NCBI GenBank assembly: GCA_001824295.1
Contig: MHWY01000002.1
Span: 73,354-137,353, forward strand
Length of the DNA: 64,000 bases
Reading direction: 5' to 3'
Origin: Candidatus Zambryskibacteria bacterium RIFOXYD1_FULL_40_13
GTDB taxonomy: Bacteria > Patescibacteriota > Minisyncoccia > Phycocordibacterales > DATDWN01
Shown: one piece after another, positions 1 to 64,000 of the stretch
Numbering within the stretch: the first letter of the stretch is position 1
How the letters are laid out: each line of letters begins with the position of its first letter
Made by a program: the position numbers and the translations under genes
Notes under the pieces: model-generated
Told to the model about the DNA's origin: nothing
The model's database searches: none
What the model saw: the letters and a program-made list of their open reading frames with translations, nothing else

Positions 1-1
1 G

Positions 2-115
2 AGAGAATCTGGTATTAGAGGTTTTATATCAAAAGGAATAAACATTTTGTCCATAAAGGATGTGACTCCGGTGCCACATAATGGACCAAAACCAAAGAAA
101 CCACGAAGAGTGTAA
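2..115 (+). CDS. rpsK: 30S ribosomal protein S11, 3' fragment (gene starts upstream of window)
   Basis: The frame ending at TAA 113-115 translates ...[23 protein letters not shown], the conserved S11 C-terminus. It lies directly upstream of rpsD. Confidence 0.85.
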
Positions 116-177
116 ACGAGTTTATAAAGTCAAAAGTCTATAAAGTTCATAAAGTAAAATCCAAATAAAATAAAACA

Positions 178-786
178 ATGATAATCGGACCAAAATACAA
201 AATAGCTAGACGCCTTGGGGCCCCAATATTTGAGAAAACTCAAACACAGAAATATGCATTGCATTTGGAGCGAAAGGGAAAAAAGCGTGGTTTTTCTAAA
301 GCGAAATCAGAATATGGCTTGCAGATGAATGAAAAGCAAAAAGCCAGATTTACTTATGGTTTATCCGAAAAGCAGTTTTCAAACTATGTTAAAGAAGCTT
401 TGACAAAGAAGACACCCAATACCTCACAAACCATCTATGAGTATTTGGAGTTAAGACTGGATAACGTTTTGTACAGGTTGGGATTTTCTACCACAAGACT
501 TGGTAGTCGTCAGATAGTCTCGCATGGTCACGTAATGGTAAATGGCAGAAAGGTAGATACTCCATCTAGACGACTTATTCTTGGAGATAAGGTTGAAATA
601 ACCCCTCGTTCACTTGCAAAGCCCATATTTAAAGATTTAGATGACAAAATCAGAAATGTTGTTGTTCCATCATGGATAAAGTTTGATTCAGCAAAAAAAG
701 TGGCCGAAATTCAGGGCAAGCCACAGATGGTCAAGACAGAAAATATGTTTGATTTAAACGCTGTTATAGAATTCTATAGTAGATAA
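178..786 (+). CDS. rpsD: 30S ribosomal protein S4
   Basis: The ORF product is S4-like throughout (GPKYKIARRLG..., VSHGHVMVNGRKV). It sits in the rpsK-rpsD-rpoA-rplQ order. Confidence 0.95.
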   Translation: MIIGPKYKIARRLGAPIFEKTQTQKYALHLERKGKKRGFSKAKSEYGLQMNEKQKARFTYGLSEKQFSNYVKEALTKKTPNTSQTIYEYLELRLDNVLYRLGFSTTRLGSRQIVSHGHVMVNGRKVDTPSRRLILGDKVEITPRSLAKPIFKDLDDKIRNVVVPSWIKFDSAKKVAEIQGKPQMVKTENMFDLNAVIEFYSR

Positions 787-856
787 TGTTTTGTTCTGGT
801 CTTGCAAAGTTATGTATATTAATGTAGAATTTATCAATTAATTTTTTAAACAAACC

Positions 857-1813
857 ATGTCTGATTTTACAATTGTATTGCCATCAAAACCCAAAATTGT
901 ATCTGAGGTAGAGTTCAGCGGTTCATATGAAATCGATGGATTGTACCCCGGCTATGGACACACACTAGGAAACTCACTGAGACGTATTATTTTGTCTTCT
1001 CTTCCTGGGTCTTCTGTTACAGCTGTGAAGATTACTGGAGTAGCGCATGAGTTTTCAGTTATTCCTCATGTAAAAGAAGATGTTATTACCATTCTTCTTA
1101 ACTTGAAAAAAATACGATTGAATGTTGTAAGTAATGAGCCACAAATATTATCGCTAAAGGTTAAGGGAGTGAAGGAGGTTACAGCAGGAAATATTAAATT
1201 ATCCGGTGGTGTTGAGGTACTAAATCCAGAATTGGTAATTGCAAATTTGACAGACAAGAACGCAGACCTTGATATGGAAATTACAGTAGAAAAAGGGCTT
1301 GGTTTTGTATCAAAGGAAGTTCTTCAGAAAAACAGAGTAGACATCGGGCAGATAACTCTTGATGCTATTTTCACACCGATAAGACGAGTAAGTTATGAAG
1401 TGGAAAATATGCGAGTTGGTGACAGAACTGACTTCAACCGCCTGAAAATTTTTATTGAGACAGACGGGACAATTACACCAAAGGAAGCACTTGAGAAATC
1501 AATCGAAACAATGATTAATCAACTTAAGGCTATAATCGGTTTCAAGGAAGAAGAGGTTATGGTTCCAGCTGAATCAAGGAAAGCAGGGGAGTCTCACAAA
1601 GTTGACATGGATGACGAGGTTCTAAAGACCCGAATAGAGACCCTTAACCTATCTGCCAGGACACTTAATGCTTTGGCAAATGCAAATATCCGCACTGTTG
1701 GTGGTTTGACACGCAAGAAAGAAAAGGATATTTTGGAAATTGAAGGTTTGGGTCAAAAGGCTTTAACGGAAATTAAGGAAGTTTTGAGTGCTCTTGGAAT
1801 AACACTAAAATAG
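857..1813 (+). CDS. rpoA: DNA-directed RNA polymerase subunit alpha
   Basis: The N-terminal domain is alpha-like (GYGHTLGNSLRRILLSS) and the C-terminal domain fits the alpha CTD (...LSARTLNAL...). Confidence 0.95.
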   Translation: MSDFTIVLPSKPKIVSEVEFSGSYEIDGLYPGYGHTLGNSLRRIILSSLPGSSVTAVKITGVAHEFSVIPHVKEDVITILLNLKKIRLNVVSNEPQILSLKVKGVKEVTAGNIKLSGGVEVLNPELVIANLTDKNADLDMEITVEKGLGFVSKEVLQKNRVDIGQITLDAIFTPIRRVSYEVENMRVGDRTDFNRLKIFIETDGTITPKEALEKSIETMINQLKAIIGFKEEEVMVPAESRKAGESHKVDMDDEVLKTRIETLNLSARTLNALANANIRTVGGLTRKKEKDILEIEGLGQKALTEIKEVLSALGITLK

Positions 1814-1822
1814 GATGTATGA

Positions 1823-1947
1823 CCCGGTAGTAGAAAATGACATTGAATAAATTCAAGTAATAAGTAATATGAACAAGTCAACATTAACAACAGATAACCA
1901 TAAAATAACATTTTGCTCGTAGAGCGATGTCATTTTTCACTACCGGG
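1823..1947. repeat. Palindromic element copy 1 (TIRs CCCGGTAGTAGAAAATGACATTG / GATGTCATTTTTCACTACCGGG, ~80-bp AT-rich spacer)
   Basis: The two arms are 20/22 nt complementary. It lies between the rpoA stop and the rplQ start. The spacer contains the gctcgtagagc hairpin. Confidence 0.6.
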
Positions 1948-2295
1948 ATGAATCACCACAAAAAAACCAGAAAATTTGGAAGATTAAAAAAAGTCAGAGA
2001 CGAAATGATGAAGTCTCTTGCCCTGTCTCTTGTTTTAAAAGGCAAAATAAAAACAACAGACGCAAAGGCTAGAGAACTTAGACCTTTTGTGGAGAAACTT
2101 GTTAGCCAAGGAAGAATCGGTACGGTCGCATCAAGGAGAGCACTAGTAGCAAAGGTTGGAAATCTCGGTGCTGACAAGATAGTCAAGGATTTATCACCAA
2201 AGTATCTGAAGAGGGCAGGGGGATATACTCGCATAACAAAACTTCCAGCAAGAGTCAGTGACGGTAGTCTTATGGCCGTTATTGAATTTGTATAA
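1948..2295 (+). CDS. rplQ: 50S ribosomal protein L17
   Basis: The product is L17-like (HHKKTRKFGRLKK...). The start was moved to the second Met (MNHHKK). The 21 nt upstream are a palindromic-element arm, not L17 sequence. Confidence 0.88.
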   Translation: MNHHKKTRKFGRLKKVRDEMMKSLALSLVLKGKIKTTDAKARELRPFVEKLVSQGRIGTVASRRALVAKVGNLGADKIVKDLSPKYLKRAGGYTRITKLPARVSDGSLMAVIEFV

Positions 2296-2304
2296 CAAAA
2301 TTTT

Positions 2305-2649
2305 ATGAAATACACACTTGATGCACAAAATAAGAAAATCGGAAGAGTAGCAACGCAAGCTGCTGTATATCTCATGGGTAAAAATACTCCATCCTTCAAA
2401 CGAAATTTAAACCCAGAAACTGTTGTGGAGATAATAAACGCATCCAAAGCTTCAGTTGCAGAAACTAAAATGGATACAAAGACATATAGTAGATACTCCG
2501 GATATCCTGGAGGATTAAAGCAACCCACAATGAAACAAGTAATCGTAAAAAAGGGGTATTCCGAGATAATGAGAGAGGCGGTTTCAGGCATGATTCCAAA
2601 AAATAAACTTAGAGCAAAAATGTTGAAAAATTTAATAATTACAGAATAA
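2305..2649 (+). CDS. rplM: 50S ribosomal protein L13
   Basis: The product is L13-like, and the gene forms the usual rplM-rpsI pair. Confidence 0.93.
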   Translation: MKYTLDAQNKKIGRVATQAAVYLMGKNTPSFKRNLNPETVVEIINASKASVAETKMDTKTYSRYSGYPGGLKQPTMKQVIVKKGYSEIMREAVSGMIPKNKLRAKMLKNLIITE

Positions 2650-2660
2650 TACATACCAAA

Positions 2661-3062
2661 ATGGAAACAAAGTCAGGAGAAAGATATATAGAAACAGTTG
2701 GTCGCCGAAAGACAAGTGTGGCGCGTGTTCGTATTACACCAGCAACAAAGACCACTTTTTTGGTTAATGAAAAAGAGCTAGAAAACTATTTTCCAACAAA
2801 AGAAATGCAGAATATTGTGAGACAAGCTCTTTCTGATATCAAGGATAAATTCAAAGTCACTGTTAAAATAAACGGTGGTGGAATTCACTCACAGTCTGAA
2901 GCTGTACGACATGGTATAGCTAGAGCCCTAGTAAGCTTCGATTTAGAACTAAGAAAATCACTTAAGAAGGCAGGCTACCTAAAACGAGACCCTCGAAGTA
3001 AAGAGAGACGAAAATTCGGATTGAAGAAGGCAAGGAAGGCTCCTCAGTGGTCAAAACGATAA
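2661..3062 (+). CDS. rpsI: 30S ribosomal protein S9
   Basis: The product carries the S9 C-terminus ...GYLKRDPRSKERRKFGLKKARKAPQWSKR. Confidence 0.95.
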   Translation: METKSGERYIETVGRRKTSVARVRITPATKTTFLVNEKELENYFPTKEMQNIVRQALSDIKDKFKVTVKINGGGIHSQSEAVRHGIARALVSFDLELRKSLKKAGYLKRDPRSKERRKFGLKKARKAPQWSKR

Positions 3063-3077
3063 AGTCTTCTCCACATC

Positions 3078-3251
3078 ATGATTTATAGACACGCATAAAC
3101 CCCTATTGGGGTTTTGCTATTCTCGTCGATCAAGAAAACAATCTTCCTCGACACTGGCACTCTCGCAAACTCGGCTTTGCCTCAAACAATGCTTCGTGCT
3201 GACGTGCCTCGTCGTTGTTTTCTAATTGACTGCGAAATGTCTATAAATCAT
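3078..3251. repeat. Conserved ~150-bp intergenic element, copy A
   Basis: It has 13-bp complementary arms: ATGATTTATAGAC at 3078-3090 and GTCTATAAATCAT at 3239-3251. The arms enclose the rpsI terminator and a ~125-bp core (ctattctcgtcgatcaagaaaacaat...cgtcgttgttttctaattgactgcgaaatg). The core is nearly identical to positions 7289-7446. Confidence 0.6.
3097..3115 (+). terminator. Intrinsic terminator of rpsI (aaaCCCCtattGGGGtttt)
   Basis: A perfect 4-bp GC stem is followed by a T-tract, 35 nt after the rpsI stop codon. Confidence 0.6.
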
Positions 3252-3279
3252 GGTGTGTCGAATTGATGAAATTAAATAA

Positions 3280-3334
3280 GGAAAAACCGCCAGTCGTGTG
3301 TGACTGGGGGATTTCCCCAGCGCCACGATGGCGG
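3280..3334 (-). terminator. GC-rich intrinsic terminator T1 (ccgccatcgtg...cacgactggcgg + TTTTTCC on the minus strand)
   Basis: A long GC-rich hairpin is followed by a T-tract on the minus strand. It lies directly downstream of the small minus-strand ORF ending at 3335. Both of its ends are shared with T2 at 3750-3804. Confidence 0.6.
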
Positions 3335-3496
3335 TTATATGTTGAGGCTCCCATTTGCCCGAAGGGCAGTCTGCGCCTCCTGTGTACTTCGAAGTGTTTT
3401 TTCCCACTCGTGGTATCTCTTGAGCTGTTTCTCGAGCCGTTTGACCTTTCTCTCGAGTTGCTCTCTCGTCAACCTCTTCTTTAGTACTATTGCCAT
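3335..3496 (-). CDS. Small Lys/Arg/Glu-rich coiled-coil protein, 53 aa (MAIVLKKRLTREQLERKVKRLEKQLKRYHEWEKTLRSTQEAQTALRANGSLNI). Not in the ORF track.
   Basis: The ATG at 3496 is preceded by GGGAGGAAGG. The terminator T1 follows. The ORF sits in a GC-rich island with a3/a2/a1 gene organisation. Confidence 0.45.
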   Translation of the reverse strand: MAIVLKKRLTREQLERKVKRLEKQLKRYHEWEKTLRSTQEAQTALRANGSLNI

Positions 3497-3509
3497 GCCT
3501 TCCTCCCGG

Positions 3510-3686
3510 TTATTCTGTTGGGTCGCTATCGTCGCTCATCCCAAAGATGAACGACCCACACGGGCACGTCGGCCATTCGGCCAAAGCCCCTTCGGGCTGT
3601 GTCTTTGGGAGCTGACTGTGTTCCTCCTCGCTGAACTTCTTGCCGCAGGTCATGCAGTGGTAGATGGTCTTGATTACCTTCGACAT
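3510..3686 (-). CDS. Small Cys-rich zinc-ribbon-like protein, 58 aa (MSKVIKTIYHCMTCGKKFSEEEHSQLPKTQPEGALAEWPTCPCGSFIFGMSDDSDPTE). Not in the ORF track.
   Basis: The ATG at 3686 is preceded by GGAGGG, 9 nt upstream. The protein contains CxxC...CPC. The codon usage is GC-rich. Confidence 0.5.
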   Translation of the reverse strand: MSKVIKTIYHCMTCGKKFSEEEHSQLPKTQPEGALAEWPTCPCGSFIFGMSDDSDPTE

Positions 3687-3749
3687 GGTCGGTACCCTCC
3701 ATTTATCAATTTACCACCATTTAATACTCTGTCAATCAGATTTTATATA

Positions 3750-3804
3750 GGAAAACCGCCAGTCGTGCTAGGCTGGCGGAATTCCGCACAGCGCCACGTT
3801 GGCG
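3750..3804 (-). terminator. GC-rich intrinsic terminator T2, paralogous to T1
   Basis: The hairpin ccgccaacgtggcg...ccagcctagcacgactggcgg is followed by TTTTCCTATAT on the minus strand. It lies 13 nt downstream of the ORF ending at 3817. Confidence 0.6.
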
Positions 3805-3816
3805 GTGTTGGTCTGA

Positions 3817-4062
3817 CTAGACCTTGAAGGTGAACCTATAGTTACCAAATCTCACGGACGACCATGCACCCTCACCCTCGAGGTACCGTCGCCTCACCTC
3901 TGCGATCACTCGCTCTGTCGGGAGCGTGTTGATGTTGACCATGTACTCTGTCTCTCCCGGTCGGAACAGGCTCTCGAGTTTACTGTCGATCTCCACCTCT
4001 AACGAGGTGGCAACCCGCATCTCTTCGTCGGTCAGCTTCAAATCTCTCGGCTTGAGCGCCAT
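3817..4062 (-). CDS. Hypothetical protein, 81 aa, GC-rich ORFan
   Basis: The ATG at 4062 is preceded by AAGGGGG. The GC content is elevated against an AT-rich backbone, and the terminator T2 lies downstream. Confidence 0.55.
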   Translation of the reverse strand: MALKPRDLKLTDEEMRVATSLEVEIDSKLESLFRPGETEYMVNINTLPTERVIAEVRRRYLEGEGAWSSVRFGNYRFTFKV

Positions 4063-4159
4063 ATGGCACCCCCTTTCTTCTTCCTAAGTAATAGCACATA
4101 CCTTTGTATCTGTCAACTATTTTTGAATACTTTAAATACTATGTTAAAATACACACAAC

Positions 4160-4771
4160 ATGACAGATGAAGATAAAAAAGATATTGAAAATAACGACAT
4201 TTTGGCGGAAGAGCCAGAAATAGACACCGACCCTGGAGACGATGTGGTGTTTGAGGATAACACAGAAGTTACAGGAGCTGATTATAAGATTAAAACGGAC
4301 AAACTTCGTACTAAAATAAAAGAATTGGAAAAGAAAAATGCTGAACTCCTAGATGGCTGGCAGAGGGACAAAGCTGAATTCGTTAATGCTAGAAAAAGGG
4401 ACGAAGAGCAGAAAATGGAGTTTTTGAAGTTTTCAAAGGCGGATATTATTGCTGAACTTCTCGCAGTTTTGGATTCTTTTGAATCTGCGTTTAAAAATAA
4501 GGAAGCCTGGGAAAAGGCAGACAAAAATTGGAGAATGGGTGTAGAATACATCCACACTCAACTCATGAACATAATGACTCAGAATGGTTTGAAGGTTGTA
4601 AACCCAGTGGGGGAGAATTATGACCACAATAGGGATGAGGCGGTAGAGACAGTAAAAGTTGACGACGAAAAAGATAATGATAAAATATTGGACGTAATAC
4701 GGGTAGGGTATGAGTTACATGGTAAAGAAATAAGGCCACCAAAGGTAAAAGTTGGACATTATGAAAAATAA
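4160..4771 (+). CDS. grpE: Nucleotide exchange factor GrpE
   Basis: The product has a GrpE-like coiled coil followed by a C-terminal beta domain. The gene lies upstream of dnaK. Confidence 0.93.
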   Translation: MTDEDKKDIENNDILAEEPEIDTDPGDDVVFEDNTEVTGADYKIKTDKLRTKIKELEKKNAELLDGWQRDKAEFVNARKRDEEQKMEFLKFSKADIIAELLAVLDSFESAFKNKEAWEKADKNWRMGVEYIHTQLMNIMTQNGLKVVNPVGENYDHNRDEAVETVKVDDEKDNDKILDVIRVGYELHGKEIRPPKVKVGHYEK

Positions 4772-5069
4772 TATTTTAATAACACAGCCGATTGGGAGTT
4801 TCGTACAAAGAATAATCCGAGACAAGAACGGGCAACTTGTTCGTGCTACTTTTTGTGTGTACGAATGTTCTGGGCACATCAAAGCTCGCCTTATAACTGC
4901 TGAACTTATTCAGGAGGTATTACCATATAAGAAAATCTTTGCTTTGGCTGGTTTCGTTCAGAAGGAATTCAGAAACTGGATTTTAAATGTGGGTAAAGTT
5001 GTCTCACCTTATTTTAGTTTAAACACATTATTCTTCTCAGGCTCTAAGCCAAGAGCACCAACTTTTTAA
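4752..5069 (+). CDS. Hypothetical protein, 105 aa
   Basis: The ORF uses AT-rich, backbone-like codons and lies between grpE and dnaK. No motif was recognised. Confidence 0.4.
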   Translation: MDIMKNNILITQPIGSFVQRIIRDKNGQLVRATFCVYECSGHIKARLITAELIQEVLPYKKIFALAGFVQKEFRNWILNVGKVVSPYFSLNTLFFSGSKPRAPTF

Positions 5070-5071
5070 TA

Positions 5072-5105
5072 AATGAGAACGCCGAGAACGATGGCGTTCT
5101 CGGCG
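5072..5105 (-). terminator. GC-rich intrinsic terminator (cgccgagaacg-ccat-cgttctcggcg + T-rich on the minus strand)
   Basis: A perfect 11-bp stem lies directly downstream of the minus-strand small ORF ending at 5109. Confidence 0.6.
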
Positions 5106-5108
5106 AGG

Positions 5109-5300
5109 TTACTTCTTCGTGACGGGGAACAGTCGAAGTGTCATGGAATCTTCGGGAGTTGCCGGCCAAGTGTTTGGACCGAGCATCAGCATACCGCCAG
5201 GCCCGCCGGCAACCCTCAACACTTTTGCGAGGATTCGGGCCTCTTCTGAGGTTTCTGTGATGAGCAGAACGTCATCTACGGTCTCTTCGATCAGCTTCAT
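5109..5300 (-). CDS. Small GC-rich ORFan, 63 aa (MKLIEETVDDVLLITETSEEARILAKVLRVAGGPGG...)
   Basis: The start is placed at ATG 5300, which has TAAGGAG 9 nt upstream. The ORF-track start at 5330 is probably too long. The GC content is elevated and the ORF has its own terminator. Confidence 0.55.
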   Translation of the reverse strand: MKLIEETVDDVLLITETSEEARILAKVLRVAGGPGGMLMLGPNTWPATPEDSMTLRLFPVTKK

Positions 5301-5369
5301 GTGCACACTCCTTACTAAACAATATAACATTATATAATAATTGTCAATTATAAATTTAAACTAAAAATT

Positions 5370-7271
5370 ATGAGTAAAACAATTGGTATAGATTTAGGAA
5401 CAACAAACTCTGCCGTGGCCATAATGGAGGCAGGAAATCCAAAAATATTAGAAAATGCAGAGGGTGCTAGAACAACACCTTCCATTATTGCTGTCTCCAA
5501 AACTGGAGAAAGAATTGTTGGTCTCTTAGCCAAGAGACAGGCAGTAACAAATCCAAAGAACACAATCTTTGGTATAAAGAGATTTATTGGTCACACATTT
5601 GATGATGAAGGTGTGCAGAAGGACAAAGCCGTAGTGCCTTTTGAGGTGCTTAAATCAACAACTGGTGGGGTGAAGGTAAAAATGTCAGATAAGGAATACA
5701 CACCAGAGGAAATTTCAGCAATGGTTCTTTCAAAAATCAAGGCGGATGTTGAAGCAAAGATTGGTGAGAAAGTTACAGATGCAATCATTACAGTACCTGC
5801 ATACTTTAACGACTCCCAAAGACAAGCCACAAAGGATGCTGGTGCTATTGCGGGGCTTAATGTCCTCAGAATCATAAACGAACCAACAGCCGCCGCACTT
5901 GCCTATGGATTTGATAAGGGCAAGAAGGAAGAAAAAATAGTTGTCTTCGACTTTGGTGGTGGTACATTTGATGTTTCTGTCTTGGAGGTTGGAGATGCTG
6001 TTGTGGAGGTAAAATCAACAGATGGAGACTCACACATGGGAGGCAAGGATATTGACCAAAAGATTATAAACTTCCTAGCAGATGAATTCAAAAAGGAGTC
6101 CGGAATTGATTTGCGAACCGATACTCTTGCATTACAGAGACTAGATGAATCAGCGGAGAAAGCAAAGATTGAACTTTCCACGGCCATGGAGTCAGAAATA
6201 AATATTCCATTTATCACATCAGACGCATCTGGGCCTAAACACCTACTCATTAAACTAAGTCGAGCAAAACTTGAAGAACTAACTAGTGAATTTATTGACA
6301 GAGCAATGGCTATCACAAAAAGGGCTATGGAGGCTTCTGGATTTGCCGTATCAGATATACACGAAGTTATCCTCGTCGGTGGTCAAACTCGTATGCCAAA
6401 AATGGCAGAGAAGGTCAAGGAGTACTTTGGGAAAGAACCAAACAAATCTATTAACCCCGATGAGGTTGTGGCTCTCGGAGCGGCTATACAGGGTGGTATC
6501 CTTGCAGGAGATGTGAAAGATGTCCTGCTCCTAGATGTTATACCATTGTCGCTTGGTATAGAGACAATGGGAGGGGTTGCCACAAAACTTGTAGATAGAA
6601 ATACCACTATTCCAGCCTCTAGATCACAAGTTTTCTCGACCGCAGCCGATAATCAAACTTCTGTAGAGATACATATTGTGCAAGGAGAGAGAGCTATGGC
6701 TTCGGACAACAAGTCTCTTGGAAGGTTTATCTTAGACGGGATTCCACCTGCACCACGAGGAATGCCACAAATTGAGGTCTTATTTGACGTGGATGCAAAC
6801 GGTATTTTGTCAGTAAAGGCAAAGGATAAGGCTACAAGCAAAGAGCAGTCAATCCGCATTGAAGCACGCTCAAGTCTGTCAAAAGAAGAAATAGAAAAGA
6901 TGCAAAAAGATGCAGAAATGCACGCCCAGGATGACTTGAAGAAAAAAGATTTGGTTGAAGCTAAAAATATAAGTGAACAGCTTATCTACACCGCCGAGAA
7001 ATCGCTTCGTGATGCTGGGGAGAAAGTACCAGCTGAGCTTCGGGTTTCTATCGAAAACAAAGTTACAGACCTTAAGAAAATAAATGATGGAGATGATATG
7101 GAGGCAATTAAGAAAGCCACAACAGAGCTTTCCACAGAGCTTTCCAAAGTAGGGGAGATAATAAACAAAGCCGCACAGGCCGAAGGAGCGAAGAGCGACG
7201 GAGGTGCCGGCACTCAGCAGAGTGACGACAAGGTACGTGATGCGGATTTTGAGGAGAAGAAGGCGGAATAG
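5370..7271 (+). CDS. dnaK: Chaperone DnaK (Hsp70)
   Basis: The product carries the Hsp70 signatures [16 protein letters not shown] and [11 protein letters not shown]. Confidence 0.98.
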
Positions 7272-7275
7272 TTTT

Positions 7276-7459
7276 CTTAATTTAGAACACGTATAAATCG
7301 TTGGTACGATTTTACTATTCTCGTCAATCAAGAAAACAATTTTCCTCAGTGCTGGCCCTTTCGCAAACTCCTCGTTGATTACAACTTCGTCAAACAGTGC
7401 TTCGGGCAGGCGCACTTCGTCGTTGTTTTCTAATTGACTGCGAAATGTTCTAAAATTAA
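7276..7459. repeat. Conserved ~150-bp intergenic element, copy B
   Basis: The arms are CTTAATTTAGAAC at 7276-7288 and GTTCTAAAATTAAG at 7446-7459. They are complementary to each other but differ in sequence from the copy-A arms. The core at 7289-7446 matches 3091-3239. Confidence 0.6.
7295..7314 (+). terminator. Intrinsic terminator of dnaK (aaATCGttggtaCGATtttt)
   Basis: A stem plus T-tract lies 24 nt after the dnaK stop codon. It occupies the same position as the rpsI terminator inside the conserved element. Confidence 0.5.
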
Positions 7460-7483
7460 GAAACTATTCCTCTGGTAGGAAAT

Positions 7484-7533
7484 ACGCAAAAACCCACCAA
7501 CGAAAGTGGACTAGTGCGTCCAGTGTTGGTGGG
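7484..7533 (-). terminator. GC-rich intrinsic terminator (cccaccaac...gttggtggg + TTTTTGCGTAT on the minus strand)
   Basis: The hairpin is followed by a T-tract. A near-identical copy lies at 7756-7804. It sits downstream of the small ORF ending at 7543. Confidence 0.6.
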
Positions 7534-7542
7534 GGGTGGTTG

Positions 7543-7707
7543 TTAGAGTTTCTTCGCGAGACTCTTTTCGAGCCATGATAGTGTAAGGAACACTGTCCCC
7601 ATCACACCACCAAGACCAATGCTCTTGGCGAAGGTGACTCCGAAACCCATACTGATAACACAGACGAGAGCGCCGAGTACCAGGCTTGCGATAGCCGATC
7701 TCTTCAT
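7543..7707 (-). CDS. Small hydrophobic protein, 54 aa (MKRSAIASLVLGALVCVISMGFGVTFAKSIGLGGVMGTVFLTLSWLEKSLAKKL). It is in a different frame from track ORF 7511..7744.
   Basis: The ATG at 7707 is preceded by GGAGGAC. The product looks like a signal peptide or transmembrane segment, and a terminator follows. The track ORF reads through the terminator hairpin and is rejected. Confidence 0.5.
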   Translation of the reverse strand: MKRSAIASLVLGALVCVISMGFGVTFAKSIGLGGVMGTVFLTLSWLEKSLAKKL

Positions 7708-7755
7708 GCAGGTCCTCCAAAATAAATAATATATCAGGAATCACAAATAAACAAT

Positions 7756-7804
7756 ACGCAAAAACCCACCAACGAAAGTGGACTAGTGCGTCCGTGTTGG
7801 TGGG
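7756..7804 (-). terminator. GC-rich intrinsic terminator, paralogue of 7484-7533
   Basis: It shares the cccaccaac/gttggtggg stem. It lies 5 nt downstream of the ORF ending at 7809. Confidence 0.6.
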
Positions 7805-7808
7805 TAGA

Positions 7809-8024
7809 CTACTTCAGGCTAGTCATTTTCCGAAGACGGTTGATGACGGCCTTGCCGCAGTAATTATCAGGCTCTGTCCGGTACCACAGGTTCGTCGATA
7901 CCGTGGATTTCTTGAAGCCTCTTTTCCGTAGCTGGGTCTCCACTTCCTTACGTGTGGCTGGGCCAAAAGGCCCATCGTTTCCCCAAATTGTTCCCGTGTA
8001 GTTCACGACATACTTGGTCTCCAT
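7809..8024 (-). CDS. GC-rich ORFan, 71 aa
   Basis: The ATG at 8024 has AAGGAGG 5 nt upstream. A terminator follows. Confidence 0.55.
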   Translation of the reverse strand: METKYVVNYTGTIWGNDGPFGPATRKEVETQLRKRGFKKSTVSTNLWYRTEPDNYCGKAVINRLRKMTSLK

Positions 8025-8158
8025 CTGTGCCTCCTTAACTAATAATACACCAAATAGTTAAGATAGTCAAGTGCAATAATTATCAAAAAATAGTATTATA
8101 AATTCTGAATTATTTGTAGCCATTCGTTGATTCGTATAATTCGCATATTCGTATCTTT

Positions 8159-9238
8159 ATGTCAAAAGATTATTACCAAACATTAGGTGTTGATAAAAAG
8201 GCCTCAAAGGACGATATAAAGAAGGCCTTTAGGACTTTGGCGCACAAGTATCATCCGGATAAGAAGACTGGAGATGACGCCAAATTCAAGGAAATCAACG
8301 AGGCCTACTCCATATTGTCAGATGACAGTAAAAGAGCTCAGTACGACCAGTTTGGGAGCAATTTTGGCGCATCTGGAGGTGGCTATAGCCAGCAAGGAGA
8401 CTTCGGTGGCTTTGATTTCTCTCAGTTTACCCAGGGGGGCAACTCTGGTGGGTTTGAGTTTGATTTCAGTGACTTGTTTGGAAATGCCTTTGGTGGTGGA
8501 CGTCGTCAGCAAGCAAAACGAGGCCGGGACATATCTATTGATATTGAACTTTCATTTGAGGAGTCTGTGTTCGGTGTAGAAAGAACAGTTCTCTTAAACA
8601 AAGTATCAAAGTGTGACAGTTGTGCTGGTTCTGGTGCAGAAAATGGAACTGAGATGATTAAATGCTCCACCTGTAATGGCAATGGTCAAATAAGAGAGGT
8701 CAAGAGAACTTTTTTTGGTCAATTTGAAACAACGAATACATGTGAAGCCTGTCTTGGGAAAGGTAAGATTCCGAAGGCAAAGTGTTCGGCCTGTCATGGT
8801 CAAGGTATTCTCAAGAAAGAAAGCGAAATAAAAGTGAAAATTCCTCCAGGAATAGACAGCGGTGAGATGATGCGTCTAACAGGCGCTGGTGAGGCAGTTT
8901 CTGGTGGGCAAAACGGAGACCTGTATATTAAAATCTATGTAAAGAAACATTCTGTGTTTAGAAAAGATGGGCACAACCTCCTAATGGATTTGAACATCAA
9001 GCTTTCGGATGCACTTTTGGGTGGTGAAGAGTCAGTAAACACCCTAGATGGAGCAATAAAGGTCAAAATTCCAGAGGGAGTAACTCATGGAGAGACGCTT
9101 AGGATCAAGAATAAGGGAGTGCCTTATGAAAAAAACTATCGTGGAGATATTCTTATAAAACTTCACATCTCTTTACCGAGAAAACTATCAAAGGAAGCAA
9201 GGAAAACTATTGAAAATCTAAAGAAGGAAGGAATATAA
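8159..9238 (+). CDS. dnaJ: Chaperone DnaJ
   Basis: The product has a J-domain with HPD, a Gly/Phe-rich linker, four CxxCxGxG zinc-finger repeats and a DnaJ C-terminal domain. Confidence 0.97.
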   Translation: MSKDYYQTLGVDKKASKDDIKKAFRTLAHKYHPDKKTGDDAKFKEINEAYSILSDDSKRAQYDQFGSNFGASGGGYSQQGDFGGFDFSQFTQGGNSGGFEFDFSDLFGNAFGGGRRQQAKRGRDISIDIELSFEESVFGVERTVLLNKVSKCDSCAGSGAENGTEMIKCSTCNGNGQIREVKRTFFGQFETTNTCEACLGKGKIPKAKCSACHGQGILKKESEIKVKIPPGIDSGEMMRLTGAGEAVSGGQNGDLYIKIYVKKHSVFRKDGHNLLMDLNIKLSDALLGGEESVNTLDGAIKVKIPEGVTHGETLRIKNKGVPYEKNYRGDILIKLHISLPRKLSKEARKTIENLKKEGI

Positions 9239-9288
9239 AAACTAGTTTGGTTCTGTCATAAAATATATCCATTTGGTATAATATTTTT

Positions 9289-9771
9289 ATGTCACAACTA
9301 TTATCAAAGGTTACAAGTGCATTATCAAGCGATATTGTTTTTTTGGCATTTTTGTTTTTGGTATTCTTTATTTGTGTGATGTATTTTGGCAAAAACAAGA
9401 TGGCTACAATGCTCATCGTTTTTTATCCTGCAGTATTTGTATTTGGAAATATTCCGTTTCTAAGTAAATTAGTTTTTATGAGTGGGGAACGCGGAGTTTT
9501 ATTAAGTAAGTTTATTGTGTTTGTGGCGGTATTTGCTCTAATATATTTTGCAGTAAACAAGTATTTCATAACCTTCAACGAGCCGTCTGGTTTTCTTGGA
9601 AAAGCTGGTCTATCTCTGGGTTTACTCATAGCTTTTGTAGTTTTTTCTTATAAAGTTGTTAGTTTGGATTTCATTCATAACTTTTCTGGCTCAGTTGATA
9701 CCATCATAACGGGCGGGAATAGGGAATTTTGGTGGGGAATTGCTCCCCTAGCCATTTTGGCATTTTTCTAG
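9289..9771 (+). CDS. Hypothetical polytopic membrane protein
   Basis: The 160-aa product contains several hydrophobic helices. Confidence 0.55.
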   Translation: MSQLLSKVTSALSSDIVFLAFLFLVFFICVMYFGKNKMATMLIVFYPAVFVFGNIPFLSKLVFMSGERGVLLSKFIVFVAVFALIYFAVNKYFITFNEPSGFLGKAGLSLGLLIAFVVFSYKVVSLDFIHNFSGSVDTIITGGNREFWWGIAPLAILAFF

Positions 9772-9908
9772 TAAGCCCAACACCACAAGCTTGATTTTTC
9801 CCCAATTTAGGTTTTACTTTAAATCACAAATATATGGCTATAAATAGGTATTAGTTTACCCTTTTCATACCCTAATTTTTGTGTTGTTTCATTGACAGAG
9901 TGGTGCTT

Positions 9909-10101
9909 AGTGTGATATACTATACCTAACTCAGTAGATCTGAGTTTTTCCGTCAGTTCCAGCTATTTGTTAGCTTCGAGATGGAGGATAAGAGGTAGCT
10001 TACCCCTTAGCTTATCTTGGAGTGAATAAACCAGGTGGAGCAGACCACGATAGAATTAACATCTAATTTTAGACTTTATTTTAAATTTTACAGCAGCTGG
10101 T
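9909..10101 (+). promoter_or_regulatory. Sigma70-like promoter (TTGACA-18-TATACT) plus a ~160-nt structured leader upstream of the Rpf-like gene. Candidate riboswitch or attenuator.
   Basis: The promoter is ttgacagagtggtgcttagtgtgatatact. The leader starts with the hairpin ctcagtagatctgag followed by TTTTT, and then has GC-richer segments (gatggaggataagaggtagcttacccc, ccaggtggagcagaccacg). Confidence 0.3.
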
Positions 10102-10545
10102 TTGTTTATGATTGTTTCGTCTATTACAGGCGTTACAAGTCCGGTCACGGTCACTGAAGTTCCAAGAATGGAAACAAGTGCCGTAAAGGAGATATCTAGA
10201 AAAGAAATTGAAAATATAATGAGTACGGAAGAATATGTACGACAGTACTTTTCTGATATACCTATTATGATTCAAATCGCTAAATGTGAATCAACATTCA
10301 GACAGCTAGATAGAACTGGTGAAGTTCATAGAGGAAGGGTTAACAGTAAAGATGTAGGAGTTATGCAAATTAACGAATACTATCACTTAGACCAGTCCGT
10401 AGATAAGGAACATAATATTTACACCATAGAAGGTAACACCGCATATGCGAGAGACCTATATGAGAGAGAAGGTACAAAGCCTTGGGCCTCATCGAGGGCT
10501 TGCTGGGGTAAATATGAGAACAAGAACCTAGCAATAAATAAATAA
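10102..10545 (+). CDS. Transglycosylase-like (Rpf/SLT-like) domain protein
   Basis: The product contains IAKCESTFRQ...VGVMQINEYYH. This resembles the CES and G-x-MQ-I-N motifs of the resuscitation-promoting-factor / lytic transglycosylase fold. Confidence 0.55.
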   Translation: MFMIVSSITGVTSPVTVTEVPRMETSAVKEISRKEIENIMSTEEYVRQYFSDIPIMIQIAKCESTFRQLDRTGEVHRGRVNSKDVGVMQINEYYHLDQSVDKEHNIYTIEGNTAYARDLYEREGTKPWASSRACWGKYENKNLAINK

Positions 10546-10570
10546 CCAAAATCATCAAATGATACACATA

Positions 10571-10594
10571 GACCCCGAAAGGGGTTTTTGTGTT
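10571..10594 (+). terminator. Intrinsic terminator (ACCCCgaaaGGGGTttttgtgtt)
   Basis: A stem plus T-tract follows the Rpf-like gene. Confidence 0.6.
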
Positions 10595-10973
10595 GAAAAT
10601 TATTTTGCTAAATATATTTATACCCACAGTCTGACTAGGCGGGAATAGAAGTGATAGAAAAGTTTTATTAATTTATAGTTATATTTATGTGGGGGATAAT
10701 AATATAAGCGTGTCGCACAATATATCTTTTACATACTTACCACAGAGCAAAGCCTCCAAACAAAAGAAAAAATTATTTAGAGAAAAAACGAGGATGTATT
10801 CCCCATTGGACAGTAAAAGAATTTAACCTGGGTCATTATACGATGTCGTTTTTGTGTCAGAATCCCCTAATTTATGAAATACAGACAAAAAAGGACCAAG
10901 CCACCTTTTTCAATTTTTTCCTACTAGGGGACTCATGTTTTAAGTTTATATGGATTACTTGGTTCGCACTCCC

Positions 10974-12233
10974 CTATTTGGGGTCCACCTTTGATCCAGC
11001 AACGAATCCAGTGGTCCAACACAACTGCAAAGAAAATCCTCCGGACGGTCTTTCTATATGTAAAATATCACCAGTTAGATACAAATTCGGCACTAGTTTA
11101 GATTGCATTGTACGCATATCTACTTCGTCCAAACTAACACCGCCGTCAGCAATAACGGCATTATCAAAACCTTTAAGGCCTGTAATTCTAACTGGCAAGG
11201 CGTTCAAAAGTTTTGAAATTTCTTTGCGAATTTCTTTTGTCACACTATGAGTTTTTTGCTCCGGGTCAAGAGCTGGAAGTAGACTGAGTAGCACCTTACT
11301 CATGCCTTTTGGGGCAATCTCTGCAAAGACATTTTTTAAACTCTTATTTTTATTGTTATCAAAAATTTGAATCATATATTTCTCTAACTCACCAACGCTC
11401 CAATCTGGAAAACAGTTTATACTTGCCGTAACTAGGGCTTCGTGAAGCATGTCACCTACCCGCTTTGAGCTATTCAAAATGGTTGGGCCAGACAGTCCAT
11501 AATGTGTGCATAGTATCGGTCCAGATTTTGAAAAAACCTTTACTCCGTCCAGATAGAAGGTAATCTTGGCAAATTCAAAGGAGTGGCCAGATAAGCTCTT
11601 TATCCATTCATCCTCAACAACCACAGGTACTATAGATGGAGTTGGTGGATAGATTTTGTGCCCCAGATAGCTGAGCCATTTGAAACCATCTCCTGTTGAG
11701 CCTGTTTCACTGTGTGATAGACCACCAGTTGCTACCACAACGGCCCTTGCAACATAAGTTGTTTTCTGCGAGGTGACAGTAAACATTCCATTTGCATTCC
11801 TTTCTAATTTATTAACTGACACTCCTGTTTTAACTAGAACATTATTGTTCTTCATATATAAAACTAGTGCAGACAAAACATCCTCAGCTTTTTCTGTGTT
11901 AGGAAAAACTCTGTTCCTTGCTTGTGTGACTAGGGGAAGTCCAAGTGACTGAAAAAAACTATGTGTTTCTATAACACCAAATTCAGAAAAAGAAGAATAC
12001 AAAAGTTGTTTTGAACTACCATAGTTACTCAAAAGTTTATGGATATCAAATTCAGCGTTTGTTATGTTACAGCGACCACCGCCTGTTATTACAAGTTTCC
12101 TACCAAGAGATTTGTTTTTTTCAAGCAACAGCACAGATAGACCCCGTCCCCCTGCCCTACCAGCAGCAATCATTCCTGATGGGCCACCACCAATGACAAT
12201 GACATCAAATTCAGTATTAATTTGTTTTGCCAT
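10974..12233 (-). CDS. HI0933/BaiN-family FAD-dependent flavoprotein
   Basis: The product has the N-terminal dinucleotide-binding motif VIGGGPSG, and its length and organisation fit the family. Confidence 0.8.
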   Translation of the reverse strand: MAKQINTEFDVIVIGGGPSGMIAAGRAGGRGLSVLLLEKNKSLGRKLVITGGGRCNITNAEFDIHKLLSNYGSSKQLLYSSFSEFGVIETHSFFQSLGLPLVTQARNRVFPNTEKAEDVLSALVLYMKNNNVLVKTGVSVNKLERNANGMFTVTSQKTTYVARAVVVATGGLSHSETGSTGDGFKWLSYLGHKIYPPTPSIVPVVVEDEWIKSLSGHSFEFAKITFYLDGVKVFSKSGPILCTHYGLSGPTILNSSKRVGDMLHEALVTASINCFPDWSVGELEKYMIQIFDNNKNKSLKNVFAEIAPKGMSKVLLSLLPALDPEQKTHSVTKEIRKEISKLLNALPVRITGLKGFDNAVIADGGVSLDEVDMRTMQSKLVPNLYLTGDILHIERPSGGFSLQLCWTTGFVAGSKVDPK

Positions 12234-12244
12234 TAAGGAAATAA

Positions 12245-12442
12245 CTAATTGAGAAGACCTCTTATGAAATCATCAAGCCATGCGTACAAGGTTTTAAAGA
12301 ATGTGATTGTTGGTTGAATTATCTCTTGTGCTTTGGGTGATTTTACCCACTCAACTAAATCAAAATCTAGGAAATATTTTAGTGCAATTATTGCAATTAT
12401 TACTAATATTATTCGTCCTATAAAACCTTGGTTATTTTTCAT
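12245..12442 (-). CDS. Small hypothetical membrane protein, 65 aa
   Basis: The ORF is hydrophobic and tightly packed against neighbours on the same strand. Confidence 0.35.
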   Translation of the reverse strand: MKNNQGFIGRIILVIIAIIALKYFLDFDLVEWVKSPKAQEIIQPTITFFKTLYAWLDDFIRGLLN

Positions 12443-12486
12443 AATTTATTGTTTATGTTATATATCTTTTATATTGTACCACCACT

Positions 12487-13779
12487 TTATATTGCTGGAA
12501 AATAAGCCAGTGGATCGAGATATGCCTTGACATCAGCAAGTGGCATTGTTACTTGTTTACAGCCAATACTATTTACATATTTCTCTATACGTACTCCTTG
12601 CGTAGCATAAAGACTAATATGGAGGTGTGGCCCGGTAGAATACCCAGTATTTCCACTATATCCAACTAGGTCTCCAGTTTTCAATCGTTGCCCGACTGAA
12701 CTACTTATAACCGATAAATGTCCATAAATGGTGGATAGGCCGTTATCATGTTTTATCATTACCCATTTACCAAATGAGTAACATCCAGGGTACAAATCCG
12801 TGTTTCCCGTGCCAACCACAACTCCATCTAATACGCTTTTAACTTTAGTACCAACACTTGCTCTAAAGTCAACACCGTTGTGACTTCCTGAAACATAAAG
12901 TTTCTTTGCATCTACAGTTTTACCAAACTTTTGGGTTATATAGACATTGTCCAATGGCCAAGAAATCACACCATGCTTTTCAGCGGGGTACCAACTTGAA
13001 TTTATAGTCATATTAAGCTGGGATTCATATTCATACACCTCTCTTTCAAACTGGGCCTTCTGCTCTTCTCTCGTTTTAACTAATTCCTTAAATGTTTCTT
13101 CTTTATTTTTAGTTTGAGCTAGTAAGGTTTCCTTTTCCTTGGCAGTGTATATTACTGCCTGCTTTTTGCCATTCAAATCCTGTTTTAGGTTTAACAAACT
13201 TGTTTTCTGGCCAGTGAGACTATTTTGTTTTACTTGCATATCGTTCTTCAATACCGCCAATTCCTTTGAGCGTTTCCTAATAACATCTCTTGTTTCCTCT
13301 ATTGAATTGATTTCGTTCCAAATGTCACCCAAATTCTTTTTGGATAGCATAATTTCCACAATGCTTGTTTTTTCAAGCATTTGCGTATCCTGAATTGCAT
13401 CAATTATTACTTCCTTATTAACGTCAATACTATTCTGGGTTTTTTTGATTTCATCACCTAGTTGCTCTATTGTTAGAACTGTTTTGTTTATTTTATTCTC
13501 GGTAAGATTTATATCTGTTCCAATCTTTTTCTTTGTCAGGTCTAGGGTTTTTAGAGTATTTTTCAGGGTTACAGCCTGTTTTATTGAATTATCTACCTCA
13601 ATATTATACTGCCTTATTTCCTCCTCAAGCTGTTTAATTTGGCTAGTTCTTTCTTCAATTTTAGTCACTAAATCGGTGGTGGTATCCTCTGCAGAAACAT
13701 TTTGCACTAAGGCAAGACAAAAAATCACAACTATCAAAAAGGAAACTGTTTGGGTTATCTGTTTTTTTACCTGATTCAT
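12487..13779 (-). CDS. M23-family peptidoglycan endopeptidase with an N-terminal coiled coil (EnvC-like)
   Basis: The product has a signal peptide, long coiled coils, and a C-terminal M23 (LytM) domain (HNGVDF...GNTGYSTGPHLHI). Confidence 0.85.
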   Translation of the reverse strand: MNQVKKQITQTVSFLIVVIFCLALVQNVSAEDTTTDLVTKIEERTSQIKQLEEEIRQYNIEVDNSIKQAVTLKNTLKTLDLTKKKIGTDINLTENKINKTVLTIEQLGDEIKKTQNSIDVNKEVIIDAIQDTQMLEKTSIVEIMLSKKNLGDIWNEINSIEETRDVIRKRSKELAVLKNDMQVKQNSLTGQKTSLLNLKQDLNGKKQAVIYTAKEKETLLAQTKNKEETFKELVKTREEQKAQFEREVYEYESQLNMTINSSWYPAEKHGVISWPLDNVYITQKFGKTVDAKKLYVSGSHNGVDFRASVGTKVKSVLDGVVVGTGNTDLYPGCYSFGKWVMIKHDNGLSTIYGHLSVISSSVGQRLKTGDLVGYSGNTGYSTGPHLHISLYATQGVRIEKYVNSIGCKQVTMPLADVKAYLDPLAYFPAI

Positions 13780-13787
13780 TTTTTAAA

Positions 13788-15242
13788 TTACAATTTTTTT
13801 ATAGCTGTTTGTATGCGAGAAGCCGTCTCTTCTTTCCCAAGAATATAGATAAGGGTGAAGGGATCAGGGCTTTTGTCTTTACCCGACAGGGCAACCCTAA
13901 GTGGCCACAGAACTTCTCCCCTACCCTTTTCAGTAGCATAATCAAACAGTAGTGACTTTATTTTCTCCGTGCTAGTAAACAAATTATCGTCAGCTGACTC
14001 CAGCGTGCTTAGACAAAACTCAAGGTGCATCTTTGCAATTTTTTTATCACTACCCTTCCAACTCAGAAGCTCAGCATTATACTCTGGTGAGTGAAAATAA
14101 TACTCTAACTCCCCTGCCCCAACAAGAGCATCTATGTCTCCCCATTTTGATATATGGTCAAAAATTACGGGACACAGCTTCACTAGAAAACGTTCATCAG
14201 CAGAAATCGAATTACTTTTTAGTCTATTAATAATTTCAGTATTTCTCTCATTTTCAGACATCAGTTTCATATGTTCCTTGTTAAGCCAGTCAAGTTTTGT
14301 ACTGTTCAACTGTGCGCCAGATTTCTGTATTTTTGATATTTCAAAAACTTTTATTAATTCCTCAGTTGTAAATATTTCTTTGTCACCCCCAGGGTTCCAT
14401 CCCAGAAAAGCAAGGAAATTAATCATTGCCACTGGCAAATATCCTTCCTTCCTGTATTCCAAAATATCCTTAGCCCCATCTCTTTTCCCAAGTTTTTTCT
14501 TGCCTCCATCTGCCATAATATGTGGTAAGCACGCATATTCTGGTGGATTTACACCAAGAGCTCCATACACAGAAAGGTACTTTGGTGTTGAGGCAATATA
14601 TTCTTGACCCCTCATGACCAAAGTGACACCCATTTCAATATCATCAACTATGTGTGCAAAATTATATGTTGGATAACCATCACTTTTAATAAGAATAAAA
14701 TCATCAAGCATTTCAGGCCCAGCTGACAAATCCCCAAAAACCATATCGTGCCAGTGGTAGTCTTTCACGGTTGGAACCTTGAAACGCAAAGGCATTGTTC
14801 CATCCCAAGGAGGAGGATTCTGTGGTCTGAATTCACGAAAAAGAAAAGGTCTTTTTTCCTCTTCGGCTTTTTTTCTTAACTCTTCAATCTGCTCTTCACT
14901 TGTGTTATCGGTGTAAGCAAAACCACCATCAATTAATTTTTGTGCGTATTTTTTATACAAATCTAACCTTTCTGATTGTAAATACGTGGCACTCGGCCCG
15001 CCAATTCCAGGACCTTCATCCCAATTTAGCCCAAGCCATTTAAGTGACTCCTGTATGTGCTCGACAGAACCCGAAACCTCTCTTTCCTTATCAGTATCCT
15101 CAATACGCAGAATAAATGTACCGTTATTTTTCTTTGTCCACAGCCAGGCATACAAAGCTGCACGAACATTACCAACATGCATAAAACCTGTTGGGGATGG
15201 TGCAAATCTTGTTACTATTTTTTTGTCATTTATATTTTGCAT
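13788..15242 (-). CDS. gltX: Glutamate--tRNA ligase
   Basis: The product shows the class I HIGH motif (PSPTGFMHVGN) and a GluRS-like architecture. Confidence 0.93.
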   Translation of the reverse strand: MQNINDKKIVTRFAPSPTGFMHVGNVRAALYAWLWTKKNNGTFILRIEDTDKEREVSGSVEHIQESLKWLGLNWDEGPGIGGPSATYLQSERLDLYKKYAQKLIDGGFAYTDNTSEEQIEELRKKAEEEKRPFLFREFRPQNPPPWDGTMPLRFKVPTVKDYHWHDMVFGDLSAGPEMLDDFILIKSDGYPTYNFAHIVDDIEMGVTLVMRGQEYIASTPKYLSVYGALGVNPPEYACLPHIMADGGKKKLGKRDGAKDILEYRKEGYLPVAMINFLAFLGWNPGGDKEIFTTEELIKVFEISKIQKSGAQLNSTKLDWLNKEHMKLMSENERNTEIINRLKSNSISADERFLVKLCPVIFDHISKWGDIDALVGAGELEYYFHSPEYNAELLSWKGSDKKIAKMHLEFCLSTLESADDNLFTSTEKIKSLLFDYATEKGRGEVLWPLRVALSGKDKSPDPFTLIYILGKEETASRIQTAIKKL

Positions 15243-15284
15243 TTACTTTATGGACTTTATAAACTTTACAGACTTTCAACTATT

Positions 15285-16424
15285 CTATTTATCATGTTCC
15301 AGGGCAATGGCAACAATCTCTTTCGCTATTAACTTAGCTGAATCTTTTCTTGCAAAATCATTCGCAGATTTTATCATTTTTTCCTTTTCTCCTGGTGTTT
15401 CCAAAATTCTATCAATTTCAGATACAAGGAGACTATCGGCCAAATTCTTCTCTTCTATGACTATTGCTGCGCCGGATCTTGCATAGGAATACGCGTTAGT
15501 CCTCTGGTCGTGGGAGGTCGGTTCTGGGATTGGAATAATAATTGATGGTTTACCCCAAGAAGCAATTTCAAAAATTGTCGAGCCTGCCCTTGAAACGACA
15601 ATATCACAGAGACCAGCAGATGCGCGCAAGTTCAGCAGGTTTAGGTAATCAAAGGGTTTATATCTTTTTCTATCTGTGTTCCCGCGCAGAATGACATCTG
15701 CGACTTCTTGGATTGCCTTAAAGTTATTTTTTCCTGTTTGATGAATTACTTGATACTTACTTAAAAGTCTTGGCAGAGCATCCATGACTACCTCGTTTAT
15801 AAAAACCGCTCCTTGTGAACCGCCAATAATTAGAACAGTAGGAATATCCTCATCTAACCCGAGAATCTCGCCAGCACCAGTGGTTAATGGCTCACGAACT
15901 TCTTTCCTTAGTGGATTGCCTGTATAAGCCACTTTCTCCTTTTTGAAATAATTTATTGCCTCTGGGTAGGATATAGCGATTTTTCTAGCAAATTTACCGG
16001 CCCAGTTGTTAACCTTGCCAGGTGTGCTGTCAGATTCATGAATGACAACAGGTATTCTAAGTATTCTTGCAGCCAAAAGTGTGGGAAAGCTGGCATAACC
16101 ACCCTTACCGAAAACAACGTCTGGATATATTACATAAACTCTCCAGAGAGCATTTATAGAACCAAAAAAAATCTTAAACAAATCAATAAAATTCAAAAAT
16201 AAGTTTTTGATAGAAATTCTTCTTCTAATTTTTCCGGCACTGACAGGAACAAAGGTAATATTGTTTTCAAATAACAGCCCTTCGTTATATGGGTCAGTAG
16301 ACATATAATAAATTTCTGGCCTAAGGAGGTGATTTTCCTTTACCAGCTCATTTATTTCTTCTGCAATTGCAATAATGGGATAGAAGTGTCCGCCACTACC
16401 TCCACCAGTAAGTAATATTTTCAT
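15285..16424 (-). CDS. murG: UDP-GlcNAc:lipid I N-acetylglucosaminyltransferase
   Basis: The N-terminus is GGGSGGHFYP. The gene sits in the mraY-ftsW-murG neighbourhood. Confidence 0.92.
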   Translation of the reverse strand: MKILLTGGGSGGHFYPIIAIAEEINELVKENHLLRPEIYYMSTDPYNEGLLFENNITFVPVSAGKIRRRISIKNLFLNFIDLFKIFFGSINALWRVYVIYPDVVFGKGGYASFPTLLAARILRIPVVIHESDSTPGKVNNWAGKFARKIAISYPEAINYFKKEKVAYTGNPLRKEVREPLTTGAGEILGLDEDIPTVLIIGGSQGAVFINEVVMDALPRLLSKYQVIHQTGKNNFKAIQEVADVILRGNTDRKRYKPFDYLNLLNLRASAGLCDIVVSRAGSTIFEIASWGKPSIIIPIPEPTSHDQRTNAYSYARSGAAIVIEEKNLADSLLVSEIDRILETPGEKEKMIKSANDFARKDSAKLIAKEIVAIALEHDK

Positions 16425-16427
16425 TTT

Positions 16428-17552
16428 CTACTGTTTAATTAATTTTTGACCTTTGGAAACATTCAAGACAATGCCAACCGCAAATAGAGTCATAAACAGT
16501 GCGGTTCCCCCATGACTTACAAACGGCAAGGTTATTCCAGACAATGGTAAAACACCAACCATTGCCGCAATGTTAACAAATGCCTGGGATACTATCATTA
16601 TAACAATTCCAGAGACCATAAGTCTACCAAAGGTGTCTTGGGTATTTATGGATATTTTCAGCCCTCTAAAAGCAAAAAATATATACAAAAGTATTAAACC
16701 AGCGCCACCAAGAAAACCAAATTCTTCAGAGGCAACGGCAAAAATTGAGTCCCCTATAGGCTCTGGTAGGACATTAAATTTTTGGATGCTTTGCCCAAAA
16801 CCCCTACCCATTAAACCGCCAGAGCCAATAGCGATTAATGATTGCTGGATTTGATATCCACTTCCAAGGGCATTGTCTCCGGGATTGACAAAGGTATTAA
16901 TTCTACTCATCACATATGGTCTCATTAGGGCCAAGCTTCCCACAGCCATTACTGCCACTAGTCCAGATATAAACAAATATTTCCACCCGCCCCCACTTAT
17001 AAGAAAAATAGAAAACCCAGAGATTGCCATAATTACAAAAGTGTCAGTATCTGGTTGTTTCAGTAAAATTGCTCCAACTACGACAATCATTATTGCAAAT
17101 GGCAAGAACCCGTATTTGAAAGTCTTTGTTTTATCCTTAACCCTAGCCATCCAGGCAGAGAGAAAAATAATGAAGCCAATTTTTAGAAACTCTGATGGCT
17201 GAAATGAGATAAAACCAAGGTCTATCCACCGGCTTGCCCCACCGTGAGCTAAGCCAAGTCCAGGAACAAAAACAAGTAATGTGGCAACTATTGAAAACAA
17301 AAAGATAAACAGTGAATATTTTCTGTATATTTTGTAGTTTATTTTAGATGCAACAATGCAAGCAATGACACCCAGGAATAGCCCATAAAAGGTCTGATTG
17401 AAGGACACGTTGGCGTATTTGATTGGCTGTTTAGACAAAAGCCCAAAAGATGCAGAAGTAAAAATTATATAACCAGCTATAACCAGTACACAGATAGAAA
17501 TTAAAAAAGGTATGTCAACTTTAATTTTTCTCATTTGGTTATTAACTAACAA
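16428..17552 (-). CDS. ftsW: SEDS-family peptidoglycan polymerase FtsW/RodA
   Basis: The product is a polytopic SEDS-like membrane protein encoded between mraY and murG. Confidence 0.88.
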   Translation of the reverse strand: MLVNNQMRKIKVDIPFLISICVLVIAGYIIFTSASFGLLSKQPIKYANVSFNQTFYGLFLGVIACIVASKINYKIYRKYSLFIFLFSIVATLLVFVPGLGLAHGGASRWIDLGFISFQPSEFLKIGFIIFLSAWMARVKDKTKTFKYGFLPFAIMIVVVGAILLKQPDTDTFVIMAISGFSIFLISGGGWKYLFISGLVAVMAVGSLALMRPYVMSRINTFVNPGDNALGSGYQIQQSLIAIGSGGLMGRGFGQSIQKFNVLPEPIGDSIFAVASEEFGFLGGAGLILLYIFFAFRGLKISINTQDTFGRLMVSGIVIMIVSQAFVNIAAMVGVLPLSGITLPFVSHGGTALFMTLFAVGIVLNVSKGQKLIKQ

Positions 17553-18597
17553 GTGCCAATATTACCCCCATGATTGCAAAAACAACACTTATAATCCAAT
17601 ACCTCATAACAACTTTTTCTTTTGACCAGCCTATGGCCTCAAAGTGATGGTGCAGAGGAGCAACCCTAAATACTCTGTGTTTATTAAAGTGCTTATACGA
17701 AACCATTTGTATAATAACCGAAAGAGATGTAATCATTAAAGGAAAAGCAATTATAGGTAACAACAAAACCGTATCGGTTAAAAAGGCAATAACGGCTAGT
17801 GTAACAGTAAGTCCAAGCATCCCAGTTTCACTCATGTAGAACCTTGCTGGTGGAACGTTATACCAAAGAAAGGCAAGTGTACCCCCCGCTATGACCGCAC
17901 ACAGAGCTGAAATATCTATCTGATTCTGGACAAATGCGATTACTGAATATGCAGTAAAAATTGTAGCCATTACTCCACCAGAGAGACCATCTATTCCATC
18001 TATAACACTTGTTGAAAAGACACCAAGCATAATAATAATGAAAAAAGGAATATACATCATGCCCAAATCAATATCTATCCAGAATGGCATGTGAATAGTG
18101 GTTACTCCAAGCTTAAAATAAAACCAGTAGCTGATAGCTAGTCCGATTATCACTATGCTGGCAATTTTTACCCTTCTATAAACGATATTATCCTTTGCAT
18201 AACTCCCCCTCCCAATAATTTGAAGTATGTCGTCCACTAGTCCTATTAGTGACGCAAGAAGTAGAGACGCTAGTGGAATGAGTGTCTGGCTTCTGCTAAA
18301 AAAATTGAGTTTCTGTGTCAAGTCGTTAGGAACAATTATGTGTAGCAGATATATTAGTGCCACGGTGAGAAGTACTGAGACCCATATTATTACACCGCCC
18401 ACTCTTGGTGTAGATAATTCCCCTTTTGTATTATGAACCTTTGCAAAATCGGGTGTAGTGATATCACCAGCCTCCGTTCGTGGATTTTTCTTCCACATTT
18501 TATATTTGTAAAAATAATGTGTGAAAAAAGGAGTAATCAAAATACCCAAAAAAAATGTAAGAACGGAAGGGACAACTACTTTTATTACATCTATCAT
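17542..18597 (-). CDS. mraY: Phospho-N-acetylmuramoyl-pentapeptide transferase
   Basis: The product has the MraY membrane topology and motifs (DDxxD-like region, VIDGIDGL). Confidence 0.92.
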   Translation of the reverse strand: MIDVIKVVVPSVLTFFLGILITPFFTHYFYKYKMWKKNPRTEAGDITTPDFAKVHNTKGELSTPRVGGVIIWVSVLLTVALIYLLHIIVPNDLTQKLNFFSRSQTLIPLASLLLASLIGLVDDILQIIGRGSYAKDNIVYRRVKIASIVIIGLAISYWFYFKLGVTTIHMPFWIDIDLGMMYIPFFIIIMLGVFSTSVIDGIDGLSGGVMATIFTAYSVIAFVQNQIDISALCAVIAGGTLAFLWYNVPPARFYMSETGMLGLTVTLAVIAFLTDTVLLLPIIAFPLMITSLSVIIQMVSYKHFNKHRVFRVAPLHHHFEAIGWSKEKVVMRYWIISVVFAIMGVILALVS

Positions 18598-18608
18598 ACT
18601 TAAATAAA

Positions 18609-20480
18609 TTATACTGAATTCACATTCACTTGATAACTTTCGACTTTTAACTTTTGACTAATGAACACATCATACCACAGTGCCAGCATGAGTAATAAGT
18701 ATATTTTCCTTGAATTATCAACAGTTTTCGCGTTGTGGTCATTTATTATTGTTTGTATATAGGCCATATCCATGTTCTCTTTTATATACTTATTATTCAA
18801 TATCCTCTGATAAACGTCAGGTCTCTCTGCATTAAACCAGTTTCTAACCGGAGTTGGAAAACCTAGTTTTTTCCTGTTTCGTGTGGTTTCAGGAATGATT
18901 TCCTTAAAAGCCTCTCTTAGAAGGTATTTAGTTACTCCATTGTGCCATTTAAGGTGGTCAGGAAGAGTTTTGGCTAGGCTAGCTACATCCTTATCTAGAA
19001 AAGGTACTCGTAGCTCTAGGGAGTTAGCCATTGTCATTTTATCGGCTTTTGCCAATATGTCCCCGACAAGCCAGGTATTTATATCAATAAACTGCATTTT
19101 TGAAGAATCACTAACACTATTTATTTTTTTATACAGTGGTGAAAGTGAGAGCGGTTTAATTTTCCTGCCTTTCCAAAGCAAGCTGATTTCTTCTTTTTTG
19201 AAAATTGAAGCATTGCCAATATACCAGTCTTCAAGTTTATTATGCGCCCTTCTTATATAGTTTTTTCCAAAAAATGGAAAAGGAATCGTGAGCGCTATCT
19301 CGAGAAATTTTCTCGGTATCCAGGAGATTTTATTGTATGCAAATGGCGCAAGATAAATATTATATCCTCCAAATAGTTCATCTGCACCCTCGCCCGATAG
19401 AACTACCGTAACGTGTTTTCTCGCTTCTCTGGCAACAAAGTACAGACCAATTGCAGAAGGGTCAGCAACAGGTTCATCAAAATGATAAACGGCTTTTGGA
19501 AGGATGCTGAAATACTCGTCAGCACTAATTTTAATCTCTGTGTGGTCCGTACCCAGAAAATTAGAAGTTTCTTCGGCTTCCCTACCTTCAGTTAGGTCAT
19601 CGAAGCCTACGGTAAATGTCTTTATTTTCTTATCACCACAAATCTTTTGCATTAGTGTGGTAATTATTGAACTATCTACACCACCAGAGAGAAATGCCCC
19701 AACAGGAACATCGGCTATCATGTGATGCTCTACGGAATCCCTGATTATTTCTTGTATTTTGGTCGTTGTCCTGGCCTCTTCTAGAGTCTCATCTTGATTA
19801 AACTCAAATGACCAGTACTTTTCAATGTGACTTTCGTTGGTTTCTAGGTTGATTGATAGATAGTGACCTGGTGGTAATTTGTACACATCCTTAAAAAACG
19901 TCTCAGTAAGAGGGTTATACTGATATGACAGATAATTTACTACGGCCTCGTCATTTACTTCTGGTTGAAATTCTGGCAGGGCTAAGAAACTTTTAATTTC
20001 TGAGGAGAAAGCAGTAATTTGTCCATCTTTGTTTACAAGGTAATAGAGTGGTTTAATACCGAAGAAGTCTCTTGCAAGAAATATTTTCCTTGTCTCAATA
20101 TTGTAAATACAAAAAGCAAACATCCCACGTAACATTGGTAGCATTTTTTCTCCGTATTCCTCAAATAAATGAAGAATAACTTCCGTATCAGTTTGGGTTT
20201 TGAAATGGTAACCTTTCTCCTCGAGCTCTAGCCTAAGTTCTTTATAGTTGTATATTTCACCATTTAAAAAAATAAGTAGCTTTTCATCAGATGATGTTAT
20301 TGGTTGTCTGCCAGTAGAAAGATCTATGATAGATAGCCTTCTCATACCAAGACCAACCGACTTATCAACATAAAAACCATCATCGTCTGGTCCACGATGT
20401 GTAATCTTTGCAACCATACCCGTAATTGCTTTTTCTATATTCTCGATTTTTGGGTCTATGACACCTGCAATTCCACACAT
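18609..20480 (-). CDS. asnB: Asparagine synthase (glutamine-hydrolysing)
   Basis: The N-terminus is MCGIAG (an Ntn amidotransferase Cys2), and a PP-loop SGGVDSS is present. Confidence 0.9.
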   Translation of the reverse strand: MCGIAGVIDPKIENIEKAITGMVAKITHRGPDDDGFYVDKSVGLGMRRLSIIDLSTGRQPITSSDEKLLIFLNGEIYNYKELRLELEEKGYHFKTQTDTEVILHLFEEYGEKMLPMLRGMFAFCIYNIETRKIFLARDFFGIKPLYYLVNKDGQITAFSSEIKSFLALPEFQPEVNDEAVVNYLSYQYNPLTETFFKDVYKLPPGHYLSINLETNESHIEKYWSFEFNQDETLEEARTTTKIQEIIRDSVEHHMIADVPVGAFLSGGVDSSIITTLMQKICGDKKIKTFTVGFDDLTEGREAEETSNFLGTDHTEIKISADEYFSILPKAVYHFDEPVADPSAIGLYFVAREARKHVTVVLSGEGADELFGGYNIYLAPFAYNKISWIPRKFLEIALTIPFPFFGKNYIRRAHNKLEDWYIGNASIFKKEEISLLWKGRKIKPLSLSPLYKKINSVSDSSKMQFIDINTWLVGDILAKADKMTMANSLELRVPFLDKDVASLAKTLPDHLKWHNGVTKYLLREAFKEIIPETTRNRKKLGFPTPVRNWFNAERPDVYQRILNNKYIKENMDMAYIQTIINDHNAKTVDNSRKIYLLLMLALWYDVFISQKLKVESYQVNVNSV

Positions 20481-20523
20481 AAAAACAGTATACCCCCAGA
20501 TGGAAGTTTCTCCAAATCGTGCT

Positions 20524-21468
20524 CTAATTTAGCCCTGTTATGTAATTCTCTGTTGCTTTGACAAGCTTTGCAACATCTTCAAACCTACCATCAATTGATG
20601 AGCCCAAAACAACTATGACTATTGGCCTACCAATTGAGTGGTCAAAAGCAATAACAAGATTACCACCAGCTAAATCAGTGTATCCTGTTTTTGAAGCGAG
20701 CAATCCTCTGATTTTTTCTACACCGACATTTGTGTTTTTTGCCGAATGAACCATCTCTGTTGACGGAATATTCATCGCTTTATATTTTGTTGCCTCTAAT
20801 ATTTCAGGATGGTGTACCAATATGTACTGCATTAGTTTACTAACATCGATGGCCGAACCATAACCACCCGAGGTTGCTCCATCGTCTAATCCACTCTCGT
20901 TTATAAAGTATGTTTGTTTCAACCCTAACTCCTCTGCCATTTCGTTCATCTTTGTAATAAAGCTTTTTCTGCCCAAATCATAGTCTGGGCTTTCCAGTTG
21001 TGTTGCACCAATAACTGAAGCTATGGAACGAGCACCATCATTAGATGAGACCAGAAGTGAAAAATCTAGAAGGTCTTTAAGCTTCCAAGACTCATCCACA
21101 AGTAGTCCAGTATCTCCCTCTTCTGCAAGAAAATCTTTTCTTATGGTGATTTGAGTATTTTTTGGTAACAGTTCCGTAGCTACAAGTGCAGTCATAAGCT
21201 TAGTAATAGATGCGAGTGGTAATTGAATAAATTCATTTTTCTTATATATAACCTCATTTTTTACAATATCAAAGACATATGCAGAATCTGCCTCTATATT
21301 TACATCAGCAAATATTCTTTGGCTGGTTTCTTCGTTATATGTTATTACTTCTTTTGTAAATGGTTTATTTAGCGCTCCATAAATTGTAAAGACCATAAAA
21401 ACAATAGACACAACAAGAAGTGCATTTAGAACAAGGAGTTTTTTTGTAATATGTTGTTGCTCGTCCAT
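20524..21468 (-). CDS. D-alanyl-D-alanine carboxypeptidase (S11, PBP5/6-like)
   Basis: The product has SITK (SxxK), SSN and KTG motifs and an N-terminal membrane anchor. Confidence 0.85.
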   Translation of the reverse strand: MDEQQHITKKLLVLNALLVVSIVFMVFTIYGALNKPFTKEVITYNEETSQRIFADVNIEADSAYVFDIVKNEVIYKKNEFIQLPLASITKLMTALVATELLPKNTQITIRKDFLAEEGDTGLLVDESWKLKDLLDFSLLVSSNDGARSIASVIGATQLESPDYDLGRKSFITKMNEMAEELGLKQTYFINESGLDDGATSGGYGSAIDVSKLMQYILVHHPEILEATKYKAMNIPSTEMVHSAKNTNVGVEKIRGLLASKTGYTDLAGGNLVIAFDHSIGRPIVIVVLGSSIDGRFEDVAKLVKATENYITGLN

Positions 21469-21475
21469 ATAAGTC

Positions 21476-22045
21476 TTAGTTATTTGCTGTATCTAGGTCT
21501 TCTTCCTTTTCTTCAGCAACATCTAGCTGTTGACGCAGCTCATTATACTCAGGTAATTCAGAAATATGGCTTAGACCAAGAAATCGTAAAGCATCAGCTG
21601 TTATATTATAACCTATTACCCTCATATCTGTCTCGCTATTTTTCTTCTCTATAAGACCTCTTAACAATAAATTCCGTAAAGAATACTGAGAATTCACACC
21701 TCTGATATATTCAATCTCCTTCTTACTAACCGGTCCCTTGTAGGCGATTATAGACAATGTCTCTATTCCAGATTTTCCTAAATCTTTTTCTCTCTCTTCT
21801 TTAATTATTTTTTCGATTGTTTCTGAATATTCTGGTGCTGTAGTAATAAGAACCTCATCGTTGTGAACCACAAGTCTCACACCCCGCTCGGACAAGGACT
21901 CGGCAAGACTCTTAGTAGCGACCAAAACATCCTCCTTGGATATATCCAGTGTTTTAGCCAGAAAATCAATACTGACCGGCTCAGCCAAATAAAAAAGTAC
22001 CGCTTCTATCTTATTCACTAATTGTCCTTGGTTTTCTTGCATCAT
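21476..22045 (-). CDS. scpB: Segregation and condensation protein B
   Basis: The product has ScpB winged-helix repeats. The gene lies downstream of scpA. Confidence 0.88.
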   Translation of the reverse strand: MMQENQGQLVNKIEAVLFYLAEPVSIDFLAKTLDISKEDVLVATKSLAESLSERGVRLVVHNDEVLITTAPEYSETIEKIIKEEREKDLGKSGIETLSIIAYKGPVSKKEIEYIRGVNSQYSLRNLLLRGLIEKKNSETDMRVIGYNITADALRFLGLSHISELPEYNELRQQLDVAEEKEEDLDTANN

Positions 22046-22091
22046 GAATTTACTTTACAAACTTTATAACTTTTTACTTTTAACCTGAAAA

Positions 22092-22820
22092 TCAATATTT
22101 TGGAACACCAATATGTTGATTTTCCATCTGTATATCCTGAAAATTATTATCTTGCCTTACTCTTATAATACCCTGTTTTACTAATTCTAGCATAGCAAGA
22201 AAACTAACAATAACATTTACCTTCTCTGCCTTGCCTACACCGGCGAAATCCTTAAAACTCATTCTCATACTTTCCGTAATTCGCAGAGTTAAGTTCTCCA
22301 TCATTTCCTCAAGTGAAATAACTTTTTCTACAATAGCTTTCGGAACAAATTCTTTTTTTGGTATCTCAATAATTACAGATTTTACTGCTTCAAAAATCGT
22401 ATTTACTGTTACGCTCTCGTCGGGAGCGAAAACAACAATTTTTTCCTTTGAGGGTTGGCGGAGATACTCAACATGGATATTAAATCTTTCTTTTAGATGT
22501 CGGCTTAACTCCTTATATTTTTGATATTCACGCAACCTTGCTTCCAAATCCTCAATATTGTGCTCTTCCTCTTCAGAAAGCACTAGGTTAGGAAGAAGAG
22601 ACTTTGACTTTATAAGCACTAGGGTTGAGGCAATCAGAATAAAATGTGCAGAATCAGCGATTGGAAAATCATCAAAGCTCTTTATATATGCAATATAATC
22701 ATCAGCAACCTGTGCTAGTGAAATATCATTTATAAAAAGCTTCCTTTTTTCAATAAGAGAAAGGAGGGTGTCGAGTGGCCCCTCAAAAATGTGTGTTTTA
22801 ACTTGATATTCCGAATCCAT
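22092..22820 (-). CDS. scpA: Segregation and condensation protein A
   Basis: The product has the ScpA-like N-terminus ...FEGPLDTLLSLIEKRKL... (kleisin). Confidence 0.88.
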   Translation of the reverse strand: MDSEYQVKTHIFEGPLDTLLSLIEKRKLFINDISLAQVADDYIAYIKSFDDFPIADSAHFILIASTLVLIKSKSLLPNLVLSEEEEHNIEDLEARLREYQKYKELSRHLKERFNIHVEYLRQPSKEKIVVFAPDESVTVNTIFEAVKSVIIEIPKKEFVPKAIVEKVISLEEMMENLTLRITESMRMSFKDFAGVGKAEKVNVIVSFLAMLELVKQGIIRVRQDNNFQDIQMENQHIGVPKY

Positions 22821-22851
22821 ATAGATTAATTTACAAGCAGATGAGGTGATT

Positions 22852-24144
22852 TTAAGGATTTAAACGTTTAACATCACGAGGCAAATATGTCGCCTCCCTA
22901 ACATTTGGCAAATCAAGAATCTTCATAACAAATCTTCCTGGGCCTATTCCAGCACCACCGTGAGGAGGACAGCCGTATCTGAAGAAATTTATATAATCCT
23001 TCAATGGTTCAAGAGACATGCCCTTATCCTCTGCTTGTTTAATCAAAACATCCACTCTGTGCTCCCTTTGGGCGAGTGTCGTCACCTCAATCCCTTTGTA
23101 CAAGAGGTCAGCCCTTCTTGAAAAATCACTTCCCTCCTTTAGTCTCATGTGGTAAAAAGCACTTTTTGATTTATGATACTCAGTGATAAAAACAAAATCA
23201 TGGTTTTTTTCCTTTTTGACATGCTCACAAATAACTCTCTCTTCTTCAGGCGAAAGGTCGTATGGCTCTGCACTCTCAACACCAAGCTTAAGAAGAATCT
23301 CCTTAGCTTCTATCATAGTAATACGAGGAAATGGTCGCTCAGGAACAGAAATGTTTGTATCAGGAAATTTTTCAAGCACCGACTTAAATCCTTCAACTAT
23401 CATTCCCTCTTCCGCATCCATAACATCATTATGAGAGTCAATATATGATATTTCGAAATCCCAACCTGTAAACTCTGTTAAGTGCCTTGTAGTAAAAGAC
23501 AATTCTGCCCGAAAAACTGGTGCAACCATAAATACTCGCTCAAATCCACTGGCCATACCCATTTGTTTGTAAAACTGTGGTGATTGAGCTAGATATGCCT
23601 TCCTGTCAAAATAGTTCACAGTGAAAACATCTGCACCAGTTTCTGAAGCGGTAGACATGAAAGCAGGTGGGTACAACTGAACAAAGTTATTTTCATGCCA
23701 ATATTTTCTAAAGCCCTTTTCTAATTCAGTCCAGACTTGAAATATCCTAGTTTTTTCTGGTTTCCTTAAATCTAGCCAGCGGTAGTCGAGTCTTGTTGGG
23801 GCTTCTGTTTCTTCGTCTCCCCCCTTCATCACAACGGGAATTGGTAGTTCAGGATCCGCAACAGAGAGTACCTCAATGCTTTTAACAGAAATCTCGAAAC
23901 CACCCATAGCTTGTTTTGCTTCCTTGACAGTACCAGTTATTTTTACCACTGACTCATGTGAAAGGTTCTTTGCTGTTTCAAAAGATGTGCTACTTGTCTC
24001 AACAACATTCTGAATAATACCCGTTACATCTCTAAGAAGAAGAAAAATTATTTTGCTTTGCACACGAAGTGTGTGAACAAAACCCATCACAACCACCTCC
24101 TTGCCAACATGCTGACCAATCTCTTTGTTGTATGTTCTTTTCAT
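22852..24144 (-). CDS. aspS: Aspartate--tRNA ligase, archaeal/eukaryotic type (class IIb)
   Basis: The product has class II motifs (FRAE, GGAGIGPGR) and an N-terminal OB domain. Its ~430-aa length fits the archaeal-type AspRS. The start was moved to ATG 24144 (MKRTYNK), downstream of the T-box terminator. Confidence 0.85.
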   Translation of the reverse strand: MKRTYNKEIGQHVGKEVVVMGFVHTLRVQSKIIFLLLRDVTGIIQNVVETSSTSFETAKNLSHESVVKITGTVKEAKQAMGGFEISVKSIEVLSVADPELPIPVVMKGGDEETEAPTRLDYRWLDLRKPEKTRIFQVWTELEKGFRKYWHENNFVQLYPPAFMSTASETGADVFTVNYFDRKAYLAQSPQFYKQMGMASGFERVFMVAPVFRAELSFTTRHLTEFTGWDFEISYIDSHNDVMDAEEGMIVEGFKSVLEKFPDTNISVPERPFPRITMIEAKEILLKLGVESAEPYDLSPEEERVICEHVKKEKNHDFVFITEYHKSKSAFYHMRLKEGSDFSRRADLLYKGIEVTTLAQREHRVDVLIKQAEDKGMSLEPLKDYINFFRYGCPPHGGAGIGPGRFVMKILDLPNVREATYLPRDVKRLNP

Positions 24145-24147
24145 AAT

Positions 24148-24380
24148 ATTTCCAATGGAGAAACAAAAAAGCCCCTCCGAATTCATTTAATAATAAATTC
24201 GCAGGGGCGATTTCGTTCGCGGTGCCACCCTGTTTTGTTCTCTTTATTTGCATATCGGAGCAAATCCGGAAGATTCTACTTGCCTCTTTAGAGACTTTCT
24301 TTCTTCACCTCACCGGTGTTGGCCGGATCATAGGATTAACTACATTATATAAACTCTGATAAGAATTGCAAATACCTTTT
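24148..24380 (-). promoter_or_regulatory. T-box riboswitch leader of aspS
   Basis: The minus strand contains the canonical T-box sequence aacAGGGTGGCACCGCGaacg (plus strand 24218-24231). It is followed by the terminator GCCCCTGCGAATT...AATTCGGAGGGGC + TTTTTTG and then the aspS ATG. The specifier codon was not resolved. Confidence 0.6.
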
Positions 24381-24383
24381 GCA

Positions 24384-25367
24384 CTAGTATAGCTTAACCC
24401 CTATTGAGTTACGGACTTGCTCCATTTTCCTCTCAGCCTTTACTTTAGCTCTTTTTCCACCATCCTTAAGAACATCTAGTACGAAATCCATATCATGGGT
24501 AAGCTGTTCTCGTTTTTCCCGTAGTGGTGCGATAAATGCCTCAATATTTTTTATTAGCATTTCCTTTGACTCTTTGTGACCCATTCCCCCTTTTTGATAT
24601 CGCTCTCTTAAGACAAGTAGCTCATCCTGCTTAGCAAACAACTTGTGCAATTTGAAAACATTGTCTTCGTCCGGATTTCTTGATTCGGTAATTGGTTTGG
24701 AGTCTGTTGGTATAGACATAACCGCCTTTGTGATTTCATCCAATGTTGCAAAAAGTCCGATAGTATTTCCATAACTCTTGCTCATCTTTTGTCCGTCAGT
24801 TCCTGGCACCACAGCTACTTCTGGCATAATTTTGGATTCAGGTAGTTTAAACACCTCTTCTTTGAAAATAAAATTAAATTTTTGGGCGGTGTCTCTGGCA
24901 TATTCCACATGTTGTTTTTGGTCCTGACCCACCGGCACCACATCTACATCATAGAGCAAAATGTCGCCAGCCATAAGCATTGGGTAGTTAAATGTTCCAA
25001 CACTTATCTCTTTGTCCTTTGCTTCCGCATCCTTGTATGCATGCGCTCGCATCAAATATGGCATTGTTGTTATGGTATCAAAAATCCATGCCAACTCTGT
25101 GTGTTCAGAAACATCCGACTGTTTGAAGATTATTGATTTCTGGGGGTCGAGACCCAATGCAAGGTAGTCAATAGTCAAATCAAGGATGCTTTGATTTAGC
25201 TCCTCCTTATTTTGAATGAAATTAAGCGCATGATAATCAGCCACCATATACATGGCCTGATAGTCATCCTGTAAGTCCACAAATTGCCTCAACGCACCAA
25301 AATAATTACCAATATGTGGTCTACCTGTTGGTTTTACACCGGATAGCAATGTTTTTTTACTACTCAT
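24384..25367 (-). CDS. trpS: Tryptophan--tRNA ligase
   Basis: The product has HIGH-like (PTGRPHIGNY) and KMSKS motifs. Confidence 0.95.
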   Translation of the reverse strand: MSSKKTLLSGVKPTGRPHIGNYFGALRQFVDLQDDYQAMYMVADYHALNFIQNKEELNQSILDLTIDYLALGLDPQKSIIFKQSDVSEHTELAWIFDTITTMPYLMRAHAYKDAEAKDKEISVGTFNYPMLMAGDILLYDVDVVPVGQDQKQHVEYARDTAQKFNFIFKEEVFKLPESKIMPEVAVVPGTDGQKMSKSYGNTIGLFATLDEITKAVMSIPTDSKPITESRNPDEDNVFKLHKLFAKQDELLVLRERYQKGGMGHKESKEMLIKNIEAFIAPLREKREQLTHDMDFVLDVLKDGGKRAKVKAERKMEQVRNSIGVKLY

Positions 25368-25384
25368 CTTTATATTGTATCAGA

Positions 25385-25440
25385 TTTTGTTTAAAACAGA
25401 AAAGTCCCAAGCGCAGAGGGCGCTTGAGGCCCTCCTGCTT
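25385..25440 (-). terminator. GC-rich intrinsic terminator after the ClpP-like gene
   Basis: The hairpin gcgccctctgcgc/agcaggagggcc is followed by CTTTTCTGTTTT on the minus strand. Confidence 0.45.
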
Positions 25441-25450
25441 GAGACTGCGT

Positions 25451-26017
25451 CTAAACTCGAGATGGATCACGAATGTCCTCTTCTTTCACGATGACTTGGT
25501 CAAGCAACCCAAGTGAGAGAGCATCACCCACGGGTAGCTGACAGTCAAGCTCGCACATTTTACGAATTTCTTCGTGCGATCTTCCTGTTCGGTTGACGAG
25601 AATTTCGTCGAGTTTTTTCTGGTCGGCCTCCATCGAATTGATGTAATCGGCAAGCATCATCGGATCTCTTGCCACATCAAGCCTGAACGCAGTACTTGTA
25701 ATGTGGTGGACCAGTATTCTGGAATGGGGCGTTGCTGTGCGCCAATCACAAGCCTGGAGAATCACTCCAGAGATTGAGTTTGCAATGCCATTCACAATAC
25801 CAATCTTATGTCCGACGTAGAACCTCAACAGATCGAAGATATCAAGTCCGGCAGTTACGTTACCGCCCTTACTTGTTATGTAGATCGTAATTGGCGGGGA
25901 GCCTCTTATGAGGAGGTTCCAAATCGCCGAGGATACGTACGCATGGGTTTCTGTCGTGACTTCTCCAGAGATGGACAATCGGTTCTGCGACAGAGCAATC
26001 GCTTGATCCTGTGTCAT
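25451..26017 (-). CDS. ClpP/S14-family serine peptidase (GC-rich, acquired-looking)
   Basis: The product contains ITSKGGNVTAGLDIFD (a ClpP signature), a candidate Ser (GIANSISG) and a candidate His (ILVHHI). It has an AGGAGG SD. The GC content is about 50% or more, against a backbone of about one-third. Confidence 0.75.
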   Translation of the reverse strand: MTQDQAIALSQNRLSISGEVTTETHAYVSSAIWNLLIRGSPPITIYITSKGGNVTAGLDIFDLLRFYVGHKIGIVNGIANSISGVILQACDWRTATPHSRILVHHITSTAFRLDVARDPMMLADYINSMEADQKKLDEILVNRTGRSHEEIRKMCELDCQLPVGDALSLGLLDQVIVKEEDIRDPSRV

Positions 26018-26099
26018 GGGGCCTGCCTCCTTGGGGGTGTACGGTCTAAGCTAACAATATGTGAGTTCAAAATTTTAGTCAAATATCGTGCATGTTTAG

Positions 26100-26134
26100 A
26101 CAAAAGAAATCCGCCACCCAAAGCTGGGTGGCGG
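26100..26134 (-). terminator. GC-rich intrinsic terminator after the ABC exporter (ccgccacccagctttgggtggcgg + TTTCTTTTG on the minus strand)
   Basis: A perfect hairpin plus T-tract lies directly downstream of the gene ending at 26148. Confidence 0.6.
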
Positions 26135-26147
26135 AAATTTACGCAAC

Positions 26148-28028
26148 TTACACAACAATTCCCTGGTCGTCAGCGAGCATCTTGAAAGTTCTGGAGATGC
26201 CGTAGAGTTCCTCAAACGACGAGGCTACTGCCTCAACCTGAGTGTCGCCATTTGTCAGCTCGTCGCTAGACCTGAGAACGACAAACTTGTCGCAGAGGTG
26301 CCTAACAGTAGAGAGCCGATGAGCAATGACCACCGCTGTGACATTCCCCGACAGAAGCTTCTGTAGCCCGGCCTGAACAAGCCTCTCGGTAGTTGAGTCC
26401 AAGCTTGATGTGGCTTCATCGATGAGCATCATTCGAGGACGCTTGATAGCGGCAGCTCCGATGATGAGCCTCTGTGCTTGCCCACCAGAGAGCTTGATTC
26501 CGTTTGTGCCAACTTCGGTATAGATGCCGTTCGTCAGACGCTTTCCGAAGTCAATCTGGAGGTCACGCATGAGGCTCCAGATTTCTGGGTCACCCATTTT
26601 CTGCTTTTCCTCATCACTGAGTGCATATGTCAGGTTGTAGCGGATACTTCCGTCGAAAATCTGAGCCTGCTGTGGAATGTATCCGAGAGTTCTAATCCAC
26701 GATGCGGAGTTGACCTGTCTCATGTCAATTCCGTTCACTAGGATTTTGCCGTTTGACGGATCCATCGAACGCAAGAGAAGTCGGGCCAAGGTTGACTTGC
26801 CTGCTCCTGACTGGCCGATGATTGCCACCTTCTGCCCAGCGTCTACCGCGAAGCTTACGCGCTGTAGTGCGTGTGGGTTTTCCTCTTCGTCTGTACTATC
26901 CAAGGTGGGGCCGTGTTCCGGGTATGTGTACGACACATCCTGGAACTCAATTGCTATCGGAGCATCCTGGAGGATTTCCACGCAACCCTCTGCATCCGTA
27001 GCTTCAGGTGGTATGGACAATGCCTCTATCTTGGCTTTGACGGCAGGCATGTTCCAGTTAATCATGTGTTCAATCCTGCCGATTTGCCACACACTTGATA
27101 CGATGGTACTTGTCCACATGAAGATAGGATACAAGTTGCCGATGTTCATGTGACCCTGCCACACCTGCCATGTGCCATAGCTAATGACAGTCATGAAGGC
27201 AAGCATGGTCGCAGTATCGCGAAAGGCGTTGTGCTTGATGAACCAGAGCCAGAACCTACGGTCATCCTTGAGGTTGTCGGCAAACTCGACCGACATCTCG
27301 CGAAGTTCCCTTGTGGACATGCCACTGGTCTTAACTCTCTCCACCTTGGACCATCGGTCAAGTCGCCTACGATTGAGAACACGGAAACGCTTGTCGATGT
27401 TTGTGCACTCCAAAACCACCTTGTGGTTAAGAAAGAGTGTCCATGTGATGTAAACCACGAACGAGAGACTGATTGCCAAACCAGAGACCGGTGAGACAAC
27501 CCAGATGAGAATGTAGGCAACCAGAAGAGTTGATAGAACCTGAAAACCTTCGAACAGGAGAAGCCCTTGAAGGTCTAGGAGTTTCCACCGACCCTTGTCA
27601 ATGTTGCCAACATTCAGAGTGCCACTGTGCTCAGCGTGTTGCCCCAAGGACTTCTCGAACATCATCCGTGTGATGTAGTCGTCGAGTGTACCCTGGAGAT
27701 AGCCAAGTATGAGCTCTCTGTAGGTGGCCTGCTTGAAGTGAAACAGTTTCTGGATTGCCATGAGCGCGAATGTCACGGCAATCCCTACCGCCACATACTC
27801 CCGACTTTTCTCCGCGAGACCGCGGAAAATTAGTGAGATTGTGAACGGGATTGTCATTTGAGTCAGGATGTTTGCGGACATGTAGCTAAACATTCTCCGC
27901 AACCATTTCACCTGCTCAGGCGATTCCAGAAACCTCCAAGTCCAAACAAGAACCCTTAGGGATTCCTTTGCACTTGAAAGGTATTCGGTAATCGTGGCCG
28001 GCGTTTTTTCTCTGTCATCGAAGTCCAT
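26148..28028 (-). CDS. ABC exporter with fused permease and ATPase (GC-rich island)
   Basis: The product has six N-terminal TM helices plus Walker A (GQSGAGKST), the ABC signature LSGGQAQR and Walker B (MMLIDEATS). The start was moved to ATG 28028 (MDFDD), which has AAGGAGG upstream. Confidence 0.85.
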   Translation of the reverse strand: MDFDDREKTPATITEYLSSAKESLRVLVWTWRFLESPEQVKWLRRMFSYMSANILTQMTIPFTISLIFRGLAEKSREYVAVGIAVTFALMAIQKLFHFKQATYRELILGYLQGTLDDYITRMMFEKSLGQHAEHSGTLNVGNIDKGRWKLLDLQGLLLFEGFQVLSTLLVAYILIWVVSPVSGLAISLSFVVYITWTLFLNHKVVLECTNIDKRFRVLNRRRLDRWSKVERVKTSGMSTRELREMSVEFADNLKDDRRFWLWFIKHNAFRDTATMLAFMTVISYGTWQVWQGHMNIGNLYPIFMWTSTIVSSVWQIGRIEHMINWNMPAVKAKIEALSIPPEATDAEGCVEILQDAPIAIEFQDVSYTYPEHGPTLDSTDEEENPHALQRVSFAVDAGQKVAIIGQSGAGKSTLARLLLRSMDPSNGKILVNGIDMRQVNSASWIRTLGYIPQQAQIFDGSIRYNLTYALSDEEKQKMGDPEIWSLMRDLQIDFGKRLTNGIYTEVGTNGIKLSGGQAQRLIIGAAAIKRPRMMLIDEATSSLDSTTERLVQAGLQKLLSGNVTAVVIAHRLSTVRHLCDKFVVLRSSDELTNGDTQVEAVASSFEELYGISRTFKMLADDQGIVV

Positions 28029-28116
28029 CTCACTCCTCCTTCTACACAAGCCCTAATTGTTGTTGAAGTTGTCAAAGAACTACTGTATCAGAGCAAAGCT
28101 CGATACACGGAAACTT

Positions 28117-28142
28117 AAAACGCCGCAGTACGCGGCGTTTTA
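28117..28142. terminator. Hairpin aaaACGCCGCagtaGCGGCGTttta (bidirectional-looking)
   Basis: A perfect GC stem is flanked by A/T runs between the methyltransferase gene and the ABC-exporter island. Confidence 0.35.
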
Positions 28143-28366
28143 AGTCTTCGAAGAAATTTTAGTTTCAAACACTTAGAACACAGCGTAATCTTTCCACATT
28201 GTTTGCGGAATTATATTTATTTGGAAGCACGATGAAAGAGACAAGCCCTTTTCTGCACGTGTTCCAGATATTCTTTTGGTTACGCAAGTTTTTCATTGCC
28301 TATTTATCATACATAAAATTAATTAAAAGTCAATCTAGTTATTGACAGATGATAAAGTGCAATATT

Positions 28367-29050
28367 TTAACTCTTTCCCAAATAGCATATCCAGAAGTTT
28401 CTTTTATACACACGGTTGTTTATTCTTGAGTAGCTAGTTTTTTTCTCAAGATTAAAAATTACAAAATATTTCTCATAAAAAGAGATGAGATCATCTTTAC
28501 TCCAAACTCTTTCTGTAACGCCGAGACCTGGCATTATGTATGTATCTTTCTCTTTTCCAGGATTATTTTTAAGTAGGTATTTTGCATTTGCATCCCCATC
28601 TTTACACAGAGCTTTCACAAGAAAATATCCACCCACTTTCAGCACTCTATTGGTTTCAGATAAATATATCTCTCTTTCCCCTTCTGATAAGGAATTTGAA
28701 GATGTAACATCTAAAACAATGTCGACTGATTCATCTTCTAGTGGAAATTTCTCTCCGATGCTTTGTTTAACATATTTTATATTCAGTCTAGCCTTCTTAG
28801 AATTCTCATTTGAAATCTGAATGGCAGTTTTAGAGATTTCAAGACCAACCACACCTGCCCCCATTTCAGCAAAATAAAAACTGTTTCTCCCCGCACCGGA
28901 GCCCAAATCCAAAACTCTGCATTTAGCAAGCTCTACCCCCTGTTTTCTTAAAAATTTAGTAAACCTAACCACATCCGACTGTGGTTTATTGTCCTTTGTC
29001 AGAAGTTTAGATTTTATATATTCCCTATCCCAGGCAAGCTCTTGTGACAT
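28367..29050 (-). CDS. Class I SAM-dependent methyltransferase
   Basis: The product has motif I (VLDLGSGAGRNS). The gene is AT-rich like the backbone. Confidence 0.8.
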   Translation of the reverse strand: MSQELAWDREYIKSKLLTKDNKPQSDVVRFTKFLRKQGVELAKCRVLDLGSGAGRNSFYFAEMGAGVVGLEISKTAIQISNENSKKARLNIKYVKQSIGEKFPLEDESVDIVLDVTSSNSLSEGEREIYLSETNRVLKVGGYFLVKALCKDGDANAKYLLKNNPGKEKDTYIMPGLGVTERVWSKDDLISFYEKYFVIFNLEKKTSYSRINNRVYKRNFWICYLGKS

Positions 29051-29096
29051 AAAGCAATTGTAACACAGAGTAGTTTCCTGTATATTTTAGTAACAC

Positions 29097-29648
29097 ATGG
29101 CTTTTTTGTACCTCATTTTTCTCCTAGTTGCCTTCTTTCTCTCTATTTTTTTTGTATTCTTTATGCTGGCCCAAACCATATCGACCTTGCTTGGTGATGT
29201 ACCATATATTCCAATTCCAAAGATTACTGAGAAAAATGTAATTGAGGTTCTCAAACTTGATAACAACAGTGTGTTCTATGATTTGGGCTGTGGTGATGGT
29301 AGAGTTCTATTGAGAGCAGTCGAACAATTCCCTCAAATCAGAGCAGTGGGGGTTGATATTGGTTTTATACCATTTTTTTTGGCTAAATTTTATATAAGAA
29401 AGTATAAAAATATTAGTATAAAAAGAGAAAACATATATAAGACCGACATACATGATGCCACGCACATTTTTCTCTATCTCTATCCAAAAGTTGTAGATAG
29501 AATATTTGTTAATATACTCAAGCAGTGCAAACCAGGCACAAAAATCGTATCCTGTGATTTTGAGCTAATAGATGTCACCCCTACTGAGATAATTAACCTA
29601 GAAACAAAAGCCCTAAGAGGAAAAACCCTTTTTGTTTATACTTTATGA
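29097..29648 (+). CDS. Membrane-anchored class I SAM-dependent methyltransferase
   Basis: The product has an N-terminal TM helix and motif I (DLGCGDGR). Confidence 0.7.
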   Translation: MAFLYLIFLLVAFFLSIFFVFFMLAQTISTLLGDVPYIPIPKITEKNVIEVLKLDNNSVFYDLGCGDGRVLLRAVEQFPQIRAVGVDIGFIPFFLAKFYIRKYKNISIKRENIYKTDIHDATHIFLYLYPKVVDRIFVNILKQCKPGTKIVSCDFELIDVTPTEIINLETKALRGKTLFVYTL

Positions 29649-29687
29649 GGTATAATGATGGCTTTATTAATATCTAGATAATTAATT

Positions 29688-30443
29688 ATGAACTACATTT
29701 TATTTTCTAAAAACGAATTATTCCGAGAGGGTGCTGAAAAAATTAAAATAGAAGCCCAAAAACAAAACAAACAATGTGAAGTTTTGGAGATACATAGCAT
29801 TACAAAAAATGGCATTTTAAGACAAAAGATTGATAATACTTCCTTGGTTTATTTTTTAACGAATGATGTATGTATACCAGAATATATAGAACTATTGAAA
29901 AAAAAAGGGGCTTATATTGTTAATGAGGCTCCCTTATCTGGAGACCTGAAAAAATACATACTTCAAAATAAGGTAAAGAATAACGGAGTACGTGTCCCTA
30001 AAAATATATGTTTATCTAGTGACAAGGAAACAGGCAGGCTTAATCTAAAGTACCCTGTTTATATTAAAAGTCAAAAACAAGGAAGTTTGGTTATCTATAA
30101 TCTAAATCCAGATGAATTAAATAAAAACATAATATCTATAGGCAACATAAATGAATTTTATTTTGAGGAAGCGGTCGAAATAAAGGGTTTTGTACTAAGA
30201 AAATTCTACTATATTAAGGAAGTGATTATTGACATGGATAAAAAAAATACGGATCCTGTGCCAGATTGGCTATATATAGTCTTAAAAAATATCTCATTAT
30301 CGTTAAAATTAGAAGTTTTTTCTTCTGACATTTTTGTAAATTGGTCCAGCCAAGAATATTTCTGTATTGATATCAACCCAGCTTCATCATTTTTTAAATC
30401 TGAAAAAGCTCGCAAAGAATTTGTTAGAAATATTTTAATATAA
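29688..30443 (+). CDS. ATP-grasp-like protein (tentative)
   Basis: The arrangement of K-rich strand motifs and the C-terminal D-x-N region (CIDINPASSF) resembles ATP-grasp ligases. The assignment is weak. Confidence 0.45.
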   Translation: MNYILFSKNELFREGAEKIKIEAQKQNKQCEVLEIHSITKNGILRQKIDNTSLVYFLTNDVCIPEYIELLKKKGAYIVNEAPLSGDLKKYILQNKVKNNGVRVPKNICLSSDKETGRLNLKYPVYIKSQKQGSLVIYNLNPDELNKNIISIGNINEFYFEEAVEIKGFVLRKFYYIKEVIIDMDKKNTDPVPDWLYIVLKNISLSLKLEVFSSDIFVNWSSQEYFCIDINPASSFFKSEKARKEFVRNILI

Positions 30444-31117
30444 TGACTTGGCCAGAAATATATAAAGCAAAAATTGCAAAAAAGGGTGGTTTACTACCTT
30501 TTATATTAAATAAAGAAAAAAGATCAGCTGGTGCATTAATAACTAGGTTGAAGAAAAAATTAAAACCTGAATCAAAAATACTAGAAATAGGTACTGGAAC
30601 TGGAGCTATTGGTGCTTTACTTATAAAACACGGTTTTGATGTTACTGGTATAGATATTGATGAAGAAATGATAAAAATTGCAAAAAAATCTTTTAAATTA
30701 TTTGGAAATCATAATAAAGTTTTTGTAATGGATGGAAATAACATAGTTAGTAGATTTAGAGAGAATTCTTTTGACTGTGTCATAACCCACGGAATGCTAG
30801 AACATTATTCCAATGAAGATATATATCTCCACATTAGTAATCAATTAAAAATTTCACCACTTACTATATGTGTTGTCCCCATGAAAGCAATGTCACCACT
30901 TTACCGTTCTGGTGGGTTAGGGGACGAAAGATACCTTCCAACTAGCTATTGGAAAAGGTTATTGTCAAAAAATTTTCACATCCAGAGTATTTATGGATAT
31001 GGCTTCAAAGAAACAAATAGTATACACCTGTCTGAAAAAATAATTAGGATAAATATTTTAGCAAAAATTTTTGCTCCACTTTGTGCTTTCAATGAGTTTT
31101 GGATTACTAAGAAGTAA
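30443..31117 (+). CDS. Class I SAM-dependent methyltransferase
   Basis: The product has motif I (ILEIGTGTG) and downstream motifs. Confidence 0.8.
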   Translation: MTWPEIYKAKIAKKGGLLPFILNKEKRSAGALITRLKKKLKPESKILEIGTGTGAIGALLIKHGFDVTGIDIDEEMIKIAKKSFKLFGNHNKVFVMDGNNIVSRFRENSFDCVITHGMLEHYSNEDIYLHISNQLKISPLTICVVPMKAMSPLYRSGGLGDERYLPTSYWKRLLSKNFHIQSIYGYGFKETNSIHLSEKIIRINILAKIFAPLCAFNEFWITKK

Positions 31118-31523
31118 CTACACTATTAACTATGGATGATACGTTCCTAAAATAGTTCTTTAGATTATCGTAACTAAGCTTTTCAATGACTTCATCCTTT
31201 GATACCCACATAATAACATCCCCTTCGAGCTCTAATCTAAGTTGTGTGTCATCGTTAGAACTAACCAGAAACATTTTTGTAGAAATACAATTTCCGTTAG
31301 AATGAATGTACTCCATATCAGGTAAGGGTTTTATTACATTTACAGTTAAGCCGGTTTCCTCTTTCATCTCTCTGACCATTGTTTGGGTTGAATTTTCTCC
31401 TAGATCAACATGACCCTTGGGAAAAGACCAGTCTTTTTCCCTGCCTCTATATAACAATGCTATGTTATTTTTATTCTCGCTACTCAAAATTATAGCTCCG
31501 GCTTTTTGTATTTTTTCAGACAT
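31107..31523 (-). CDS. NUDIX hydrolase
   Basis: The product has the Nudix box GHVDLGENSTQTMVREMKEETGL. The start was moved to MSEKIQK. Confidence 0.75.
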   Translation of the reverse strand: MSEKIQKAGAIILSSENKNNIALLYRGREKDWSFPKGHVDLGENSTQTMVREMKEETGLTVNVIKPLPDMEYIHSNGNCISTKMFLVSSNDDTQLRLELEGDVIMWVSKDEVIEKLSYDNLKNYFRNVSSIVNSVVTS

Positions 31524-31539
31524 AAAATAAAAGAAAAGT

Positions 31540-31585
31540 GACCCCTTTATCTTATCAAAGGGGCCACTTGGAGTCAAAGAAGATG
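31540..31585 (-). terminator. Intrinsic terminator after the P-loop / radical-SAM operon (CCCCTTTgataagatAAAGGGG + TCACTTTTCTTTTATTTT on the minus strand)
   Basis: A 7-bp stem is followed by a long T-tract. It lies between the end of the GC-rich island and the Nudix gene start. Confidence 0.55.
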
Positions 31586-31596
31586 CCACCAGTACA

Positions 31597-32124
31597 CTAG
31601 ATCCTACCTGACGACTTGAGATGATCCACTAGCGCGTCGGCCTCGAGTGCCCGGAGTGCCTCGCTGGCAACTCCGCTAAACGACCACTCAACCTGAGCGA
31701 GCAAGCATGTCTGGTGGCTGTGCCAGAAACGCTCACGCTTAATATCGAGCGCCATGTCCTCGGGGGTGCTTCGAGACAACCTGCATTTCTTGGGAACAAC
31801 GACACTCACCAACAAAGCCTCGGGCTCAATTTCAAGTACAGCCTTCCACTCATCAGGTGTGTGAATCGCGTCAAGCAGAACCACATCCTTTGAGTTTCGA
31901 TCGTACTTCATCAGCCTGAGAAGATGGTGCATGATTTCGTAACTCCCCATGTTGTGGTAGAGATCACGATACCATTCGGTGAACACTTCCTCGTTGTTGT
32001 CGATTGACGACCATTCGCGAAGAAGTTCTCTCTTCACAACATGTCGCCAACTGTAGTTATTAACAAAGAACTCCGAGAGATCACTCTTCCCAGAGCTGTG
32101 ATAACCAGCTATCCCGATGATCAT
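31597..32124 (-). CDS. P-loop NTPase/kinase-like protein (GC-rich island)
   Basis: The product has Walker A GIAGYHSSGKS at its N-terminus. It overlaps the upstream radical-SAM gene by 4 nt. Confidence 0.65.
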   Translation of the reverse strand: MIIGIAGYHSSGKSDLSEFFVNNYSWRHVVKRELLREWSSIDNNEEVFTEWYRDLYHNMGSYEIMHHLLRLMKYDRNSKDVVLLDAIHTPDEWKAVLEIEPEALLVSVVVPKKCRLSRSTPEDMALDIKRERFWHSHQTCLLAQVEWSFSGVASEALRALEADALVDHLKSSGRI

Positions 32125-33314
32125 TTTGACCTCATGAAATGGAGAGGTTGGACATCACTGCTCTTCAACGCCAGTGCGATCGCGAGACAGTTTGTCTTCG
32201 GTCCGGAAGTGGAAGAGTTGTAGCCGGGTAGCAGGAACCTCATGGACTCAATGTGTTGAGAGTCAACGAGTTTTCTCCAAACCCCAGAAAACCGCTCGTT
32301 CACGAGATTGCCGACCGACATTTCACCGAGCGGACCAAGAAAGCCACAGGTTTGCACATTGCCGTCTGGCAGAACCACCATTCCACGGTGACCTGCACTA
32401 CACGACTGACGTTCAAATGGAAGTGAAATCCGTGGTGCAACCTTGTCGTCCTTGATGTAGTGACCACGAACGTGCTTTGTCGAATCTGATGTCAAATGTC
32501 CGAGCCTCTTCCTCAGAACTTCATACTCTTCCTGAGAGAGCATTTCGCCTGACATGTTGTCTGCACGACCAGCAGGAATCAACCTGCGAATCATGACCGG
32601 CACGCTCAGATTTGAAAAAAACTCGGTAACGCGAACCACTTCATCAATGTTACTCTTCATGACGACAGTGTTCACCCTGACTGGGATACCGACATGTTTG
32701 AGCTCGATTATCCCCTTCATCGTTTTTCTGAAGGAACCAGCGCCTCTGATTGAGTCGTGAACACTCCTCATGCCATCAACACTAACGACGGCCAGGTTAA
32801 GACCAACATCTGCAAGTCTCCTTGCGATATCAGGCTTCACCAGTATGCCATTTGTGCCGATTGACGTTCGAAGACCATTGCGTCGCAGGAGCCTAATGAT
32901 GTCGTACACGACGTTGACCACGAGAGGTTCTCCGCCAGTGAGACGAACCTCTTGGACTCCAGAATTAATGAGATCTTGAACCAACCTAAGCCTTTGTGCG
33001 TCGGACATCTCGTTCGACATACGCCTACCTGAGTTGTTAAAGCAGAATGTGCAATTGATGTTGCACGCTCTGGTGATCTCAAAAAAAATGGTATCCGGTG
33101 CGCTGAAGTTGTTGCCCGGCAGGTAGGACGGCTCACGAATGAGCACGCTGTCCGTCGATAACTGAATCTCTCGCTGGAGATGTTCAGGTACACTACCGGA
33201 CTGAGAGATCGACTCGTACTCGTCTCTATTAATGTATGCGCGCTTGCCTGAGTCCGAATTAAACAGTGTACCACCAAAGACTTCTTTTCGAAGCAGTGCT
33301 TGTCCCTTAGTCAT
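32121..33314 (-). CDS. Radical SAM enzyme with a C-terminal SPASM-like Cys cluster and a ~90-aa N-terminal extension
   Basis: The product has CNINCTFC (CxxxCxxC) and a later Cys-rich segment (CSAGHRG...VQTCGF). The start was moved to ATG 33314 (MTKGQ), which has an AGGAGAG SD and lies downstream of a TTGACA-17-TATTAT promoter. Confidence 0.85.
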   Translation of the reverse strand: MTKGQALLRKEVFGGTLFNSDSGKRAYINRDEYESISQSGSVPEHLQREIQLSTDSVLIREPSYLPGNNFSAPDTIFFEITRACNINCTFCFNNSGRRMSNEMSDAQRLRLVQDLINSGVQEVRLTGGEPLVVNVVYDIIRLLRRNGLRTSIGTNGILVKPDIARRLADVGLNLAVVSVDGMRSVHDSIRGAGSFRKTMKGIIELKHVGIPVRVNTVVMKSNIDEVVRVTEFFSNLSVPVMIRRLIPAGRADNMSGEMLSQEEYEVLRKRLGHLTSDSTKHVRGHYIKDDKVAPRISLPFERQSCSAGHRGMVVLPDGNVQTCGFLGPLGEMSVGNLVNERFSGVWRKLVDSQHIESMRFLLPGYNSSTSGPKTNCLAIALALKSSDVQPLHFMRSK

Positions 33315-33386
33315 CTTTACTCTCCTCTGAATGTTAATGTGCGAACAACCACAAGAAAATCCTGTGGTTATTTGTTTTCTAGCCAA

Positions 33387-33415
33387 ATAATAGAACTAAT
33401 TTTAAGTAATGTCAA
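33387..33415 (-). promoter_or_regulatory. Sigma70-like promoter of the radical-SAM operon (TTGACA-17-TATTAT on the minus strand)
   Basis: The spacing and hexamers are near-consensus. A hairpin (ccacaggattttcttgtgg) and an SD follow before the ATG. Confidence 0.4.
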
Positions 33416-33472
33416 TTTTTATTTTTGAGTAGTTCTAGCAAAAATAATCATGTTAAAGACAAGCGTTCTATA

Positions 33473-34000
33473 TTACACTTTTCTATTAATTCTAAACACA
33501 TCAGAAAGTGCCTCACTAAAAGAGGTTTCTCTATTGATTATGCTCGCAACCAACTTTTTTTGTTCATCTGTTCCGTTCATAATAATATCTTTCTCATATT
33601 TTCTGATTTCTACACCAAACTGAGCACCGTTTTTTACATTATCTGACACAGTTATAGGTAAGGGTAATTTTTTACTTAAACCAGTATAAACAGCACCTTT
33701 TGGATTAATGATTGAAACAACGCATAATAAATGGTACAGACCATCAACATCTACCAATCCTCCTTCCATACCCACCGAAAAACTATAGTCACCCTTCCCG
33801 TATGAAATAATTGCATTTCTGGCCCTATTAACAGAACCAGAAATTGTTGTTCTCTCATCAAGTGGTTGATCAGTAATATTTGAACTAACATCATAGGAAA
33901 TAATTTCAGTATCGATGTTTTTTATTAGAAACCGTTTAAGCGGGCTGATTTTTTGTTCCGAAGTTGTTCCAATTAAAACAATTGTTTTTTGCATGTTCAT
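33473..34000 (-). CDS. YjjX-family inosine/xanthosine triphosphatase (non-canonical NTPase)
   Basis: The product aligns by eye with E. coli YjjX. GTTSEQKI corresponds to ATTNPAKI, TDQPLDERTTISGSVNRARNA to [21 protein letters not shown], and KKLPLP to ATLPLP. Confidence 0.7.
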   Translation of the reverse strand: MNMQKTIVLIGTTSEQKISPLKRFLIKNIDTEIISYDVSSNITDQPLDERTTISGSVNRARNAIISYGKGDYSFSVGMEGGLVDVDGLYHLLCVVSIINPKGAVYTGLSKKLPLPITVSDNVKNGAQFGVEIRKYEKDIIMNGTDEQKKLVASIINRETSFSEALSDVFRINRKV

Positions 34001-34503
34001 TGTTGATTTTCAAAATTTGCCTTTAGCTCCAATGCTCTTTGCATGATTCTACCCCCGATTTCACCCCAATCAAAATATTGTTTGTAGTCTTTTGGGTCTA
34101 TTAGCTTTATCTCCGTTATGTCGCCGTCAGGATCTGCATCTGCTATAAAATCGCCATATGGTTCAACGATGCATACTGAGCGAGTTTGTCGAACAATGTT
34201 ACCTAATTCCTTTACATCAATAAAACCAATCAATTGCTGTTTTAAAACTTGCATGTTTGTTTCCTCCGCAACTTCTCGTATCACTGTCTCCTCAATGGTT
34301 TCTCCGGGTTCAATATGTCCACCAGGTGGTTGCCAGCCATGATTTTTATGTTTTACAAGGACTAATTTATTGTCATAAAAACAATATGCGTGCACGCCTT
34401 CTAGAATTTTCCCATCTAGGTTTTGCACTGGATCAATATCTTCGTAATATTCATAGTTTAATACTTTGCCGGAGTGGCCAGTTAACGTTGATTTTATTTG
34501 CAT
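33997..34503 (-). CDS. NUDIX hydrolase
   Basis: The product has the Nudix box GGHIEPGETIEETVIREVAEETN. The start was moved to MQIKS to avoid overlap with the kinase gene. Confidence 0.75.
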   Translation of the reverse strand: MQIKSTLTGHSGKVLNYEYYEDIDPVQNLDGKILEGVHAYCFYDNKLVLVKHKNHGWQPPGGHIEPGETIEETVIREVAEETNMQVLKQQLIGFIDVKELGNIVRQTRSVCIVEPYGDFIADADPDGDITEIKLIDPKDYKQYFDWGEIGGRIMQRALELKANFENQQ

Positions 34504-34507
34504 AATT

Positions 34508-36064
34508 TTAGCTCTTCGGTAGTTCCATATAGAAAGTAGAACCTTTGTCTTTTCCTTCGGATTCAACGCCGACTTTACCACCGTGAGCTTCAACCACATT
34601 CTTTACGAACACAAGACCGTAACCAGTTGAATTTACATTAACCTTAAGTGAATTAGCTCCCCTTCCGCCCGACTTGAATAGTCGCTCTCTGTCCTCTGGT
34701 GCGATACCGACTCCGGTATCCTTAATTTTGACTAGTACAGACTTGTCTGTTTGTGATAGTTCTACATCTACACTTCCAGCCAGGGTATAGTTTATGGAAT
34801 TATCAATAAGGTTTCTGACTGATTCTCCAAGTTGGATAATATCCCCAGTGGTATGATAATCTCCTTCTTCAATTCTGAGATTAACACTGAGACCCTTTTT
34901 CTCAGCGTTTTCCTTCTGTTTTTCGTACACCTCCTGTACAACCACCTTCATATCCATCGGTTTCATGTCGTACTGTAGTTTTCCGCTTTCTGCACTTGAA
35001 CCGTTAAGGATTCCCTGAAGATAACTTACGCCAAGGTTTGCCTCGTCTAAACCTTTTTGAAGTAATGGCAAGGTGGCTGGTGGCATTGTCCCATAGTCAT
35101 CAGTCAAAAGCTCAGCAAAAATATTTTTTGATATGCCAAACTTACCCTTAACCTGATGATTCATAAAGTGCATTAGACTTGCCTGATTACGATTTGTTTC
35201 CTGTAACTGGTCTGCCAACTTTTCAATTTTTTCCTTCTGCTCAACCTCCTTATAAACTCCCCTAACGAGAAAGCCACTGAAAATTGAAATTAAAACAAGT
35301 AGTATAAATCTAATTACCCATGATGATGATGTATCTGTTTCCAATAAATTAAAGAGAAAAACAAGGAAAATAGCACCGCTAAATAATTGCGCTGAAATAA
35401 TCTTGATGTTAAACATTTTGTACTTCAATACTCCGTAACTCATAAACATTACATATAGCAATATAAAGTAATTTCCGAATGGATATATATTTATCACTTG
35501 CGGAAAAAAATCAGTAATTCCACCACCAAAACCAATTAAACCAGCAATTAATGTGTTTCTAATTTGTGCATGAAAAATAGGCCTGTCTTTACTTTTTATA
35601 TATGCATCAATAAGAAAAAATAATGATGTTGTAACAACAAGAGCAAAAAATATTGGAAAGACAATATAATACTCTCCAGGGCTAACCCAAAAAAAACCAA
35701 ATCTTGTGGTCATTCCGGCCTTAAAATAATGTGTAACACTAAAAATAGCTAAAATTGAACCAAGGTACAAGAAAAATCTTCTTAAAAAAAAGAGCTTAAT
35801 TTCTAGTAATTCACAGACAAAAGCAAAATATGTTATTGGTATAAAAATCGCAGAAATATCAAGCAAATATTGCCATCGTAAAGCAACAGCTACATTACTT
35901 GTTGAGGTGACACCATACAGACCTAACCCCCAAAGTGAAGTTGCAATTGAAACAGCAAACCACATTTTGATAATCTTTGATTTTCTATCTGAAGAATACA
36001 AAAAAAGACCAAAGCCAAGACCGGCAAAGAAAATCATCACACTTGTTATGCCAAACAGGTTCAT
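34508..36064 (-). CDS. Sensor histidine kinase with a multi-TM N-terminal domain (no adjacent response regulator)
   Basis: About ten N-terminal TM helices are followed by a DHp His region (SLMHFMNHQVKGKF) and HATPase_c G-boxes (DTGVGI, GYGL). Confidence 0.8.
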   Translation of the reverse strand: MNLFGITSVMIFFAGLGFGLFLYSSDRKSKIIKMWFAVSIATSLWGLGLYGVTSTSNVAVALRWQYLLDISAIFIPITYFAFVCELLEIKLFFLRRFFLYLGSILAIFSVTHYFKAGMTTRFGFFWVSPGEYYIVFPIFFALVVTTSLFFLIDAYIKSKDRPIFHAQIRNTLIAGLIGFGGGITDFFPQVINIYPFGNYFILLYVMFMSYGVLKYKMFNIKIISAQLFSGAIFLVFLFNLLETDTSSSWVIRFILLVLISIFSGFLVRGVYKEVEQKEKIEKLADQLQETNRNQASLMHFMNHQVKGKFGISKNIFAELLTDDYGTMPPATLPLLQKGLDEANLGVSYLQGILNGSSAESGKLQYDMKPMDMKVVVQEVYEKQKENAEKKGLSVNLRIEEGDYHTTGDIIQLGESVRNLIDNSINYTLAGSVDVELSQTDKSVLVKIKDTGVGIAPEDRERLFKSGGRGANSLKVNVNSTGYGLVFVKNVVEAHGGKVGVESEGKDKGSTFYMELPKS

Positions 36065-36720
36065 GATTTAAAATAAATAATTGGCCATTTTTTGATAATT
36101 GCAAACTTTTTTAACTCACCAGTTGGATTAACAGCATACGGATGCGTAACTAGAGAAAGAGATGAGATGTCTGAATGGTGGTCTGTGTATTCCCACGAGT
36201 TATTGAGAGATATCCTGTTTACTTTCACGTAATTTTGGATAGCCTCGTCTTTCAGTTTACCATATATTATGTCTCCGGAAATCCTTCCTGTGTATAGCCC
36301 ATCAACTATTTCAAGTTTTGTAGATATATAATCACTAATTTCTAAATATTTACTGAGTGGCTCAATCAATACGCCAACAGCATTGGAAACTAATATGACC
36401 CTTCGGTTATTTTTTTTGTGCTCCTCAATAATTTTTATTGATTCTTTATATATTTTATTCTTAAGTACTGACTCAAAAAAATCATTAGTAATGGTGCTGA
36501 TTTGAACCTCAGATTTTCCTCTTGCAAACGAAAAAGCATATTCCATTGCGGGCCTTGGGTTTTTTATTAAACCCATTTTATAGAGAATAAACCAACTAAT
36601 TAATCGAATATAAAAAAAAGTAGAAATATAGCCTTTTTCATACAGATAACTCAAAAAAAGTTTCTGGCTCTGTCCGTTTATTATTGTATCGTCAACATCA
36701 AATATGATTAATTCCTTCAT
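36061..36720 (-). CDS. HAD-IB family hydrolase
   Basis: The product has the DxDxT motif (IFDVDDTI). Confidence 0.7.
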   Translation of the reverse strand: MKELIIFDVDDTIINGQSQKLFLSYLYEKGYISTFFYIRLISWFILYKMGLIKNPRPAMEYAFSFARGKSEVQISTITNDFFESVLKNKIYKESIKIIEEHKKNNRRVILVSNAVGVLIEPLSKYLEISDYISTKLEIVDGLYTGRISGDIIYGKLKDEAIQNYVKVNRISLNNSWEYTDHHSDISSLSLVTHPYAVNPTGELKKFAIIKKWPIIYFKS

Positions 36721-37412
36721 ATCATTTTGCCGTAATGTGGATAATTTCTGTCAGATAACCTTGATATCTCCATGATAATTTTATCTGTTAATTCGCGATA
36801 CTTTGTTTCCTCTAACTCCTTACCGGCATGCTCAACAAAGTGTAATGGTTTTCCAATGTGAAAGGTGACTATTTTTCTGAATTTTGGTTTTTTATCATGC
36901 TTCGCCATAACAAAGTATGTACCCTTAATCCCAACTGGAACAACTGGCACATTTGCACGTGTGGCATATTTTGCAACACCCGTAAACGCATGGAGCATCT
37001 CTGATTCGTGGGGTGAACGAGTTCCTTCTGGAAAGATACCAATAACCTTCCCGTGTGCAAGATGACTATGGATTGTTTCATGTAGAATTTGTTTATCGTG
37101 ATCTTTTCTTTCAACCTTTATTTGGCTGGTCATTTTCATTAACCATGACCAAAGTTTATTTGAAAAAAACTTTTCCGCAGTTAAATAGTGAATATGCCGT
37201 GGGCAAATTGAAACAAAACAAAGGAAGTCAAAAAAACTCTGGTGGTTGAAAGCAATAATCGCGGGTCCTGTTTTTGGAATATTTTCTAGCCCCTCAACTT
37301 TCTTGATCCATATTGTGCGAACAATAGTGCCGAGCGTAATTTTAATAAAGTCATATGATAAATCCATTAACAGACTATCGTGATATTCTATATTAGAATT
37401 TTCTCTTTCCAT
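36717..37412 (-). CDS. Lysophospholipid acyltransferase (PlsC family)
   Basis: The product has the NHQSFFD (HX4D) and FPEGTRS motifs. Confidence 0.8.
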   Translation of the reverse strand: MERENSNIEYHDSLLMDLSYDFIKITLGTIVRTIWIKKVEGLENIPKTGPAIIAFNHQSFFDFLCFVSICPRHIHYLTAEKFFSNKLWSWLMKMTSQIKVERKDHDKQILHETIHSHLAHGKVIGIFPEGTRSPHESEMLHAFTGVAKYATRANVPVVPVGIKGTYFVMAKHDKKPKFRKIVTFHIGKPLHFVEHAGKELEETKYRELTDKIIMEISRLSDRNYPHYGKMI

Positions 37413-37488
37413 ATCAACTTTATCTTATCACAAAAACTAGCAATTTGCAGTGCAAAGCGTTTGTTTCTTATCCTTGTGTAATACTAAA

Positions 37489-37938
37489 CTACTTATTTAA
37501 AATTTCTAGCAATTTCCTTCTATAATTTCCTGCAAGTCTGTGGTCTGCCCCTGGAATAACAATGATTGATTTTACACAACTTAGTGTCTTTGACACCCTC
37601 TTGGTTTCTTTATGTGTCCACTTTTCTTTTTCTCCAACCAAAAAAATAACCTCATCTGCCTTAATATTCTTTAAAGTCTCAACCCCAGGCATCATCGAAC
37701 ACAAAACAAGTTTTTGAAATTTCTTTTGAGTAGACAATTCACAAGCCAAAATAGCTCCCATAGAAAAACCCACCAACACTTTTGTCTCCTTAGGAACTTT
37801 AACTTTCCATGTATTCCAGTCTATTTCAGGTACATTAAAATATACCTCAAATTCTTTGAAATCTTTCTTTAGCCCCTGTCCATATAAAAAAGTAACTAAT
37901 TCGTGTTTCATAGAAAAGTATAGTTTGTGAGATTTCAC
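37489..37938 (-). CDS. Alpha/beta hydrolase-like protein
   Basis: The product has GFSMG (GxSxG). Confidence 0.5.
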   Translation of the reverse strand: MKSHKLYFSMKHELVTFLYGQGLKKDFKEFEVYFNVPEIDWNTWKVKVPKETKVLVGFSMGAILACELSTQKKFQKLVLCSMMPGVETLKNIKADEVIFLVGEKEKWTHKETKRVSKTLSCVKSIIVIPGADHRLAGNYRRKLLEILNK

Positions 37939-38013
37939 ATATCCGACTATTCAATTATTATGTTTGAGTACTGATAGTTTACCCATCTATACTTGATAAG
38001 TTAGACACGCAGC

Positions 38014-38694
38014 TTAATCTAACACCTCCTGTATCTTATCCAGCACCTTTTGTGAAGCCAAACGAAACTCGGGAACAGTTGGTTTTGGTGTAAATATCAA
38101 ATCGTTTTTGACTAGTGGCTTACATATTGTTATTACAACCTTTCGCCTAGAACAAAAATACTCTTTGAAAGACATTTTATACAGAGTGTTAATTGCTATC
38201 GGTAACACTGTTGCCCCAGTAGCATATACCATGTATCCAAGGCCACCATGAGCTTCCCCTATTTTTCCATCCACCGTAATCCTACCCTCTGGAAAAATAC
38301 AAATATTATTTCCTGATTTTAAAAGTGCCAGATGATCTTTTAACGAAATAGCATAGTTTTTGTAGCCTGAATAAACTGAAGAGCCGCCAAGTAAATCAAA
38401 AAATAATCCTCCATAAAAATAACTTCTAAAACCACTAATTCTTTCTTTGTATGTTTTTTTTGGAAATGTCGCAAAATATATTGGAAAAAATTTTGAAAAA
38501 ATGGGAAAAATAAGTGGTACGGCTGTTACATCAAGTTCACTGGTATGATTAGGTGCCAAAATAATTGGTCCATTTAAATTTAGTAAATTTTCTCTGCCAT
38601 TAATTTCTAGGTGTAAAAATATGTGATGCAAAATATAAAAAACAATATATCCTATTTTTTGCAAAATAAATGGTATGTAATAAAATTTCTTCAT
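38014..38694 (-). CDS. PlsC-family acyltransferase
   Basis: The product has NHTSELD (HX4D) and FPEGR motifs. Confidence 0.7.
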   Translation of the reverse strand: MKKFYYIPFILQKIGYIVFYILHHIFLHLEINGRENLLNLNGPIILAPNHTSELDVTAVPLIFPIFSKFFPIYFATFPKKTYKERISGFRSYFYGGLFFDLLGGSSVYSGYKNYAISLKDHLALLKSGNNICIFPEGRITVDGKIGEAHGGLGYMVYATGATVLPIAINTLYKMSFKEYFCSRRKVVITICKPLVKNDLIFTPKPTVPEFRLASQKVLDKIQEVLD

Positions 38695-38983
38695 TTTGTT
38701 CTTAATTAAGAAAAAACGCCCGCAAAAGGGACGCTTTTCTCTCTATTTAGGCCGATTCTGGGATTTCTAGCTCTAATAACAAAGTGGCGTCTCGTGTTTC
38801 CAAACGGGGTTCTATTTTTTCCTTACAAATAACCTCTTTTTTCAGATACTCTAACATTGGCTAATTTATAGCATTTTATTGAAAAAACATCAACTTTTTC
38901 GCATTAAGGCGAATACTTTTATTATACAAATAGTATTAAATTATGCTCATTATCCCAAAACATCCACTACTCCAAATAGTAAC

Positions 38984-39424
38984 TTAGTCATTCTTTATAA
39001 CATAGGCAATTGTAATGTGTGGGACAAAGACATTGTCTTGATACTCAGAGAAATGCGGAAACTCTAAAAGAGCATCATGAATCATGGCAAGCTTACCATC
39101 AGAGTCATTTATTTTTATAATTAGTATTTTGCATCCTGGTTGTTTTGTGTGAAAAGCGTCAAGACTTCCAAGTTGTAATTTACTAATTTGGAAATTAGCT
39201 AGATAATTGGAAATCATTTCGTGGTTTAGTTTGCTATCATTGATACCAAAAAATAAAGTCATATGGGCATCATTCGCAACATTTCCCCCTTCTTGTTTAT
39301 CGTTAATTTTCATTGTAAACAAATCCCCTTCCGGAATTTGTTTAGACCAATTAACCAGTCCTTGAATTACTTCAGGGATAAAATCTATTGTGACATAGCC
39401 AATTTTATGTTTTGTTTGCTTCAT
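38984..39424 (-). CDS. 2H phosphoesterase (LigT/cyclic-phosphodiesterase-like)
   Basis: The product has two H-x-T/S-x motifs (HMTLFF, HITIAY) with the appropriate spacing. Confidence 0.6.
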   Translation of the reverse strand: MKQTKHKIGYVTIDFIPEVIQGLVNWSKQIPEGDLFTMKINDKQEGGNVANDAHMTLFFGINDSKLNHEMISNYLANFQISKLQLGSLDAFHTKQPGCKILIIKINDSDGKLAMIHDALLEFPHFSEYQDNVFVPHITIAYVIKND

Positions 39425-39567
39425 ACAAATAGTTTATGACATAACTAAAACCTGGGGTGTATCGTTTGAATCACTTTTTGAGTACACGGTGTGGCCTCTT
39501 TTAGTTTCAATAACAAGCCTACCGTCATACTCGGGGTAATTATTTATTCAGATCCTAGGGTTTCTGA

Positions 39568-40191
39568 TTGATTATATTCAAAATAATGATAACATATTAT
39601 CAAATGAAAAATAAAAGGTTGCTATATATAATCCCAGCGCTTGGAGAGACAACAAGATCAAAAAATTATAGGGAAATAATTAAATCAGCAAAACAATCTG
39701 GACTTACAATAAAACCAATTACTATTGACTGGGACATAGATATGACAATGCCTGATTATATTGAGCAGGCTGATAAACAAATACCAGATAATATACCCAA
39801 TGACTTTATACTCGGCTTCTCTTTTGGCGCCTATATCGCTTCGATATTATCAATAAAAAAAAGGGCCAGAGGGTACATTTTTTGCTCAATCTCACCATAC
39901 TTTAAGGATGACATAAGATATATTCCAGACGAGAGTAAAAAATATTTTGGAAAAAAGATGATGGATAGTTTCAAAAAATATTCCTTTCCAAAAAAAACAT
40001 TTGGCCAGGCATGGTTTCTGGTGGGTGAAAAAGATTGGGATCTTGCGAAGAGCCGTGCAAGCAAGGCATATGCTATGTGGAATAAAGGAAAAACACTAAA
40101 AATCATAAAAGGTGCTGGTCATGAATTAACAGATTTGAATTATACGAATGCAATTAATTCTATAACAAAAAGGCTCCGGGATTTCTCCTAG
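39568..40191 (+). CDS. Alpha/beta hydrolase-like protein (start may be at MKNKRL, 39604)
   Basis: The product has GFSFG (GxSxG) and C-terminal GHEL. Confidence 0.5.
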   Translation: MIIFKIMITYYQMKNKRLLYIIPALGETTRSKNYREIIKSAKQSGLTIKPITIDWDIDMTMPDYIEQADKQIPDNIPNDFILGFSFGAYIASILSIKKRARGYIFCSISPYFKDDIRYIPDESKKYFGKKMMDSFKKYSFPKKTFGQAWFLVGEKDWDLAKSRASKAYAMWNKGKTLKIIKGAGHELTDLNYTNAINSITKRLRDFS

Positions 40192-40217
40192 AGCCTTGAG
40201 AGGAATAAGTCTACATT

Positions 40218-41486
40218 TCATTTTTTGGATGGAAGAATGATTTCAGTAAATGTCCATTCTGGGTTAAATACTTCTTTTGTAAAATTGATAATACCTTTGT
40301 ACGTCGTGGCTTTTACATTTATCAGCTCCTCAGATAGAGATGTAATTTTACCATACTTACTTTTTTCATTAATAGCGCCCTCAACAATATCCTCTGACAG
40401 AAGTTCCGCAGAGATTATTTGGTCTATTGTAACTTTTTTTAATACATTAAACCTCTTCTTATGTTTTCCTTTTTCTATTTCCTTGATAATAGTCCAAAAT
40501 TCTTTTTGGACTATCTCTATGTTTTTCTCATCAGTTTTTATATTCATAAATATCTCACTGAAATCCTTATGAAGCCAAGTCTTGACCGTCACTCCGTAAC
40601 AAAGACCTTTTTCAGTTCTCAATCGTTCATTTAACAAATCCCATATGAGTGACCTGAAGAGCGGTACAATTTGTGCCTTTTTCTCTGGTAACCAGTCTGT
40701 TGCCCTATAAATGGTTATCTCGACTTGTTCTTGTGGGTCTCCTATATCATCACTATTTACAACACTTTTTTTGTTTTTTGGTTTTTGAACTAATCCTTTT
40801 TCATATTCAGAAAAAATCCCTTCTGGGATATTATTTACAAAAACATCTACTAGCTTAAGGTCTTTCTCTTTTATTGCACCCGCGAGAAAGATACTCATAT
40901 TTTTTTTAACGTATTTTTCTTTGTGGTAGTTTTTAATATCTAGATGGGAAATTTTTGCAATTGTCTCTGGCCAACCTAGGGCACTAGAGACCCTGGAAAA
41001 ATTGTGTCCTGTATATAAATTTTCTAAATATTTTCTTGTATAGGCTAAAAATTTCTGGTTTTTGAATCTTTTCCATGCTTCTTGAGTTATTACTTTTCTT
41101 TCATGTTCAACATCTTTTGCTTTTAGAAGCGGATTAAAAATCATATCTTTCATGCCCACTAATACATCCTTGTAGTTCTCCGGTAGACACCTTAAATGAA
41201 AAACTGTTTGATAGAGGTTTGTGTATGCGTTCCATGAATTTAGTGCGTACTTTTTTGACCACTCTTTTTGTAGTTTTTTATTTTTTATTTTTTTTGATCC
41301 ATTAAATATCATATGCTCAAGATAATGAGACAAACCTTCTTTGCCGATTGGATCAATAAAAGCCCCAGTATTAAAAACCACATATACATTTATGCAGGGA
41401 GCCCAAGGAAGGTTTTTGTAATACACAGACACACCGCCAATCTCCTTCTTAGAAAAATCATATGGATCAAAGTTCTTTATGTGCAT
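40218..41486 (-). CDS. M16-family (insulinase-like) zinc peptidase
   Basis: The product has the inverted zinc motif HYLEHMIF (HxxEH). Confidence 0.8.
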   Translation of the reverse strand: MHIKNFDPYDFSKKEIGGVSVYYKNLPWAPCINVYVVFNTGAFIDPIGKEGLSHYLEHMIFNGSKKIKNKKLQKEWSKKYALNSWNAYTNLYQTVFHLRCLPENYKDVLVGMKDMIFNPLLKAKDVEHERKVITQEAWKRFKNQKFLAYTRKYLENLYTGHNFSRVSSALGWPETIAKISHLDIKNYHKEKYVKKNMSIFLAGAIKEKDLKLVDVFVNNIPEGIFSEYEKGLVQKPKNKKSVVNSDDIGDPQEQVEITIYRATDWLPEKKAQIVPLFRSLIWDLLNERLRTEKGLCYGVTVKTWLHKDFSEIFMNIKTDEKNIEIVQKEFWTIIKEIEKGKHKKRFNVLKKVTIDQIISAELLSEDIVEGAINEKSKYGKITSLSEELINVKATTYKGIINFTKEVFNPEWTFTEIILPSKK

Positions 41487-41500
41487 AATTTTATTGGTTA

Positions 41501-42166
41501 TTATTGTTTCAATTCTGAAACGGCTTTAATAATTTTATGTATGTCAGGAAAATTAACATCATATATTTCAGTTATTTTCTCTGTGTTACGTGGATTTCTT
41601 TGTAATTTCTGCCTTTCTGGAAAAAATCTATTTATGGTTAGGTCAACGATTCGTTCCTTTGTCCAGTGTTCTATATCATATTCCTCTATCAGCGGTTGAA
41701 TCGTCAAATGAACTATCTCATGCGCAATTGTATAATGTGCTGTATCTCCTCTATCAATATTTAATATGACTTTGCTTGGATAATGATAACTTCCTCCACC
41801 ACCATATCTTGTAAGCGAAATAAAATATTTATTCTGAATTGGCATTCCAAGAACCCTAAGATTTTCAAAAAAACCACTTTTTACAACATTCCAGGCTTTT
41901 TCTATTAAAACCCGAGTCTTTTCTAATTCTTCACCGCTGAATTCACAAGAAACTGCTTTCTCTATATCCTCATCCGTTATATCAGAAACATCTGGAAGTC
42001 TCATGGTTATTGCCTGTGGAAATTTTAGTTTGTACCCACGCTCCATGTACCATGCATATTTATCCAACGTAGTTCTCACTCTGCCAAACTCTTCAGAAAT
42101 CGAGTATAGAAAACTTAGTTCGGGGGTAGGCACTGCCTCCTGTGGTGTTAGGTCTTCAATTGTCAT
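41501..42166 (-). CDS. Putative HExxH metallopeptidase-like protein
   Basis: The product has TIAHEIVHL (HExxH). Otherwise it is unassigned. Confidence 0.45.
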   Translation of the reverse strand: MTIEDLTPQEAVPTPELSFLYSISEEFGRVRTTLDKYAWYMERGYKLKFPQAITMRLPDVSDITDEDIEKAVSCEFSGEELEKTRVLIEKAWNVVKSGFFENLRVLGMPIQNKYFISLTRYGGGGSYHYPSKVILNIDRGDTAHYTIAHEIVHLTIQPLIEEYDIEHWTKERIVDLTINRFFPERQKLQRNPRNTEKITEIYDVNFPDIHKIIKAVSELKQ

Positions 42167-42252
42167 ATTATTAATTTATATAAATATATCACGATAACAA
42201 ACTGTGGATAAGTCTTGACTTTACCCAATAATCAGCTATACTATCAATATCA

Positions 42253-42297
42253 TTATGAAAAAGACCCCTGTGTAGATACGTCTACACTGGGGGCTTT
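42253..42297 (-). terminator. Intrinsic terminator (gacccctgtgtaga...tctacactggggg flanked by A/T runs)
   Basis: A 12-bp stem with one mismatch lies downstream of the NYN gene. Confidence 0.55.
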
Positions 42298-42301
42298 TTC
42301 T

Positions 42302-42784
42302 TTATGCCTTGTTAGAAAATTTATGATACAGGTCATTAAGAAAGGTTATTTCTATGTTTTTATTTCTCAATAAAAATGAGCATTTATTTATGTCTGGTGC
42401 AATTATATTCCTTATTGACTTATTCTCTTGTAAAAATTCAACCAAACATCCAAAATCCCCATCTCCAGTTATTAGAATGCATGAGTTAAATGATTTTGTG
42501 TAGAAATCAGAAACAGCTTTTAATACTAGCTCTGCATCACAATTTCCTTTGATTTTTTCCCCGATCGAAACTGTTTGCTTGAAAACTAAAATATAACCAC
42601 ATTTTTGCAAATACTCATAGAATTTAGCCCTTCCTGGTACAAGCCCTATAAACAAATACACAAATTCGGGGTTGTATTTCTGACGAAGCCACCCACGAAA
42701 CTTCTTGTAATCAATTTCAAAACCTAACTCCTTGGCACTGCGATAAAGATTGTTTCCATCAATATAAATAATAGTTTTATTCAT
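42302..42784 (-). CDS. NYN-domain (LabA/YacP-like) ribonuclease-fold protein
   Basis: The product has IYIDGNNLY...ITGDGDF, the hallmark NYN/PIN-like acidic residues. Confidence 0.7.
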   Translation of the reverse strand: MNKTIIYIDGNNLYRSAKELGFEIDYKKFRGWLRQKYNPEFVYLFIGLVPGRAKFYEYLQKCGYILVFKQTVSIGEKIKGNCDAELVLKAVSDFYTKSFNSCILITGDGDFGCLVEFLQENKSIRNIIAPDINKCSFLLRNKNIEITFLNDLYHKFSNKA

Positions 42785-42822
42785 ACAAAATATTTTACCA
42801 CAAATCAATATGAGGTAATTAA

Positions 42823-44067
42823 TTATTCAGATCTTAGTGCTTCTATTGGGTCCATTCTTGAGGCAGAACGAGCTGGAAAAACCCCAAAGAAAATACCTAT
42901 AGAAGCAGATACACCAAAGGCAAGTAAGACTGCGTAAATTGGTACGGAAAAAGTCCAGGTCATATTGGCATTTGTCGCGATTAGGGACACTACCCATCCC
43001 AGAAATGCTCCAAAAGCAATACCTATTATTCCACCAAAAACAGTTACCAAAACCGCCTCCATTAGAAATTCATTCATTATATCTCCCTCCCTGGCACCCA
43101 AAGCTTTTTTAAGGCCAATTTCTGCAGTACGCTCTGTCACAACAACATACATAATATTCATAATACCTACACCACCAACAATCAAAGAAATAGTTGCGAT
43201 TGCAATGAGAAGATAAGTGATTCCAGAAAAAATGGTATTGAATGTTGCCATGGCCTCATCCATGGTTTGAACACTGAAGTCATCTTTATATGGGTCAGTT
43301 ATATTATGGTTATCTCGTACCAAAATTTTTATTTGCTCTACGGTTGAATCGGCTTTGGTTATATCCGCCAACTGAATAATACCTATAGACATATAATCTA
43401 TACCCAATAATTTTTTTTGGGCAGTGGTGATTGGGATAAAGACGATGCCGTCTGTATCAGAAAGCGCTCCTTGTGATTCATACACTCCTATCACCTGAAA
43501 GTTCAAATTACCAAGTCGGAATAGTTTTCCAAGCGGGTCGTCTTGTCCAAACAAGTCCTCTGCGACCTTGCTACCAAGTATGGCAACGGTCGCGCCACTG
43601 CTATCTTCGGCCTCACTATATACCCTACCCTTTGCAAGTTCTGTTTTATCAAAATTAAAACGAGATGCTGACGAGGCATAATAGATTGTACTTTTTTTAT
43701 TACTTCTGTAGATAGCTAGAGCTTGGCCTGTAACTATTCCATAACTGTCAACAACATTCGGCAACTTTTCTATATCATCCAAATCCCTTTGTTTAAAACT
43801 TGTTATCGTAACACCACTGAAGGCAGAACTTATACTTTGTGAGTTTGAGGCCCTGTTCTTGGTTGTGGGAGGGACTTTGGTCTGAATAAATATTGTGTTG
43901 GTACCAAGAGTATCAACCTCGTTGTCTATAAGAGAGCGGAATCCTGCGCCAGCAGACAAAACTAGAATAACCGTACCAATACCAATAATAATACCAAGCA
44001 TTGTCAGGGCAGTTCGTCCGGGATTTGATTTAAGTGCTTTGATGGATTGTTTTAGTGCTGTAATCAT
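42823..44067 (-). CDS. ABC transporter permease, FtsX/MacB-like
   Basis: One N-terminal TM helix is followed by a large periplasmic domain and a C-terminal three-TM FtsX domain. Confidence 0.85.
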   Translation of the reverse strand: MITALKQSIKALKSNPGRTALTMLGIIIGIGTVILVLSAGAGFRSLIDNEVDTLGTNTIFIQTKVPPTTKNRASNSQSISSAFSGVTITSFKQRDLDDIEKLPNVVDSYGIVTGQALAIYRSNKKSTIYYASSASRFNFDKTELAKGRVYSEAEDSSGATVAILGSKVAEDLFGQDDPLGKLFRLGNLNFQVIGVYESQGALSDTDGIVFIPITTAQKKLLGIDYMSIGIIQLADITKADSTVEQIKILVRDNHNITDPYKDDFSVQTMDEAMATFNTIFSGITYLLIAIATISLIVGGVGIMNIMYVVVTERTAEIGLKKALGAREGDIMNEFLMEAVLVTVFGGIIGIAFGAFLGWVVSLIATNANMTWTFSVPIYAVLLAFGVSASIGIFFGVFPARSASRMDPIEALRSE

Positions 44068-44113
44068 AAATTTACTTTACTAACTTTATGGACTTTATAG
44101 ACTTTCGACTATT

Positions 44114-45385
44114 TTATTCGTACCTTAACGCCTCTATGGGGTCAAGTCTTGATGCTTTGAATGATGGATAAAGTCCAAATATAACTCCGGTCAAAATAGA
44201 AACACCCACGGCCAAGACTACAGAAGTAATAGAAATAACAAACTCCCAATCAAAATCCAGATACTGCATGAGCATAGCCATGAGATAGGAAACAATAACA
44301 CCAACGACAATTCCTATAAGCCCACCAATAGATGTAAGAATACTTGCCTCCAATATAAATTGTCGCATGATTACTCTGTTTGTAGCTCCAACGGCCTTTC
44401 TCAAACCAATCTCTCGTGTTCTCTCGGCAACAGTAACAAGCATAATATTGAGAATTCCAATACCGCCGACAATGAGAGCAACCGCGGCCATTGAGGTTAG
44501 AAACAAACTTAATGCTGATGTAATAGTGGTGAGCATCTCCACGGCACTTGCTTGGTTTCTCACGGTAAAATCTATATCGTCATCCGAAATGATATGGTGT
44601 CTCTGTTTCAACACCCTCGTTACATCATCAATTGTTTGATCAATATTATCCGCCGAATCCACTTTCAAACTAATGGCCTGTAAATGATGGATACCAAGAA
44701 GCTGTCCTTGTGCAATAGCTAGCGGAATAAATATTTGGTCATCTTGATCTTGAAAAAAAGCACTACCTCTGGGTGTTATCACGCCCACAATTCTAAGTGG
44801 TACACCACCAGCGTTTTCTTGTGAGGCACTTCTGACCTTGATGATTTGGCCAACTGGGTCAACGCCAGTGCCGTCAAACAAGGCACTACTTACCGTTGAA
44901 CCAAGTACCACGACATTGGCGGAACCATCTATATCTCCGGAATCCATAAACTGTCCCTCCTGCATTGTAAAGTTAACCACTTTTGGATACCCAGAATCAG
45001 TGCCAACAAAATTTGTATCAACGCTTTTGTTTTGCCAAGTCACAGTAGCCACACCGTTTACTACAGCACTTACACCAATAGCGTGCGGAACCTGAGAAGG
45101 AGAACGCAACGCTTCGGTATCAGCGTTAACAAGTGTAGTAATAATAACTCCGTAAACCTGCGCCGGTGGGCCCTTTGGATCACTTTTGCCAGGCTGAACA
45201 CTTAGGAGGTTTGAACCGAGTTTGTTTACTTGTCCCAAGACAAGCGACTGAGCGCCAGCCCCAAGTGAAATAATTATTATCACACCAGCAACACCGATGA
45301 CGATACCCAGCATAGTCAGAAATGACCGCCCTTTTCTTGCCAGAAGATTCCTTACCGTCATTTTAATTGTTGAGATAAAACCCAT
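44114..45385 (-). CDS. ABC transporter permease, FtsX/MacB-like (second paralogue)
   Basis: The product has the same architecture as the previous permease. Confidence 0.85.
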   Translation of the reverse strand: MGFISTIKMTVRNLLARKGRSFLTMLGIVIGVAGVIIIISLGAGAQSLVLGQVNKLGSNLLSVQPGKSDPKGPPAQVYGVIITTLVNADTEALRSPSQVPHAIGVSAVVNGVATVTWQNKSVDTNFVGTDSGYPKVVNFTMQEGQFMDSGDIDGSANVVVLGSTVSSALFDGTGVDPVGQIIKVRSASQENAGGVPLRIVGVITPRGSAFFQDQDDQIFIPLAIAQGQLLGIHHLQAISLKVDSADNIDQTIDDVTRVLKQRHHIISDDDIDFTVRNQASAVEMLTTITSALSLFLTSMAAVALIVGGIGILNIMLVTVAERTREIGLRKAVGATNRVIMRQFILEASILTSIGGLIGIVVGVIVSYLMAMLMQYLDFDWEFVISITSVVLAVGVSILTGVIFGLYPSFKASRLDPIEALRYE

Positions 45386-45419
45386 AGAATTAATTGCGAA
45401 GATAAACTTAGTCGAAATG

Positions 45420-46136
45420 CTATTTATTCAAAACCTTATCGGGGGTAGCAATCGTTCGTTTCAAAACTTTTTCATCACTGACAATCAAGCCATCTTTTAT
45501 GTGAATGATTCTCTTTGCGTGATTTGCCGTATCCTGCTCGTGAGTTACTAAAATGATTGTGTGTCCCTTATTATTAAGACTTTGAAGAATCTCCAATACT
45601 GCATTACCTGACCGCGAATCAAGGTTACCTGTTGGTTCGTCTGCAAAAATAACAGCGGGGTTACAGACAAGAGCACGTGCGATAGCAACCCTTTGCTTCT
45701 CCCCTCCAGATATTTGGTTTGTAAAAAAGTCCAAACGATGTGATAGACCTACGTCAGCCAAGGCTTTTTTGGCAAGGTCATCATGGTTTTTTTTCTTGCT
45801 ATATATGAGAGGTAATTTTACATTATCCAGTACTGTAGTTCGTGCAAGCAGGTTAAAGGACTGAAAAACGAAACCAATCCTTTCATTTCTAAGGTTAGCT
45901 AAGTAGTCTTTATCAAAATCCTTTGTATCACTGCCTTCAAATTTATATAAACCTCCAGTAGGACGGTCAAGAAAACTGAGTATATGCATAAGAGTAGACT
46001 TACCAGAACCTGATGGTCCCATGATAGCCACAAACTCTCCCTGTTCCATAATAAAATCCACTCCATGTAGTACAGGGGTTACTACTCCATCGTTTGTGTA
46101 ATCCTTCTGTAAATTTTCTACTTCAATAATAGGCAT
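45420..46136 (-). CDS. ABC transporter ATP-binding protein (MacB/LolD-type)
   Basis: The product has Walker [10 protein letters not shown], the signature ISGGEKQR and Walker [12 protein letters not shown]. Confidence 0.9.
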
Positions 46137-46148
46137 AGAAGCAACTGG

Positions 46149-47741
46149 TTATTTCATGTATGTAATTACTTCCTGACCTTCGGTTAGCCCTGAAAGTATT
46201 TCTGTCAGTCCACTATCAGCCTCTAGTCCTGTCGTAACCTCAACTTCGTGAAATGTTTTGAGCTCTGGATTATCCACAACTTTAACAAACCTTTTACTTT
46301 CCTTATTTACAATCGCAGAAGACGGAACGGTCAATACTGCATCTTTTTCCGCAACCAGGATGGTCATATTTGCAGTCATTCCAGGTTTTATGTTTGGAAT
46401 ATTATCCAAGCTTCCTATAACCTTATAATTAACCACCCCAGAAACAACAGTTGAGGCTGGATTAACAACCAAGACCTTGCTTTGAAAATGTTCGAACGGT
46501 CCAAGCGCATCAAATGTGTTATCAATAACTTGTCCGACTTCGACAGAAGCGATGTCAGCTTCACTAACAAGAGCTTCGGCGTGAAGTTGCCCTATATTCT
46601 GTAATTTCATCACCTCTTTCATTGCCTGTGCCTGCTCACCAAGTTTAATATCCACTTTTGTAATAGTACCTGATGCTGGAGCACGAAGAACTGTATTACT
46701 AAGCGCCACTTGTGCAGAATCTAGCTGACCTTGAGCTGATAGAAGTTGTGCTTTCGCAATATCTAAATCTTCCTGTCTTGCAGGGGCCTTTTTCAAGGAA
46801 AGCGTAGCCTTAGCCTGGTTTAAGCTGGCCTCAGCAGTTTTGATTGCTTGTTTATATGTGATTATGGCAGTAGATAAAGAGTCAACAGTAGTTTTTCCTG
46901 TCACCACTGCTGACTGATAAGCCGTTACGGTTGTCTGACTTCCACTTGATGAAACCTGTGTATGTATAGACAACAAAGCAATAATATCAGTCAGGTGTTC
47001 ACTTATGGTCGTAAGGTAGGAAATAGAATTATCCGTCACTAAATCAAGATTGGTTTCACTAGCTGTTGAGATTTCAATAGGCCAGCGTGAAAGTAGTAAA
47101 TCTATTATCACGTGCTGATTATTAGCATCAATAACCATCTGTTGATTTGTCTGAACCGTACCGCTTATTTCGAACTGCGGAAAGCTCGATTGTGGATTAG
47201 AAAATAGATTATTTGTATTAGATATAATGACAGTATTCGCATTATTATATGCAGTCGTGAGTTGATTTAGGAGATTTTGTTTTGCATTAAGAAGTGCTGT
47301 CTCTGCTACATCAACACTAGCTTGGCTGACAGCCACATCCTGATCTGTCGCAGCAGAAAGAATCTTGTTGTAATTCGCCTCAGCTTGAGCAAAAGCCCCT
47401 TGTGCCGTCTTAAGACTAGCCAGTGCTATACCCTGATCCAAAACCGCCAGTGTTTGTCCAGCAAGGACAACACTACCCTCTTTTACATTAACTTGCCTTA
47501 CAACTCCACCACCCTGAAAACTTAAGCTCAAGTCTACGAGACTTACCACCTGGCCAGTTGTCAAAACAGTTTTCTTTATGTCTTGAATCTTTGCTGTATC
47601 GGTCTGAATATTACCATTTGAATCCCCACCCCCAAAAATCCAGAAACCAAGAAGTAACACTAGGACTATAATTGTAGTCCAAATAATTTTTTTCTTGGTA
47701 AAAAAGACTTTTATTTTTGAAATCATTGTAGAGGTATTCAT
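46149..47741 (-). CDS. HlyD/MacA-family periplasmic adaptor (membrane fusion protein)
   Basis: An N-terminal TM helix is followed by long coiled-coil/lipoyl/beta-barrel segments. It is the first structural gene of the efflux operon. Confidence 0.75.
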   Translation of the reverse strand: MNTSTMISKIKVFFTKKKIIWTTIIVLVLLLGFWIFGGGDSNGNIQTDTAKIQDIKKTVLTTGQVVSLVDLSLSFQGGGVVRQVNVKEGSVVLAGQTLAVLDQGIALASLKTAQGAFAQAEANYNKILSAATDQDVAVSQASVDVAETALLNAKQNLLNQLTTAYNNANTVIISNTNNLFSNPQSSFPQFEISGTVQTNQQMVIDANNQHVIIDLLLSRWPIEISTASETNLDLVTDNSISYLTTISEHLTDIIALLSIHTQVSSSGSQTTVTAYQSAVVTGKTTVDSLSTAIITYKQAIKTAEASLNQAKATLSLKKAPARQEDLDIAKAQLLSAQGQLDSAQVALSNTVLRAPASGTITKVDIKLGEQAQAMKEVMKLQNIGQLHAEALVSEADIASVEVGQVIDNTFDALGPFEHFQSKVLVVNPASTVVSGVVNYKVIGSLDNIPNIKPGMTANMTILVAEKDAVLTVPSSAIVNKESKRFVKVVDNPELKTFHEVEVTTGLEADSGLTEILSGLTEGQEVITYMK

Positions 47742-47819
47742 TTGTAGGAATTTATGTTGTTAAATTTAGTTACCAGCTGTGCATTATATCACGATTGGCG
47801 CTTGTTCTCAAATACGGCT

Positions 47820-48281
47820 TCACTTCAACCCCTTACAGTTAGACGCTGGTAAGTATCCAGCATTACGGGCTTCTTCTGTGGAGGCAAACTTAATCTGGTT
47901 TTCTGGTTTAATCATTTTGACAGTGCCACACCATGGAAAATAATATTTTTTGCCATTTTTTGAGCCGATGACTTCCCCATTATTCACTGTAGAATTGGGG
48001 CTAATTTGGGCCACATTCTGGGAAAGTGACTGCAATACTGCCCCCGTCTGAACATTAGCCACATATTCAATCTTTATTGGTTCGTGGTGTTCCTCAAGAG
48101 CTGAAAGCCTACCAAGGGCGAAGAAAATAATACCAGTGAGTATTATGACGAATAATACATAAAACGACTTTACCCGGTAGTGAATTTTGGCATCACTTAC
48201 TGTTTGCTCTGAAGGAGCAATGCCAAAATCTACTACCGGGTTGCTTTTTCTCCATAAATCCTTTATACTCATGAAGTTCAT
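47820..48281 (-). CDS. Hypothetical membrane-anchored protein with a C-terminal Cys-containing domain. A palindromic element lies in-frame in its N-terminal tail.
   Basis: The product has one TM helix and a C-terminus ...KYYFPWCG...GYLPASNC. No alternative in-frame start exists downstream of the palindromic element at 48173-48240. Confidence 0.5.
   Translation of the reverse strand: MNFMSIKDLWRKSNPVVDFGIAPSEQTVSDAKIHYRVKSFYVLFVIILTGIIFFALGRLSALEEHHEPIKIEYVANVQTGAVLQSLSQNVAQISPNSTVNNGEVIGSKNGKKYYFPWCGTVKMIKPENQIKFASTEEARNAGYLPASNCKGLK
48173..48240. repeat. Palindromic element copy 2 (CCCGGTAGTGAATTTTGGCAT ... ATGCCAAAATCTACTACCGGG), inside CDS 47820..48281
   Basis: The 21-bp inverted repeat has 2 mismatches and a 26-bp spacer containing the ttgctctgaaggagcaa hairpin. 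It is translated in-frame as the N-terminal tail of the host protein. Confidence 0.6.
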
Positions 48282-48350
48282 TTTACAGCATTTAGTGGGT
48301 ATTATAAAGGTCTATTTTAATCATTATCATACAGATTTACATAGTAGAAT

Positions 48351-48420
48351 TTCTAATTTCTAATTTCTAATCTCTAAACAATTTCTAATGTTTGAGAATT
48401 GAAAATTGAAAATTGAAAAT
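48351..48420. repeat. Two short tandem heptamer arrays (ATTTCTA x3-4, then AATTGAA x3) upstream of rpmA
   Basis: Read directly from the sequence: atttctaatttctaatttctaatctcta...gaattgaaaattgaaaattgaaaatttt. Confidence 0.6.
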
Positions 48421-48444
48421 TTTGTTTATGTAACCATAAACAAC

Positions 48445-48717
48445 ATGGCACATAAAAAATCAGCGGGAACAACAAAAAACGGACGAGATTCAAATCCAAA
48501 ATACCTTGGGGTTAAAATTACTGAAGGAGACAAGGCTCAAACTGGTTCAGTTATCATACGCCAAAGAGGCACAGATATTTTGCCTGGAAAGAATGTTGGC
48601 ATGGGTAAAGACCACACACTATTTGCCCTTACAGAAGGAACAGTAAAATTCGGCACCAAAAGAAAGATGCATTTCGACAACAAAGTAATGGTCAAAAAAG
48701 TTGTGCACATCATCTAA
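48445..48717 (+). CDS. rpmA: 50S ribosomal protein L27
   Basis: The product begins [24 protein letters not shown]. The start was moved to MAHKK. Confidence 0.93.
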
Positions 48718-48734
48718 ATAAATTAGACTCAAAA

Positions 48735-48765
48735 CAAAACAACCTCGAAAGAGGTTGTTTTGTTT
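48735..48765. terminator. Bidirectional terminator between rpmA(+) and rplI(-) (aaaacAACCTCgaaaGAGGTTgtttt)
   Basis: A perfect stem is flanked by A-runs on one side and T-runs on the other. Confidence 0.6.
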
Positions 48766-48781
48766 TAACCAAATCTTGGTT

Positions 48782-49225
48782 TTACTTTGCTTCTACAACT
48801 ACTGCAAACTCGGCCCTTTTACCAAGCACTTCAACCGCAACCTTATATTCCCCTATTTCCTTTATTGGTTTCTCTAGAATAATTGATTCTGGATCAAGAT
48901 TGAGTCTCGCAGTTTTTATTATCTCCTCTACCAACCTTTCTTTTGTAATACCCGCAAAGAGATGGCCTTTCTCGTTCGCCTTTTCTTTGAGATTTATTAC
49001 TAGAGTCTTTATCACTTCAAGATTTTTCAAGAGTAATTCCACCTGAATCTTTCTCTCAACCATATCCTTTGATTTCATCAGTTCAATATTTTTTTCGCTC
49101 TGTGAAGTTGCTATTTGAGCCAAACCTTTGGGAATAAGCAGGTTTAATGCGTAACCATCGGCCACATTTTTTATGTCATATTTTTTTCCAACCTTTGGAA
49201 TATCTTTGAGTAATATTATTTTCAT
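48782..49225 (-). CDS. rplI: 50S ribosomal protein L9
   Basis: The product begins MKIILLKDIPKVGKKYDIKNVADGYALN. Confidence 0.9.
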   Translation of the reverse strand: MKIILLKDIPKVGKKYDIKNVADGYALNLLIPKGLAQIATSQSEKNIELMKSKDMVERKIQVELLLKNLEVIKTLVINLKEKANEKGHLFAGITKERLVEEIIKTARLNLDPESIILEKPIKEIGEYKVAVEVLGKRAEFAVVVEAK

Positions 49226-49266
49226 ATGATTCAGAATATACGAATATATAAATTATGCAAACCTGA

Positions 49267-50493
49267 CTATTGATTAAGAATTTCTATGGCTTTGTTTAGC
49301 TGAACATCAACCCCTTTTGCAAATTCCTTTTCATCGAACTTGACTTCGACATCAGGAGTTAAGCCACCGCTAGATATTGAAAGACCGTTGGGTGTAAGCC
49401 ACCTAGCAATAGTGACCTTAAGAGATGTATCAGGCGTTATTTCCACTAATTCCTGGACAGAACCTTTACCGTATGACTGTGAGCCAACGAGTGTTGCCAC
49501 TCCATGTTCATGTAGGGCTCCGGCCAAAATTTCCGAGGCACTTGCCGAACCGCCATCTATAAGTATTGCAAGCCTGAGCTGGTCATTAAAAATATTATAT
49601 CCATGACTCCTAAAGAGTTTGGCATCTTCCTCACTTTTGAAATCTTCTTTGACGATTATTTTTCCAGCAGGAAGAAACCAGGAAGCCATGTCAACTGCTG
49701 CTTCAAGATATCCCCCAGGATTACCACGAAGGTCTATAATGAGTTTGTATTTACCCGACTCAACAAATTTTCTCAATGCTTCTCTGAAAACATCAGGAGA
49801 TGTTGCCGAAAAATTATAGAGTCTAATAATAAAGACTTCACTTTTTACTTCTGTATCTATTGTTGGAATATTTATAATATCCCTAACAACATCTATTATT
49901 AACGGCTCGTCGTGACCTTCACGACCAATCGTTAATTTCACTTTTGTACCCCTCTTCCCTTTGATAAGTTTTATGGATTCAGTTGTACTTAGCCCGTCGG
50001 TAAATGTGTCATCAATTTTTATAATTTTATCACCAGACTTAATACCAGCCCGGTATGCGGGAGTATCCTTAAGTGGAGCAATAACTGTCAGTACTCCTTC
50101 CTTTATACCAACCTCCATACCTACCCCTTCAAAGTTTCCACTTATTTCTTCGCTAAAGCTCTTTGATTCAACCGGAGGAAAGAAAATGGTATATGGGTCG
50201 TCCAAGGACTCCACCATACCCTCTATAGCACCATATACCCTAGCTTGGTCAGTTACCTCTCTAGTTGTAGTGGAATTTGTTGAAACATATTTTTCATTTA
50301 TGACCTGCCAAGCTTTCCAAAATGCATCAAAGTCAACACCTGCTGATACTTCAGAGTCCTTGTTGGATAATGCAACAATTTTATCCTTGTCCGACTGTTC
50401 ATTCTTCCCAGCATAAAAACCAGAGTAAAAAACAGCAAGAAGAACTATCACTACACCAAAAACATATGCTCTGTATTTAAAAAAATTATTCAT
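49267..50493 (-). CDS. ctpA: Carboxy-terminal processing protease (S41)
   Basis: A PDZ domain is followed by the S41 core (IIDLRGNPGGYL) and a catalytic Ser/Lys region. Confidence 0.88.
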   Translation of the reverse strand: MNNFFKYRAYVFGVVIVLLAVFYSGFYAGKNEQSDKDKIVALSNKDSEVSAGVDFDAFWKAWQVINEKYVSTNSTTTREVTDQARVYGAIEGMVESLDDPYTIFFPPVESKSFSEEISGNFEGVGMEVGIKEGVLTVIAPLKDTPAYRAGIKSGDKIIKIDDTFTDGLSTTESIKLIKGKRGTKVKLTIGREGHDEPLIIDVVRDIINIPTIDTEVKSEVFIIRLYNFSATSPDVFREALRKFVESGKYKLIIDLRGNPGGYLEAAVDMASWFLPAGKIIVKEDFKSEEDAKLFRSHGYNIFNDQLRLAILIDGGSASASEILAGALHEHGVATLVGSQSYGKGSVQELVEITPDTSLKVTIARWLTPNGLSISSGGLTPDVEVKFDEKEFAKGVDVQLNKAIEILNQ

Positions 50494-50559
50494 CTAGTTT
50501 ACCAATTATCTCAAAAAAAAATATTGTGGTCAACCCAAAATTCCGATATACTTTTAGAT

Positions 50560-51966
50560 ATGAACAAGATTTTCTTACACAACACACTTACAGGCAAAAA
50601 GGAGGAATTCAAACCAATTAACCCTGATGAAATCGGTATCTATTCTTGTGGTCCAACGGTTTACTGGAATCAACACATAGGCCATATGTACGCTTATGTT
50701 CAATGGGATTCATTGGTAAGGTCACTAAAGTATCTAGGATATAACACCAAATGGGTTATGAACCTTACAGACGTTGGCCATCTAACGGGAGACAATGAGG
50801 GTGACGCAGACACGGGTGAGGATAGAATGGAAAAAGGTGCAACGAGAGAGGGCCTAAGTGTTTGGGAAATTGCTGACAAATACATAGTCCAATTCCAGGA
50901 AAGTTTAAGAATGCTTAACATTCTTTCACCAGATGTATTGTGTAGAGCTACAGAACATATTCCAGAGCAGATAGAACTCATAAAAAAGATGGAGGAACAC
51001 AATTTTACTTACAAGACCAAAACCGGCCTGGTTTTTGATACTGAGAAATTTCCCAGATATTCTGAATTTGCACACCTTGATTTGGAAAACCAAAACGCGG
51101 GCAGTCGTGTATCTGTGGATGTAGACAAGAAGAAACCTTGGGACTTTCTCTTGTGGATTACGAATCAACCAAACCATATTATGAAATGGGAGTCACCTTG
51201 GGGAGTTGGTTTCCCCGGATGGCATGTAGAATGTACAGCCATGTCAACAAAGTATCTCGGAGAAACATTTGATATCCATACAGGAGGAAAGGAACACATA
51301 CCAATACACCACACAAACGAAATCGCCCAGGGGTTCGGGGCTTTTGGTCACCAAACAGCAAATTACTGGTTGCATAATGAATGGATGCTTTTTGATAATA
51401 AGAAAATCAGCAAAAGTTTAGGAAATTCTATCCTAGTTAGTGACCTACAGGAAAAGGGATTCTCTCCCCTCTCACTTCGTTATCTTATACTAACCACTCA
51501 TTATAAAACCGGACTTAATTTCACCTGGGAGAGTCTCTCTGCAGTTGAAACAGCATACAGCAAACTTCTGGAGAATATTGCTAATTTGAAAAAGGAGGTT
51601 ACTAACGCCGATGTAAGTGATAAAACGATACTAGAGAAATATCAGGGTGAATTTAGAGAATGTCTAGCTGACGACCTCAATTTTGCTAAATCTATTGGAC
51701 TTCTATGGCAGATATTGAAATCAACCGAAATTGATTCAAAAACAAAACTGGATTTGGTTTTGGATTTTGACAAAGTGCTTGGTTTGAATTTGGATAATAC
51801 AGATGCCTTTGTAATACCTGAAAACATTCAGAAGCTTATTGACGAACGCGATAAAGCACGGGCAAATAAGGACTTCCAAAGCAGTGACAAAATCAGACAA
51901 GATATTGAATCTCAGGGCTTTAATGTGAGAGATACTGATAAAGGAACTACGGTGACTCCTCGTTAG
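50560..51966 (+). CDS. cysS: Cysteine--tRNA ligase
   Basis: The product has HIGH (NQHIGHMY) and KMSKS-like (KISKSLGN) motifs. The start was moved to MNKIFLHN. Confidence 0.92.
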   Translation: MNKIFLHNTLTGKKEEFKPINPDEIGIYSCGPTVYWNQHIGHMYAYVQWDSLVRSLKYLGYNTKWVMNLTDVGHLTGDNEGDADTGEDRMEKGATREGLSVWEIADKYIVQFQESLRMLNILSPDVLCRATEHIPEQIELIKKMEEHNFTYKTKTGLVFDTEKFPRYSEFAHLDLENQNAGSRVSVDVDKKKPWDFLLWITNQPNHIMKWESPWGVGFPGWHVECTAMSTKYLGETFDIHTGGKEHIPIHHTNEIAQGFGAFGHQTANYWLHNEWMLFDNKKISKSLGNSILVSDLQEKGFSPLSLRYLILTTHYKTGLNFTWESLSAVETAYSKLLENIANLKKEVTNADVSDKTILEKYQGEFRECLADDLNFAKSIGLLWQILKSTEIDSKTKLDLVLDFDKVLGLNLDNTDAFVIPENIQKLIDERDKARANKDFQSSDKIRQDIESQGFNVRDTDKGTTVTPR

Positions 51967-52036
51967 ACACAACTTGCCCACAGGTTAAACACAATTACAA
52001 TATTTGCATGTATTTTTTACATGATAGAATATCTGC

Positions 52037-53434
52037 ATGGCACAAGCTCAAACCGTTATTACCCAAACAGTAACAAACAGACTAAGAATCCCTCCACAAA
52101 GTCTTGAGGCAGAGATGGCTCTACTTGGTTCAATAATGCTTCGCCCTGAAGCTCTCTTTGATATTATGGAAGTGGTTATTCCAGATTCCTTCTACTCGGA
52201 AAAACACCGAGTTATTTTTGAAACAATGTTGGAATTATTTACCAAGCGTTCCCCTATTGACTTACTATCTGTATCCACCAAACTCAAGGAAAAAGGTTGG
52301 CTAGACCAAATCGGCGGAAATACTTATTTAACTGAACTTGTAAATGTCGTTCCATCTTCGGCCAATGTAGGATACTACGCAGAAATTGTTCAAAAAAAAT
52401 ATATGATGCGCAGACTCATAGAAGCATCTGACCATATTTCCCAAATCGGATATGATGAGAACAAAGAGTTAATTGAAATGCTTGATGTTGCAGAAAAAAA
52501 ACTTTTTGATGTAACTCAATCTCATGCATCTCACAAATTTGTCTCGCTCAAGGATGAACTAACTGAAGCCTGGGACAGACTAGATAAACTGCACACGGAA
52601 GGACAAGGCATTCGTGGAATACCAACAGGTTTTGCTGACTTGGATTTCAAACTTGCCGGTTTTCAAAAGTCAGACCTTATTATTCTAGCTGCTAGACCAT
52701 CAATGGGTAAGACGGCTCTTGCCCTAGATATTGCCAGACAAACTGCAGTCAATCATGGAACTTCGGTTGGAATATTTTCTCTTGAAATGTCCTCTCAACA
52801 GCTTGTAGATAGAATGCTGGCTGCCCAGTCAAATGTTGACGCATGGAAAATGCGAACAGGTAAACTCTCAAGGCAAGATGATTTTGAATCAATCCGCAAT
52901 GGTCTGGATTTGCTCAGCAAAGCCCCAATATATATTGACGACCAGCCCGGAAACAATATCTTGAAAATGCGTTCAATTGCCAGAAGACTAAAGAGTGAGA
53001 AAGGTTTAGGACTTATAGTGGTTGACTATCTACAGCTTATGGTACCGACAAACACTAAGACAGATAACTTGGTACAACAAACCACAGAAATATCTAGGTC
53101 ACTCAAAAACTTGGCCCGCGAGCTCGATGTCCCCGTGCTTGCTCTTTCACAGCTTTCTCGTGCCGTAGAGGCCCGTGGAGGCCGTCCACGCCTCTCTGAC
53201 CTCAGGGATTCAGGTTCTATTGAGCAGGACGCAGATGTTGTTATGTTCATTCACCGAGAGGACAAGTACAAAGATGAATCAGAAAAAACAAACATTGCTG
53301 AAATTTTGATAGAAAAGCACAGAAACGGTGAGACAGGCAAAGTTGATTTATTTTTCAACGAAAAAAAGGCAACATTTCAGTCAATGGATAAGTCGCAATA
53401 TGGAGGAGTTGAGAAAGAGTTTTCAGATTTCTAA
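52037..53434 (+). CDS. dnaB: Replicative DNA helicase
   Basis: A DnaB N-terminal domain is followed by a RecA-like core (ARPSMGKTALALDIA). Confidence 0.95.
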   Translation: MAQAQTVITQTVTNRLRIPPQSLEAEMALLGSIMLRPEALFDIMEVVIPDSFYSEKHRVIFETMLELFTKRSPIDLLSVSTKLKEKGWLDQIGGNTYLTELVNVVPSSANVGYYAEIVQKKYMMRRLIEASDHISQIGYDENKELIEMLDVAEKKLFDVTQSHASHKFVSLKDELTEAWDRLDKLHTEGQGIRGIPTGFADLDFKLAGFQKSDLIILAARPSMGKTALALDIARQTAVNHGTSVGIFSLEMSSQQLVDRMLAAQSNVDAWKMRTGKLSRQDDFESIRNGLDLLSKAPIYIDDQPGNNILKMRSIARRLKSEKGLGLIVVDYLQLMVPTNTKTDNLVQQTTEISRSLKNLARELDVPVLALSQLSRAVEARGGRPRLSDLRDSGSIEQDADVVMFIHREDKYKDESEKTNIAEILIEKHRNGETGKVDLFFNEKKATFQSMDKSQYGGVEKEFSDF

Positions 53435-53468
53435 TATACGAAAATAGAAATCTACGAATAATTAACGA

Positions 53469-53849
53469 ATGTATACGAAAAATAAAGTTAGCGAAAAGGT
53501 TTTTTTTCCTGAGCTATCTTACATGCTCAGTGGTATATTTTTTAGTGTTCACAATGAGCTTGGCTGTTTTGCCAGGGAAAAACAATATGGAGATTTAATA
53601 GAAATAAAGTTAAATGAATCAAAAATTAAATACGAGCGTGAGGTAAATATAAGTAACAGTGGTAATGTTCTTGATTTTGTTATTGATGGTAAAATAATAT
53701 TGGAATTGAAATCAACAAGAAGAATTATCAGTGAACACTTTCGCCAAATACAAAACTATTTGCAACAAGCCAATATTGAACTTGGAATTTTGGTCAATTT
53801 CAGATATAAATACATTAAACCAATTAGAATTATTCGTATACATTCGTAA
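53469..53849 (+). CDS. GxxExxY-family protein (PD-(D/E)xK-like)
   Basis: The product has ...GCFAREKQY...VLDFVIDGKIILELK...IQNYL...LGILVNF, the signature layout of the GxxExxY family. Confidence 0.65.
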   Translation: MYTKNKVSEKVFFPELSYMLSGIFFSVHNELGCFAREKQYGDLIEIKLNESKIKYEREVNISNSGNVLDFVIDGKIILELKSTRRIISEHFRQIQNYLQQANIELGILVNFRYKYIKPIRIIRIHS

Positions 53850-53878
53850 CCATTTTGACTTAATTTTCGTATCTTACT

Positions 53879-54490
53879 ATGGATAACACTGAAAAACTAA
53901 TAGAGCTTTTTAAGGAATTTCCTGGAATCGGACCAAGACAAGCAAAAAGGTTTGTCTACTTTCTGCTTAACCGAAACCCTGGGTATGCAAGTGACCTGGC
54001 CAAACTCATGACAGAAGTCAGGGCTACGGTACATTCATGTGATACCTGTTTTAGATTCTTTCCAAATACCACAAACACCACCTGTTCTGTTTGCAGAGAC
54101 AACACTCGTGACAAGAAACTCCTTATGGTTGTCTCACATGATGTTGATTTTGAAAACATTGAGAAAACACATTTCTATAATGGCTACTATTTTATTCTCG
54201 GTGGAGCGGTGCCCATACTAGAAAAAACACCAGAAAAAAGAATCCGCCAAGATGATTTGGTCAAAACTATTGAAATGAAAGCAAAAAGTGGTTTAGCAGA
54301 AATCATTATGGCACTAAACTATAATCCCGAAGGAGAAAACACACTGACCTACCTCTCTCAGATACTTAAACCCATAGCTGAAAAAAATAATATAAAAATA
54401 TCAACTCTTGGCCGAGGACTTTCTACTGGCACGGAACTTGAATACTCGGATTCAGACACAATCAAAAACGCACTAAAAAACAGACAATAA
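53879..54490 (+). CDS. recR: Recombination protein RecR
   Basis: The product has a helix-hairpin-helix (FPGIGPRQAKR), a C4 zinc finger (CDTC...CSVC) and a Toprim domain. Confidence 0.93.
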   Translation: MDNTEKLIELFKEFPGIGPRQAKRFVYFLLNRNPGYASDLAKLMTEVRATVHSCDTCFRFFPNTTNTTCSVCRDNTRDKKLLMVVSHDVDFENIEKTHFYNGYYFILGGAVPILEKTPEKRIRQDDLVKTIEMKAKSGLAEIIMALNYNPEGENTLTYLSQILKPIAEKNNIKISTLGRGLSTGTELEYSDSDTIKNALKNRQ

Positions 54491-54491
54491 A

Positions 54492-54517
54492 AACAACCTC
54501 CGAGTGGAGGTTGTTTT
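54492..54517. terminator. Bidirectional terminator between recR(+) and rplU(-) (aaacAACCTCCgagtGGAGGTTgtttt)
   Basis: A perfect stem is flanked by A-runs on one side and T-runs on the other. Confidence 0.6.
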
Positions 54518-54519
54518 AT

Positions 54520-54837
54520 TTATTTTATTGTATCAATTTTTACTTTAAACCAAGGCTGTCTGTGTCCGTTCTTTTTGAAATATCTGCTTTTTTGTTTGTA
54601 TTTAACTACATCCACGGTCTTGTTTCTGCCAATCTCTGCAAGAGTTGCTTCCACCTTGGCAGTAGCTATGTATGGAGTTCCGATTTTTGTATCCTTACCA
54701 TCTTCCACAAGTAAAACCTCGTTAAAGGTTATCTTGTCTCCGACTTTAAAATCTCCCTTGAATTTCTCAATCTTAACAACATCTCCTTTGGAGACCTTGT
54801 ACTGCTTTCCACCTGTTTTTATGATAGCAAATTCCAT
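54520..54837 (-). CDS. rplU: 50S ribosomal protein L21
   Basis: The product begins MEFAIIKTGGKQYKVSKGDVV. The start was moved to MEFAII. Confidence 0.9.
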   Translation of the reverse strand: MEFAIIKTGGKQYKVSKGDVVKIEKFKGDFKVGDKITFNEVLLVEDGKDTKIGTPYIATAKVEATLAEIGRNKTVDVVKYKQKSRYFKKNGHRQPWFKVKIDTIK

Positions 54838-54888
54838 ATATTTAAGTCCTAGTAATATACACAAAATAGCCTAACTTTGCAAGTATTA

Positions 54889-54923
54889 TAGAGAAACCCC
54901 GCACCAAGGCTTTTGGCACGGGG
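54889..54923 (-). terminator. GC-rich intrinsic terminator (ccccgugcc...ggugcgggg + TTTCTCTAT on the minus strand)
   Basis: A 9-bp stem with two G-U pairs lies downstream of the small ORF ending at 54947. Confidence 0.5.
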
Positions 54924-54946
54924 GTCCGTTAGTTACCGACTGATGC

Positions 54947-55159
54947 TCAGATCCTAGCGATCCTCGCATCGATGGCGTCAATCTTGTCCAAATAGTGGGC
55001 CCTGTAGAAACGAGCCATATCGACACCCTCTAGGTCGTCCTCCTTCCGAGCTTCCCTCTCAGCAATGCGCCAGTATACCGCATCTTCTCGGGCTAGCTGT
55101 CGACGCCAGCGGTACCATGCACGAAGAACACTTCTTTTGACCCAGGCAATGGTCCTCAT
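54947..55159 (-). CDS. GC-rich Arg/Trp-rich ORFan, 70 aa
   Basis: The ATG has AGGGAGGG 7 nt upstream. The GC content is elevated and the ORF has its own terminator. Confidence 0.5.
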   Translation of the reverse strand: MRTIAWVKRSVLRAWYRWRRQLAREDAVYWRIAEREARKEDDLEGVDMARFYRAHYLDKIDAIDARIARI

Positions 55160-55208
55160 CGGAAATCCCTCCCTATCAGTATTTAATACTAATTTTGGTA
55201 TTTGTCAA

Positions 55209-56246
55209 CTATTCCTCTACTTCCGGTTTATCCAACAATGTTGGTTCAAAATCTATTGAGTTACCGGTGATACGAACAACATCCTTATCTATCTTTTTGA
55301 ACTCCTTGCTTGAACTATTGAAATGGTTTACAACCGTTCCAAGCGCTGACCCAAGTTTACTATGATAATCCTCGTACTTCTTCAGGTGAGTTCCTATCTC
55401 CCCCACCCTTTTTATAATATCCTTTGTTGTCTCTTCTATCTGCATGGCCTTAAGACCCTGCAAAACAGTTTGGAGGTAGGCCAAGAAGGAGGTTGGCGAA
55501 ACAATAATCACCTTGTATTTCCCCGCTGCCCGCTGAATAAGGTTCTCTGTGTCTTCCGTCACTGCTCCTATTTTATTTATAAGCAAATCATAGTAAATTG
55601 CCTCATGTGGAATAAACATGAAAGCAAATTCCATCGTACCTTCATTTGGACGAATATATTTTGCTGTTTCTGTAATACGAAGCTTCAGGTCATTTACAAA
55701 AAGTTTTTCCAATCTATCCTTTTCACTCTGGTCTGTTGTCCCTATCATTCTGTTATAGTTTTCCAGTGAAAACTTTGAGTCAATGGGTATAATCTTATCC
55801 TTAACAAAAACTACTGCATCCACTATTTCCCCGTTGCTAAACGCGTACTGCATTTGGTACTGACCAGGAGGCATTATATTTTTTAGAAGTGTTTCAAGGT
55901 AGTACTCTCCGAGAATTCCCCTCTGTTTTGGATTCTTCAAAATATCTTGAAGGTTCTGAAGTTGGTCGGCAAAAGAAACCACCTGGCGATTAGTCTCGTC
56001 TAGTTTTGTCAGCCCTTTTGTCACCTCACGAATAAGATTTGCGGACTCTCCGAGCTGTGACCTTACCGACTCATTCATGTGTCTTGTACTTTCACCGATT
56101 TTGGAATCAACAGTTCTGTTAAGTTCGTTTATTTGTTGGAGTATTAGTTTAAGTCCTGTTTCATCTGTGGATGATTTTGGTTTCAAGAAATAGACGGCAA
56201 GACCACCGAGGGCAAGTCCAATCAAAATGTACAGTAATATTTCCAT
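55209..56246 (-). CDS. rmuC: DNA recombination protein RmuC
   Basis: An N-terminal TM helix is followed by a coiled coil and an RmuC-like core (...RGILGEYYLETLLKN...). Confidence 0.75.
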   Translation of the reverse strand: MEILLYILIGLALGGLAVYFLKPKSSTDETGLKLILQQINELNRTVDSKIGESTRHMNESVRSQLGESANLIREVTKGLTKLDETNRQVVSFADQLQNLQDILKNPKQRGILGEYYLETLLKNIMPPGQYQMQYAFSNGEIVDAVVFVKDKIIPIDSKFSLENYNRMIGTTDQSEKDRLEKLFVNDLKLRITETAKYIRPNEGTMEFAFMFIPHEAIYYDLLINKIGAVTEDTENLIQRAAGKYKVIIVSPTSFLAYLQTVLQGLKAMQIEETTKDIIKRVGEIGTHLKKYEDYHSKLGSALGTVVNHFNSSSKEFKKIDKDVVRITGNSIDFEPTLLDKPEVEE

Positions 56247-56341
56247 ACAAACATTATACTAAATATAGATAAAATGTGATAATATTTTCATTGTACCCAC
56301 TTTATAAACTTTAAGACTTTCAACTTTCTAACTATATTTTT

Positions 56342-56797
56342 ATGACTCTACATCAAACACTTAAGGAACAAATAAAGGAAGCAATGAAAGCCCACGAAGC
56401 CACTCGTCTCAGTGTCTTGAGAGGCCTAGTTTCAAGCTGTACAAACGAGCTTGTGGCCATGAAAAAACTACCCACAGATGAGCTCACAGATGATGAAGTT
56501 CTAAATGTTATCAGGCGAGCAGTAAAACAGAGAAAAGACTCAATCGAACAGTTTACAAAAGGCAACCGTGAGGACTTAGCAACAAGCGAAAAAGCAGAGC
56601 TTCTTATCCTAGAAAGGTATCTCCCACAGATGATGTCTGAAGATGAGGTTATGACTTTTGCAAAGAACAAAATGATAGAGCTTGGGGATATAGATAAATC
56701 TAAATCTGGTATGTTTGTGGGCATTCTCATGAAGGAACTCAAAGGAAAAGCAGACGGAGACACCGTTAAAGCTGTAGTTGATAAGCTATCAAGCTAA
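56342..56797 (+). CDS. yqeY: GatB/YqeY-domain protein
   Basis: The whole product resembles YqeY (MTLHQTLKEQIKEAMKA...). Confidence 0.85.
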   Translation: MTLHQTLKEQIKEAMKAHEATRLSVLRGLVSSCTNELVAMKKLPTDELTDDEVLNVIRRAVKQRKDSIEQFTKGNREDLATSEKAELLILERYLPQMMSEDEVMTFAKNKMIELGDIDKSKSGMFVGILMKELKGKADGDTVKAVVDKLSS

Positions 56798-56874
56798 CAG
56801 GTCGACAAAACCACACTACACTGGGTAACCCTATGTAATGTGGTTTTTGTTGACAATAAGTGGATATCGAGCAT

Positions 56875-56903
56875 TGACAAATGCGTATTTAACATAGTAT
56901 AAT
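56875..56903 (+). promoter_or_regulatory. Consensus sigma70 promoter TTGACA-17-TATAAT
   Basis: The -35 hexamer TTGACA lies at 56875-56880, the spacer is 17 nt, and the -10 hexamer TATAAT lies at 56898-56903. The promoter is about 24 nt upstream of the SD and ATG of the small ORF at 56927. Confidence 0.5.
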
Positions 56904-56926
56904 ACTGACAGAGAAAGGGGCACCCC

Positions 56927-57181
56927 ATGATACCGAGAAGGATTATGGAGCGGATGATTGAGAAGGCTCGAGTCCGCTACGCAAAGGAAATGGCGGCCTA
57001 CAAAGGCGGGCTAGTGAGAAAGCCACCAAGCTTCCAGAGCATTAAGTTCGCGATCCTCCTTGAGGAGGGATACGACCTCATGGAGTCACCCAATGCCATG
57101 GCAGAGCTCACTTCTGCCTACAATCGGGAACGGGAACGAAGAAAGGCTCTGTGGAGAGAAAGAATCTCCAGGGGTGCCTAG
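56927..57181 (+). CDS. GC-rich ORFan, 84 aa
   Basis: It has a consensus promoter, an AAAGGGG SD and a downstream hairpin terminator. The GC content is elevated. Confidence 0.55.
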   Translation: MIPRRIMERMIEKARVRYAKEMAAYKGGLVRKPPSFQSIKFAILLEEGYDLMESPNAMAELTSAYNRERERRKALWRERISRGA

Positions 57182-57189
57182 CACACCAC

Positions 57190-57217
57190 AAGGGGCGACC
57201 ATCGCAGGTCGCCCTTA
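57190..57217 (+). terminator. Hairpin aaggggcgacc-atcgca-ggtcgccctt
   Basis: The stem is near-perfect and lies directly after the ORF. The T-tract is weak. Confidence 0.45.
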
Positions 57218-57232
57218 AACACCTCTACTTTT

Positions 57233-57300
57233 CCCGGTAGTAGATTTTGCCATTGCTCTTTCAGAGCGGGCAAAGCCCAATGTCAAAATTCACTACCGGG
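57233..57300. repeat. Palindromic element copy 3 (CCCGGTAGTAGATTTTGCCATTG ... CAATGTCAAAATTCACTACCGGG)
   Basis: The 23-bp inverted repeat has a 22-bp spacer with nested hairpins (gctctttcagagc; gggcaaagccc). The right arm overlaps the last codons and supplies the TAG stop of the 916-aa gene. Confidence 0.6.
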
Positions 57301-60043
57301 TTTTATACTTACTTAAAATATTTTCTTCTATCTCCTTCCTGTCCCCACCATAAGTCAAATACGAAAGCTGTCTTAGAGAGTCCATTATTTCTGGATTGCC
57401 CTTTGGGGGAAAACCCTCTTTAAAGTTAAAGGCCTTTGTTGTCTTTCCACCGACAAGCATTTTTATATAGGCACTAAGGTTATCTATATTCATAATATCT
57501 TTTGCTGTAAATACTGGACTGAATTGTTTTTCTAGGAATTCTGCATCTTCTGCTCCAACCCGGAAGGAAACGATAGAGCCCACATTTCCAAAAACAGCAT
57601 CACGAATATCTTCTTGTAGTTGAGCGATAAACTGGTGGGCAATATTTAGTGACAACTTATATTTTCTAGCTTCAGAAAGAATAGTTGAGATTGAGTCTGT
57701 GGTAATGTTCTGAAACTCATCGATGTATAGATAAAATGGTGGAAAATCCTTGCCGAGCGAATCAACGCGAGAAAGAGCGGCCATCAAAATCTTACCCACA
57801 AGAATAAGTCCAATAAGGTTTGCATTTATATCGCCAAGTCTTCCTTTCGATAGGTTTACAAGTAAAATCTTTTTGTTATCCATTATCTCTCGGAAATCAA
57901 ATGATGATTTTTCTTGAGCAATAATCGGACGCATAATATCATTTGCAAGAAAGACATCAAACTTACTTGTGATATAGGGAACAATGTTTGCAAGTGACGC
58001 TTCCCCACCAGCCTTTTCTGCCACCTCTGTCCAAAACTGAACCACCACAGGATTCTTGCATCGAGAAATTTTCAAATCGCGGAAGGCTTTGTTCGTCATA
58101 ACTCTAGAAACATCAAGCAGTGTACAACCACTATCTGGGTCTTCTATGACAAGCATCGTAGCGTTTCTGAAATACTGTTCAAACATAGGACCAAGGGACT
58201 CGGGTACTCCACCATACAACTTTTGGAAGATACTAAACAACTCGTTAACAACAAAGGTCTTCTGTTCTGGGTGTGACCTATCGTATTCAAGCATATTGAG
58301 GGCCATTGGTCTCTCTGTGTGGCTTGGGTCAAAATATATGACATCGTGAAAGCGTTCTTGTGGAATGTTAGCGAGTATATCCTGAACATCACTGCCGTGC
58401 GGGTCAATAAAACAACATCCCTTTCCTGCATTAATATCTTGGATAATCATATTTTTTAGGAATACGGTTTTTCCGGTTCCTGTCTGCCCTATAACATAAA
58501 CATGCCTTAGTCTGTCATCGTCACGCATGTATATCGGTGTTTCAATATTACGATAACTGTTTGTGCCCAGAAATGTACCTTCTGTGCCCATCTCGGCAGG
58601 AGGTGGGGCAAATATGGCCTGGGTTTGTTTAAGCTGTGGAGTTGCATCAAGAGCTGAATTCTGGAAATGAATGACTGATGATATCTCGTGAAGATTGAGT
58701 GGCAGAAGCTGTGTCTCATCATAACTTCTGAAAGAGAAAGCCCTAAACATTTTTTGCAATGCAGTTTTATCAAGTCTCTTTGGTTTAAGTCCATTTGCAG
58801 ATGGGTCTGTAAACTGGTTGAAACTTGATTCCAGTCCACGCAGAATCCTCTCTGCATCTAACCTACTCTGGGCAGAAGCTATAAGACGAATGTTTGTGGC
58901 AACAATAGTACTTGCCATTTTCTGTTTTATTTTCTGTATTGCCTCTGTGTCTATTGGCTTTTTCTCCTCACCTTCCTTTGGGGGCGCTTTAAACAAAGAA
59001 AAAACAGTCTTTTTGAATTCGCCCGTTATTGTTTCTGGTAAATCTACGGCTTCTTTCAATGGCACACCTTTCTCTATCTGATCTATGGCATATTTGTATT
59101 TCTTATGGAAATAGTCCTCTTTTGGAGCAAAAACAATTTGAATCCCAGCCCCCTCTCCATTTTTCTGAATCTTTGAAAAACTATTTAGAATAATGTTGAG
59201 TGGGTCGTGGTCAAAGCTCTCATATGTTTTGAATGGATAAATCGGGTTATTGGTTGACTCCAGGTATGACCCTAGCGAGATACCGTCTTGATTGAATATG
59301 TTGTAATCAGATGTTGCCTCGGTCAGCTTGGCATTACTGAAAACAGCCACGATCTGCTTTTCAAACAAGGCCTTGTAGGCATTTGGAACAGAAACATAGA
59401 AAACAAACTGGTCACTGCCATTTGCGTTGGCAATTTCTAAAACGATATAATTCTTCTTGTAGTTCTTTGTATCATCCTTGGAAATAACAGAGAGCATTCC
59501 AGACAGAAACTGCTCCATGCTGGAAATAAGTTCTTTCAGAGGTTTGCTCTTTTCCTTTCCATCCAAATCAAGGTCCTCCGGCAAGACAACTTCATAAAGT
59601 GTCATTCCGAGTCCACGAAACTCTTCATCTGATATGTTGAGACCCTTCGCATCATAACCATGCTTCAAATACTGAGTAAGGAAACGATGGAAATCATCTT
59701 CTAGATGTGGGTCTTTGAATCCAGCTAAAACTGACATAGTATTTTTTATGCCATTTTCGCTTAGGATGCTCAATAATTCTTCTATTTTCTTGTCATGGGT
59801 TTCTGGCTCAAGATTCAAAACAATTGATTCCATATTGGCCTTGGCCATAGCATAAGTATCATCTAAAACTTGGGTTGGTAAAATGTTTTTATAGCGTTCA
59901 ATTTCCCCCTTAACAACATCATCAATTTTGTAATCTGCCTTAGTCGTGCGAAGTTCAAGTTCCTTATTTGAAATCTGCTCACGCAAGAAAGCTATTTCTT
60001 CCTCTGGACTAGTAAAGTTAAGACCTTCAAGATTTTTCTCCAT
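57293..60043 (-). CDS. Large soluble P-loop ATPase. The C-terminal ~400 aa are VirD4/TrwB/TraD (type IV coupling protein)-like; the N-terminal ~500 aa are unknown.
   Basis: The product has Walker A VIGQTGTGKT and IDPHG...YFDPS (cf. TrwB VDPNGD). LYIDEF...KYKLSLNIAHQF...QLQ matches the TrwB Walker B/arginine-finger region. No N-terminal TM helices are evident. Confidence 0.7.
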   Translation of the reverse strand: MEKNLEGLNFTSPEEEIAFLREQISNKELELRTTKADYKIDDVVKGEIERYKNILPTQVLDDTYAMAKANMESIVLNLEPETHDKKIEELLSILSENGIKNTMSVLAGFKDPHLEDDFHRFLTQYLKHGYDAKGLNISDEEFRGLGMTLYEVVLPEDLDLDGKEKSKPLKELISSMEQFLSGMLSVISKDDTKNYKKNYIVLEIANANGSDQFVFYVSVPNAYKALFEKQIVAVFSNAKLTEATSDYNIFNQDGISLGSYLESTNNPIYPFKTYESFDHDPLNIILNSFSKIQKNGEGAGIQIVFAPKEDYFHKKYKYAIDQIEKGVPLKEAVDLPETITGEFKKTVFSLFKAPPKEGEEKKPIDTEAIQKIKQKMASTIVATNIRLIASAQSRLDAERILRGLESSFNQFTDPSANGLKPKRLDKTALQKMFRAFSFRSYDETQLLPLNLHEISSVIHFQNSALDATPQLKQTQAIFAPPPAEMGTEGTFLGTNSYRNIETPIYMRDDDRLRHVYVIGQTGTGKTVFLKNMIIQDINAGKGCCFIDPHGSDVQDILANIPQERFHDVIYFDPSHTERPMALNMLEYDRSHPEQKTFVVNELFSIFQKLYGGVPESLGPMFEQYFRNATMLVIEDPDSGCTLLDVSRVMTNKAFRDLKISRCKNPVVVQFWTEVAEKAGGEASLANIVPYITSKFDVFLANDIMRPIIAQEKSSFDFREIMDNKKILLVNLSKGRLGDINANLIGLILVGKILMAALSRVDSLGKDFPPFYLYIDEFQNITTDSISTILSEARKYKLSLNIAHQFIAQLQEDIRDAVFGNVGSIVSFRVGAEDAEFLEKQFSPVFTAKDIMNIDNLSAYIKMLVGGKTTKAFNFKEGFPPKGNPEIMDSLRQLSYLTYGGDRKEIEENILSKYKTR

Positions 60044-60066
60044 GAATTTATTATATATTATGAAAA

Positions 60067-60420
60067 CTAACCGACAAAATGATTATAAAAAACCAGAACG
60101 CCAACAGCGAAGGCGCCAAGACAGACTATCAAGACAAACCCAGCCATCGTATCCTTTATTTTAGCTATGATTGAATCGTGCTTTGGCTCAACTTTATTGC
60201 ACAAGTCCTCAATAGCAGTATTGACTATTTCTGCAGTAAGAACCATTACAATTGCAAGTACAGAAAAAGTGGTTTCAATAAATGTGAAGTCAAAAAAAAT
60301 GATACAAAACAGCACAACAGCGCCAGCTAGGATTTCTAGTCTAAAGTTATGCTCTTCCCGCCATGTGGTTTTGAGGCCATTTAGGGCAAATAAAAATGAG
60401 TGATATATTTTAGTTATCAT
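60067..60420 (-). CDS. dgkA: Diacylglycerol kinase family protein (DgkA-like)
   Basis: The 117-aa product has three TM helices and the E...NTAIE...D motifs. Confidence 0.8.
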   Translation of the reverse strand: MITKIYHSFLFALNGLKTTWREEHNFRLEILAGAVVLFCIIFFDFTFIETTFSVLAIVMVLTAEIVNTAIEDLCNKVEPKHDSIIAKIKDTMAGFVLIVCLGAFAVGVLVFYNHFVG

Positions 60421-60424
60421 GCGT

Positions 60425-60495
60425 TTATTATATCAAAAAAGCCTCCAACCGGAAACCGATTGGGGGCGTGGCTTCGTGAGATAACGCCAGCTGGT
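60425..60495 (-). terminator. GC-rich double-hairpin terminator (ggcttcgtg...acgaagcc; ccaatcgg...ggttgg + CTTTTTTG on the minus strand)
   Basis: It lies downstream of the GC-rich Nudix-like ORF. It is followed by a TATAAT-like box and the dgkA start. Confidence 0.5.
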
Positions 60496-60496
60496 G

Positions 60497-61009
60497 CTAA
60501 CCCACGAAGCCTAGTTTCTTAAAGTGTTCATATCCCTCTACAAACGCGCACCGATGCGACCTGTAGAGGTTTGCTACATCATGGAGGTCTTTCACCTCTT
60601 CCCACCTCGGCGGGTAGAGCTTTTGGTCGCCGTCGATTTTGTACTTGCCTCGACGCAGGTTACCTGTGCAGTCACCGAACTTCACTGCATAGAAGTACCT
60701 CTGAATACGACCTAGCCTCGCACGAGAGTAGCACACGAGGTCTACTTTCACACTGGGTCCAACGATAAGCCCAGTCTCCTCCCGAATCTCTCGACGAAAG
60801 GTGGTAACTGGATCTTCATCTTCGGGCTTGGGTGGGAGATTTCTCGTCCCGCCTGGATACATCGGGCGGATTGTCTGGGAATACTTTGGATCCAAGGACT
60901 CTGAATCCTGTATTAGCTGATACAGCTTATACAGGCCAGTAGTCTCATCCAACTTGTAATCCCAGATAATCCCAAAGGATGCCCACTTTTCTGGCTCTTT
61001 CCTGCGCAC
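60497..61009 (-). CDS. GC-rich NUDIX-fold protein, ~170 aa (GTG start with AAGGAGG SD)
   Basis: The product has the Nudix-box-like PEDEDPVTTFRREIREETGL (E-x7-REIREETG). The GTG at 61009 has AAGGAGG 4 nt upstream. The track ORF start at 61084 lies in an AT-rich promoter-like sequence. Confidence 0.5.
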   Translation of the reverse strand: MRRKEPEKWASFGIIWDYKLDETTGLYKLYQLIQDSESLDPKYSQTIRPMYPGGTRNLPPKPEDEDPVTTFRREIREETGLIVGPSVKVDLVCYSRARLGRIQRYFYAVKFGDCTGNLRRGKYKIDGDQKLYPPRWEEVKDLHDVANLYRSHRCAFVEGYEHFKKLGFVG

Positions 61010-61162
61010 TTGGCCTCCTTGGTCTATTCTGGGACACCCCAGATTCCCACATATAAGGATACAATACTTATAATATAAAGTCAATAAGGTAGTTAAATTT
61101 GCTAATTTAGGCGAAATTGCTTTGATTTATATGTGTAAAATGTTATAGTTTTTTAGTTCAGT

Positions 61163-61234
61163 TGGCCCTATCGTCTATCGGTTAGGACGGAGCCTTCTCA
61201 AGGCTCAAAGCGCAGTTCGATTCTGCGTAGGGTC
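61163..61234 (+). tRNA. tRNA-Glu (anticodon CUC)
   Basis: The fold was derived by hand: acceptor stem GGCCCTA/TAGGGTC, a 3-bp D-stem as in tRNA-Glu, anticodon stem GAGCC/GGCTC with loop TTCTCAA (U33, CTC, A37), and T-stem CGCAG/CTGCG with loop TTCGATT. No CCA is encoded. Confidence 0.8.
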
Positions 61235-61544
61235 ACACGAAGCGTAAAGTAGGCAAACTGCTTTGCCTGCAAGCGAGTGTGAAACCGCAGTCATGTCTCG
61301 CCAACAGGCGGACAGACGAGGTGAGGTCGACAAGTACTTACATTTTTTGTGAGCTTCGCGAAACAAAAAATTTAGTAACTTGTGATCACATAGACTCCGC
61401 ATACGAAACATACAAATTATTTGACTCTTTTACTAAGTAAATGGTGACTTACCCTATTTTTCCCCAAAATAGAGTTAGGCATTAGATTGTTTTACCTCGT
61501 CAATACCATTCGCAATTTGGAACCAAAAGAGCTATATTATTCCT

Positions 61545-63119
61545 ATGTCTAGAAAAATAATTGAGAAAATTAAAATCAAGAATTTTAAAAGATTTAAGGA
61601 ATTCGAAATTAAGTTTAATGATTCAATTAATTTATTAATTGGAGACAACGAATCAGGGAAAAGTACAATTTTAAATGCTATAGATCTTGTATTAAGTGGT
61701 AGTAGAAGCAAAGTGGAAAGTTGTGGTTTAGATAACATGTTTAATAGTGAAGCAATAAGAGATTTTTTAGCCTCAGGTAAAAAATATGACGATCTTCCAA
61801 CGCTTTATGTTGAATTATATTTTAATGACCAAACAAATAAAGATCTAGATGGTAAGAATAATTCAGATGGAGTTAAGACACATGGCTTAGCACTTCGATG
61901 TGAGCCAAGAGATGACCTAAGTGGAGAAATAAAAGATATTCTAAAACAGAAAGAGAGTAATTTTCCATTTGAATTCTATTCAATAACATTCAAAACTTTC
62001 GAAGGCAGTAGTTATACTGGTTACAGAAAATTTATGAGTCATCTCCTTTTGGACAGTACAGAAATAAATCATGAATATGCAACCAAATCCTATATCAAAA
62101 CTCTTTACAATAATACTGTTGTTGACGAATCAGAAAGAAATAGACATCAAAATGAATACAGGAAACACAAGGAAGCCTTTAAGGATAGCGTGCTAGTTGA
62201 CCTTAATTCAAGAGTAAGTTCTGACGAATACTCTTTCTCAATTAGAAATAATTCTAAGGCAAATTTAGAAACTGATCTAACAATAAAGGAGGGAGATATT
62301 GATTTAGAAAATCGAGGAAAAGGAAGACAATGTTTTATAAAAACAGAATTTGCACTCCAGAAAAATCAAAAGGAGCTTGATGCAATTCTAATTGAAGAAC
62401 CCGAGAACCATCTCAGTCACATCAATATGAAAAAATTAATTGATATGATAAATAAATCAGAAAATAAGCAATTATTTATCACTACTCATAGTAATTTAAT
62501 TAGTTCTAGGCTTGATCTAAGAAAGTCCATTTTGCTGAATAGTAATAGCACAATCCCTATTCTACTTGATCAACTGCCAGAAGACACAGCTAAGTTTTTT
62601 ATGAAAGCACCTGATAATAATATTCTTGAATTTATATTTTCGAAAAAGGTAATTCTTGTAGAGGGTGATTCTGAGTTTATGTTAATGGAATGTTTTTACA
62701 CTAATACAACCTTCAGTAAACTTGAAAATTCTGATATTCACGTAATTTCAGTAGGAGGTACAAGTTTTAAACCTTATTTTGATATTGCAAAAGAATTAAA
62801 AATAGAGACAGCGGTTATAACAGACAACGATGGAAATTATCAAGAAAATTGCGTAAATAGGTATTCAGGTTACAAAGATACAAACATGGCAATTTTTTCT
62901 GAAACTGATAACAAAATATCAACTTTTGAAATTTCGTTATATCAAAACAATACAAAAATTTGTGATGAATTATTCAAAACAGGTAGAAGAACACTCTCAG
63001 TGCAAGATTATATGCTTTCAAATAAAACAAACTGTGCTTTCGAGCTACTTGAAAAAAAATCAACCGAAATTAAAACTCCAAAATATATTGAGCATGCTAT
63101 TCAATGGATAAAAAAATAA
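61545..63119 (+). CDS. gajA: OLD-family ATP-dependent endonuclease (ABC-type ATPase plus Toprim), GajA-like
   Basis: The N-terminus has IKNFKRFK...LIGDNESGKSTILNAIDL (Walker A), followed by LIEEPENHLSH...FITTHS (Walker B/D-loop). The C-terminal Toprim is VILVEGDSEF...VGGTSF...ITDNDGN. Confidence 0.8.
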   Translation: MSRKIIEKIKIKNFKRFKEFEIKFNDSINLLIGDNESGKSTILNAIDLVLSGSRSKVESCGLDNMFNSEAIRDFLASGKKYDDLPTLYVELYFNDQTNKDLDGKNNSDGVKTHGLALRCEPRDDLSGEIKDILKQKESNFPFEFYSITFKTFEGSSYTGYRKFMSHLLLDSTEINHEYATKSYIKTLYNNTVVDESERNRHQNEYRKHKEAFKDSVLVDLNSRVSSDEYSFSIRNNSKANLETDLTIKEGDIDLENRGKGRQCFIKTEFALQKNQKELDAILIEEPENHLSHINMKKLIDMINKSENKQLFITTHSNLISSRLDLRKSILLNSNSTIPILLDQLPEDTAKFFMKAPDNNILEFIFSKKVILVEGDSEFMLMECFYTNTTFSKLENSDIHVISVGGTSFKPYFDIAKELKIETAVITDNDGNYQENCVNRYSGYKDTNMAIFSETDNKISTFEISLYQNNTKICDELFKTGRRTLSVQDYMLSNKTNCAFELLEKKSTEIKTPKYIEHAIQWIKK

Positions 63120-64000
63120 TATTAGCTGTTGCTGGTTCTGGCAAAACCAGTCTTATAATAGATAATTTAAATTTGGAAAAGAGATTTTTACTAGTTACTT
63201 ACACTATTAGTAATACTAGAAATTTGAGAAGTGGAATTATAGAAAAATTTGGGTACTTCCCAGATAACATACAATTATATTCTTATTTCCCGTTTTTATA
63301 TGGCTTTTGTTTTAAGCCCTTTCTATCATACAAGTTAAAAGTTAAGGGTATATTTTGGGATTTTCCACCTGAACATACTTTCAAAAAAAGAAGAGATGAT
63401 CTTTCTTTTTATTTAACAGAAGGAAGAAGATTATATCACAACAGAATTGCAAAACTATTACAAGAATTAAATGTATTAGATGATATTAATGAAAGACTGG
63501 AAAAATACTACGACTGTTTATTTATTGATGAAATTCAAGATTTTGCTGGGCATGATTTTGATTTATTAAAAAGCCTTGTAAAGGCAAAGCTTGAAATTCA
63601 ACTAGTTGGGGATTTTCACCAACACACCTTTGATACCAGTAGAGATGGTACAACAAATAATGATTTACATAATAATTACGAAGAATATATAAAAAGCTTT
63701 GAGCAAATGGGTGTTAGGCCAGATACAAAACATCTAAATAAAAGTTGGAGATGTACCCCAACAATCTGTAATTTTATTACTGAAAATCTTGATATAGAAA
63801 TTTATTCACATAAAAGTAATACATCTATCGTTAAACTTATCTCTAACCCAAAAACAATTGAAGAAATTTTCAATGACAACACAATAGTGAAATTGTTTTA
63901 TCAAGAAAGTACTAAATACGCATGTTTTTCAAGGAACTGGGGAGATTCAAAGGGAGAAAATCAATTTCAAGATGTTTGTGTAGTGCTTAATAAAAATACA
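63104..64000 (+). CDS. gajB: UvrD/PcrA-family helicase, GajB-like (3' truncated by the window end). Not in the ORF track.
   Basis: The ATG at 63104 overlaps the gajA stop by 16 nt. The product begins MDKKIILAVAGSGKTS (Walker A) and has LFIDEIQD (motif II) and LVGDFHQ (motif III). The frame is open to position 64000. Confidence 0.7.
   Translation, partial: MDKKIILAVAGSGKTSLIIDNLNLEKRFLLVTYTISNTRNLRSGIIEKFGYFPDNIQLYSYFPFLYGFCFKPFLSYKLKVKGIFWDFPPEHTFKKRRDDLSFYLTEGRRLYHNRIAKLLQELNVLDDINERLEKYYDCLFIDEIQDFAGHDFDLLKSLVKAKLEIQLVGDFHQHTFDTSRDGTTNNDLHNNYEEYIKSFEQMGVRPDTKHLNKSWRCTPTICNFITENLDIEIYSHKSNTSIVKLISNPKTIEEIFNDNTIVKLFYQESTKYACFSRNWGDSKGENQFQDVCVVLNKNT

Follow-up and report, generated by a model that had tools for sequence, protein, structure and literature searches.

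When short stretches of a chromosome depart from their surroundings in base composition and in gene signals alike, are they recent arrivals or a second class of resident genes? The question is raised by a Paceibacteria (Zambryskibacteria-like) MAG, in which a first-pass annotation had reported GC-rich mini-islands and ascribed them to horizontal acquisition from a higher-GC host bacterium or phage that uses Shine-Dalgarno (SD) sequences. The window, that is the whole stretch of DNA analysed (64,000 nt), is 38.3% GC. Profiles in 100-nt and 300-nt windows showed plateaus of ~50% GC at 3260-4110, 5070-5330, 7480-8050, 25380-28060, 31535-33310, 54890-55200, 56880-57300 and 60410-61010. Per-gene GC ranges did not overlap: the 13 ORFs of the eight islands had a mean of 0.517 (minimum 0.481, range 48-55%) and the 57 backbone genes a mean of 0.366 (maximum 0.432, range 28-43%; Mann-Whitney p = 2e-8). 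GC-rich islands in an AT-rich backbone are thus real, but the tallies given earlier had to be lowered, to 13 ORFs instead of 14, eight small ORFs instead of nine, and seven of eight coding islands on the minus strand instead of eight of nine. Only islands 1-3 are antisense to neighbouring genes. At codon positions 1/2/3 the backbone had a GC of 0.47/0.33/0.32 and the islands one of 0.54/0.41/0.59, R/(R+K) was 0.30 versus 0.59, and island genes favoured CTC, ATC, AAG and GAG and shunned TTA and ATA. About one gene in five of this ultra-small AT-rich CPR/Paceibacteria bacterium lies in a GC-rich cassette.

The two groups also differed in their initiation signals. An SD motif, scored as GGAG, GAGG or AGGA at -18 to -4, preceded none of the 57 backbone genes versus 11 of the 13 island ORFs (Fisher p = 4e-11); start codons were placed downstream of the longest-ORF start for I2 (5300), the ABC exporter (28028), the radical-SAM enzyme (33314) and I8 (GTG, 61009). 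The backbone is therefore SD-less, as had been claimed, and the island ORFs with an SD number 11-13 of 13, the remaining two, I1a and I7, carrying AGGGGG or AAAGGGG. Of the backbone genes, 20/57 had a -10 box 4-14 nt ahead of their ATG, as against 0/13 island genes and 6.6% of control internal ATGs; the backbone genes are AT-rich, SD-less and, judged from this box, often leaderless. Island ORFs had their own sigma-70-like promoters: a TTGACA- or TTGACT-type -35 box, with a -10 box 16-18 nt further on, lay ahead of I1a, I1b, I2, I3a, I6, I7, I8 and the radical-SAM gene, 17-23 nt from the start codon except for the last (73 nt). The I7 promoter matches 12/12 consensus positions, and that of the radical-SAM gene reads TTGACA-17-TATTAT. 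A GC-rich hairpin closes each island; the stems are not all perfect, T1 and T3 being branched and two-level, and the T7 stem, taken earlier for an intrinsic terminator, is trailed by TTAAACACC without an immediate T-run. The description of self-contained promoter-SD-ORF-terminator units that differ from the backbone in initiation signal nevertheless held. Coding regions folded better than shuffles to a modest degree (island mean z -1.8, backbone -0.6, p = 0.04), the excess being missing in I1a, I2 and I6, and avoidance of internal SD-like motifs in the window was weak.

Translation in Bacteroidota is SD-independent, with the anti-SD sequestered and rpsU SD-led. As in Bacteroidota and Parcubacteria, the backbone here is essentially SD-free, and the strong canonical SD on a small set of genes implies that these initiate by a route of their own; what sets the window apart is that its SD-led genes also differ in composition, form their own transcription units and are for the most part accessory or orphan. 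Parcubacteria have been reported to be without an anti-SD motif, and CCTCCT was detected in only 48% of them (PMC9297842).

Islands 1-3 lie in the rpsI-grpE-dnaK-dnaJ region and contain small ORFs:
3280-4116, minus, island 1, with I1a, I1b, I1c, two promoters and hairpins T1a and T1c
4088-4116, minus, first promoter of island 1, TTGACA-17-TATTAC
3817-4062, minus, I1a, 81 aa
3750-3806, minus, hairpin T1a
3708-3735, minus, second promoter of island 1, TTGACA-16-TAAATT
3510-3686, minus, I1b, 58 aa, CxxC...CxC zinc-ribbon-like
3335-3496, minus, I1c, 53 aa, coiled-coil-like
3280-3336, minus, hairpin T1c, end of island 1
5071-5347, minus, island 2, promoter TTGACA-17-TATTGT at 5319-5347, SD AAGGAG
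5109-5300, minus, I2, 63 aa
5071-5105, minus, hairpin T2, end of island 2
7485-8070, minus, island 3, promoter TTGACT-17-TATTAT at 8042-8070
7809-8024, minus, I3a, 71 aa, SD AAGGAGG
7757-7804, minus, hairpin T3, between I3a and I3b
7543-7707, minus, I3b, 54-aa two-TM peptide, SD GGAGG
7485-7533, minus, second hairpin of island 3, nearly the same as T3

Loci of relatives (L numbers) were compared, and islands 1-5 proved to have positional orthologs. A 33% identical ortholog of I1a heads a similar SD-led small-ORF array in the rpsI-grpE gap of L013, and the T1 module AACCGCCAtCGTGGCG...CGGCGGTTTTCC is kept in this gap in L001, L002 and L012, behind unrelated ORFs. The slot upstream of dnaK in L002, L072 and L022 holds SD-led ORFs related to I2 by the core h-x-h-x-x-T-[ED]-E-[ED]-x-x-x-L-x-x-L, and T2 is 93% identical in L072 over 29 nt. 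The I3a family recurs in the dnaK-dnaJ gap of L012 (two copies), L021 and L002 (z = 5.8-7.4 versus shuffles). Positional orthologs of I1a, I2 and I3a share 20-33% identity, whereas the 3' hairpins are 90-96% conserved where proteins are 30-70% identical or unrelated.

Islands 4 and 5, with the neighbouring genes, comprise:
25393-28075, minus, island 4, ABC exporter, ClpP-like peptidase and hairpin T4
26148-28028, minus, ABC exporter, 626 aa, SD AAGGAGG, Pfam ABC_tran and ABC_membrane
25451-26017, minus, ClpP-like peptidase, 188 aa, SD AAGGAGG, Pfam CLP_protease and PDB ClpP matches
25393-25445, minus, hairpin T4, followed directly by a leaderless-type trpS promoter
28165-28296, minus, AT-rich, SD-less 43-aa ORF, MKNLRNQKNIWNTCRKGLVSFIVLPNKYNSANNVERLRCVLSV, just upstream of the ABC gene
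28112-28141, minus, hairpin AAAACGCCGCGTACTGCGGCGTTTT, candidate attenuator or terminator by the 43-aa ORF
31524-33415, minus, island 5, promoter TTGACA-17-TATTAT at 33387-33415, 73-nt leader
32121-33314, minus, radical-SAM/SPASM enzyme (rSAM), 397 aa, SD GAGGAG, Pfam match
31597-32124, minus, P-loop (AAA_18-like) protein, 175 aa, SD GAGG, Pfam match
31524-31567, minus, hairpin T5, end of island 5
31107-31526, NUDIX
30443-31117, MT
29688-30443, p251

The order ABC-Clp-trpS is retained in L168/L169, where ABC (GC 0.46) and Clp (0.50) have GGAGG and trpS (0.38) has no SD. There, Clp is 54% identical and T4 96% over 57 nt; the ABC match is confined to the NBD (29%) and so resembles replacement more than in-place divergence. 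The five-gene cluster rSAM-Ploop-NUDIX-MT-p251 is conserved in L083/84, L085, L086, L174 and L175. Divergence is even across all five genes (identity to L083: rSAM 68, P-loop 70, NUDIX 67, MT 74, p251 58%), L083 shares T5 at 90% identity, and the closest relative MAG is also the one with the nearest rSAM homolog.

The islands had been suggested to form a coherent set of small effector, immunity or peptide genes, and islands 4 and 5 do resemble a coherent set linked to peptides. The nearest solved structure (PDB) to rSAM is SkfB (4.6e-24). At the position of the 43-aa ORF, L168 has a 55-aa ORF with 42% identity, in which the N-terminus and the C-terminal LRCVLS are kept, and the hairpin at 28112-28141 is identical in both; the 43-aa ORF is a candidate precursor peptide. 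Most likely, islands 4 and 5 and this ORF, along with the methyltransferase and NUDIX genes beside them, would make, process and export a modified peptide, with RiPP-like roles for the SkfB-like rSAM/SPASM maturase, the kinase-like P-loop protein, the ClpP-like peptidase and the ABC exporter. Sactipeptide and ranthipeptide clusters likewise join an SkfB-like rSAM/SPASM enzyme, an ABC exporter and a peptidase; here these and a conserved 43-55 aa ORF lie within 8 kb. They differ in that the peptidase here is ClpP-like, not C39 or S8, that the precursor-like ORF has two Cys only, and that three methyltransferases, a NUDIX hydrolase and a 251-aa protein part maturase from exporter; no RiPP recognition element was identified in the system of islands 4 and 5.

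The remaining islands, and the tRNA gene that follows them, are:
54890-55208, minus, island 6, promoter TTGACA at 55181-55208
54947-55159, minus, I6, 70 aa, Arg-rich helical, SD GGGAGGG
54890-54923, minus, hairpin T6, end of island 6
56874-57214, plus, island 7, promoter TTGACA-18-TATAAT at 56874-56903
56927-57181, plus, I7, 84 aa, SD AAAGGGG
57192-57214, plus, hairpin T7, end of island 7
60435-61084, minus, island 8, promoter TTGACT-17-TATCCT at 61056-61084
60497-61009, minus, I8, 170 aa, Nudix box, GTG start, SD AAGGAGG
60435-60467, minus, hairpin T8, end of island 8
61164-61236, plus, tRNA-Glu(CUC), by ARAGORN and Rfam
61237-61345, plus, GC-rich, structured 3' trailer of tRNA-Glu

No homolog of I6 was found. 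I7 is an orphan: searched exhaustively with HMMER, 1.84 billion representatives gave, apart from I7 itself, a single spurious insect repeat protein. I8 matched NUDIX at E = 0.0013, under the Pfam cut-off; it had no homolog in the related loci and one 41-residue match on a viral contig. The RmuC-rplU slot of island 6 ranges in relatives from 28-84 nt (empty) up to 2.3 kb, and in L087 and L092 it is occupied by different small ORFs that are GC-rich and SD-led; the TraG-YqeY slot of island 7 is empty (17 nt) in L096, and in L087, L088 and L090 other small ORFs with an SD occupy it. I6, I7 and I8 are without detectable ortholog and some relatives have nothing in these slots, so cassettes do turn over by gain and loss. 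The piece once counted as a ninth island is the tRNA-Glu(CUC) trailer (folding z = -3.4), whose 27-nt hairpin is 96% identical in L094 beside the same tRNA; being a conserved trailer, it differs in kind from the coding islands. A TraG/VirD4-like coupling protein is encoded nearby, and within the window the Gabija locus that follows tRNA-Glu, AT-rich at 28% GC, is a better candidate for an island of the conventional type.

Because cassettes of this kind recur in relatives at matching positions, we favour, with a probability of roughly 0.55, the reading that the islands are a long-resident, lineage-wide second gene class of Paceibacteria-type CPR bacteria and not recent foreign DNA. Judged from the aligned loci, cassettes and slots are passed on vertically, with gain, loss and very fast protein divergence. 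Composition points the same way. In six CPR genomes spanning 0.38-0.51 GC, rSAM and the P-loop gene had 0.45-0.54 GC (the contrast is weak in L175) and the adjoining NUDIX, MT and p251 0.29-0.45, without SD; a GGAGG-type SD preceded the P-loop gene in 5/6 genomes and rSAM in the window and L083/84. Fourfold sites of rSAM are saturated (32% identical versus 25% expected by chance), and their GC4 is ~0.46-0.53, near uniform composition, in both lineages, with ~0.15-0.2 in the neighbours. Extrapolated back under neutral decay, GC4 at the split would, by calculation, have to exceed 1. As ~50% GC and the SD are kept in orthologs with saturated synonymous sites, the composition is a maintained equilibrium, not that of an un-ameliorated import. 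Across 68 related loci, an SD lay upstream of 31-33% of ORFs at least 7% above locus GC versus ~4% of backbone ORFs. In AT-rich loci, GGAGG-ATG ORFs were 2-20 times as frequent as control-motif ORFs; in relatives below 34% GC, the most AT-rich, SD-led ORFs were not GC-rich.

The vertical signal has to be weighed against a mobile pool within CPR, which we hold to be possible but doubtful: moron-like portable units of promoter, SD, ORF and hairpin would circulate among Patescibacteria and swap within slots by recombination in conserved flanks or 3' hairpins. A pool common to hosts of many GC contents would never equilibrate from ~50% GC to one genome, consistent with rSAM and P-loop GC near 0.5 whatever the host. 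The variable or empty slots of close relatives, the non-orthologous ABC gene of L168 and the self-sufficiency of each unit also fit, and hairpins kept behind unrelated ORFs (T1 in L002) or duplicated inside islands (repeats D8 and D14, the latter 41 nt and 100% identical in the island 3 hairpins) behave as recombination joints would. Yet the rSAM cluster and the AT-rich genes beside it have diverged in step, the low identity of the I1a, I2 and I3a orthologs in unchanged slots fits in-place divergence, and the T1 motif was found at the orthologous site only, not dispersed. No integrase, transposase or repeat-bounded insertion was found at any island and no near-identical cassette in a second context; the small proteins are orphans, and the context of I1a was identical in 24/24 contigs examined, of 74 index blocks listing it. 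Morons are autonomous promoter-gene-terminator units between conserved genes of lambdoid phages. The islands resemble them in having their own promoter and terminator, a deviant composition, a place between conserved genes and mostly small accessory proteins whose content differs among relatives. They differ in lying in a cellular chromosome in slots conserved across genera, in the vertical inheritance of at least five of them, in a deviant composition that is maintained and no mark of recent arrival, and in an initiation mode that appears unlike that of the backbone. With integron cassettes they share small, mostly orphan ORFs, each with an imperfect hairpin that outlasts the ORF and is duplicated in arrays; unlike these, they have a promoter each and are scattered, and their hairpins are followed by terminator-like T-runs and carry no R'/R'' GTTRRRY core sites.

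GC-biased gene conversion seems improbable. It would make the slots recombination hotspots where biased heteroduplex repair lifts local GC, SD motifs arising secondarily because GC-rich 5' regions are structured. GC is up at each of the three codon positions and amino-acid usage follows, as mutational or conversion bias would have it, slots are variable and their genes diverge fast, and the identical island 3 terminator copies suggest conversion; however, reported bacterial effects amount to a few percent of GC3, far below a shift from 0.32 to 0.59, and island edges match transcription units exactly, not recombination tracts.

Recent un-ameliorated transfer from a higher-GC, SD-using host or phage, the explanation first offered, is very improbable, although unusual GC, GC3, codon choice and amino-acid usage classically mark foreign DNA, the small ORFs are orphans and the coupling-protein gene lies close by. 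Islands 1-5 and the tRNA trailer are common to relatives at the same loci, which contradicts such a transfer for islands 1-5; their orthologs have the same GC and SD state, and the islands sit in conserved functional clusters beside AT-rich partners. Nearly identical strains all carry the islands examined, the I1a locus included; the available strains are clonal (1 SNP in 20 kb). Named database homologs of rSAM and the ClpP-like protein are all Patescibacteria except one MAG labelled Parachlamydiales, and phage (PHROGs, IMG/VR) and defence (PADLOC) searches gave nothing for island proteins beyond generic radical-SAM/Nudix/zinc-ribbon similarity. Acquired genomic islands and islets share the atypical GC, GC3, codon and amino-acid usage, and one island adjoins a tRNA gene, but these islands measure 0.3-2.7 kb, lack integrase and flanking direct repeats, and show no amelioration. 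Ancient transfer into a common ancestor is possible, and would leave the non-amelioration without explanation.

Non-coding RNAs are commonly sought in the GC-rich intergenic regions of AT-rich genomes, but that the small islands are structured RNAs with incidental ORFs is most improbable: I7 (z = -2.6) and I8 (z = -4.5) fold better than shuffles and the small ORFs lack homologs, yet each ORF spans from a correctly spaced SD to the hairpin, the SD-ATG layout recurs in relatives, GC3 exceeds GC1 and GC2, I1a, I2 and I3a are conserved as proteins, z is close to zero or positive for I1a, I2 and I6, and Rfam gave no match on the islands even at E <= 1.

In the favoured reading, each cassette is an autonomous unit in a fixed intergenic slot of the AT-rich, SD-less backbone: a sigma-70-type promoter and a 17-73 nt leader with a canonical SD precede an ORF that is GC-rich, and a 3' hairpin, likewise GC-rich and conserved, closes it. 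Selection on the transcript may be the force that keeps GC high: GC-rich, structured, hairpin-capped mRNAs would be stable and, being barred from unstructured AU-rich or leaderless initiation, would depend on SD pairing. The outcome would be a separate translational regime for cassette genes, in which the eight small ORFs are best read as encoding fast-evolving accessory proteins that may take part in host, competitor or phage interactions.

Overall GC content of the window is 38.3%, and in sliding-window profiles GC rises abruptly to plateaus near 50% at the positions of islands 1 to 8, the GC-rich cassettes (promoter, Shine-Dalgarno (SD) motif, ORF and 3' hairpin) lying in the AT-rich backbone. 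With refined gene starts, mean GC content was 0.517 (minimum 0.481) for the 13 island ORFs versus 0.366 (maximum 0.432) for the 57 backbone genes, the two ranges being disjoint. Similarly, GC3 was 0.59 in islands and 0.32 in the backbone, and the ratio R/(R+K) was 0.59 and 0.30, respectively. Codon preferences were flipped relative to the backbone (AAG for AAA, GAG for GAA, ATC for ATT or ATA), and TTA was nearly gone. Such atypical base composition and codon usage are what is expected of a recent genomic island.

A GGAG, GAGG or AGGA motif at −18 to −4 preceded none of the 57 backbone genes, versus 11 of the 13 island ORFs; the remaining two were preceded by AGGGGG or AAAGGGG. The islands therefore carry a purine-rich, GGAGG-type motif 5–10 nt 5' of the start codon, and it is kept in orthologs. 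The GC and SD contrasts claimed in the first-pass annotation thus hold, for 13 ORFs rather than the 14 it had counted, of which eight rather than nine are small. A hairpin rich in GC closes every island (T1 to T8), mostly followed by a T-run, also as claimed; the stems are not all perfect, since T1 and T3 are branched, and T7 lacks a T-run right after the stem. A ninth island, a non-coding piece at 61237–61345, had to be withdrawn: it is the structured 3' trailer of a tRNA-Glu(CUC) gene (61164–61236), and both are conserved side by side in a relative (locus L094), which also speaks against an insertion scar at a tRNA target. This tRNA decodes GAG, which among Glu codons is preferred in islands (58%) and a minority in the backbone (38%).

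Promoter-like signals also differed. Of the 57 backbone genes, 20 (35%) have a TATAAT box (5 or more of 6 positions matching) that ends 4–14 nt 5' of the ATG, versus 6.6% of internal ATGs and none of the 13 island genes. This placement would fit leaderless or near-leaderless mRNAs, and the near-consensus box close to the ATG together with the lack of SD implies that leaderless or SD-independent initiation may be widespread in the backbone. For the islands, −10 boxes are predicted 17–23 nt before the start (73 nt for the radical-SAM gene of island 5, hereafter rSAM), behind TTGACA or TTGACT −35 boxes.

Exact protein matches assign the window to GCA_003497585.1 (contig DNNP01000002.1, 458 kb). 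The organism has been assembled from many samples with unchanged gene order (74 index blocks list I1a, a gene of island 1; contigs read: 24), and it is abundant in groundwater and bioreactor samples. Its DnaK is 92–94% identical to that of Patescibacteria/Paceibacteria MAGs, followed by relatives that bear the labels Zambryskibacteria, Parcubacteria and Minisyncoccia. The backbone consists of rpsD-rpoA-rplQ-rplM-rpsI, grpE-dnaK-dnaJ, trpS, dnaB, recR, rplU and rmuC, of cell-wall and division genes, and of a TraG/VirD4-like ATPase, and its synteny is kept in 80 dnaK loci and 80 rmuC loci from related genomes and metagenomes. The ATPase gene (57293–60043, minus strand, 916 aa; T4SS-DNA_transf, TraG-D_C and DUF8128 domains) encodes a homolog of TraG/VirD4-type coupling proteins, has backbone composition and conserved synteny, and is flanked by island 7 and a palindromic element. 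Cumulative GC skew has its maximum near 10.8 kb, where gene orientation flips from plus to minus with the genes convergent, a terminus-like configuration; the region around 9300–10900 contains only short ORFs without assigned function (9289–9771, 10102–10545).

Among the relatives, the intergenic slots of islands 1, 2, 3, 6 and 7 range from effectively empty (17–84 nt) to more than 2 kb, and hold different small, GC-rich ORFs that run in the same direction, with GGAGG 5–9 nt before each ATG. Counted over 1,550 ORFs from 68 AT-rich loci, an SD at the first start was found for 31–33% of the ORFs at least 7 points above locus GC, versus about 4% of those of backbone composition, and ORFs with GGAGG ahead of the ATG were several-fold commoner than ORFs behind control pentamers. 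The cassettes are therefore a property of the lineage, not of this genome alone. A comparison of a universal 50% GC with a model of backbone plus offset, made with all GGAGG-led ORFs, gave a slope of 0.85 and only slight contrast where locus GC was under 34% or over 47%, a result confounded by false positives. Taken by itself, the rSAM family favours a GC that stays roughly constant, near 0.5.

For the small islands, orthology was traced by position. A 33% identical ortholog of I1a lies in the rpsI–grpE gap of L013, at the head of an array of SD-led ORFs of 83, 66, 53 and 59 aa that parallels I1a-I1b-I1c of island 1. Members of the I3a family (island 3) sit between dnaK and dnaJ in L012 (two copies), L021 and L002 (z = 5.8–7.4). 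SD-led ORFs at the position of island 2 in L002, L072 and L022 share a core (T-[ED]-E-[ED]-x3-L-x2-L) with I2, the island 2 protein. No relatives of I6, I7 and I8 (the last Nudix-like) were detected in 80 syntenic loci. I1a matched only itself in an index of 5.8 billion clusters, and an exhaustive HMMER search of 1.84 billion representatives with I7 returned only itself and a spurious insect-allergen repeat protein. Single-sequence structure predictions for I1a and I3a had a pLDDT of about 48, the I3a family profile matched nothing in PDB or Pfam, and Pfam, PHROGs and PADLOC gave no family, fold or function for the eight small proteins. At gathering thresholds Rfam reported tRNA only, and nothing at E ≤ 1 over 3000–8200. 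The small islands are thus at least partly ancestral, and very fast-evolving.

The large islands, 4 and 5, are ancestral parts of conserved clusters. The rSAM protein, a radical-SAM/SPASM enzyme, has about 80 strong homologs (40–67% identity); the named homologs of rSAM and of the ClpP-like protein of island 4 are all from Patescibacteria, bar one labelled Parachlamydiales, and the host or phage homologs expected from the first-pass annotation did not appear. A cluster of rSAM, a P-loop protein (170–179 aa) and a NUDIX hydrolase is present in six genomes (the window, L083/84, L085, L086, L174 and L175), most of which also carry a convergent methyltransferase (MT) and a protein of about 250 aa (p251). 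In all six, the rSAM and P-loop genes have a GC content of 0.45–0.54, for a genome GC of 0.38–0.51; a GGAGG-type SD precedes the P-loop gene in five of the six, and rSAM in the window and L083/84. The NUDIX, MT and p251 genes do not exceed the genome average (0.29–0.45) and lack an SD. Comparison of the window with L083 gave similar divergence for all five proteins (rSAM 68%, P-loop 70%, NUDIX 67%, MT 74% and p251 58% identity), which means that the cluster diverged as a unit.

At fourfold-degenerate sites of conserved residues, the rSAM genes are 32% identical, versus 25% expected from composition. GC4 at these sites is about 0.46–0.53 in both lineages, with near-uniform bases, versus about 0.15–0.2 in the neighbours. 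By our own calculation, neutral decay at the rate implied by saturation extrapolates to a GC4 above 1 at the split; the GC composition of rSAM is therefore an equilibrium.

The order of island 4 (small ORF, ABC, ClpP-like, trpS) recurs in the relatives L168 and L169, where the ABC (0.46 GC) and Clp (0.50) genes are SD-led and trpS (0.38) is not. Identity to the window is 54% for Clp and 29% for ABC (NBD only), versus 80% for TrpRS and 76% for the adjacent methyltransferase, i.e. the GC-rich genes diverge faster than their neighbours. The ABC proteins of the window and L168 are probably not orthologs, so that some replacement occurs.

Of all island parts, the 3' hairpins are the most conserved. 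T4 matches L168/L169 at 96% over 57 nt, T5 matches L083 at 90% over 39 nt, and T2 matches L072 at 93% over 29 nt. T1, a hairpin of two levels (AACCGCCAtCG ... CGAtCGGCGGTT), recurs in the same gap in L001, L002 and L012; its inner hairpin changes in sequence with pairing kept, and in L002 it stands behind an unrelated membrane-protein ORF. T1 occurs twice in the window (74% identical), as does T3 (100% over 41 nt). The T1 motif is found only at its orthologous site and is not dispersed. This conservation fits a strong constraint on transcript 3' ends, whether for termination, insulation or stability, and the hairpins could also serve as recombination joints. The T4 hairpin and the trpS promoter/start region (25368–25445) together are 96% identical to L168/L169, for flanking proteins at 54% and 80%; this unusually constrained non-coding stretch may be more than a terminator.

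Other structured elements were noticed. An element of about 200 nt, with at least two full copies (3060–3270 and 7262–7475, minus strand; 80% identical, with a 10-nt indel), lies directly downstream of islands 1 and 3, just past the rpsI and dnaK stop codons; a third, partial copy is in L081, at about 19949. The same long branched hairpin is predicted for both full copies (z = −7.9 and −8.2), with closing stems of 19–25 bp that differ in sequence and both pair, and an inner hairpin that covaries (CCCC/GGGG versus TCGT/ACGA). No Rfam family matches it, and it may be a novel structured RNA or a DNA element that forms a hairpin. The second element is the following:

1823–1947, 48173–48240 and 57233–57300: palindromic element CCCGGTAGTAGAnnnTGnCAT ... 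ATGnCAnnnTCACTACCGGG, conserved across relatives.

It is also found in L169 (1372–1496), L004, L005, L070, L129, L083 and L001. In the window a copy ends exactly at the rplQ ATG; in L169 one is inserted precisely between promoter and ATG of trpS, at a site that is empty in the window. Through the 3' arm (ATG TCA TTT TTC ACT ACC GGG), which shares the reading frame of the gene, the ORF gains MSFFTTG. The element has the look of a mobile, MITE-like hairpin, whose targets would be the start codons of leaderless genes.

The GC-rich, SD-led state of the islands is thus maintained. We infer that selection on the transcript keeps them GC-rich, and that structured island mRNAs, capped by conserved hairpins, would be barred from the AU-rich or leaderless route and would hence need an SD. 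Folding energies of the island coding regions are much lower than those of the backbone, and relative to their own dinucleotide shuffles the islands are somewhat more structured (mean z = −1.8 versus −0.6, p = 0.04). Alternatively, the cassettes may belong to a portable pool internal to the Candidate Phyla Radiation (CPR), which would explain both their turnover and the non-orthologous ABC genes. GC-biased gene conversion is the other alternative. The strains are clonal, the sole variant contig carrying 1 SNP in 20 kb, and therefore do not separate transcript selection from the cassette pool or from gene conversion.

A recent import of the islands from a host bacterium or phage, the origin proposed in the first-pass annotation, is not supported. 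Islands 1 to 5 share their loci with relatives, which that annotation had itself named as grounds for refutation (positional orthologs in L013 for island 1; L002, L072 and L022 for island 2; L012 and L021 for island 3; L168 and L169 for island 4; L083, L085, L086, L174 and L175 for island 5), and the horizontal-transfer interpretation is largely refuted. Nor does the window contain integrase or transposase domains, or direct repeats flanking the islands. A likelier conventional recent island than any of the GC-rich ones is an AT-rich block immediately after tRNA-Glu(CUC), a Gabija anti-phage system of about 28% GC, well below the backbone, that starts at 61545 and runs beyond the window end at 64000 (10001–12624 in L167; GajA, full-length PADLOC match at 2e-115; GajB, 5e-54).

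Like phage morons, the islands are units bounded by predicted consensus-type promoters and hairpins between conserved genes; unlike them, they reside in a cellular chromosome, flanked by rpsI, grpE, dnaK, dnaJ, trpS, rplU and rmuC, and have no relatives in PHROGs or IMG/VR. PHROGs gave only weak zinc-ribbon and weak Nudix matches for island proteins, and three IMG/VR scans with these proteins nothing but one 41-residue match. A defence-system origin found no PADLOC match among the small ORFs, and for rSAM a match to prokaryotic viperin (pVip) in the generic core only. Finally, an integron-like (attC) reading of the conserved hairpins was rejected, as integron cassettes differ by their IntI, attC cores and array: the island hairpins lack R''/R' cores (RYYYAAC...GTTRRRY) and are followed by T-runs, the 64 kb contain no integrase, the cassettes are scattered, and the T1 motif is confined to its orthologous site.

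The Pfam matches of rSAM (Radical_SAM 4e-29, Fer4_12 8e-9, SPASM 1.5e-4, with 22.4 bits for a cut-off of 21.5) give it the domain make-up of sactipeptide enzymes, a radical-SAM domain with SPASM/Twitch, and its best solved relative is the sactipeptide maturase SkfB (4.6e-24), followed by BlsE, PqqE and MoaA. The pVip match (E = 6e-23) covers only model positions 2–200 approximately, the radical-SAM core, leaving out the C-terminal nucleotide-binding part, and PDB viperins come far behind (1e-7 to 1e-5); the SPASM domain is not known from viperins. An unannotated ORF is found near by:

28165–28296 (28112–28296 with its hairpin), minus strand: AT-rich, conserved 43-aa ORF (MKNLRNQ...LRCVLSV) with two Cys.

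It lies just upstream of the ABC/ClpP-like operon, adjoining the ABC gene, 4 kb from rSAM, and its 3' hairpin is identical in L168. The ORF may encode a precursor peptide, with the hairpin as its putative attenuator or terminator. Three methyltransferases, the NUDIX hydrolase and the P-loop protein separate the 43-aa ORF, ABC and ClpP-like genes from rSAM, and 25.4–33.4 kb may be read as one putative peptide-modification/export region that mixes GC-rich, SD-led genes with genes of the backbone class.

The translation apparatus of this bacterial group is known to be unusual: uL1 and bS21 are missing, and in some lineages the anti-SD as well. No 16S 3' end was found in the window, within 10 kb of its ends, or in the loci of relatives scanned. 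Backbone genes avoid internal SD-like motifs only weakly (AGGAGG observed/expected 0.89, z = −2.3; GGAGG 0.96 versus 1.04–1.31 for other permutations), and from these counts a functional anti-SD in this lineage seems mildly favoured. Among Parcubacteria, CCTCCT is reported in only 48% of 16S genes, along with frequent loss of bS21 (PMC9297842).

A bolder reading, to which we give roughly one chance in ten, is that Paceibacteria-type CPR have two translation regimes, leaderless or SD-independent for housekeeping genes versus SD-dependent for the GC-rich cassettes, and that, if the 16S lacks an anti-SD, the cassettes could only be read by specialised ribosomes or by those of the attached host. 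If the anti-SD were absent and the cassettes host-read, they would be genes that the symbiont retains for expression outside itself, as with T-DNA genes. The case would gain in interest if the lineage turned out to be without an anti-SD.

The initial observation is therefore confirmed, and extends to a whole lineage. The islands are akin to known kinds, namely moron-like cassettes, compositional islands and SD-less genomes with few SD-led genes; what is left to explain is a conserved link, seen in some CPR genes, between base composition, autonomous transcription and the signal for initiation. Atypical GC with atypical signals is usually taken as recent horizontal transfer, an inference that fails here: about 50% GC and a canonical SD outlast the saturation of synonymous sites, in AT-rich, SD-less genomes and beside AT-rich cluster partners. 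Composition-based screens will consequently over-call transfer in CPR genomes, and gene prediction tuned to the SD-less backbone will give island ORFs wrong starts or overlook them. The persistence of this state points to a durable, gene-class-specific constraint on composition and initiation mechanism in a major uncultivated bacterial group. The cassettes mark fast-evolving orphan small proteins and a RiPP-like system, prime candidates for factors of symbiont–host or symbiont–phage interaction.

Follow-up and report, generated by a model that had tools for sequence, protein, structure and literature searches.

The REP/BIME and REPIN sequences of Proteobacteria, which are mobilized by RAYT transposases, are short non-coding intergenic palindromes that occur in multiple copies and in both orientations behind stop codons. 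Their single strands fold as hairpins, and REP sequences have side effects on mRNA ends. Correia/NEMIS in Neisseria, RUP and BOX in Streptococcus, and ERIC in enterobacteria are bacterial MITEs, which are non-autonomous intergenic elements of 100 to 200 bp with strong secondary structure, internal-deletion subfamilies and possible terminator- or promoter-like parts. The terminal inverted repeats of MITEs are conserved, and a direct target-site duplication flanks the element. Hairpins can also be the targets of mobile DNA, as shown by IS1397, ISKpn1 and IS1111-family insertion sequences, which insert into REP or other hairpins; these insertion sequences are autonomous, carry transposase genes and target a conserved repeat family. 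Finally, in quasi-palindrome templated mutation, an intrastrand template switching, a 3′ end snaps back on a nearby inverted repeat. No described bacterial repeat family known to us combines a conserved core with a stem that arises anew in every location and duplicates host sequence.

Two copies of a folded intergenic element, A (3067-3262) and B (7265-7470), are present in the window, i.e., the whole 64-kb stretch of DNA that was analyzed, where the initial annotation had placed them. They are members of an undescribed family of intergenic repeats of 90 to 260 bp in Paceibacteria, which are candidate-phyla-radiation (CPR) bacteria. The most fitting description is that of a new family of mobile repeats that are non-autonomous, defined by structure and akin to REP/BIME and MITEs. 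Its distinctive property is a conserved core closed by a site-specific stem, which may hold an inverted copy of the end of the neighboring gene.

The element resembles REP/BIME and REPIN in being a non-coding, multicopy intergenic palindrome found behind stop codons in both orientations and able to fold as a hairpin in single strands, and it resembles Correia/NEMIS, RUP, BOX and ERIC in size, location and lack of autonomy. However, the palindrome arms are conserved in REP, whereas here the stem is largely site-specific and the internal junction and bulged helix are conserved; the element is also 3 to 6 times longer than REP and Y-shaped. No RAYT (Y1/HUH) gene was found beside any copy among the flanking ORFs examined. 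With MITEs it has in common the strong secondary structure, the internal-deletion subfamilies and the potential for terminator- or promoter-like parts, but the two other MITE features were looked for and not found. No conserved termini were seen in the family, only the inner few base pairs of the stem being shared (or about 30 nt in a divergent subtype), and there is no consistent direct repeat in the flanks of A, B and four copies from related loci (L003, L006, L008 and L009; loci in relatives carry L numbers). The flanking repeat is inverted instead, and it differs from site to site. Like the products of hairpin-targeting insertion sequences, the element is bracketed by two palindrome halves; in contrast to these IS, it is non-coding, and the only palindromes that it demonstrably occupies are the stems of older family members. 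In retrons, a reverse transcriptase gene lies directly downstream of the a1/a2-flanked msr-msd non-coding RNA. This is not the case here, as the neighbors of A and B are rpsI, dnaK and ORFs of 53 to 81 aa without Pfam domains.

Alignment of A with B gave a mean column identity of 82%, with 76% identity in the core. The copies have long identical blocks in common (CTATTCTCGTCRATCAAGAAAACAATYTTCCTC, TCGCAAACTC, TCAAACARTGCTTCG and TCGTCGTTGTTTTCTAATTGACTGCGAAATGT), and the middle of the alignment is variable, with a 10-nt indel, which bears out the earlier description of a near-identical core. A 30-mer from the right block (CGTCGTTGTTTTCTAATTGACTGCGAAATG) has exactly two matches in the window, with none expected from 100 shuffles. 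No third copy was found in the 64 kb by nhmmer or by a covariance model run with filters off; the latter scored A at 183 bits, B at 170 bits and the next-best match at 16 bits. We considered that the element might be a coding sequence, since ORFs of 39 to 50 aa cross copy A, but the 10-nt and other non-triplet indels that separate the copies led us to reject this.

All features of both copies are given on the plus strand. In copy A, the left arm of the closing stem P1 (TTCTCCACATCATGATTTATAGACA, 3067-3091) and the right arm (TGTCTATAAATCATGGTGTGTCGAA, 3238-3262) form an inverted repeat (I2) of 25 nt at 88%, in which the segments 3072-3091 and 3238-3257 pair at 19 of 20 positions by local alignment. 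This well-paired part of the left arm and the longer version start 4 to 9 nt past the rpsI stop codon (3060-3062), and the right arm ends about 20 nt short of the terminator of a convergent GC-rich cassette. Between the arms lie a short hairpin, P2 (GCATAAACCCC-TATT-GGGGTTTTGC, 3093-3117), and a long arm, P3 (3120-3236). The conserved base of P3 is made by TCGTCGATCAAGAAAACAA pairing with TTGTTTTCTAATTGACTGCGA and contains an A-rich bulge of 1 to 3 nt; toward its tip P3 varies in sequence, and it terminates in a small hairpin, GGC-TTT-GCC.

In copy B, the P1 arms (GGAATAGTTTTCTTAATTTAGAACA, 7265-7289, and TGTTCTAAAATTAAGAAACTATTCC, 7446-7470; inverted repeat I3) match over 25 nt at 84% without gaps, or at 24 of 25 positions with a one-base offset that corresponds to an extra A in the right arm, already remarked on in the initial annotation. 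The first 7 nt of the left arm belong to the end of the dnaK ORF (5370-7271), with its last codon and stop codon (GAA TAG; stop at 7269-7271), giving a gap of −7 between stop codon and arm. The outer end of the right arm, CTATTCC, is the inverted copy of this dnaK end, GGAATAG. The P2 hairpin (GTATAAATCG-TTGGTA-CGATTTTAC, 7291-7315) is of the same type as those at L009 and L023, and P3 (7318-7444) has the same conserved base as in A and a distal hairpin, GTTG-ATTA-CAAC, as at L003. The arms had been described as perfect 13-bp inverted repeats that differ between the copies. They do differ, with 39% identity between A and B, but they are longer, at 20 to 25 bp, and not fully perfect.

The local gene order is rplQ-rplM-rpsI, copy A, a minus-strand block of small GC-rich genes (approximately 3260-4135), grpE, a 105-aa ORF and a single GC-rich gene on the minus strand (5075-5350); these are followed by dnaK, copy B, another GC-rich block (approximately 7460-8075), and then dnaJ. 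The window belongs to a Paceibacteria (Parcubacteria) genome. Its RpsI protein is identical in assembly GCA_003497585.1 (contig DNNP01000002.1) and in many metagenome samples, the source organism being present in at least 81 sample blocks, and the nearest GrpE homologues carry the names Zambryskibacteria or Paceibacterota. Each GC-rich cassette consists of a sigma-70-type promoter, a Shine-Dalgarno sequence, one or two small ORFs (53 to 81 aa) in which no Pfam domain was detected, and a branched terminator. This terminator is repeated within a spacer, is specific to that spacer, and is kept in relatives while the ORFs differ. Cassette numbers after dnaK vary, from one at L028 to two in the window and three at L026. 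Among 5.8 billion proteins, none outside its own cluster is homologous to the 81-aa cassette protein, and local comparison gave a 39% match at L026 only.

An exact 20-mer from the core (TTGTTTTCTAATTGACTGCG) was found at nine loci in species-representative genomes and in 14 metagenome contigs, with no match in viral contigs. Every full match found in this search of relatives, which had been proposed in the initial annotation, consisted of a core with inverted arms in the same layout. A covariance model built from 16 copies (A2/R1), together with an HMM for a divergent subtype, raised the family to at least 30 copies in related Paceibacteria/Zambryskibacteria assemblies, a biased census because the copies were gathered through the exact 20-mer and one gene neighborhood. 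Among the additional copies found with the covariance model were three at L005, within 8 kb and all in one orientation, three at L011, two at L010, two adjacent copies in opposite orientation at L023, and a 94-nt mini-element at L028. Up to four copies occur within 8 kb, and minis measure 88 to 127 nt. The overall size range is 88 nt (L011, 5170-5257) to 263 nt; in the largest copy (L015/L025), P3 holds two nested copies of another repeat of about 95 nt. The divergent subtype has a different P3 (GTCAAGAGCC...GGTCTATGAC) and was spotted by eye after rpsI and dnaK in relatives; the HMM found it also at L011, L021, L003 and L030. One candidate for a long autonomous version, L020, was discarded, as it matches at the right end only and lies in an unrelated GC-rich contig.

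A metagenome-assembled genome (MAG) labeled Saccharibacteria (CAYVNM01; loci L003 and L029) has the gene order of the window and 82% GrpE identity. We therefore regard the family as Paceibacteria-wide, with no other phylum shown; a 3.8-kb contig labeled Nitrospira is probably misbinned. No Rfam family matches any subtype, whether in the whole window and nine related loci at gathering thresholds, where only tRNAs were called, or in positions 3000-4200 on both strands at E ≤ 10. A full-text search of the literature on CPR/Patescibacteria repeats, structured RNAs and inverted target duplications returned no description of a Y-shaped repeat family. Neither a transposase nor another mobilizing gene was found among the flanking ORFs of the copies examined, and all-against-all clustering of the ORFs of the loci revealed no shared protein or autonomous version, apart from pseudo-ORFs that span the element. 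The examined loci also showed no integrase.

Copy A folds far better than shuffled sequences on either strand (z = −10.7 for the plus and −8.6 for the minus strand). The RNAalifold consensus of 16 copies is a three-way junction, or Y, in which P1 closes P2 and P3; together with the fold of copy A, this replaces the rod-like structure proposed initially. The consensus contains 54 pairs, 32 of which show compensatory changes on both sides. Overall, 93.0% of 860 cells are paired, versus 76.5% in shuffles (none of 500 reached the observed value) and 37 to 48% with slid partners, and there are 143 cells with double changes versus 45. All 10 pairs of P2 are paired in 100% of the 16 members and 7 of them covary, with stem sequences that differ by subfamily around a loop that stays alike (T-G/A-G/T-T). 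The proposal that this short hairpin is conserved in structure and not in sequence was thus correct, and the covariation of the arms was likewise upheld and greatly extended by the further copies. In P3, helices 3 to 5 are 95 to 96% paired, and the distal hairpin covaries too (GGC/GCC, GGGC/GCCC, GTTG/CAAC, CAGG/CCTG). Copies outside the alignment contain additional compensatory variants, namely AAGGAAACAA/TTGTTTCCT (L010) and AATAAAACAA/TTGTTTTAT (L011) at the base of P3, and CGGA/TCCG instead of CGCA/TGCG at the junction of L005. The main and divergent subtypes both have the junction CGC... / ...CTGCG and a helix with an A-rich bulge of 1 to 3 nt, UCA-AGA opposite UCU-A(AU)-UGA. The P3 bulge was also considered as a K-turn, but its sequence does not match the G.A/A.G pattern. 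Wobble pairs occur in P3 on the plus strand, which would point to this strand as the folded one: one pair is U.G in 13 of 16 copies, and two more are G.U in 4 and 3 copies, respectively, compared with 3 to 4 A.C. The P3 wobble pairs are largely inherited.

The stem and T-tract at the beginning of the element had been assigned as the terminator of the upstream gene. The hairpin exists, and in copy A its four G-C pairs are followed by TTTT; however, the terminator scan made no call, and in the consensus this T-tract pairs with the ATAAA that precedes the hairpin. As the T-tract is missing in other subfamilies, a terminator role is probably not a feature of the family. An outward promoter was not retained either, since the conserved TTGACT lacks a consistently placed −10 box.

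Comparisons between copies showed that cores and arms have separate histories. Arms are 24 to 60% identical between most copies, whereas cores reach 98%. Thus, the cores at L003 and L008 differ at 3 of 158 positions (98% identity) and their arms are 41% identical, although the two loci come from different MAGs and different sites, between yebC and ruvC for L003 and after an FKBP-like gene for L008. Similarly, L009 and L023 have cores 94% and arms 42% identical, and B and L003 have cores 91% and arms 45% identical. Cores that are 98% identical between unrelated arms must have been copied, because slow compensatory drift cannot give such a pattern. The copied unit consists of the core and a few inner P1 base pairs, extending in the A/B subtype from about ACACGC to AATGTC. 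Likeness between the arms of different copies is confined to their inner part, with a T-run, 1 to 3 bases, purines and C(A); this could be a target preference or sequence that was inherited. In the divergent subtype, the unrelated loci L021 and L026 have some 30 nt of arm sequence in common (AAAATCTCTTTCTCGTCATATCTTTTGA...), showing that the mobile unit differs among subfamilies and that there the arms travel with the element.

The element also turns over at orthologous sites. After dnaK, four different subtypes are found in the window, L026, L028 and L031, and none at L030. After rpsI, the A/B subtype is present in the window, a divergent subtype at L026, L029 and L030, and none at L028. At both sites of the window, the outermost helix is shared with a relative that bears a different core. 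In particular, the window and L026 (93% GrpE identity) have a common TAGTTT.../...AAACTA outer helix after dnaK, with different subtypes inside. New cores thus look as if they may have landed inside old palindromes. In L028 and L031, the stem after dnaK again reaches the stop codon (in L028, TAA is paired with TTA).

In six copies, the left arm overlaps the stop codon or the last codons of the gene before it, and this overlap is found again, inverted, within the right arm. The overlapping gene ends are GGAATAG in B, GCCGAATAG in L003, AGTAA in L016, AATAG in L026, AGAATAA in L028 and GAGAACAAATAA in L031. The dnaK tail is host sequence, because it aligns with that of the element-free L030 (CCGGAAGAAGGAAAGTAA). 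Both mismatches within the coding overlaps are synonymous, with GAA in the gene and GAG in the copy at L003, and AAC in the gene and AAT in the copy at L031, a pattern that would fit a right arm copied from the gene end and then drifted. No palindrome was found at the three element-free sites compared, i.e., L028 after rpsI, L030 after dnaK, and the uvrA-like leader of L008, which corresponds to that of L007. These could be precise deletions rather than virgin sites. Six right arms that are inverted copies of coding sequence point to a stem made at the site rather than found there.

We propose, with moderate confidence, that members of the A/B family are small, non-coding mobile hairpins, non-autonomous, with a closing stem that is rebuilt in every new location. 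Outside its inner base pairs, P1 would be produced anew in each location by either of two routes, or both. In the first, the inserted hairpin would fold back at its 3′ end, or a nascent strand would do so later, and copy the upstream flank, leaving an inverted duplicate of host sequence on the right side. In the second, the stem of an older copy would be the landing place of a new core, which would keep the outer helix already there. Copies would be retained nowhere but in the few bases that separate a stop codon from the following promoter or convergent terminator, which would account for the location of both window copies directly behind rpsI and dnaK, and any effect on transcript ends would be a by-product. 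In yeast, fold-back priming is reported to give rise to inverted duplications (PMC10622511). A 3′ end that copies its own upstream sequence creates or extends a palindrome, which is the end product seen in the arms. However, fold-back priming is known from repair or mutation and is not known to belong to the life cycle of any mobile element, and we infer its role here from the sequence of its end products only; insertion into older stems and the selfish nature of the element are likewise suggested by sequence comparison.

It is possible, and we suggest it tentatively, that the element represents a new class of prokaryotic mobile DNA, which would be recognized by the shape of a folded junction and not by terminal repeats, would integrate near T-rich sequence or into hairpins, and would build its own stem by fold-back copying of the flank. 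If so, the target duplication that it generates would be inverted instead of direct, and its arms could preserve the 3′ ends of host genes as fossils.

A different explanation, which we consider unlikely but worth weighing in full, is that the Y structure is an RNA module selected by the host, acting as a 3′-end element behind the gene, with its arms kept by selection for RNA pairing. P1 might then be an RNase III-type processing or stabilizing stem, or the succession of A-tract, hairpin and T-tract might separate convergent or consecutive transcription units as a bidirectional terminator or insulator. The position of the copies is in line with such a role. In all 18 sense copies, the start of P1 falls between −12 and +19 nt relative to the stop codon of the gene before it, approximately 18 copies are sense and 7 antisense to the surrounding transcription among the 25 considered, and wherever a co-directional gene follows, it has a good promoter of its own just past the right arm. 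Selection for a host function could produce this regular position as well, and the presence of the element after dnaK in four of five relatives could mean that it is useful there. However, that compact genomes tolerate insertions only between the stop codon and the next promoter or convergent terminator explains the position without requiring a function, and relatives do without the element at both the rpsI and the dnaK sites. Moreover, three of the approximately 7 antisense copies (L004, L011 and L021) are orthologous and are stably located between the mraZ promoter and the mraZ start codon. This promoter carries GTGGG boxes, which we take to be MraZ binding sites, and because the copies lie past the promoter, they are transcribed in antisense as part of the 5′ leader. 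The same antisense leader arrangement precedes a uvrA-like gene at L007. The orthologous mraZ site was also sought in the window, but the candidate gene at 21476-22045 is not MraZ and, from its translation read by eye, is presumably ScpB.

The paired positions themselves bear on the same question. The P3 wobbles are G.U on the sense strand, and P2 of A and B resembles a weak terminator, both as a selected RNA would predict. In contrast, P2 lacks a T-tract in several subfamilies, and none of its 160 cells is a wobble pair, unusually for a selected RNA helix. In P1, the mismatches comprise 12 G.T, 27 A.C and 45 others among 781 positions, with no preference for G.U on the sense strand and the same split in sense and antisense copies. 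An impression of G.U on the minus strand in the arm mismatches came from 4 to 5 cases and was abandoned, as the full count of 781 positions does not follow the direction of transcription. Perfect Watson-Crick hairpins without strand-consistent wobble may, weakly, fit formation at the DNA level better than RNA selection. Finally, a nearly identical core between unrelated arms indicates copying and not slow compensatory evolution.

Pure insertion into palindromes, in which the element would enter the center of an existing host palindrome and its arms would be the two halves of the target, appears distinctly improbable. The initial annotation had raised this idea of a mobile element with split-target arms, and part of it stands, as the element is mobile, its arms are mostly site-specific, and the outer helices after dnaK and rpsI are common to the window and to relatives with a different core. 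Other repeats are nested in or adjoin members of the family at L015, L023 and L011, and the T-run followed by purines in the inner left arms could be a target preference. In contrast, none of the three element-free sites compared in relatives, a comparison that had been suggested as a check, contains one pre-existing palindrome, and stems of 18 to 55 bp that include last codons would have to pre-exist everywhere. The synonymous mismatches in the coding overlaps are also those expected for right arms copied from gene ends, and six right arms do copy coding sequence. The favored interpretation, a mobile hairpin that rebuilds its stem, retains insertion into palindromes as one of its two routes.

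The proposal that A and B are two paralogous copies of a stand-alone small RNA gene, 6S-like or with another regulatory role, is scarcely credible. It is favored by the strong predicted fold and the extensive covariation, and the element resembles 6S RNA (RF00013) in its length, which is about 180 nt for the latter, and in its long closing helix. However, the search of positions 3000-4200 on both strands gave no match to 6S or any other Rfam family at E ≤ 10. 6S RNA is a rod with a large central bubble and has one or two genes per genome, whereas the element has a three-way junction. It is also multicopy, with up to 3 to 4 copies in 8 kb, varies from 88 to 263 nt, is found in both orientations (approximately 7 of 25 copies antisense), and is present or absent among close relatives. 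There is no conserved promoter, the candidate TTGCTA-N17-AACAAT being absent in some subfamilies.

The remaining idea, that the element is a recombination or attachment site that recruits the GC-rich minus-strand cassettes, can be given next to no weight. It is favored by the short distance of 20 to 35 nt that separates the element from the terminator of the closest cassette, the last one, in the window and at L026, L028 and L029. However, most copies elsewhere have no adjoining cassette, as with the copy that separates yebC from ruvC, the one preceding rplI, and those within the 5′ leaders of mraZ and the uvrA-like gene. Cassettes also occur without the element (window 5075-5350, the rpsI-grpE spacer of L028 and the dnaK-dnaJ spacer of L030), and the repeat that the cassettes have in common is their own spacer-specific terminator. 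This differs from integrons, in which the attC site that bounds a cassette is always found with cassettes. The cassettes are units separate from the element, and their adjacency in the window is that of two occupants of the same convergent spacers.

The covariation of the A/B family is real, yet it is not evidence for a 6S-like RNA or a cassette attachment site, and it serves as a warning that covariation of this kind does not prove an RNA to be functional. The small, streamlined genomes of CPR bacteria are less static than assumed, since they harbor a family of structured repeats with turnover among close relatives, even within ribosomal-protein and dnaK operons. The family supplies a covariance model for the annotation of Paceibacteria genomes, in which the element marks intergenic sites of rapid change in genome content. 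If the fold-back model is true, the element would in addition reveal a new integration route for mobile DNA, and its arms would be a natural record of ancestral gene ends.

The GC-rich cassettes, small expression units on the minus strand, form arrays at positions 3260-4135, 5075-5350 and 7460-8075 of the window, and similar arrays were found in related assemblies, at 4470-5320 and 8650-9700 of locus L026, 3900-4240 of L028 and 5070-5400 of L029. Their GC content is 50-57%, versus about 37%, and they lie in antisense orientation relative to the operons for ribosomal proteins and hsp genes. Every cassette has an individual TTGACA-type promoter, together with a Shine-Dalgarno sequence and a branched terminator, and its ORFs encode 53-81 residues devoid of known domains; the 81-residue protein is an ORFan. 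The terminator is retained within each spacer and across relatives even as the ORFs differ, and the number of cassettes varies from one to three between close relatives. This layout is reminiscent of integron cassette arrays. Unlike in an integron, however, every cassette here has a promoter of its own.

In two of the relatives, the 3′ end of rpsI harbors an insertion of approximately 90 nt (L026, 4041-4155; L028, 492-610) that is not present at position 3062 of the window. It contains a hairpin, GTCCCGTACTGAGC...GCTCTAGTACTGGGAC. The final ~30 nt of rpsI are present on both sides of it as a direct repeat whose copies have diverged, so that the gene retains a complete end. This insertion looks like a small mobile element distinct from the Y family.

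The window contains a second family of palindromic repeats (1823-1947, 48172-48241 and 57233-57300, and ACTACCGG at 33192), with conserved terminal inverted repeats of 21-22 bp (ACCCGGTAGTRRAWWWTGNCAT) that flank 10-83 nt including a GCTC...GAGC hairpin. In the longer ORF call for rplQ, the ATG comes from one right arm of this family. Direct repeats of ACTTTAYRRACTTTATARACTTT are found in intergenic regions upstream of operons, at 15226-15290, 22033-22074 and 44064-44119 of the window and in the right flank of L015 and L025, and may represent an operator or promoter motif.

In three genomes (L011, L004 and L021), a Y element lies between the mraZ promoter and the mraZ start codon. In the promoter region (L011 1340-1410 and its counterparts), an extended -10 box is surrounded by GTGGG repeats at a spacing of ~10 nt; we take these repeats to be MraZ boxes.

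In one Y-family member, at 1626-1888 of L015 (identical in L025), a ~95-nt repeat (CCTTACAGGAnCnGTACAC...GATTACAAA...GTCTTGCRAAGTGATAAYATCACTTCTCACTC) occurs twice, nested in P3, the long arm, showing that P3 tolerates insertions. In L030, rpsI is followed by an orthologous copy (5303-5452) that belongs to the divergent subtype, the one with a different P3. The right outer arm of this copy has been lost; the promoter of grpE comes directly after the copy, with no cassette there. The long outer stem is thus dispensable for persistence of the copy.

Follow-up and report, generated by a model that had tools for sequence, protein, structure and literature searches.

In the CPR bacteria genomes are tiny, yet the lineage studied here keeps hypervariable arrays of fast-evolving orphan microgenes, antisense among the essential genes rpsI, grpE, dnaK and dnaJ, and the small genes of these arrays are followed by repeated GC-rich palindromes. 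What are the palindromes, and how did copies of them come to stand behind different genes? The 64-kb stretch of DNA that was analyzed as a whole (the window) has a GC content of 38%, that of an AT-rich genome, and by its GrpE homologues it belongs among Zambryskibacteria/Paceibacterota-like CPR bacteria. Its plus strand reads rpsD-rpoA-rplQ-rplM-rpsI, grpE, a 102-aa ORF, dnaK and dnaJ. Three short GC-rich insertions break this backbone (3063-4159, 5070-5369 and 7272-8158). The identical sequence was also present on contigs of 306 kb and 458 kb and in many samples, and the neighborhood was unchanged everywhere.

A sequence-only reading of the window had proposed that the first and last insertions are built of tandemly added cassettes, each closed by the same imperfect palindrome, with a logic resembling integron cassettes or REP-like repeats. 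The proposal was right in part: the units are modular and variable and each ends in a module, and the integron or REP mechanism was unsupported. We regard the interest of the locus as moderate; it lies mainly in the CPR context, in the unusual conservation of the modules and in an undescribed family of structured elements, termed E, at the edges of the arrays.

Palindromic modules and their microgene units

The features of the arrays are collected in Table 1. In both islands the order is gene, module, gene or genes, module, as the sequence-only reading had stated, and the genes are all on the minus strand, so each module stands at the 3' end of a transcription unit.

Table 1. Features of the microgene arrays and their flanks in the window, in order along the plus strand
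Feature	Coordinates	Strand	Description
rpsI	2661-3062	+	left flank of array 1; ORF, with Pfam Ribosomal_S9 on the identical contig
E1 copy 1	3067-3262	+	three-way junction: P1 stem 3067-3091/3238-3262, P2 small terminator-like hairpin with U-run, P3 long arm
T1	3280-3334	-	predicted intrinsic terminator of the g2-g1 unit; T1 family, alpha subtype; -33.5 kcal/mol, z -6.65, then UUUUU; gene end/module end 3335/3334 (g1)
g1	3335-3496	-	53-aa coiled-coil-like orphan; GC3 0.57; no Pfam or PADLOC family
g2	3510-3686	-	58-aa CxxC...CxC orphan; GC3 0.75
Promoter-like site, g2-g1 unit	3708-3735	-	TTGACA-16-TAAATT, upstream TG
T2	3750-3806	-	predicted intrinsic terminator of g3; T1 family, beta subtype; -30.4 kcal/mol, then UUUU; gene end/module end 3817/3806 (g3)
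g3	3817-4062	-	81 aa; small ~80-aa family; GC3 0.74
Promoter-like site, g3	4088-4116	-	TTGACA-17-TATTAC, read from sequence
Single-unit mini-island	5080-5347	-	terminator 5080-5105, g6 5109-5300/5330, promoter 5319-5347
dnaK	5370-7271	+	left flank of array 2; ORF
E1 copy 2	7265-7470	+	P1 stem includes the dnaK stop codon
T3	7481-7533	-	predicted intrinsic terminator of g4; T3 family; -22.7 kcal/mol, then UUUUU; gene end/module end 7543/7533 (g4)
g4	7543-7707	-	54-aa hydrophobic orphan
T4	7753-7804	-	predicted intrinsic terminator of g5; T3 family; -21.7 kcal/mol, then UUUUU; gene end/module end 7809/7804 (g5)
g5	7809-8024	-	71 aa; weak similarity to the dnaJ-adjoining gene of L017 and L016
Promoter-like site, g5	8042-8070	-	TTGACT-17-TATTAT; back to back with the dnaJ promoter region

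T1 and T2 have both ends in common and differ in the middle. One shared end reads GGAAAA(A)CCGCCAGTCGTG, and a search of the window with its 18-mer, allowing at most one mismatch, gave 2 matches where 0.03 were expected; the other reads CAGCGCCACG(A/T)TGGCGGT (94%). Overall the two modules are ~85% identical with a 2-nt indel, and in the middle the inner stem shows a compensatory change (GGGG/CCCC versus GCGG/CCGC). T3 and T4 are 100% identical over 41 nt (7481-7521 and 7753-7793), then differ by a 1-nt indel and agree over 12 further nt, for which the chance expectation in shuffled sequence was 0.00. The sequence-only reading had described both pairs in much these terms. T1 and T2, and likewise T3 and T4, are true paralogues, with a similarity far beyond chance. 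Sequence comparison revealed no core common to the T1 and T3 families.

An intrinsic terminator consists of a stable GC-rich stem-loop followed directly by a U-run on the transcribed strand. When folded on the minus strand, all four modules gave a two-tier GC hairpin of about -22 to -33 kcal/mol (z -3.6 to -6.7) with 4-5 U directly after it, and hairpin plus U-run formed on the gene strand only. Each module starts ~5-10 nt past the stop codon of a co-oriented minus-strand gene, and a TTGACA/TATAAT-like promoter site and a strong GGAGG-type SD precede every unit. Taken together, the hairpin, the U-run, the position after the stop codon and the separate promoter and SD identify T1-T4 as Rho-independent terminators of the small minus-strand units, with transcript ends that are predicted from the DNA. 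Segments of T1 and T3 were also picked up by a consensus terminator scan. Across the family alignments there was no variation in the 3' arm, in the U-run or in a few bases beyond it, the 5' arm changed mostly to G.U-compatible bases and the inner stems varied by compensatory changes; the 5'-arm and compensatory changes are those expected under selection on a minus-strand RNA hairpin, and pairing kept in this way is a further likeness to Rho-independent terminators. The T hairpins differ from the usual ones in being unusually long and two-tiered (50-60 nt) and in being duplicated within one spacer. The gene-proximal half of the module was more variable than the distal half.

The GC3 of the microgenes (0.56-0.75, compared to 0.28-0.39 for backbone genes) marks them as real coding genes of distinct composition. 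That this composition stems partly from frequent recombination, by way of biased gene conversion, is speculation. No significant Pfam or PADLOC match pointed to a microgene function. For g3, a PDB sequence profile search returned coiled-coil noise only, and the AlphaFold model (pLDDT 87) had no Foldseek match in the PDB with E < 0.3; its homologues belong to its own small family of ~80 aa, with roughly a dozen cluster representatives. The small proteins, the g3 family included, are candidates for host-interaction or conflict functions. GC3-rich orphan microgenes of the same design, with promoter, SD and unrelated GC hairpin terminators, also occur at 54947-55159 (minus strand) and 56927-57181 (plus strand) of the window, and the repeated modules are thus a special case of a general pattern of self-contained units. 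In one related species (L016 below), an 87-aa gene occupies the position of g6.

The same spacers in related species

Syntenic loci from seven related species were collected, mostly through GrpE homologues (76-93% identity) and for L025 through the g3 homologue P0124. L014 (GrpE 93%) has two T1-family modules between rpsI and grpE, 100% identical over 55 nt and each behind a g3 paralogue, and three T3-family modules behind three different genes between dnaK and dnaJ. L019 (87%) has a degenerate solo T1 in the first spacer and one T3 unit in the second. L021 (82%) carries one T1 unit and two T3 units, the first of which starts directly after the dnaK stop codon, and L016 (82%) has one T1-family module, its dnaK-dnaJ spacer being partly masked. 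One T1 unit with a 120-aa gene was found in L020 (76%), and a g3-family gene with a diverged T1 in L025; both have a different terminator between dnaK and dnaJ. L017 (80%) has no gene unit between rpsI and grpE and a single microgene with a different terminator between dnaK and dnaJ, and neither module family was found in either of its spacers. The T1 family was thus seen in the rpsI/grpE spacer of the window (2 copies), L014 (2), L016, L019, L020, L021 and L025, and the T3 family in the dnaK/dnaJ spacer of the window (2), L014 (3), L019 and L021 (2), with one to three copies per occupied spacer and a gene content that differs between species.

Each module family has only two copies in the 64-kb window, and in ~25 related loci copies were found only in the same spacer. 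A T3 21-mer matched in the JGI metagenomes only the L014 and L019 species, at the same locus, plus one chance-like sequence, among the matches listed, and neither family was present in viral contigs, again among the matches listed. The sequence-only reading had named confinement to these loci as an outcome that would speak against its cassettes; over the window, the ~25 loci and the collection scans (that for T1 covering viral contigs), this was the outcome obtained. A phage or plasmid origin was considered and rejected, as three sequence patterns had no viral-contig match and a blastn search with island 1 had none in phage or plasmid collections.

Between the window and L014 the modules are 91-97% identical (96.8% for T2 and L014 4981-5042), compared to 74-83% for rpsI, grpE and dnaK, and the adjacent genes could not be aligned. 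Such conservation also sets the modules apart from ordinary Rho-independent terminators. Of the T1 subtypes, alpha is represented by T1 of the window, L019 and L021, and beta by T2 of the window and L014; L014 combines two T3 subtypes, one of them common to L019. A block of ATTCGT/ATTCGC-rich direct repeats (ATTCGTTGATTCGTATAATTCGCATATTCGTAT) lies upstream of dnaJ in the window (8109-8155), and a block of the same type lies upstream of dnaK in L014 (6587-6633), L017 (6934-6977) and L020 (~7110-7230). It is probably a heat-shock operator. This block too is 87-93% identical over ~45 nt between the window and its relatives; short functional non-coding DNA other than the T modules is therefore under strong constraint as well.

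The genes in the spacers behaved differently from the modules. A g3-family gene adjoins grpE in the window, L014 and L025, and unrelated genes take its place in L016, L020 and L021 with T1 kept. Beside dnaJ, where the window has g5, L017 has a gene resembling it and L016 one with a weak resemblance. The two g3 paralogues of L014 are 30% identical in amino acid sequence, each has an identical T copy, and the palindromes flanking them are duplicated at a spacing of 528-529 nt. The notion of a cassette-like build therefore held insofar as the units are self-contained, end in the same palindrome and vary in number and identity between species at the same two sites. It did not hold for all genes as added cassettes, for at least some are long-term residents, as the g3 family beside grpE in three species attests. 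The presence or absence of units, by which the sequence-only reading had hoped to recognize cassettes, likewise gave a divided answer: number and content differ between species, but 24 contigs of the same species all had the same neighborhood, with no polymorphism.

Variable gene content between the same flanking genes, seen here in the window and in L014, L016, L017, L019, L020, L021 and L025, is what defines a minimal mobile element (Saunders and Snyder 2002, as quoted in PMC3787668). The arrays resemble such elements in their fixed flanking genes (rpsI/grpE and dnaK/dnaJ), in the variation of whole genes and in having no mobility genes of their own. They differ in their CPR host (Paceibacteria/Zambryskibacteria-like), in consisting of microgenes of 50-120 aa antisense to housekeeping operons and in that each unit ends in a site-specific terminator copy; their exchange by transformation is something we infer. 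With the genes that flank them, the T1 and T3 families offer alignable landmarks for tracking gene gain and loss, and possibly transformation-driven exchange, in uncultured episymbionts.

Two further observations concern the surroundings of the T1 modules. AT-rich palindromes of 26-28 bp (TTTGGTACAATATATTGTACCAAA) lie beside them in L014 (4846-4871, 4930-4957 and 5458-5485) and L021 (~150-178); they show symmetric compensatory variants, and their 11-6-11 layout is reminiscent of Xer sites. In L014 (4541-4657) and L019 (492-610) the last ~31 nt of rpsI occur a second time, in a window-like version, ~86 nt downstream of the real stop codon, with a hairpin-containing insert between the real end and the second copy. 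The arrangement resembles the trace of an insertion that brought a new end to the gene.

How units may be gained, lost and copied

We think it rather probable that the modules are terminators of minus-strand microgene units in hypervariable spacers of the minimal-mobile-element type, copied by duplication or unequal homologous recombination. A unit comprises promoter, SD, GC3-rich microgene and terminator, lying antisense in the rpsI/grpE or dnaK/dnaJ spacer. Each spacer has a terminator lineage of its own, passed down across the clade, and the terminator would halt convergent transcription just short of the 3' end of rpsI or dnaK, the arrays being insulated by these highly conserved terminators. 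A resident gene sits beside the downstream backbone gene (the g3 family at grpE, g5-like genes at dnaJ), and extra units are gained, lost or replaced between species. Every added unit ends in a copy of the local terminator, which would come from a tandem duplication of the kind that the two L014 g3 paralogues suggest; the alternative route would be homologous recombination of the unequal or Campbell (single-crossover) type with two terminators as partners. Paralogy, terminator anatomy, locus specificity and variability between species are seen in the sequences themselves, and the route of recombination is inferred. Neither an intermediate nor a junction of such recombination was found in the sequences compared. 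DNA taken up from relatives may contribute to the exchange of units, for which the terminator subtypes common to several species are indirect support. Natural competence with homologous recombination has been described in a CPR bacterium of another phylum, Saccharibacteria (PMC10187176), and transformation-driven exchange is plausible for competent CPR cells, competence being known from Saccharibacteria and not from this lineage.

The terminators would stay near-identical while the genes diverge, both through selection for the RNA hairpin and through gene conversion. The near-identity extends to unpaired positions of the modules between species whose synonymous sites are apparently saturated. 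It exceeds what hairpin selection alone would give, and recent transfer or a sequence-specific function in binding or recombination would fit as well.

How much of this could have come about by chance, or within a single lineage? Convergence of independent GC-rich terminators might be suspected from the fact that all GC-rich microgenes of the window end in GC-rich hairpins of similar style. The identity of T3 and T4, however, includes the loop and the tail, that of T1 and T2 includes unpaired positions, the chance expectations are 0.00-0.03, and orthologous copies are present in five to six other species; the alignments refute convergence, to which we assign practically no probability, and bear out the sequence-only reading on this point. 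A purely local history, in which tandem duplication and gene conversion of terminators acted with no exchange between lineages and the genes are either old diverged paralogues or arose de novo in situ, fares better. It would explain the L014 pair, with its identical T copies and regularly spaced palindromes, it agrees with the observation that copies within a genome are often the most similar (T3 and T4 of the window; copies a and b of L021), and the modules were never found outside the locus in the loci and collections scanned, among the matches listed. The distribution of subtypes does not follow from it: the window combines alpha and beta T1 modules, of which other species have only the one or the other, and L014 mixes two T3 subtypes, one also in L019. 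Nor does it predict that the resident gene of L016, L020 and L021 was replaced with T1 kept. Most neighboring genes within an array are unrelated, with no detectable similarity of g1 or g2 to g3 or of g4 to g5, so simple tandem duplication is not the whole story, and we consider a local history alone unlikely.

Integron cassettes are mostly promoterless and are expressed from a common Pc promoter; their attC sites have conserved cores (R'' RYYYAAC and R' GTTRRRY), and the associated IntI is a tyrosine recombinase. Repeats of the REP/BIME type occur in many copies dispersed in extragenic regions genome-wide. The T modules are not dispersed in the manner of REP/BIME repeats, having two copies per family in 64 kb and same-spacer copies in ~25 related loci. 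In an integron-like or Xer/pdif-like cassette system, the modules would be attC-analogue sites served by a recombinase from another part of the genome, with termination as a secondary role. As in integron cassettes and CALINs, small ORFs each have an imperfect palindrome of 50-60 nt behind them, the palindromes of one array are alike, many of the ORFs are orphans and array length and content vary between species; the modules are far better conserved than their surroundings, loops included, the gene-proximal half is more variable than the distal half, and the 28-bp palindromes with 11-6-11 layout beside the T1 modules of L014 and L021 recall Xer sites. As cassette boundaries these palindromes were rejected, since they turned up in L014 and L021 alone and the window has none. 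The sequence-only reading had noted no integrase in the window, and this was confirmed in that a phmmer search with XerD and Hin queries gave no match at E <= 10 among 165 window ORFs of at least 80 aa. Read from the sequence, T3 contains CACCAAC...GTTGGTG, two positions off the attC consensus, and T1 has no AAC/GTT pair. Unlike integron cassettes, moreover, the units have their own promoters and SDs and their modules have a U-run and a terminator role; each array has an unrelated module family confined to a single locus, with no copy in viral contigs and no extra T3 locus in the JGI metagenomes, among the matches listed, and the resident g3 family speaks for vertical descent at this position. 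Accordingly, we gave up an attC-like or REP-like logic in favor of canonical minus-strand terminators, and we hold a dedicated cassette system to be highly improbable.

A bolder combination would let the terminators double as portable recombination sites of a CPR cassette-capture system, driven by RecA or an unrecognized recombinase with no dedicated integrase. Circular units of microgene and terminator would be excised and then re-inserted at a cognate terminator after natural transformation, building up antisense arrays behind highly expressed housekeeping genes. Were the modules recombination sites, they would represent a new cassette system, which is very unlikely on present evidence.

E elements and other features around the arrays

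An element of ~190 nt, E1, abuts the left edge of both arrays, its two copies being 80% identical. Among the matches listed, an E1 20-mer was found at nine loci in eight CPR MAGs (Saccharibacteria, Paceibacterota, Zambryskibacteria and others). An alignment of 11 sequences supported a three-way junction of 51 pairs, 27 of them covarying; pairing was 93%, compared to 76% in shuffles (reached by 0 of 500), and the covariation score was 0.41 as against 0.13, with slid controls at ~0.07. The closing stem P1 is copy-specific in sequence with pairing kept, and it can include the upstream stop codon (that of dnaK in the window and of yebC in L005). Counts of G.U and A.C were roughly equal on both strands. 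Variants of the same architecture, E2 and E3, were found in L014 (4670-4845 and 8971-9138), L016 (5357-5552), L017 (5796-5970), L019 (3767-3902), L020 (9147-9311), L025 (~3485-3690) and L013 (532-706); they have junction motifs such as CUGCGGAUG in common with E1, and in all but L013 of these loci they stand at positions equivalent to those of E1. Different E subfamilies coexist in one genome in L013 and L005. The elements are found in both orientations, with several in 8 kb of L013, and some stand where there is no cassette; they are therefore independent of the arrays.

Two other interpretations of E1 were rejected. A protein-coding remnant was suggested by a 60-aa minus-strand ORF that is open in L005, but the apical lengths vary by 6, 7, 8, 10 and 18 nt, which are not all multiples of 3, and the hairpin covaries. 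That E1 serves the arrays as an attachment site, or always accompanies them, is contradicted by E elements without cassettes (L005 and L017) and by cassettes without E (L021 and the rpsI side of L019). There was no Rfam match to E1 at the gathering threshold, tRNAs being the only matches in the window and 14 related loci, and a permissive scan of 3040-3350 gave chance-level matches only. On our reading of their sequences, the E elements may be a dispersed REP/ERIC-like structured repeat in which a putative bidirectional terminator of the upstream gene is embedded. Like REP/BIME, ERIC and Correia-type repeats, and unlike the T modules, they are dispersed, structured, imperfect palindromes of 130-200 nt in intergenic DNA, often right past stop codons, in either orientation and with subfamilies coexisting in a genome. 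They differ from those repeats in that the conserved part is the junction core with its terminator-like hairpin and the closing stem is copy-specific and may take in the upstream stop codon; they have no TIR/TSD signature and no Rfam match. We found no description of these elements in the literature on integrons and attC in Patescibacteria and on palindromic intergenic repeats in Parcubacteria. With their strong covariation and absence from Rfam, E1, E2 and E3 suggest that Patescibacteria contain a class of RNA or DNA element not described before.

In E1 copy 2 the P2 hairpin (TCGTTGGTACGATTTT, 7298-7313) shows 81% complementarity with the A-run arm of T3 (7488-7503) and T4 (7760-7775). This is probably a coincidence because L011 has the same P2 sequence. 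Elsewhere in the window, an intergenic ACTTTA-rich repeat of ~65 nt (...ACTTTATGGACTTTATAGACTTTC.ACTATT.TATT) occurs at 15226-15290 and 44064-44119, with a weaker copy at 22033-22074. Two larger GC-rich islands (25380-28054 and 31528-33307; 50% GC, GC3 0.51-0.61) have terminators that are GC hairpins unrelated to T1 and T3. One island encodes a ClpP-like protein of 188 aa and an ABC transporter of 633 aa, the other a 175-aa P-loop protein and a 421-aa protein that is radical-SAM-like by reading only; together they may form a peptide-modification and export cluster.
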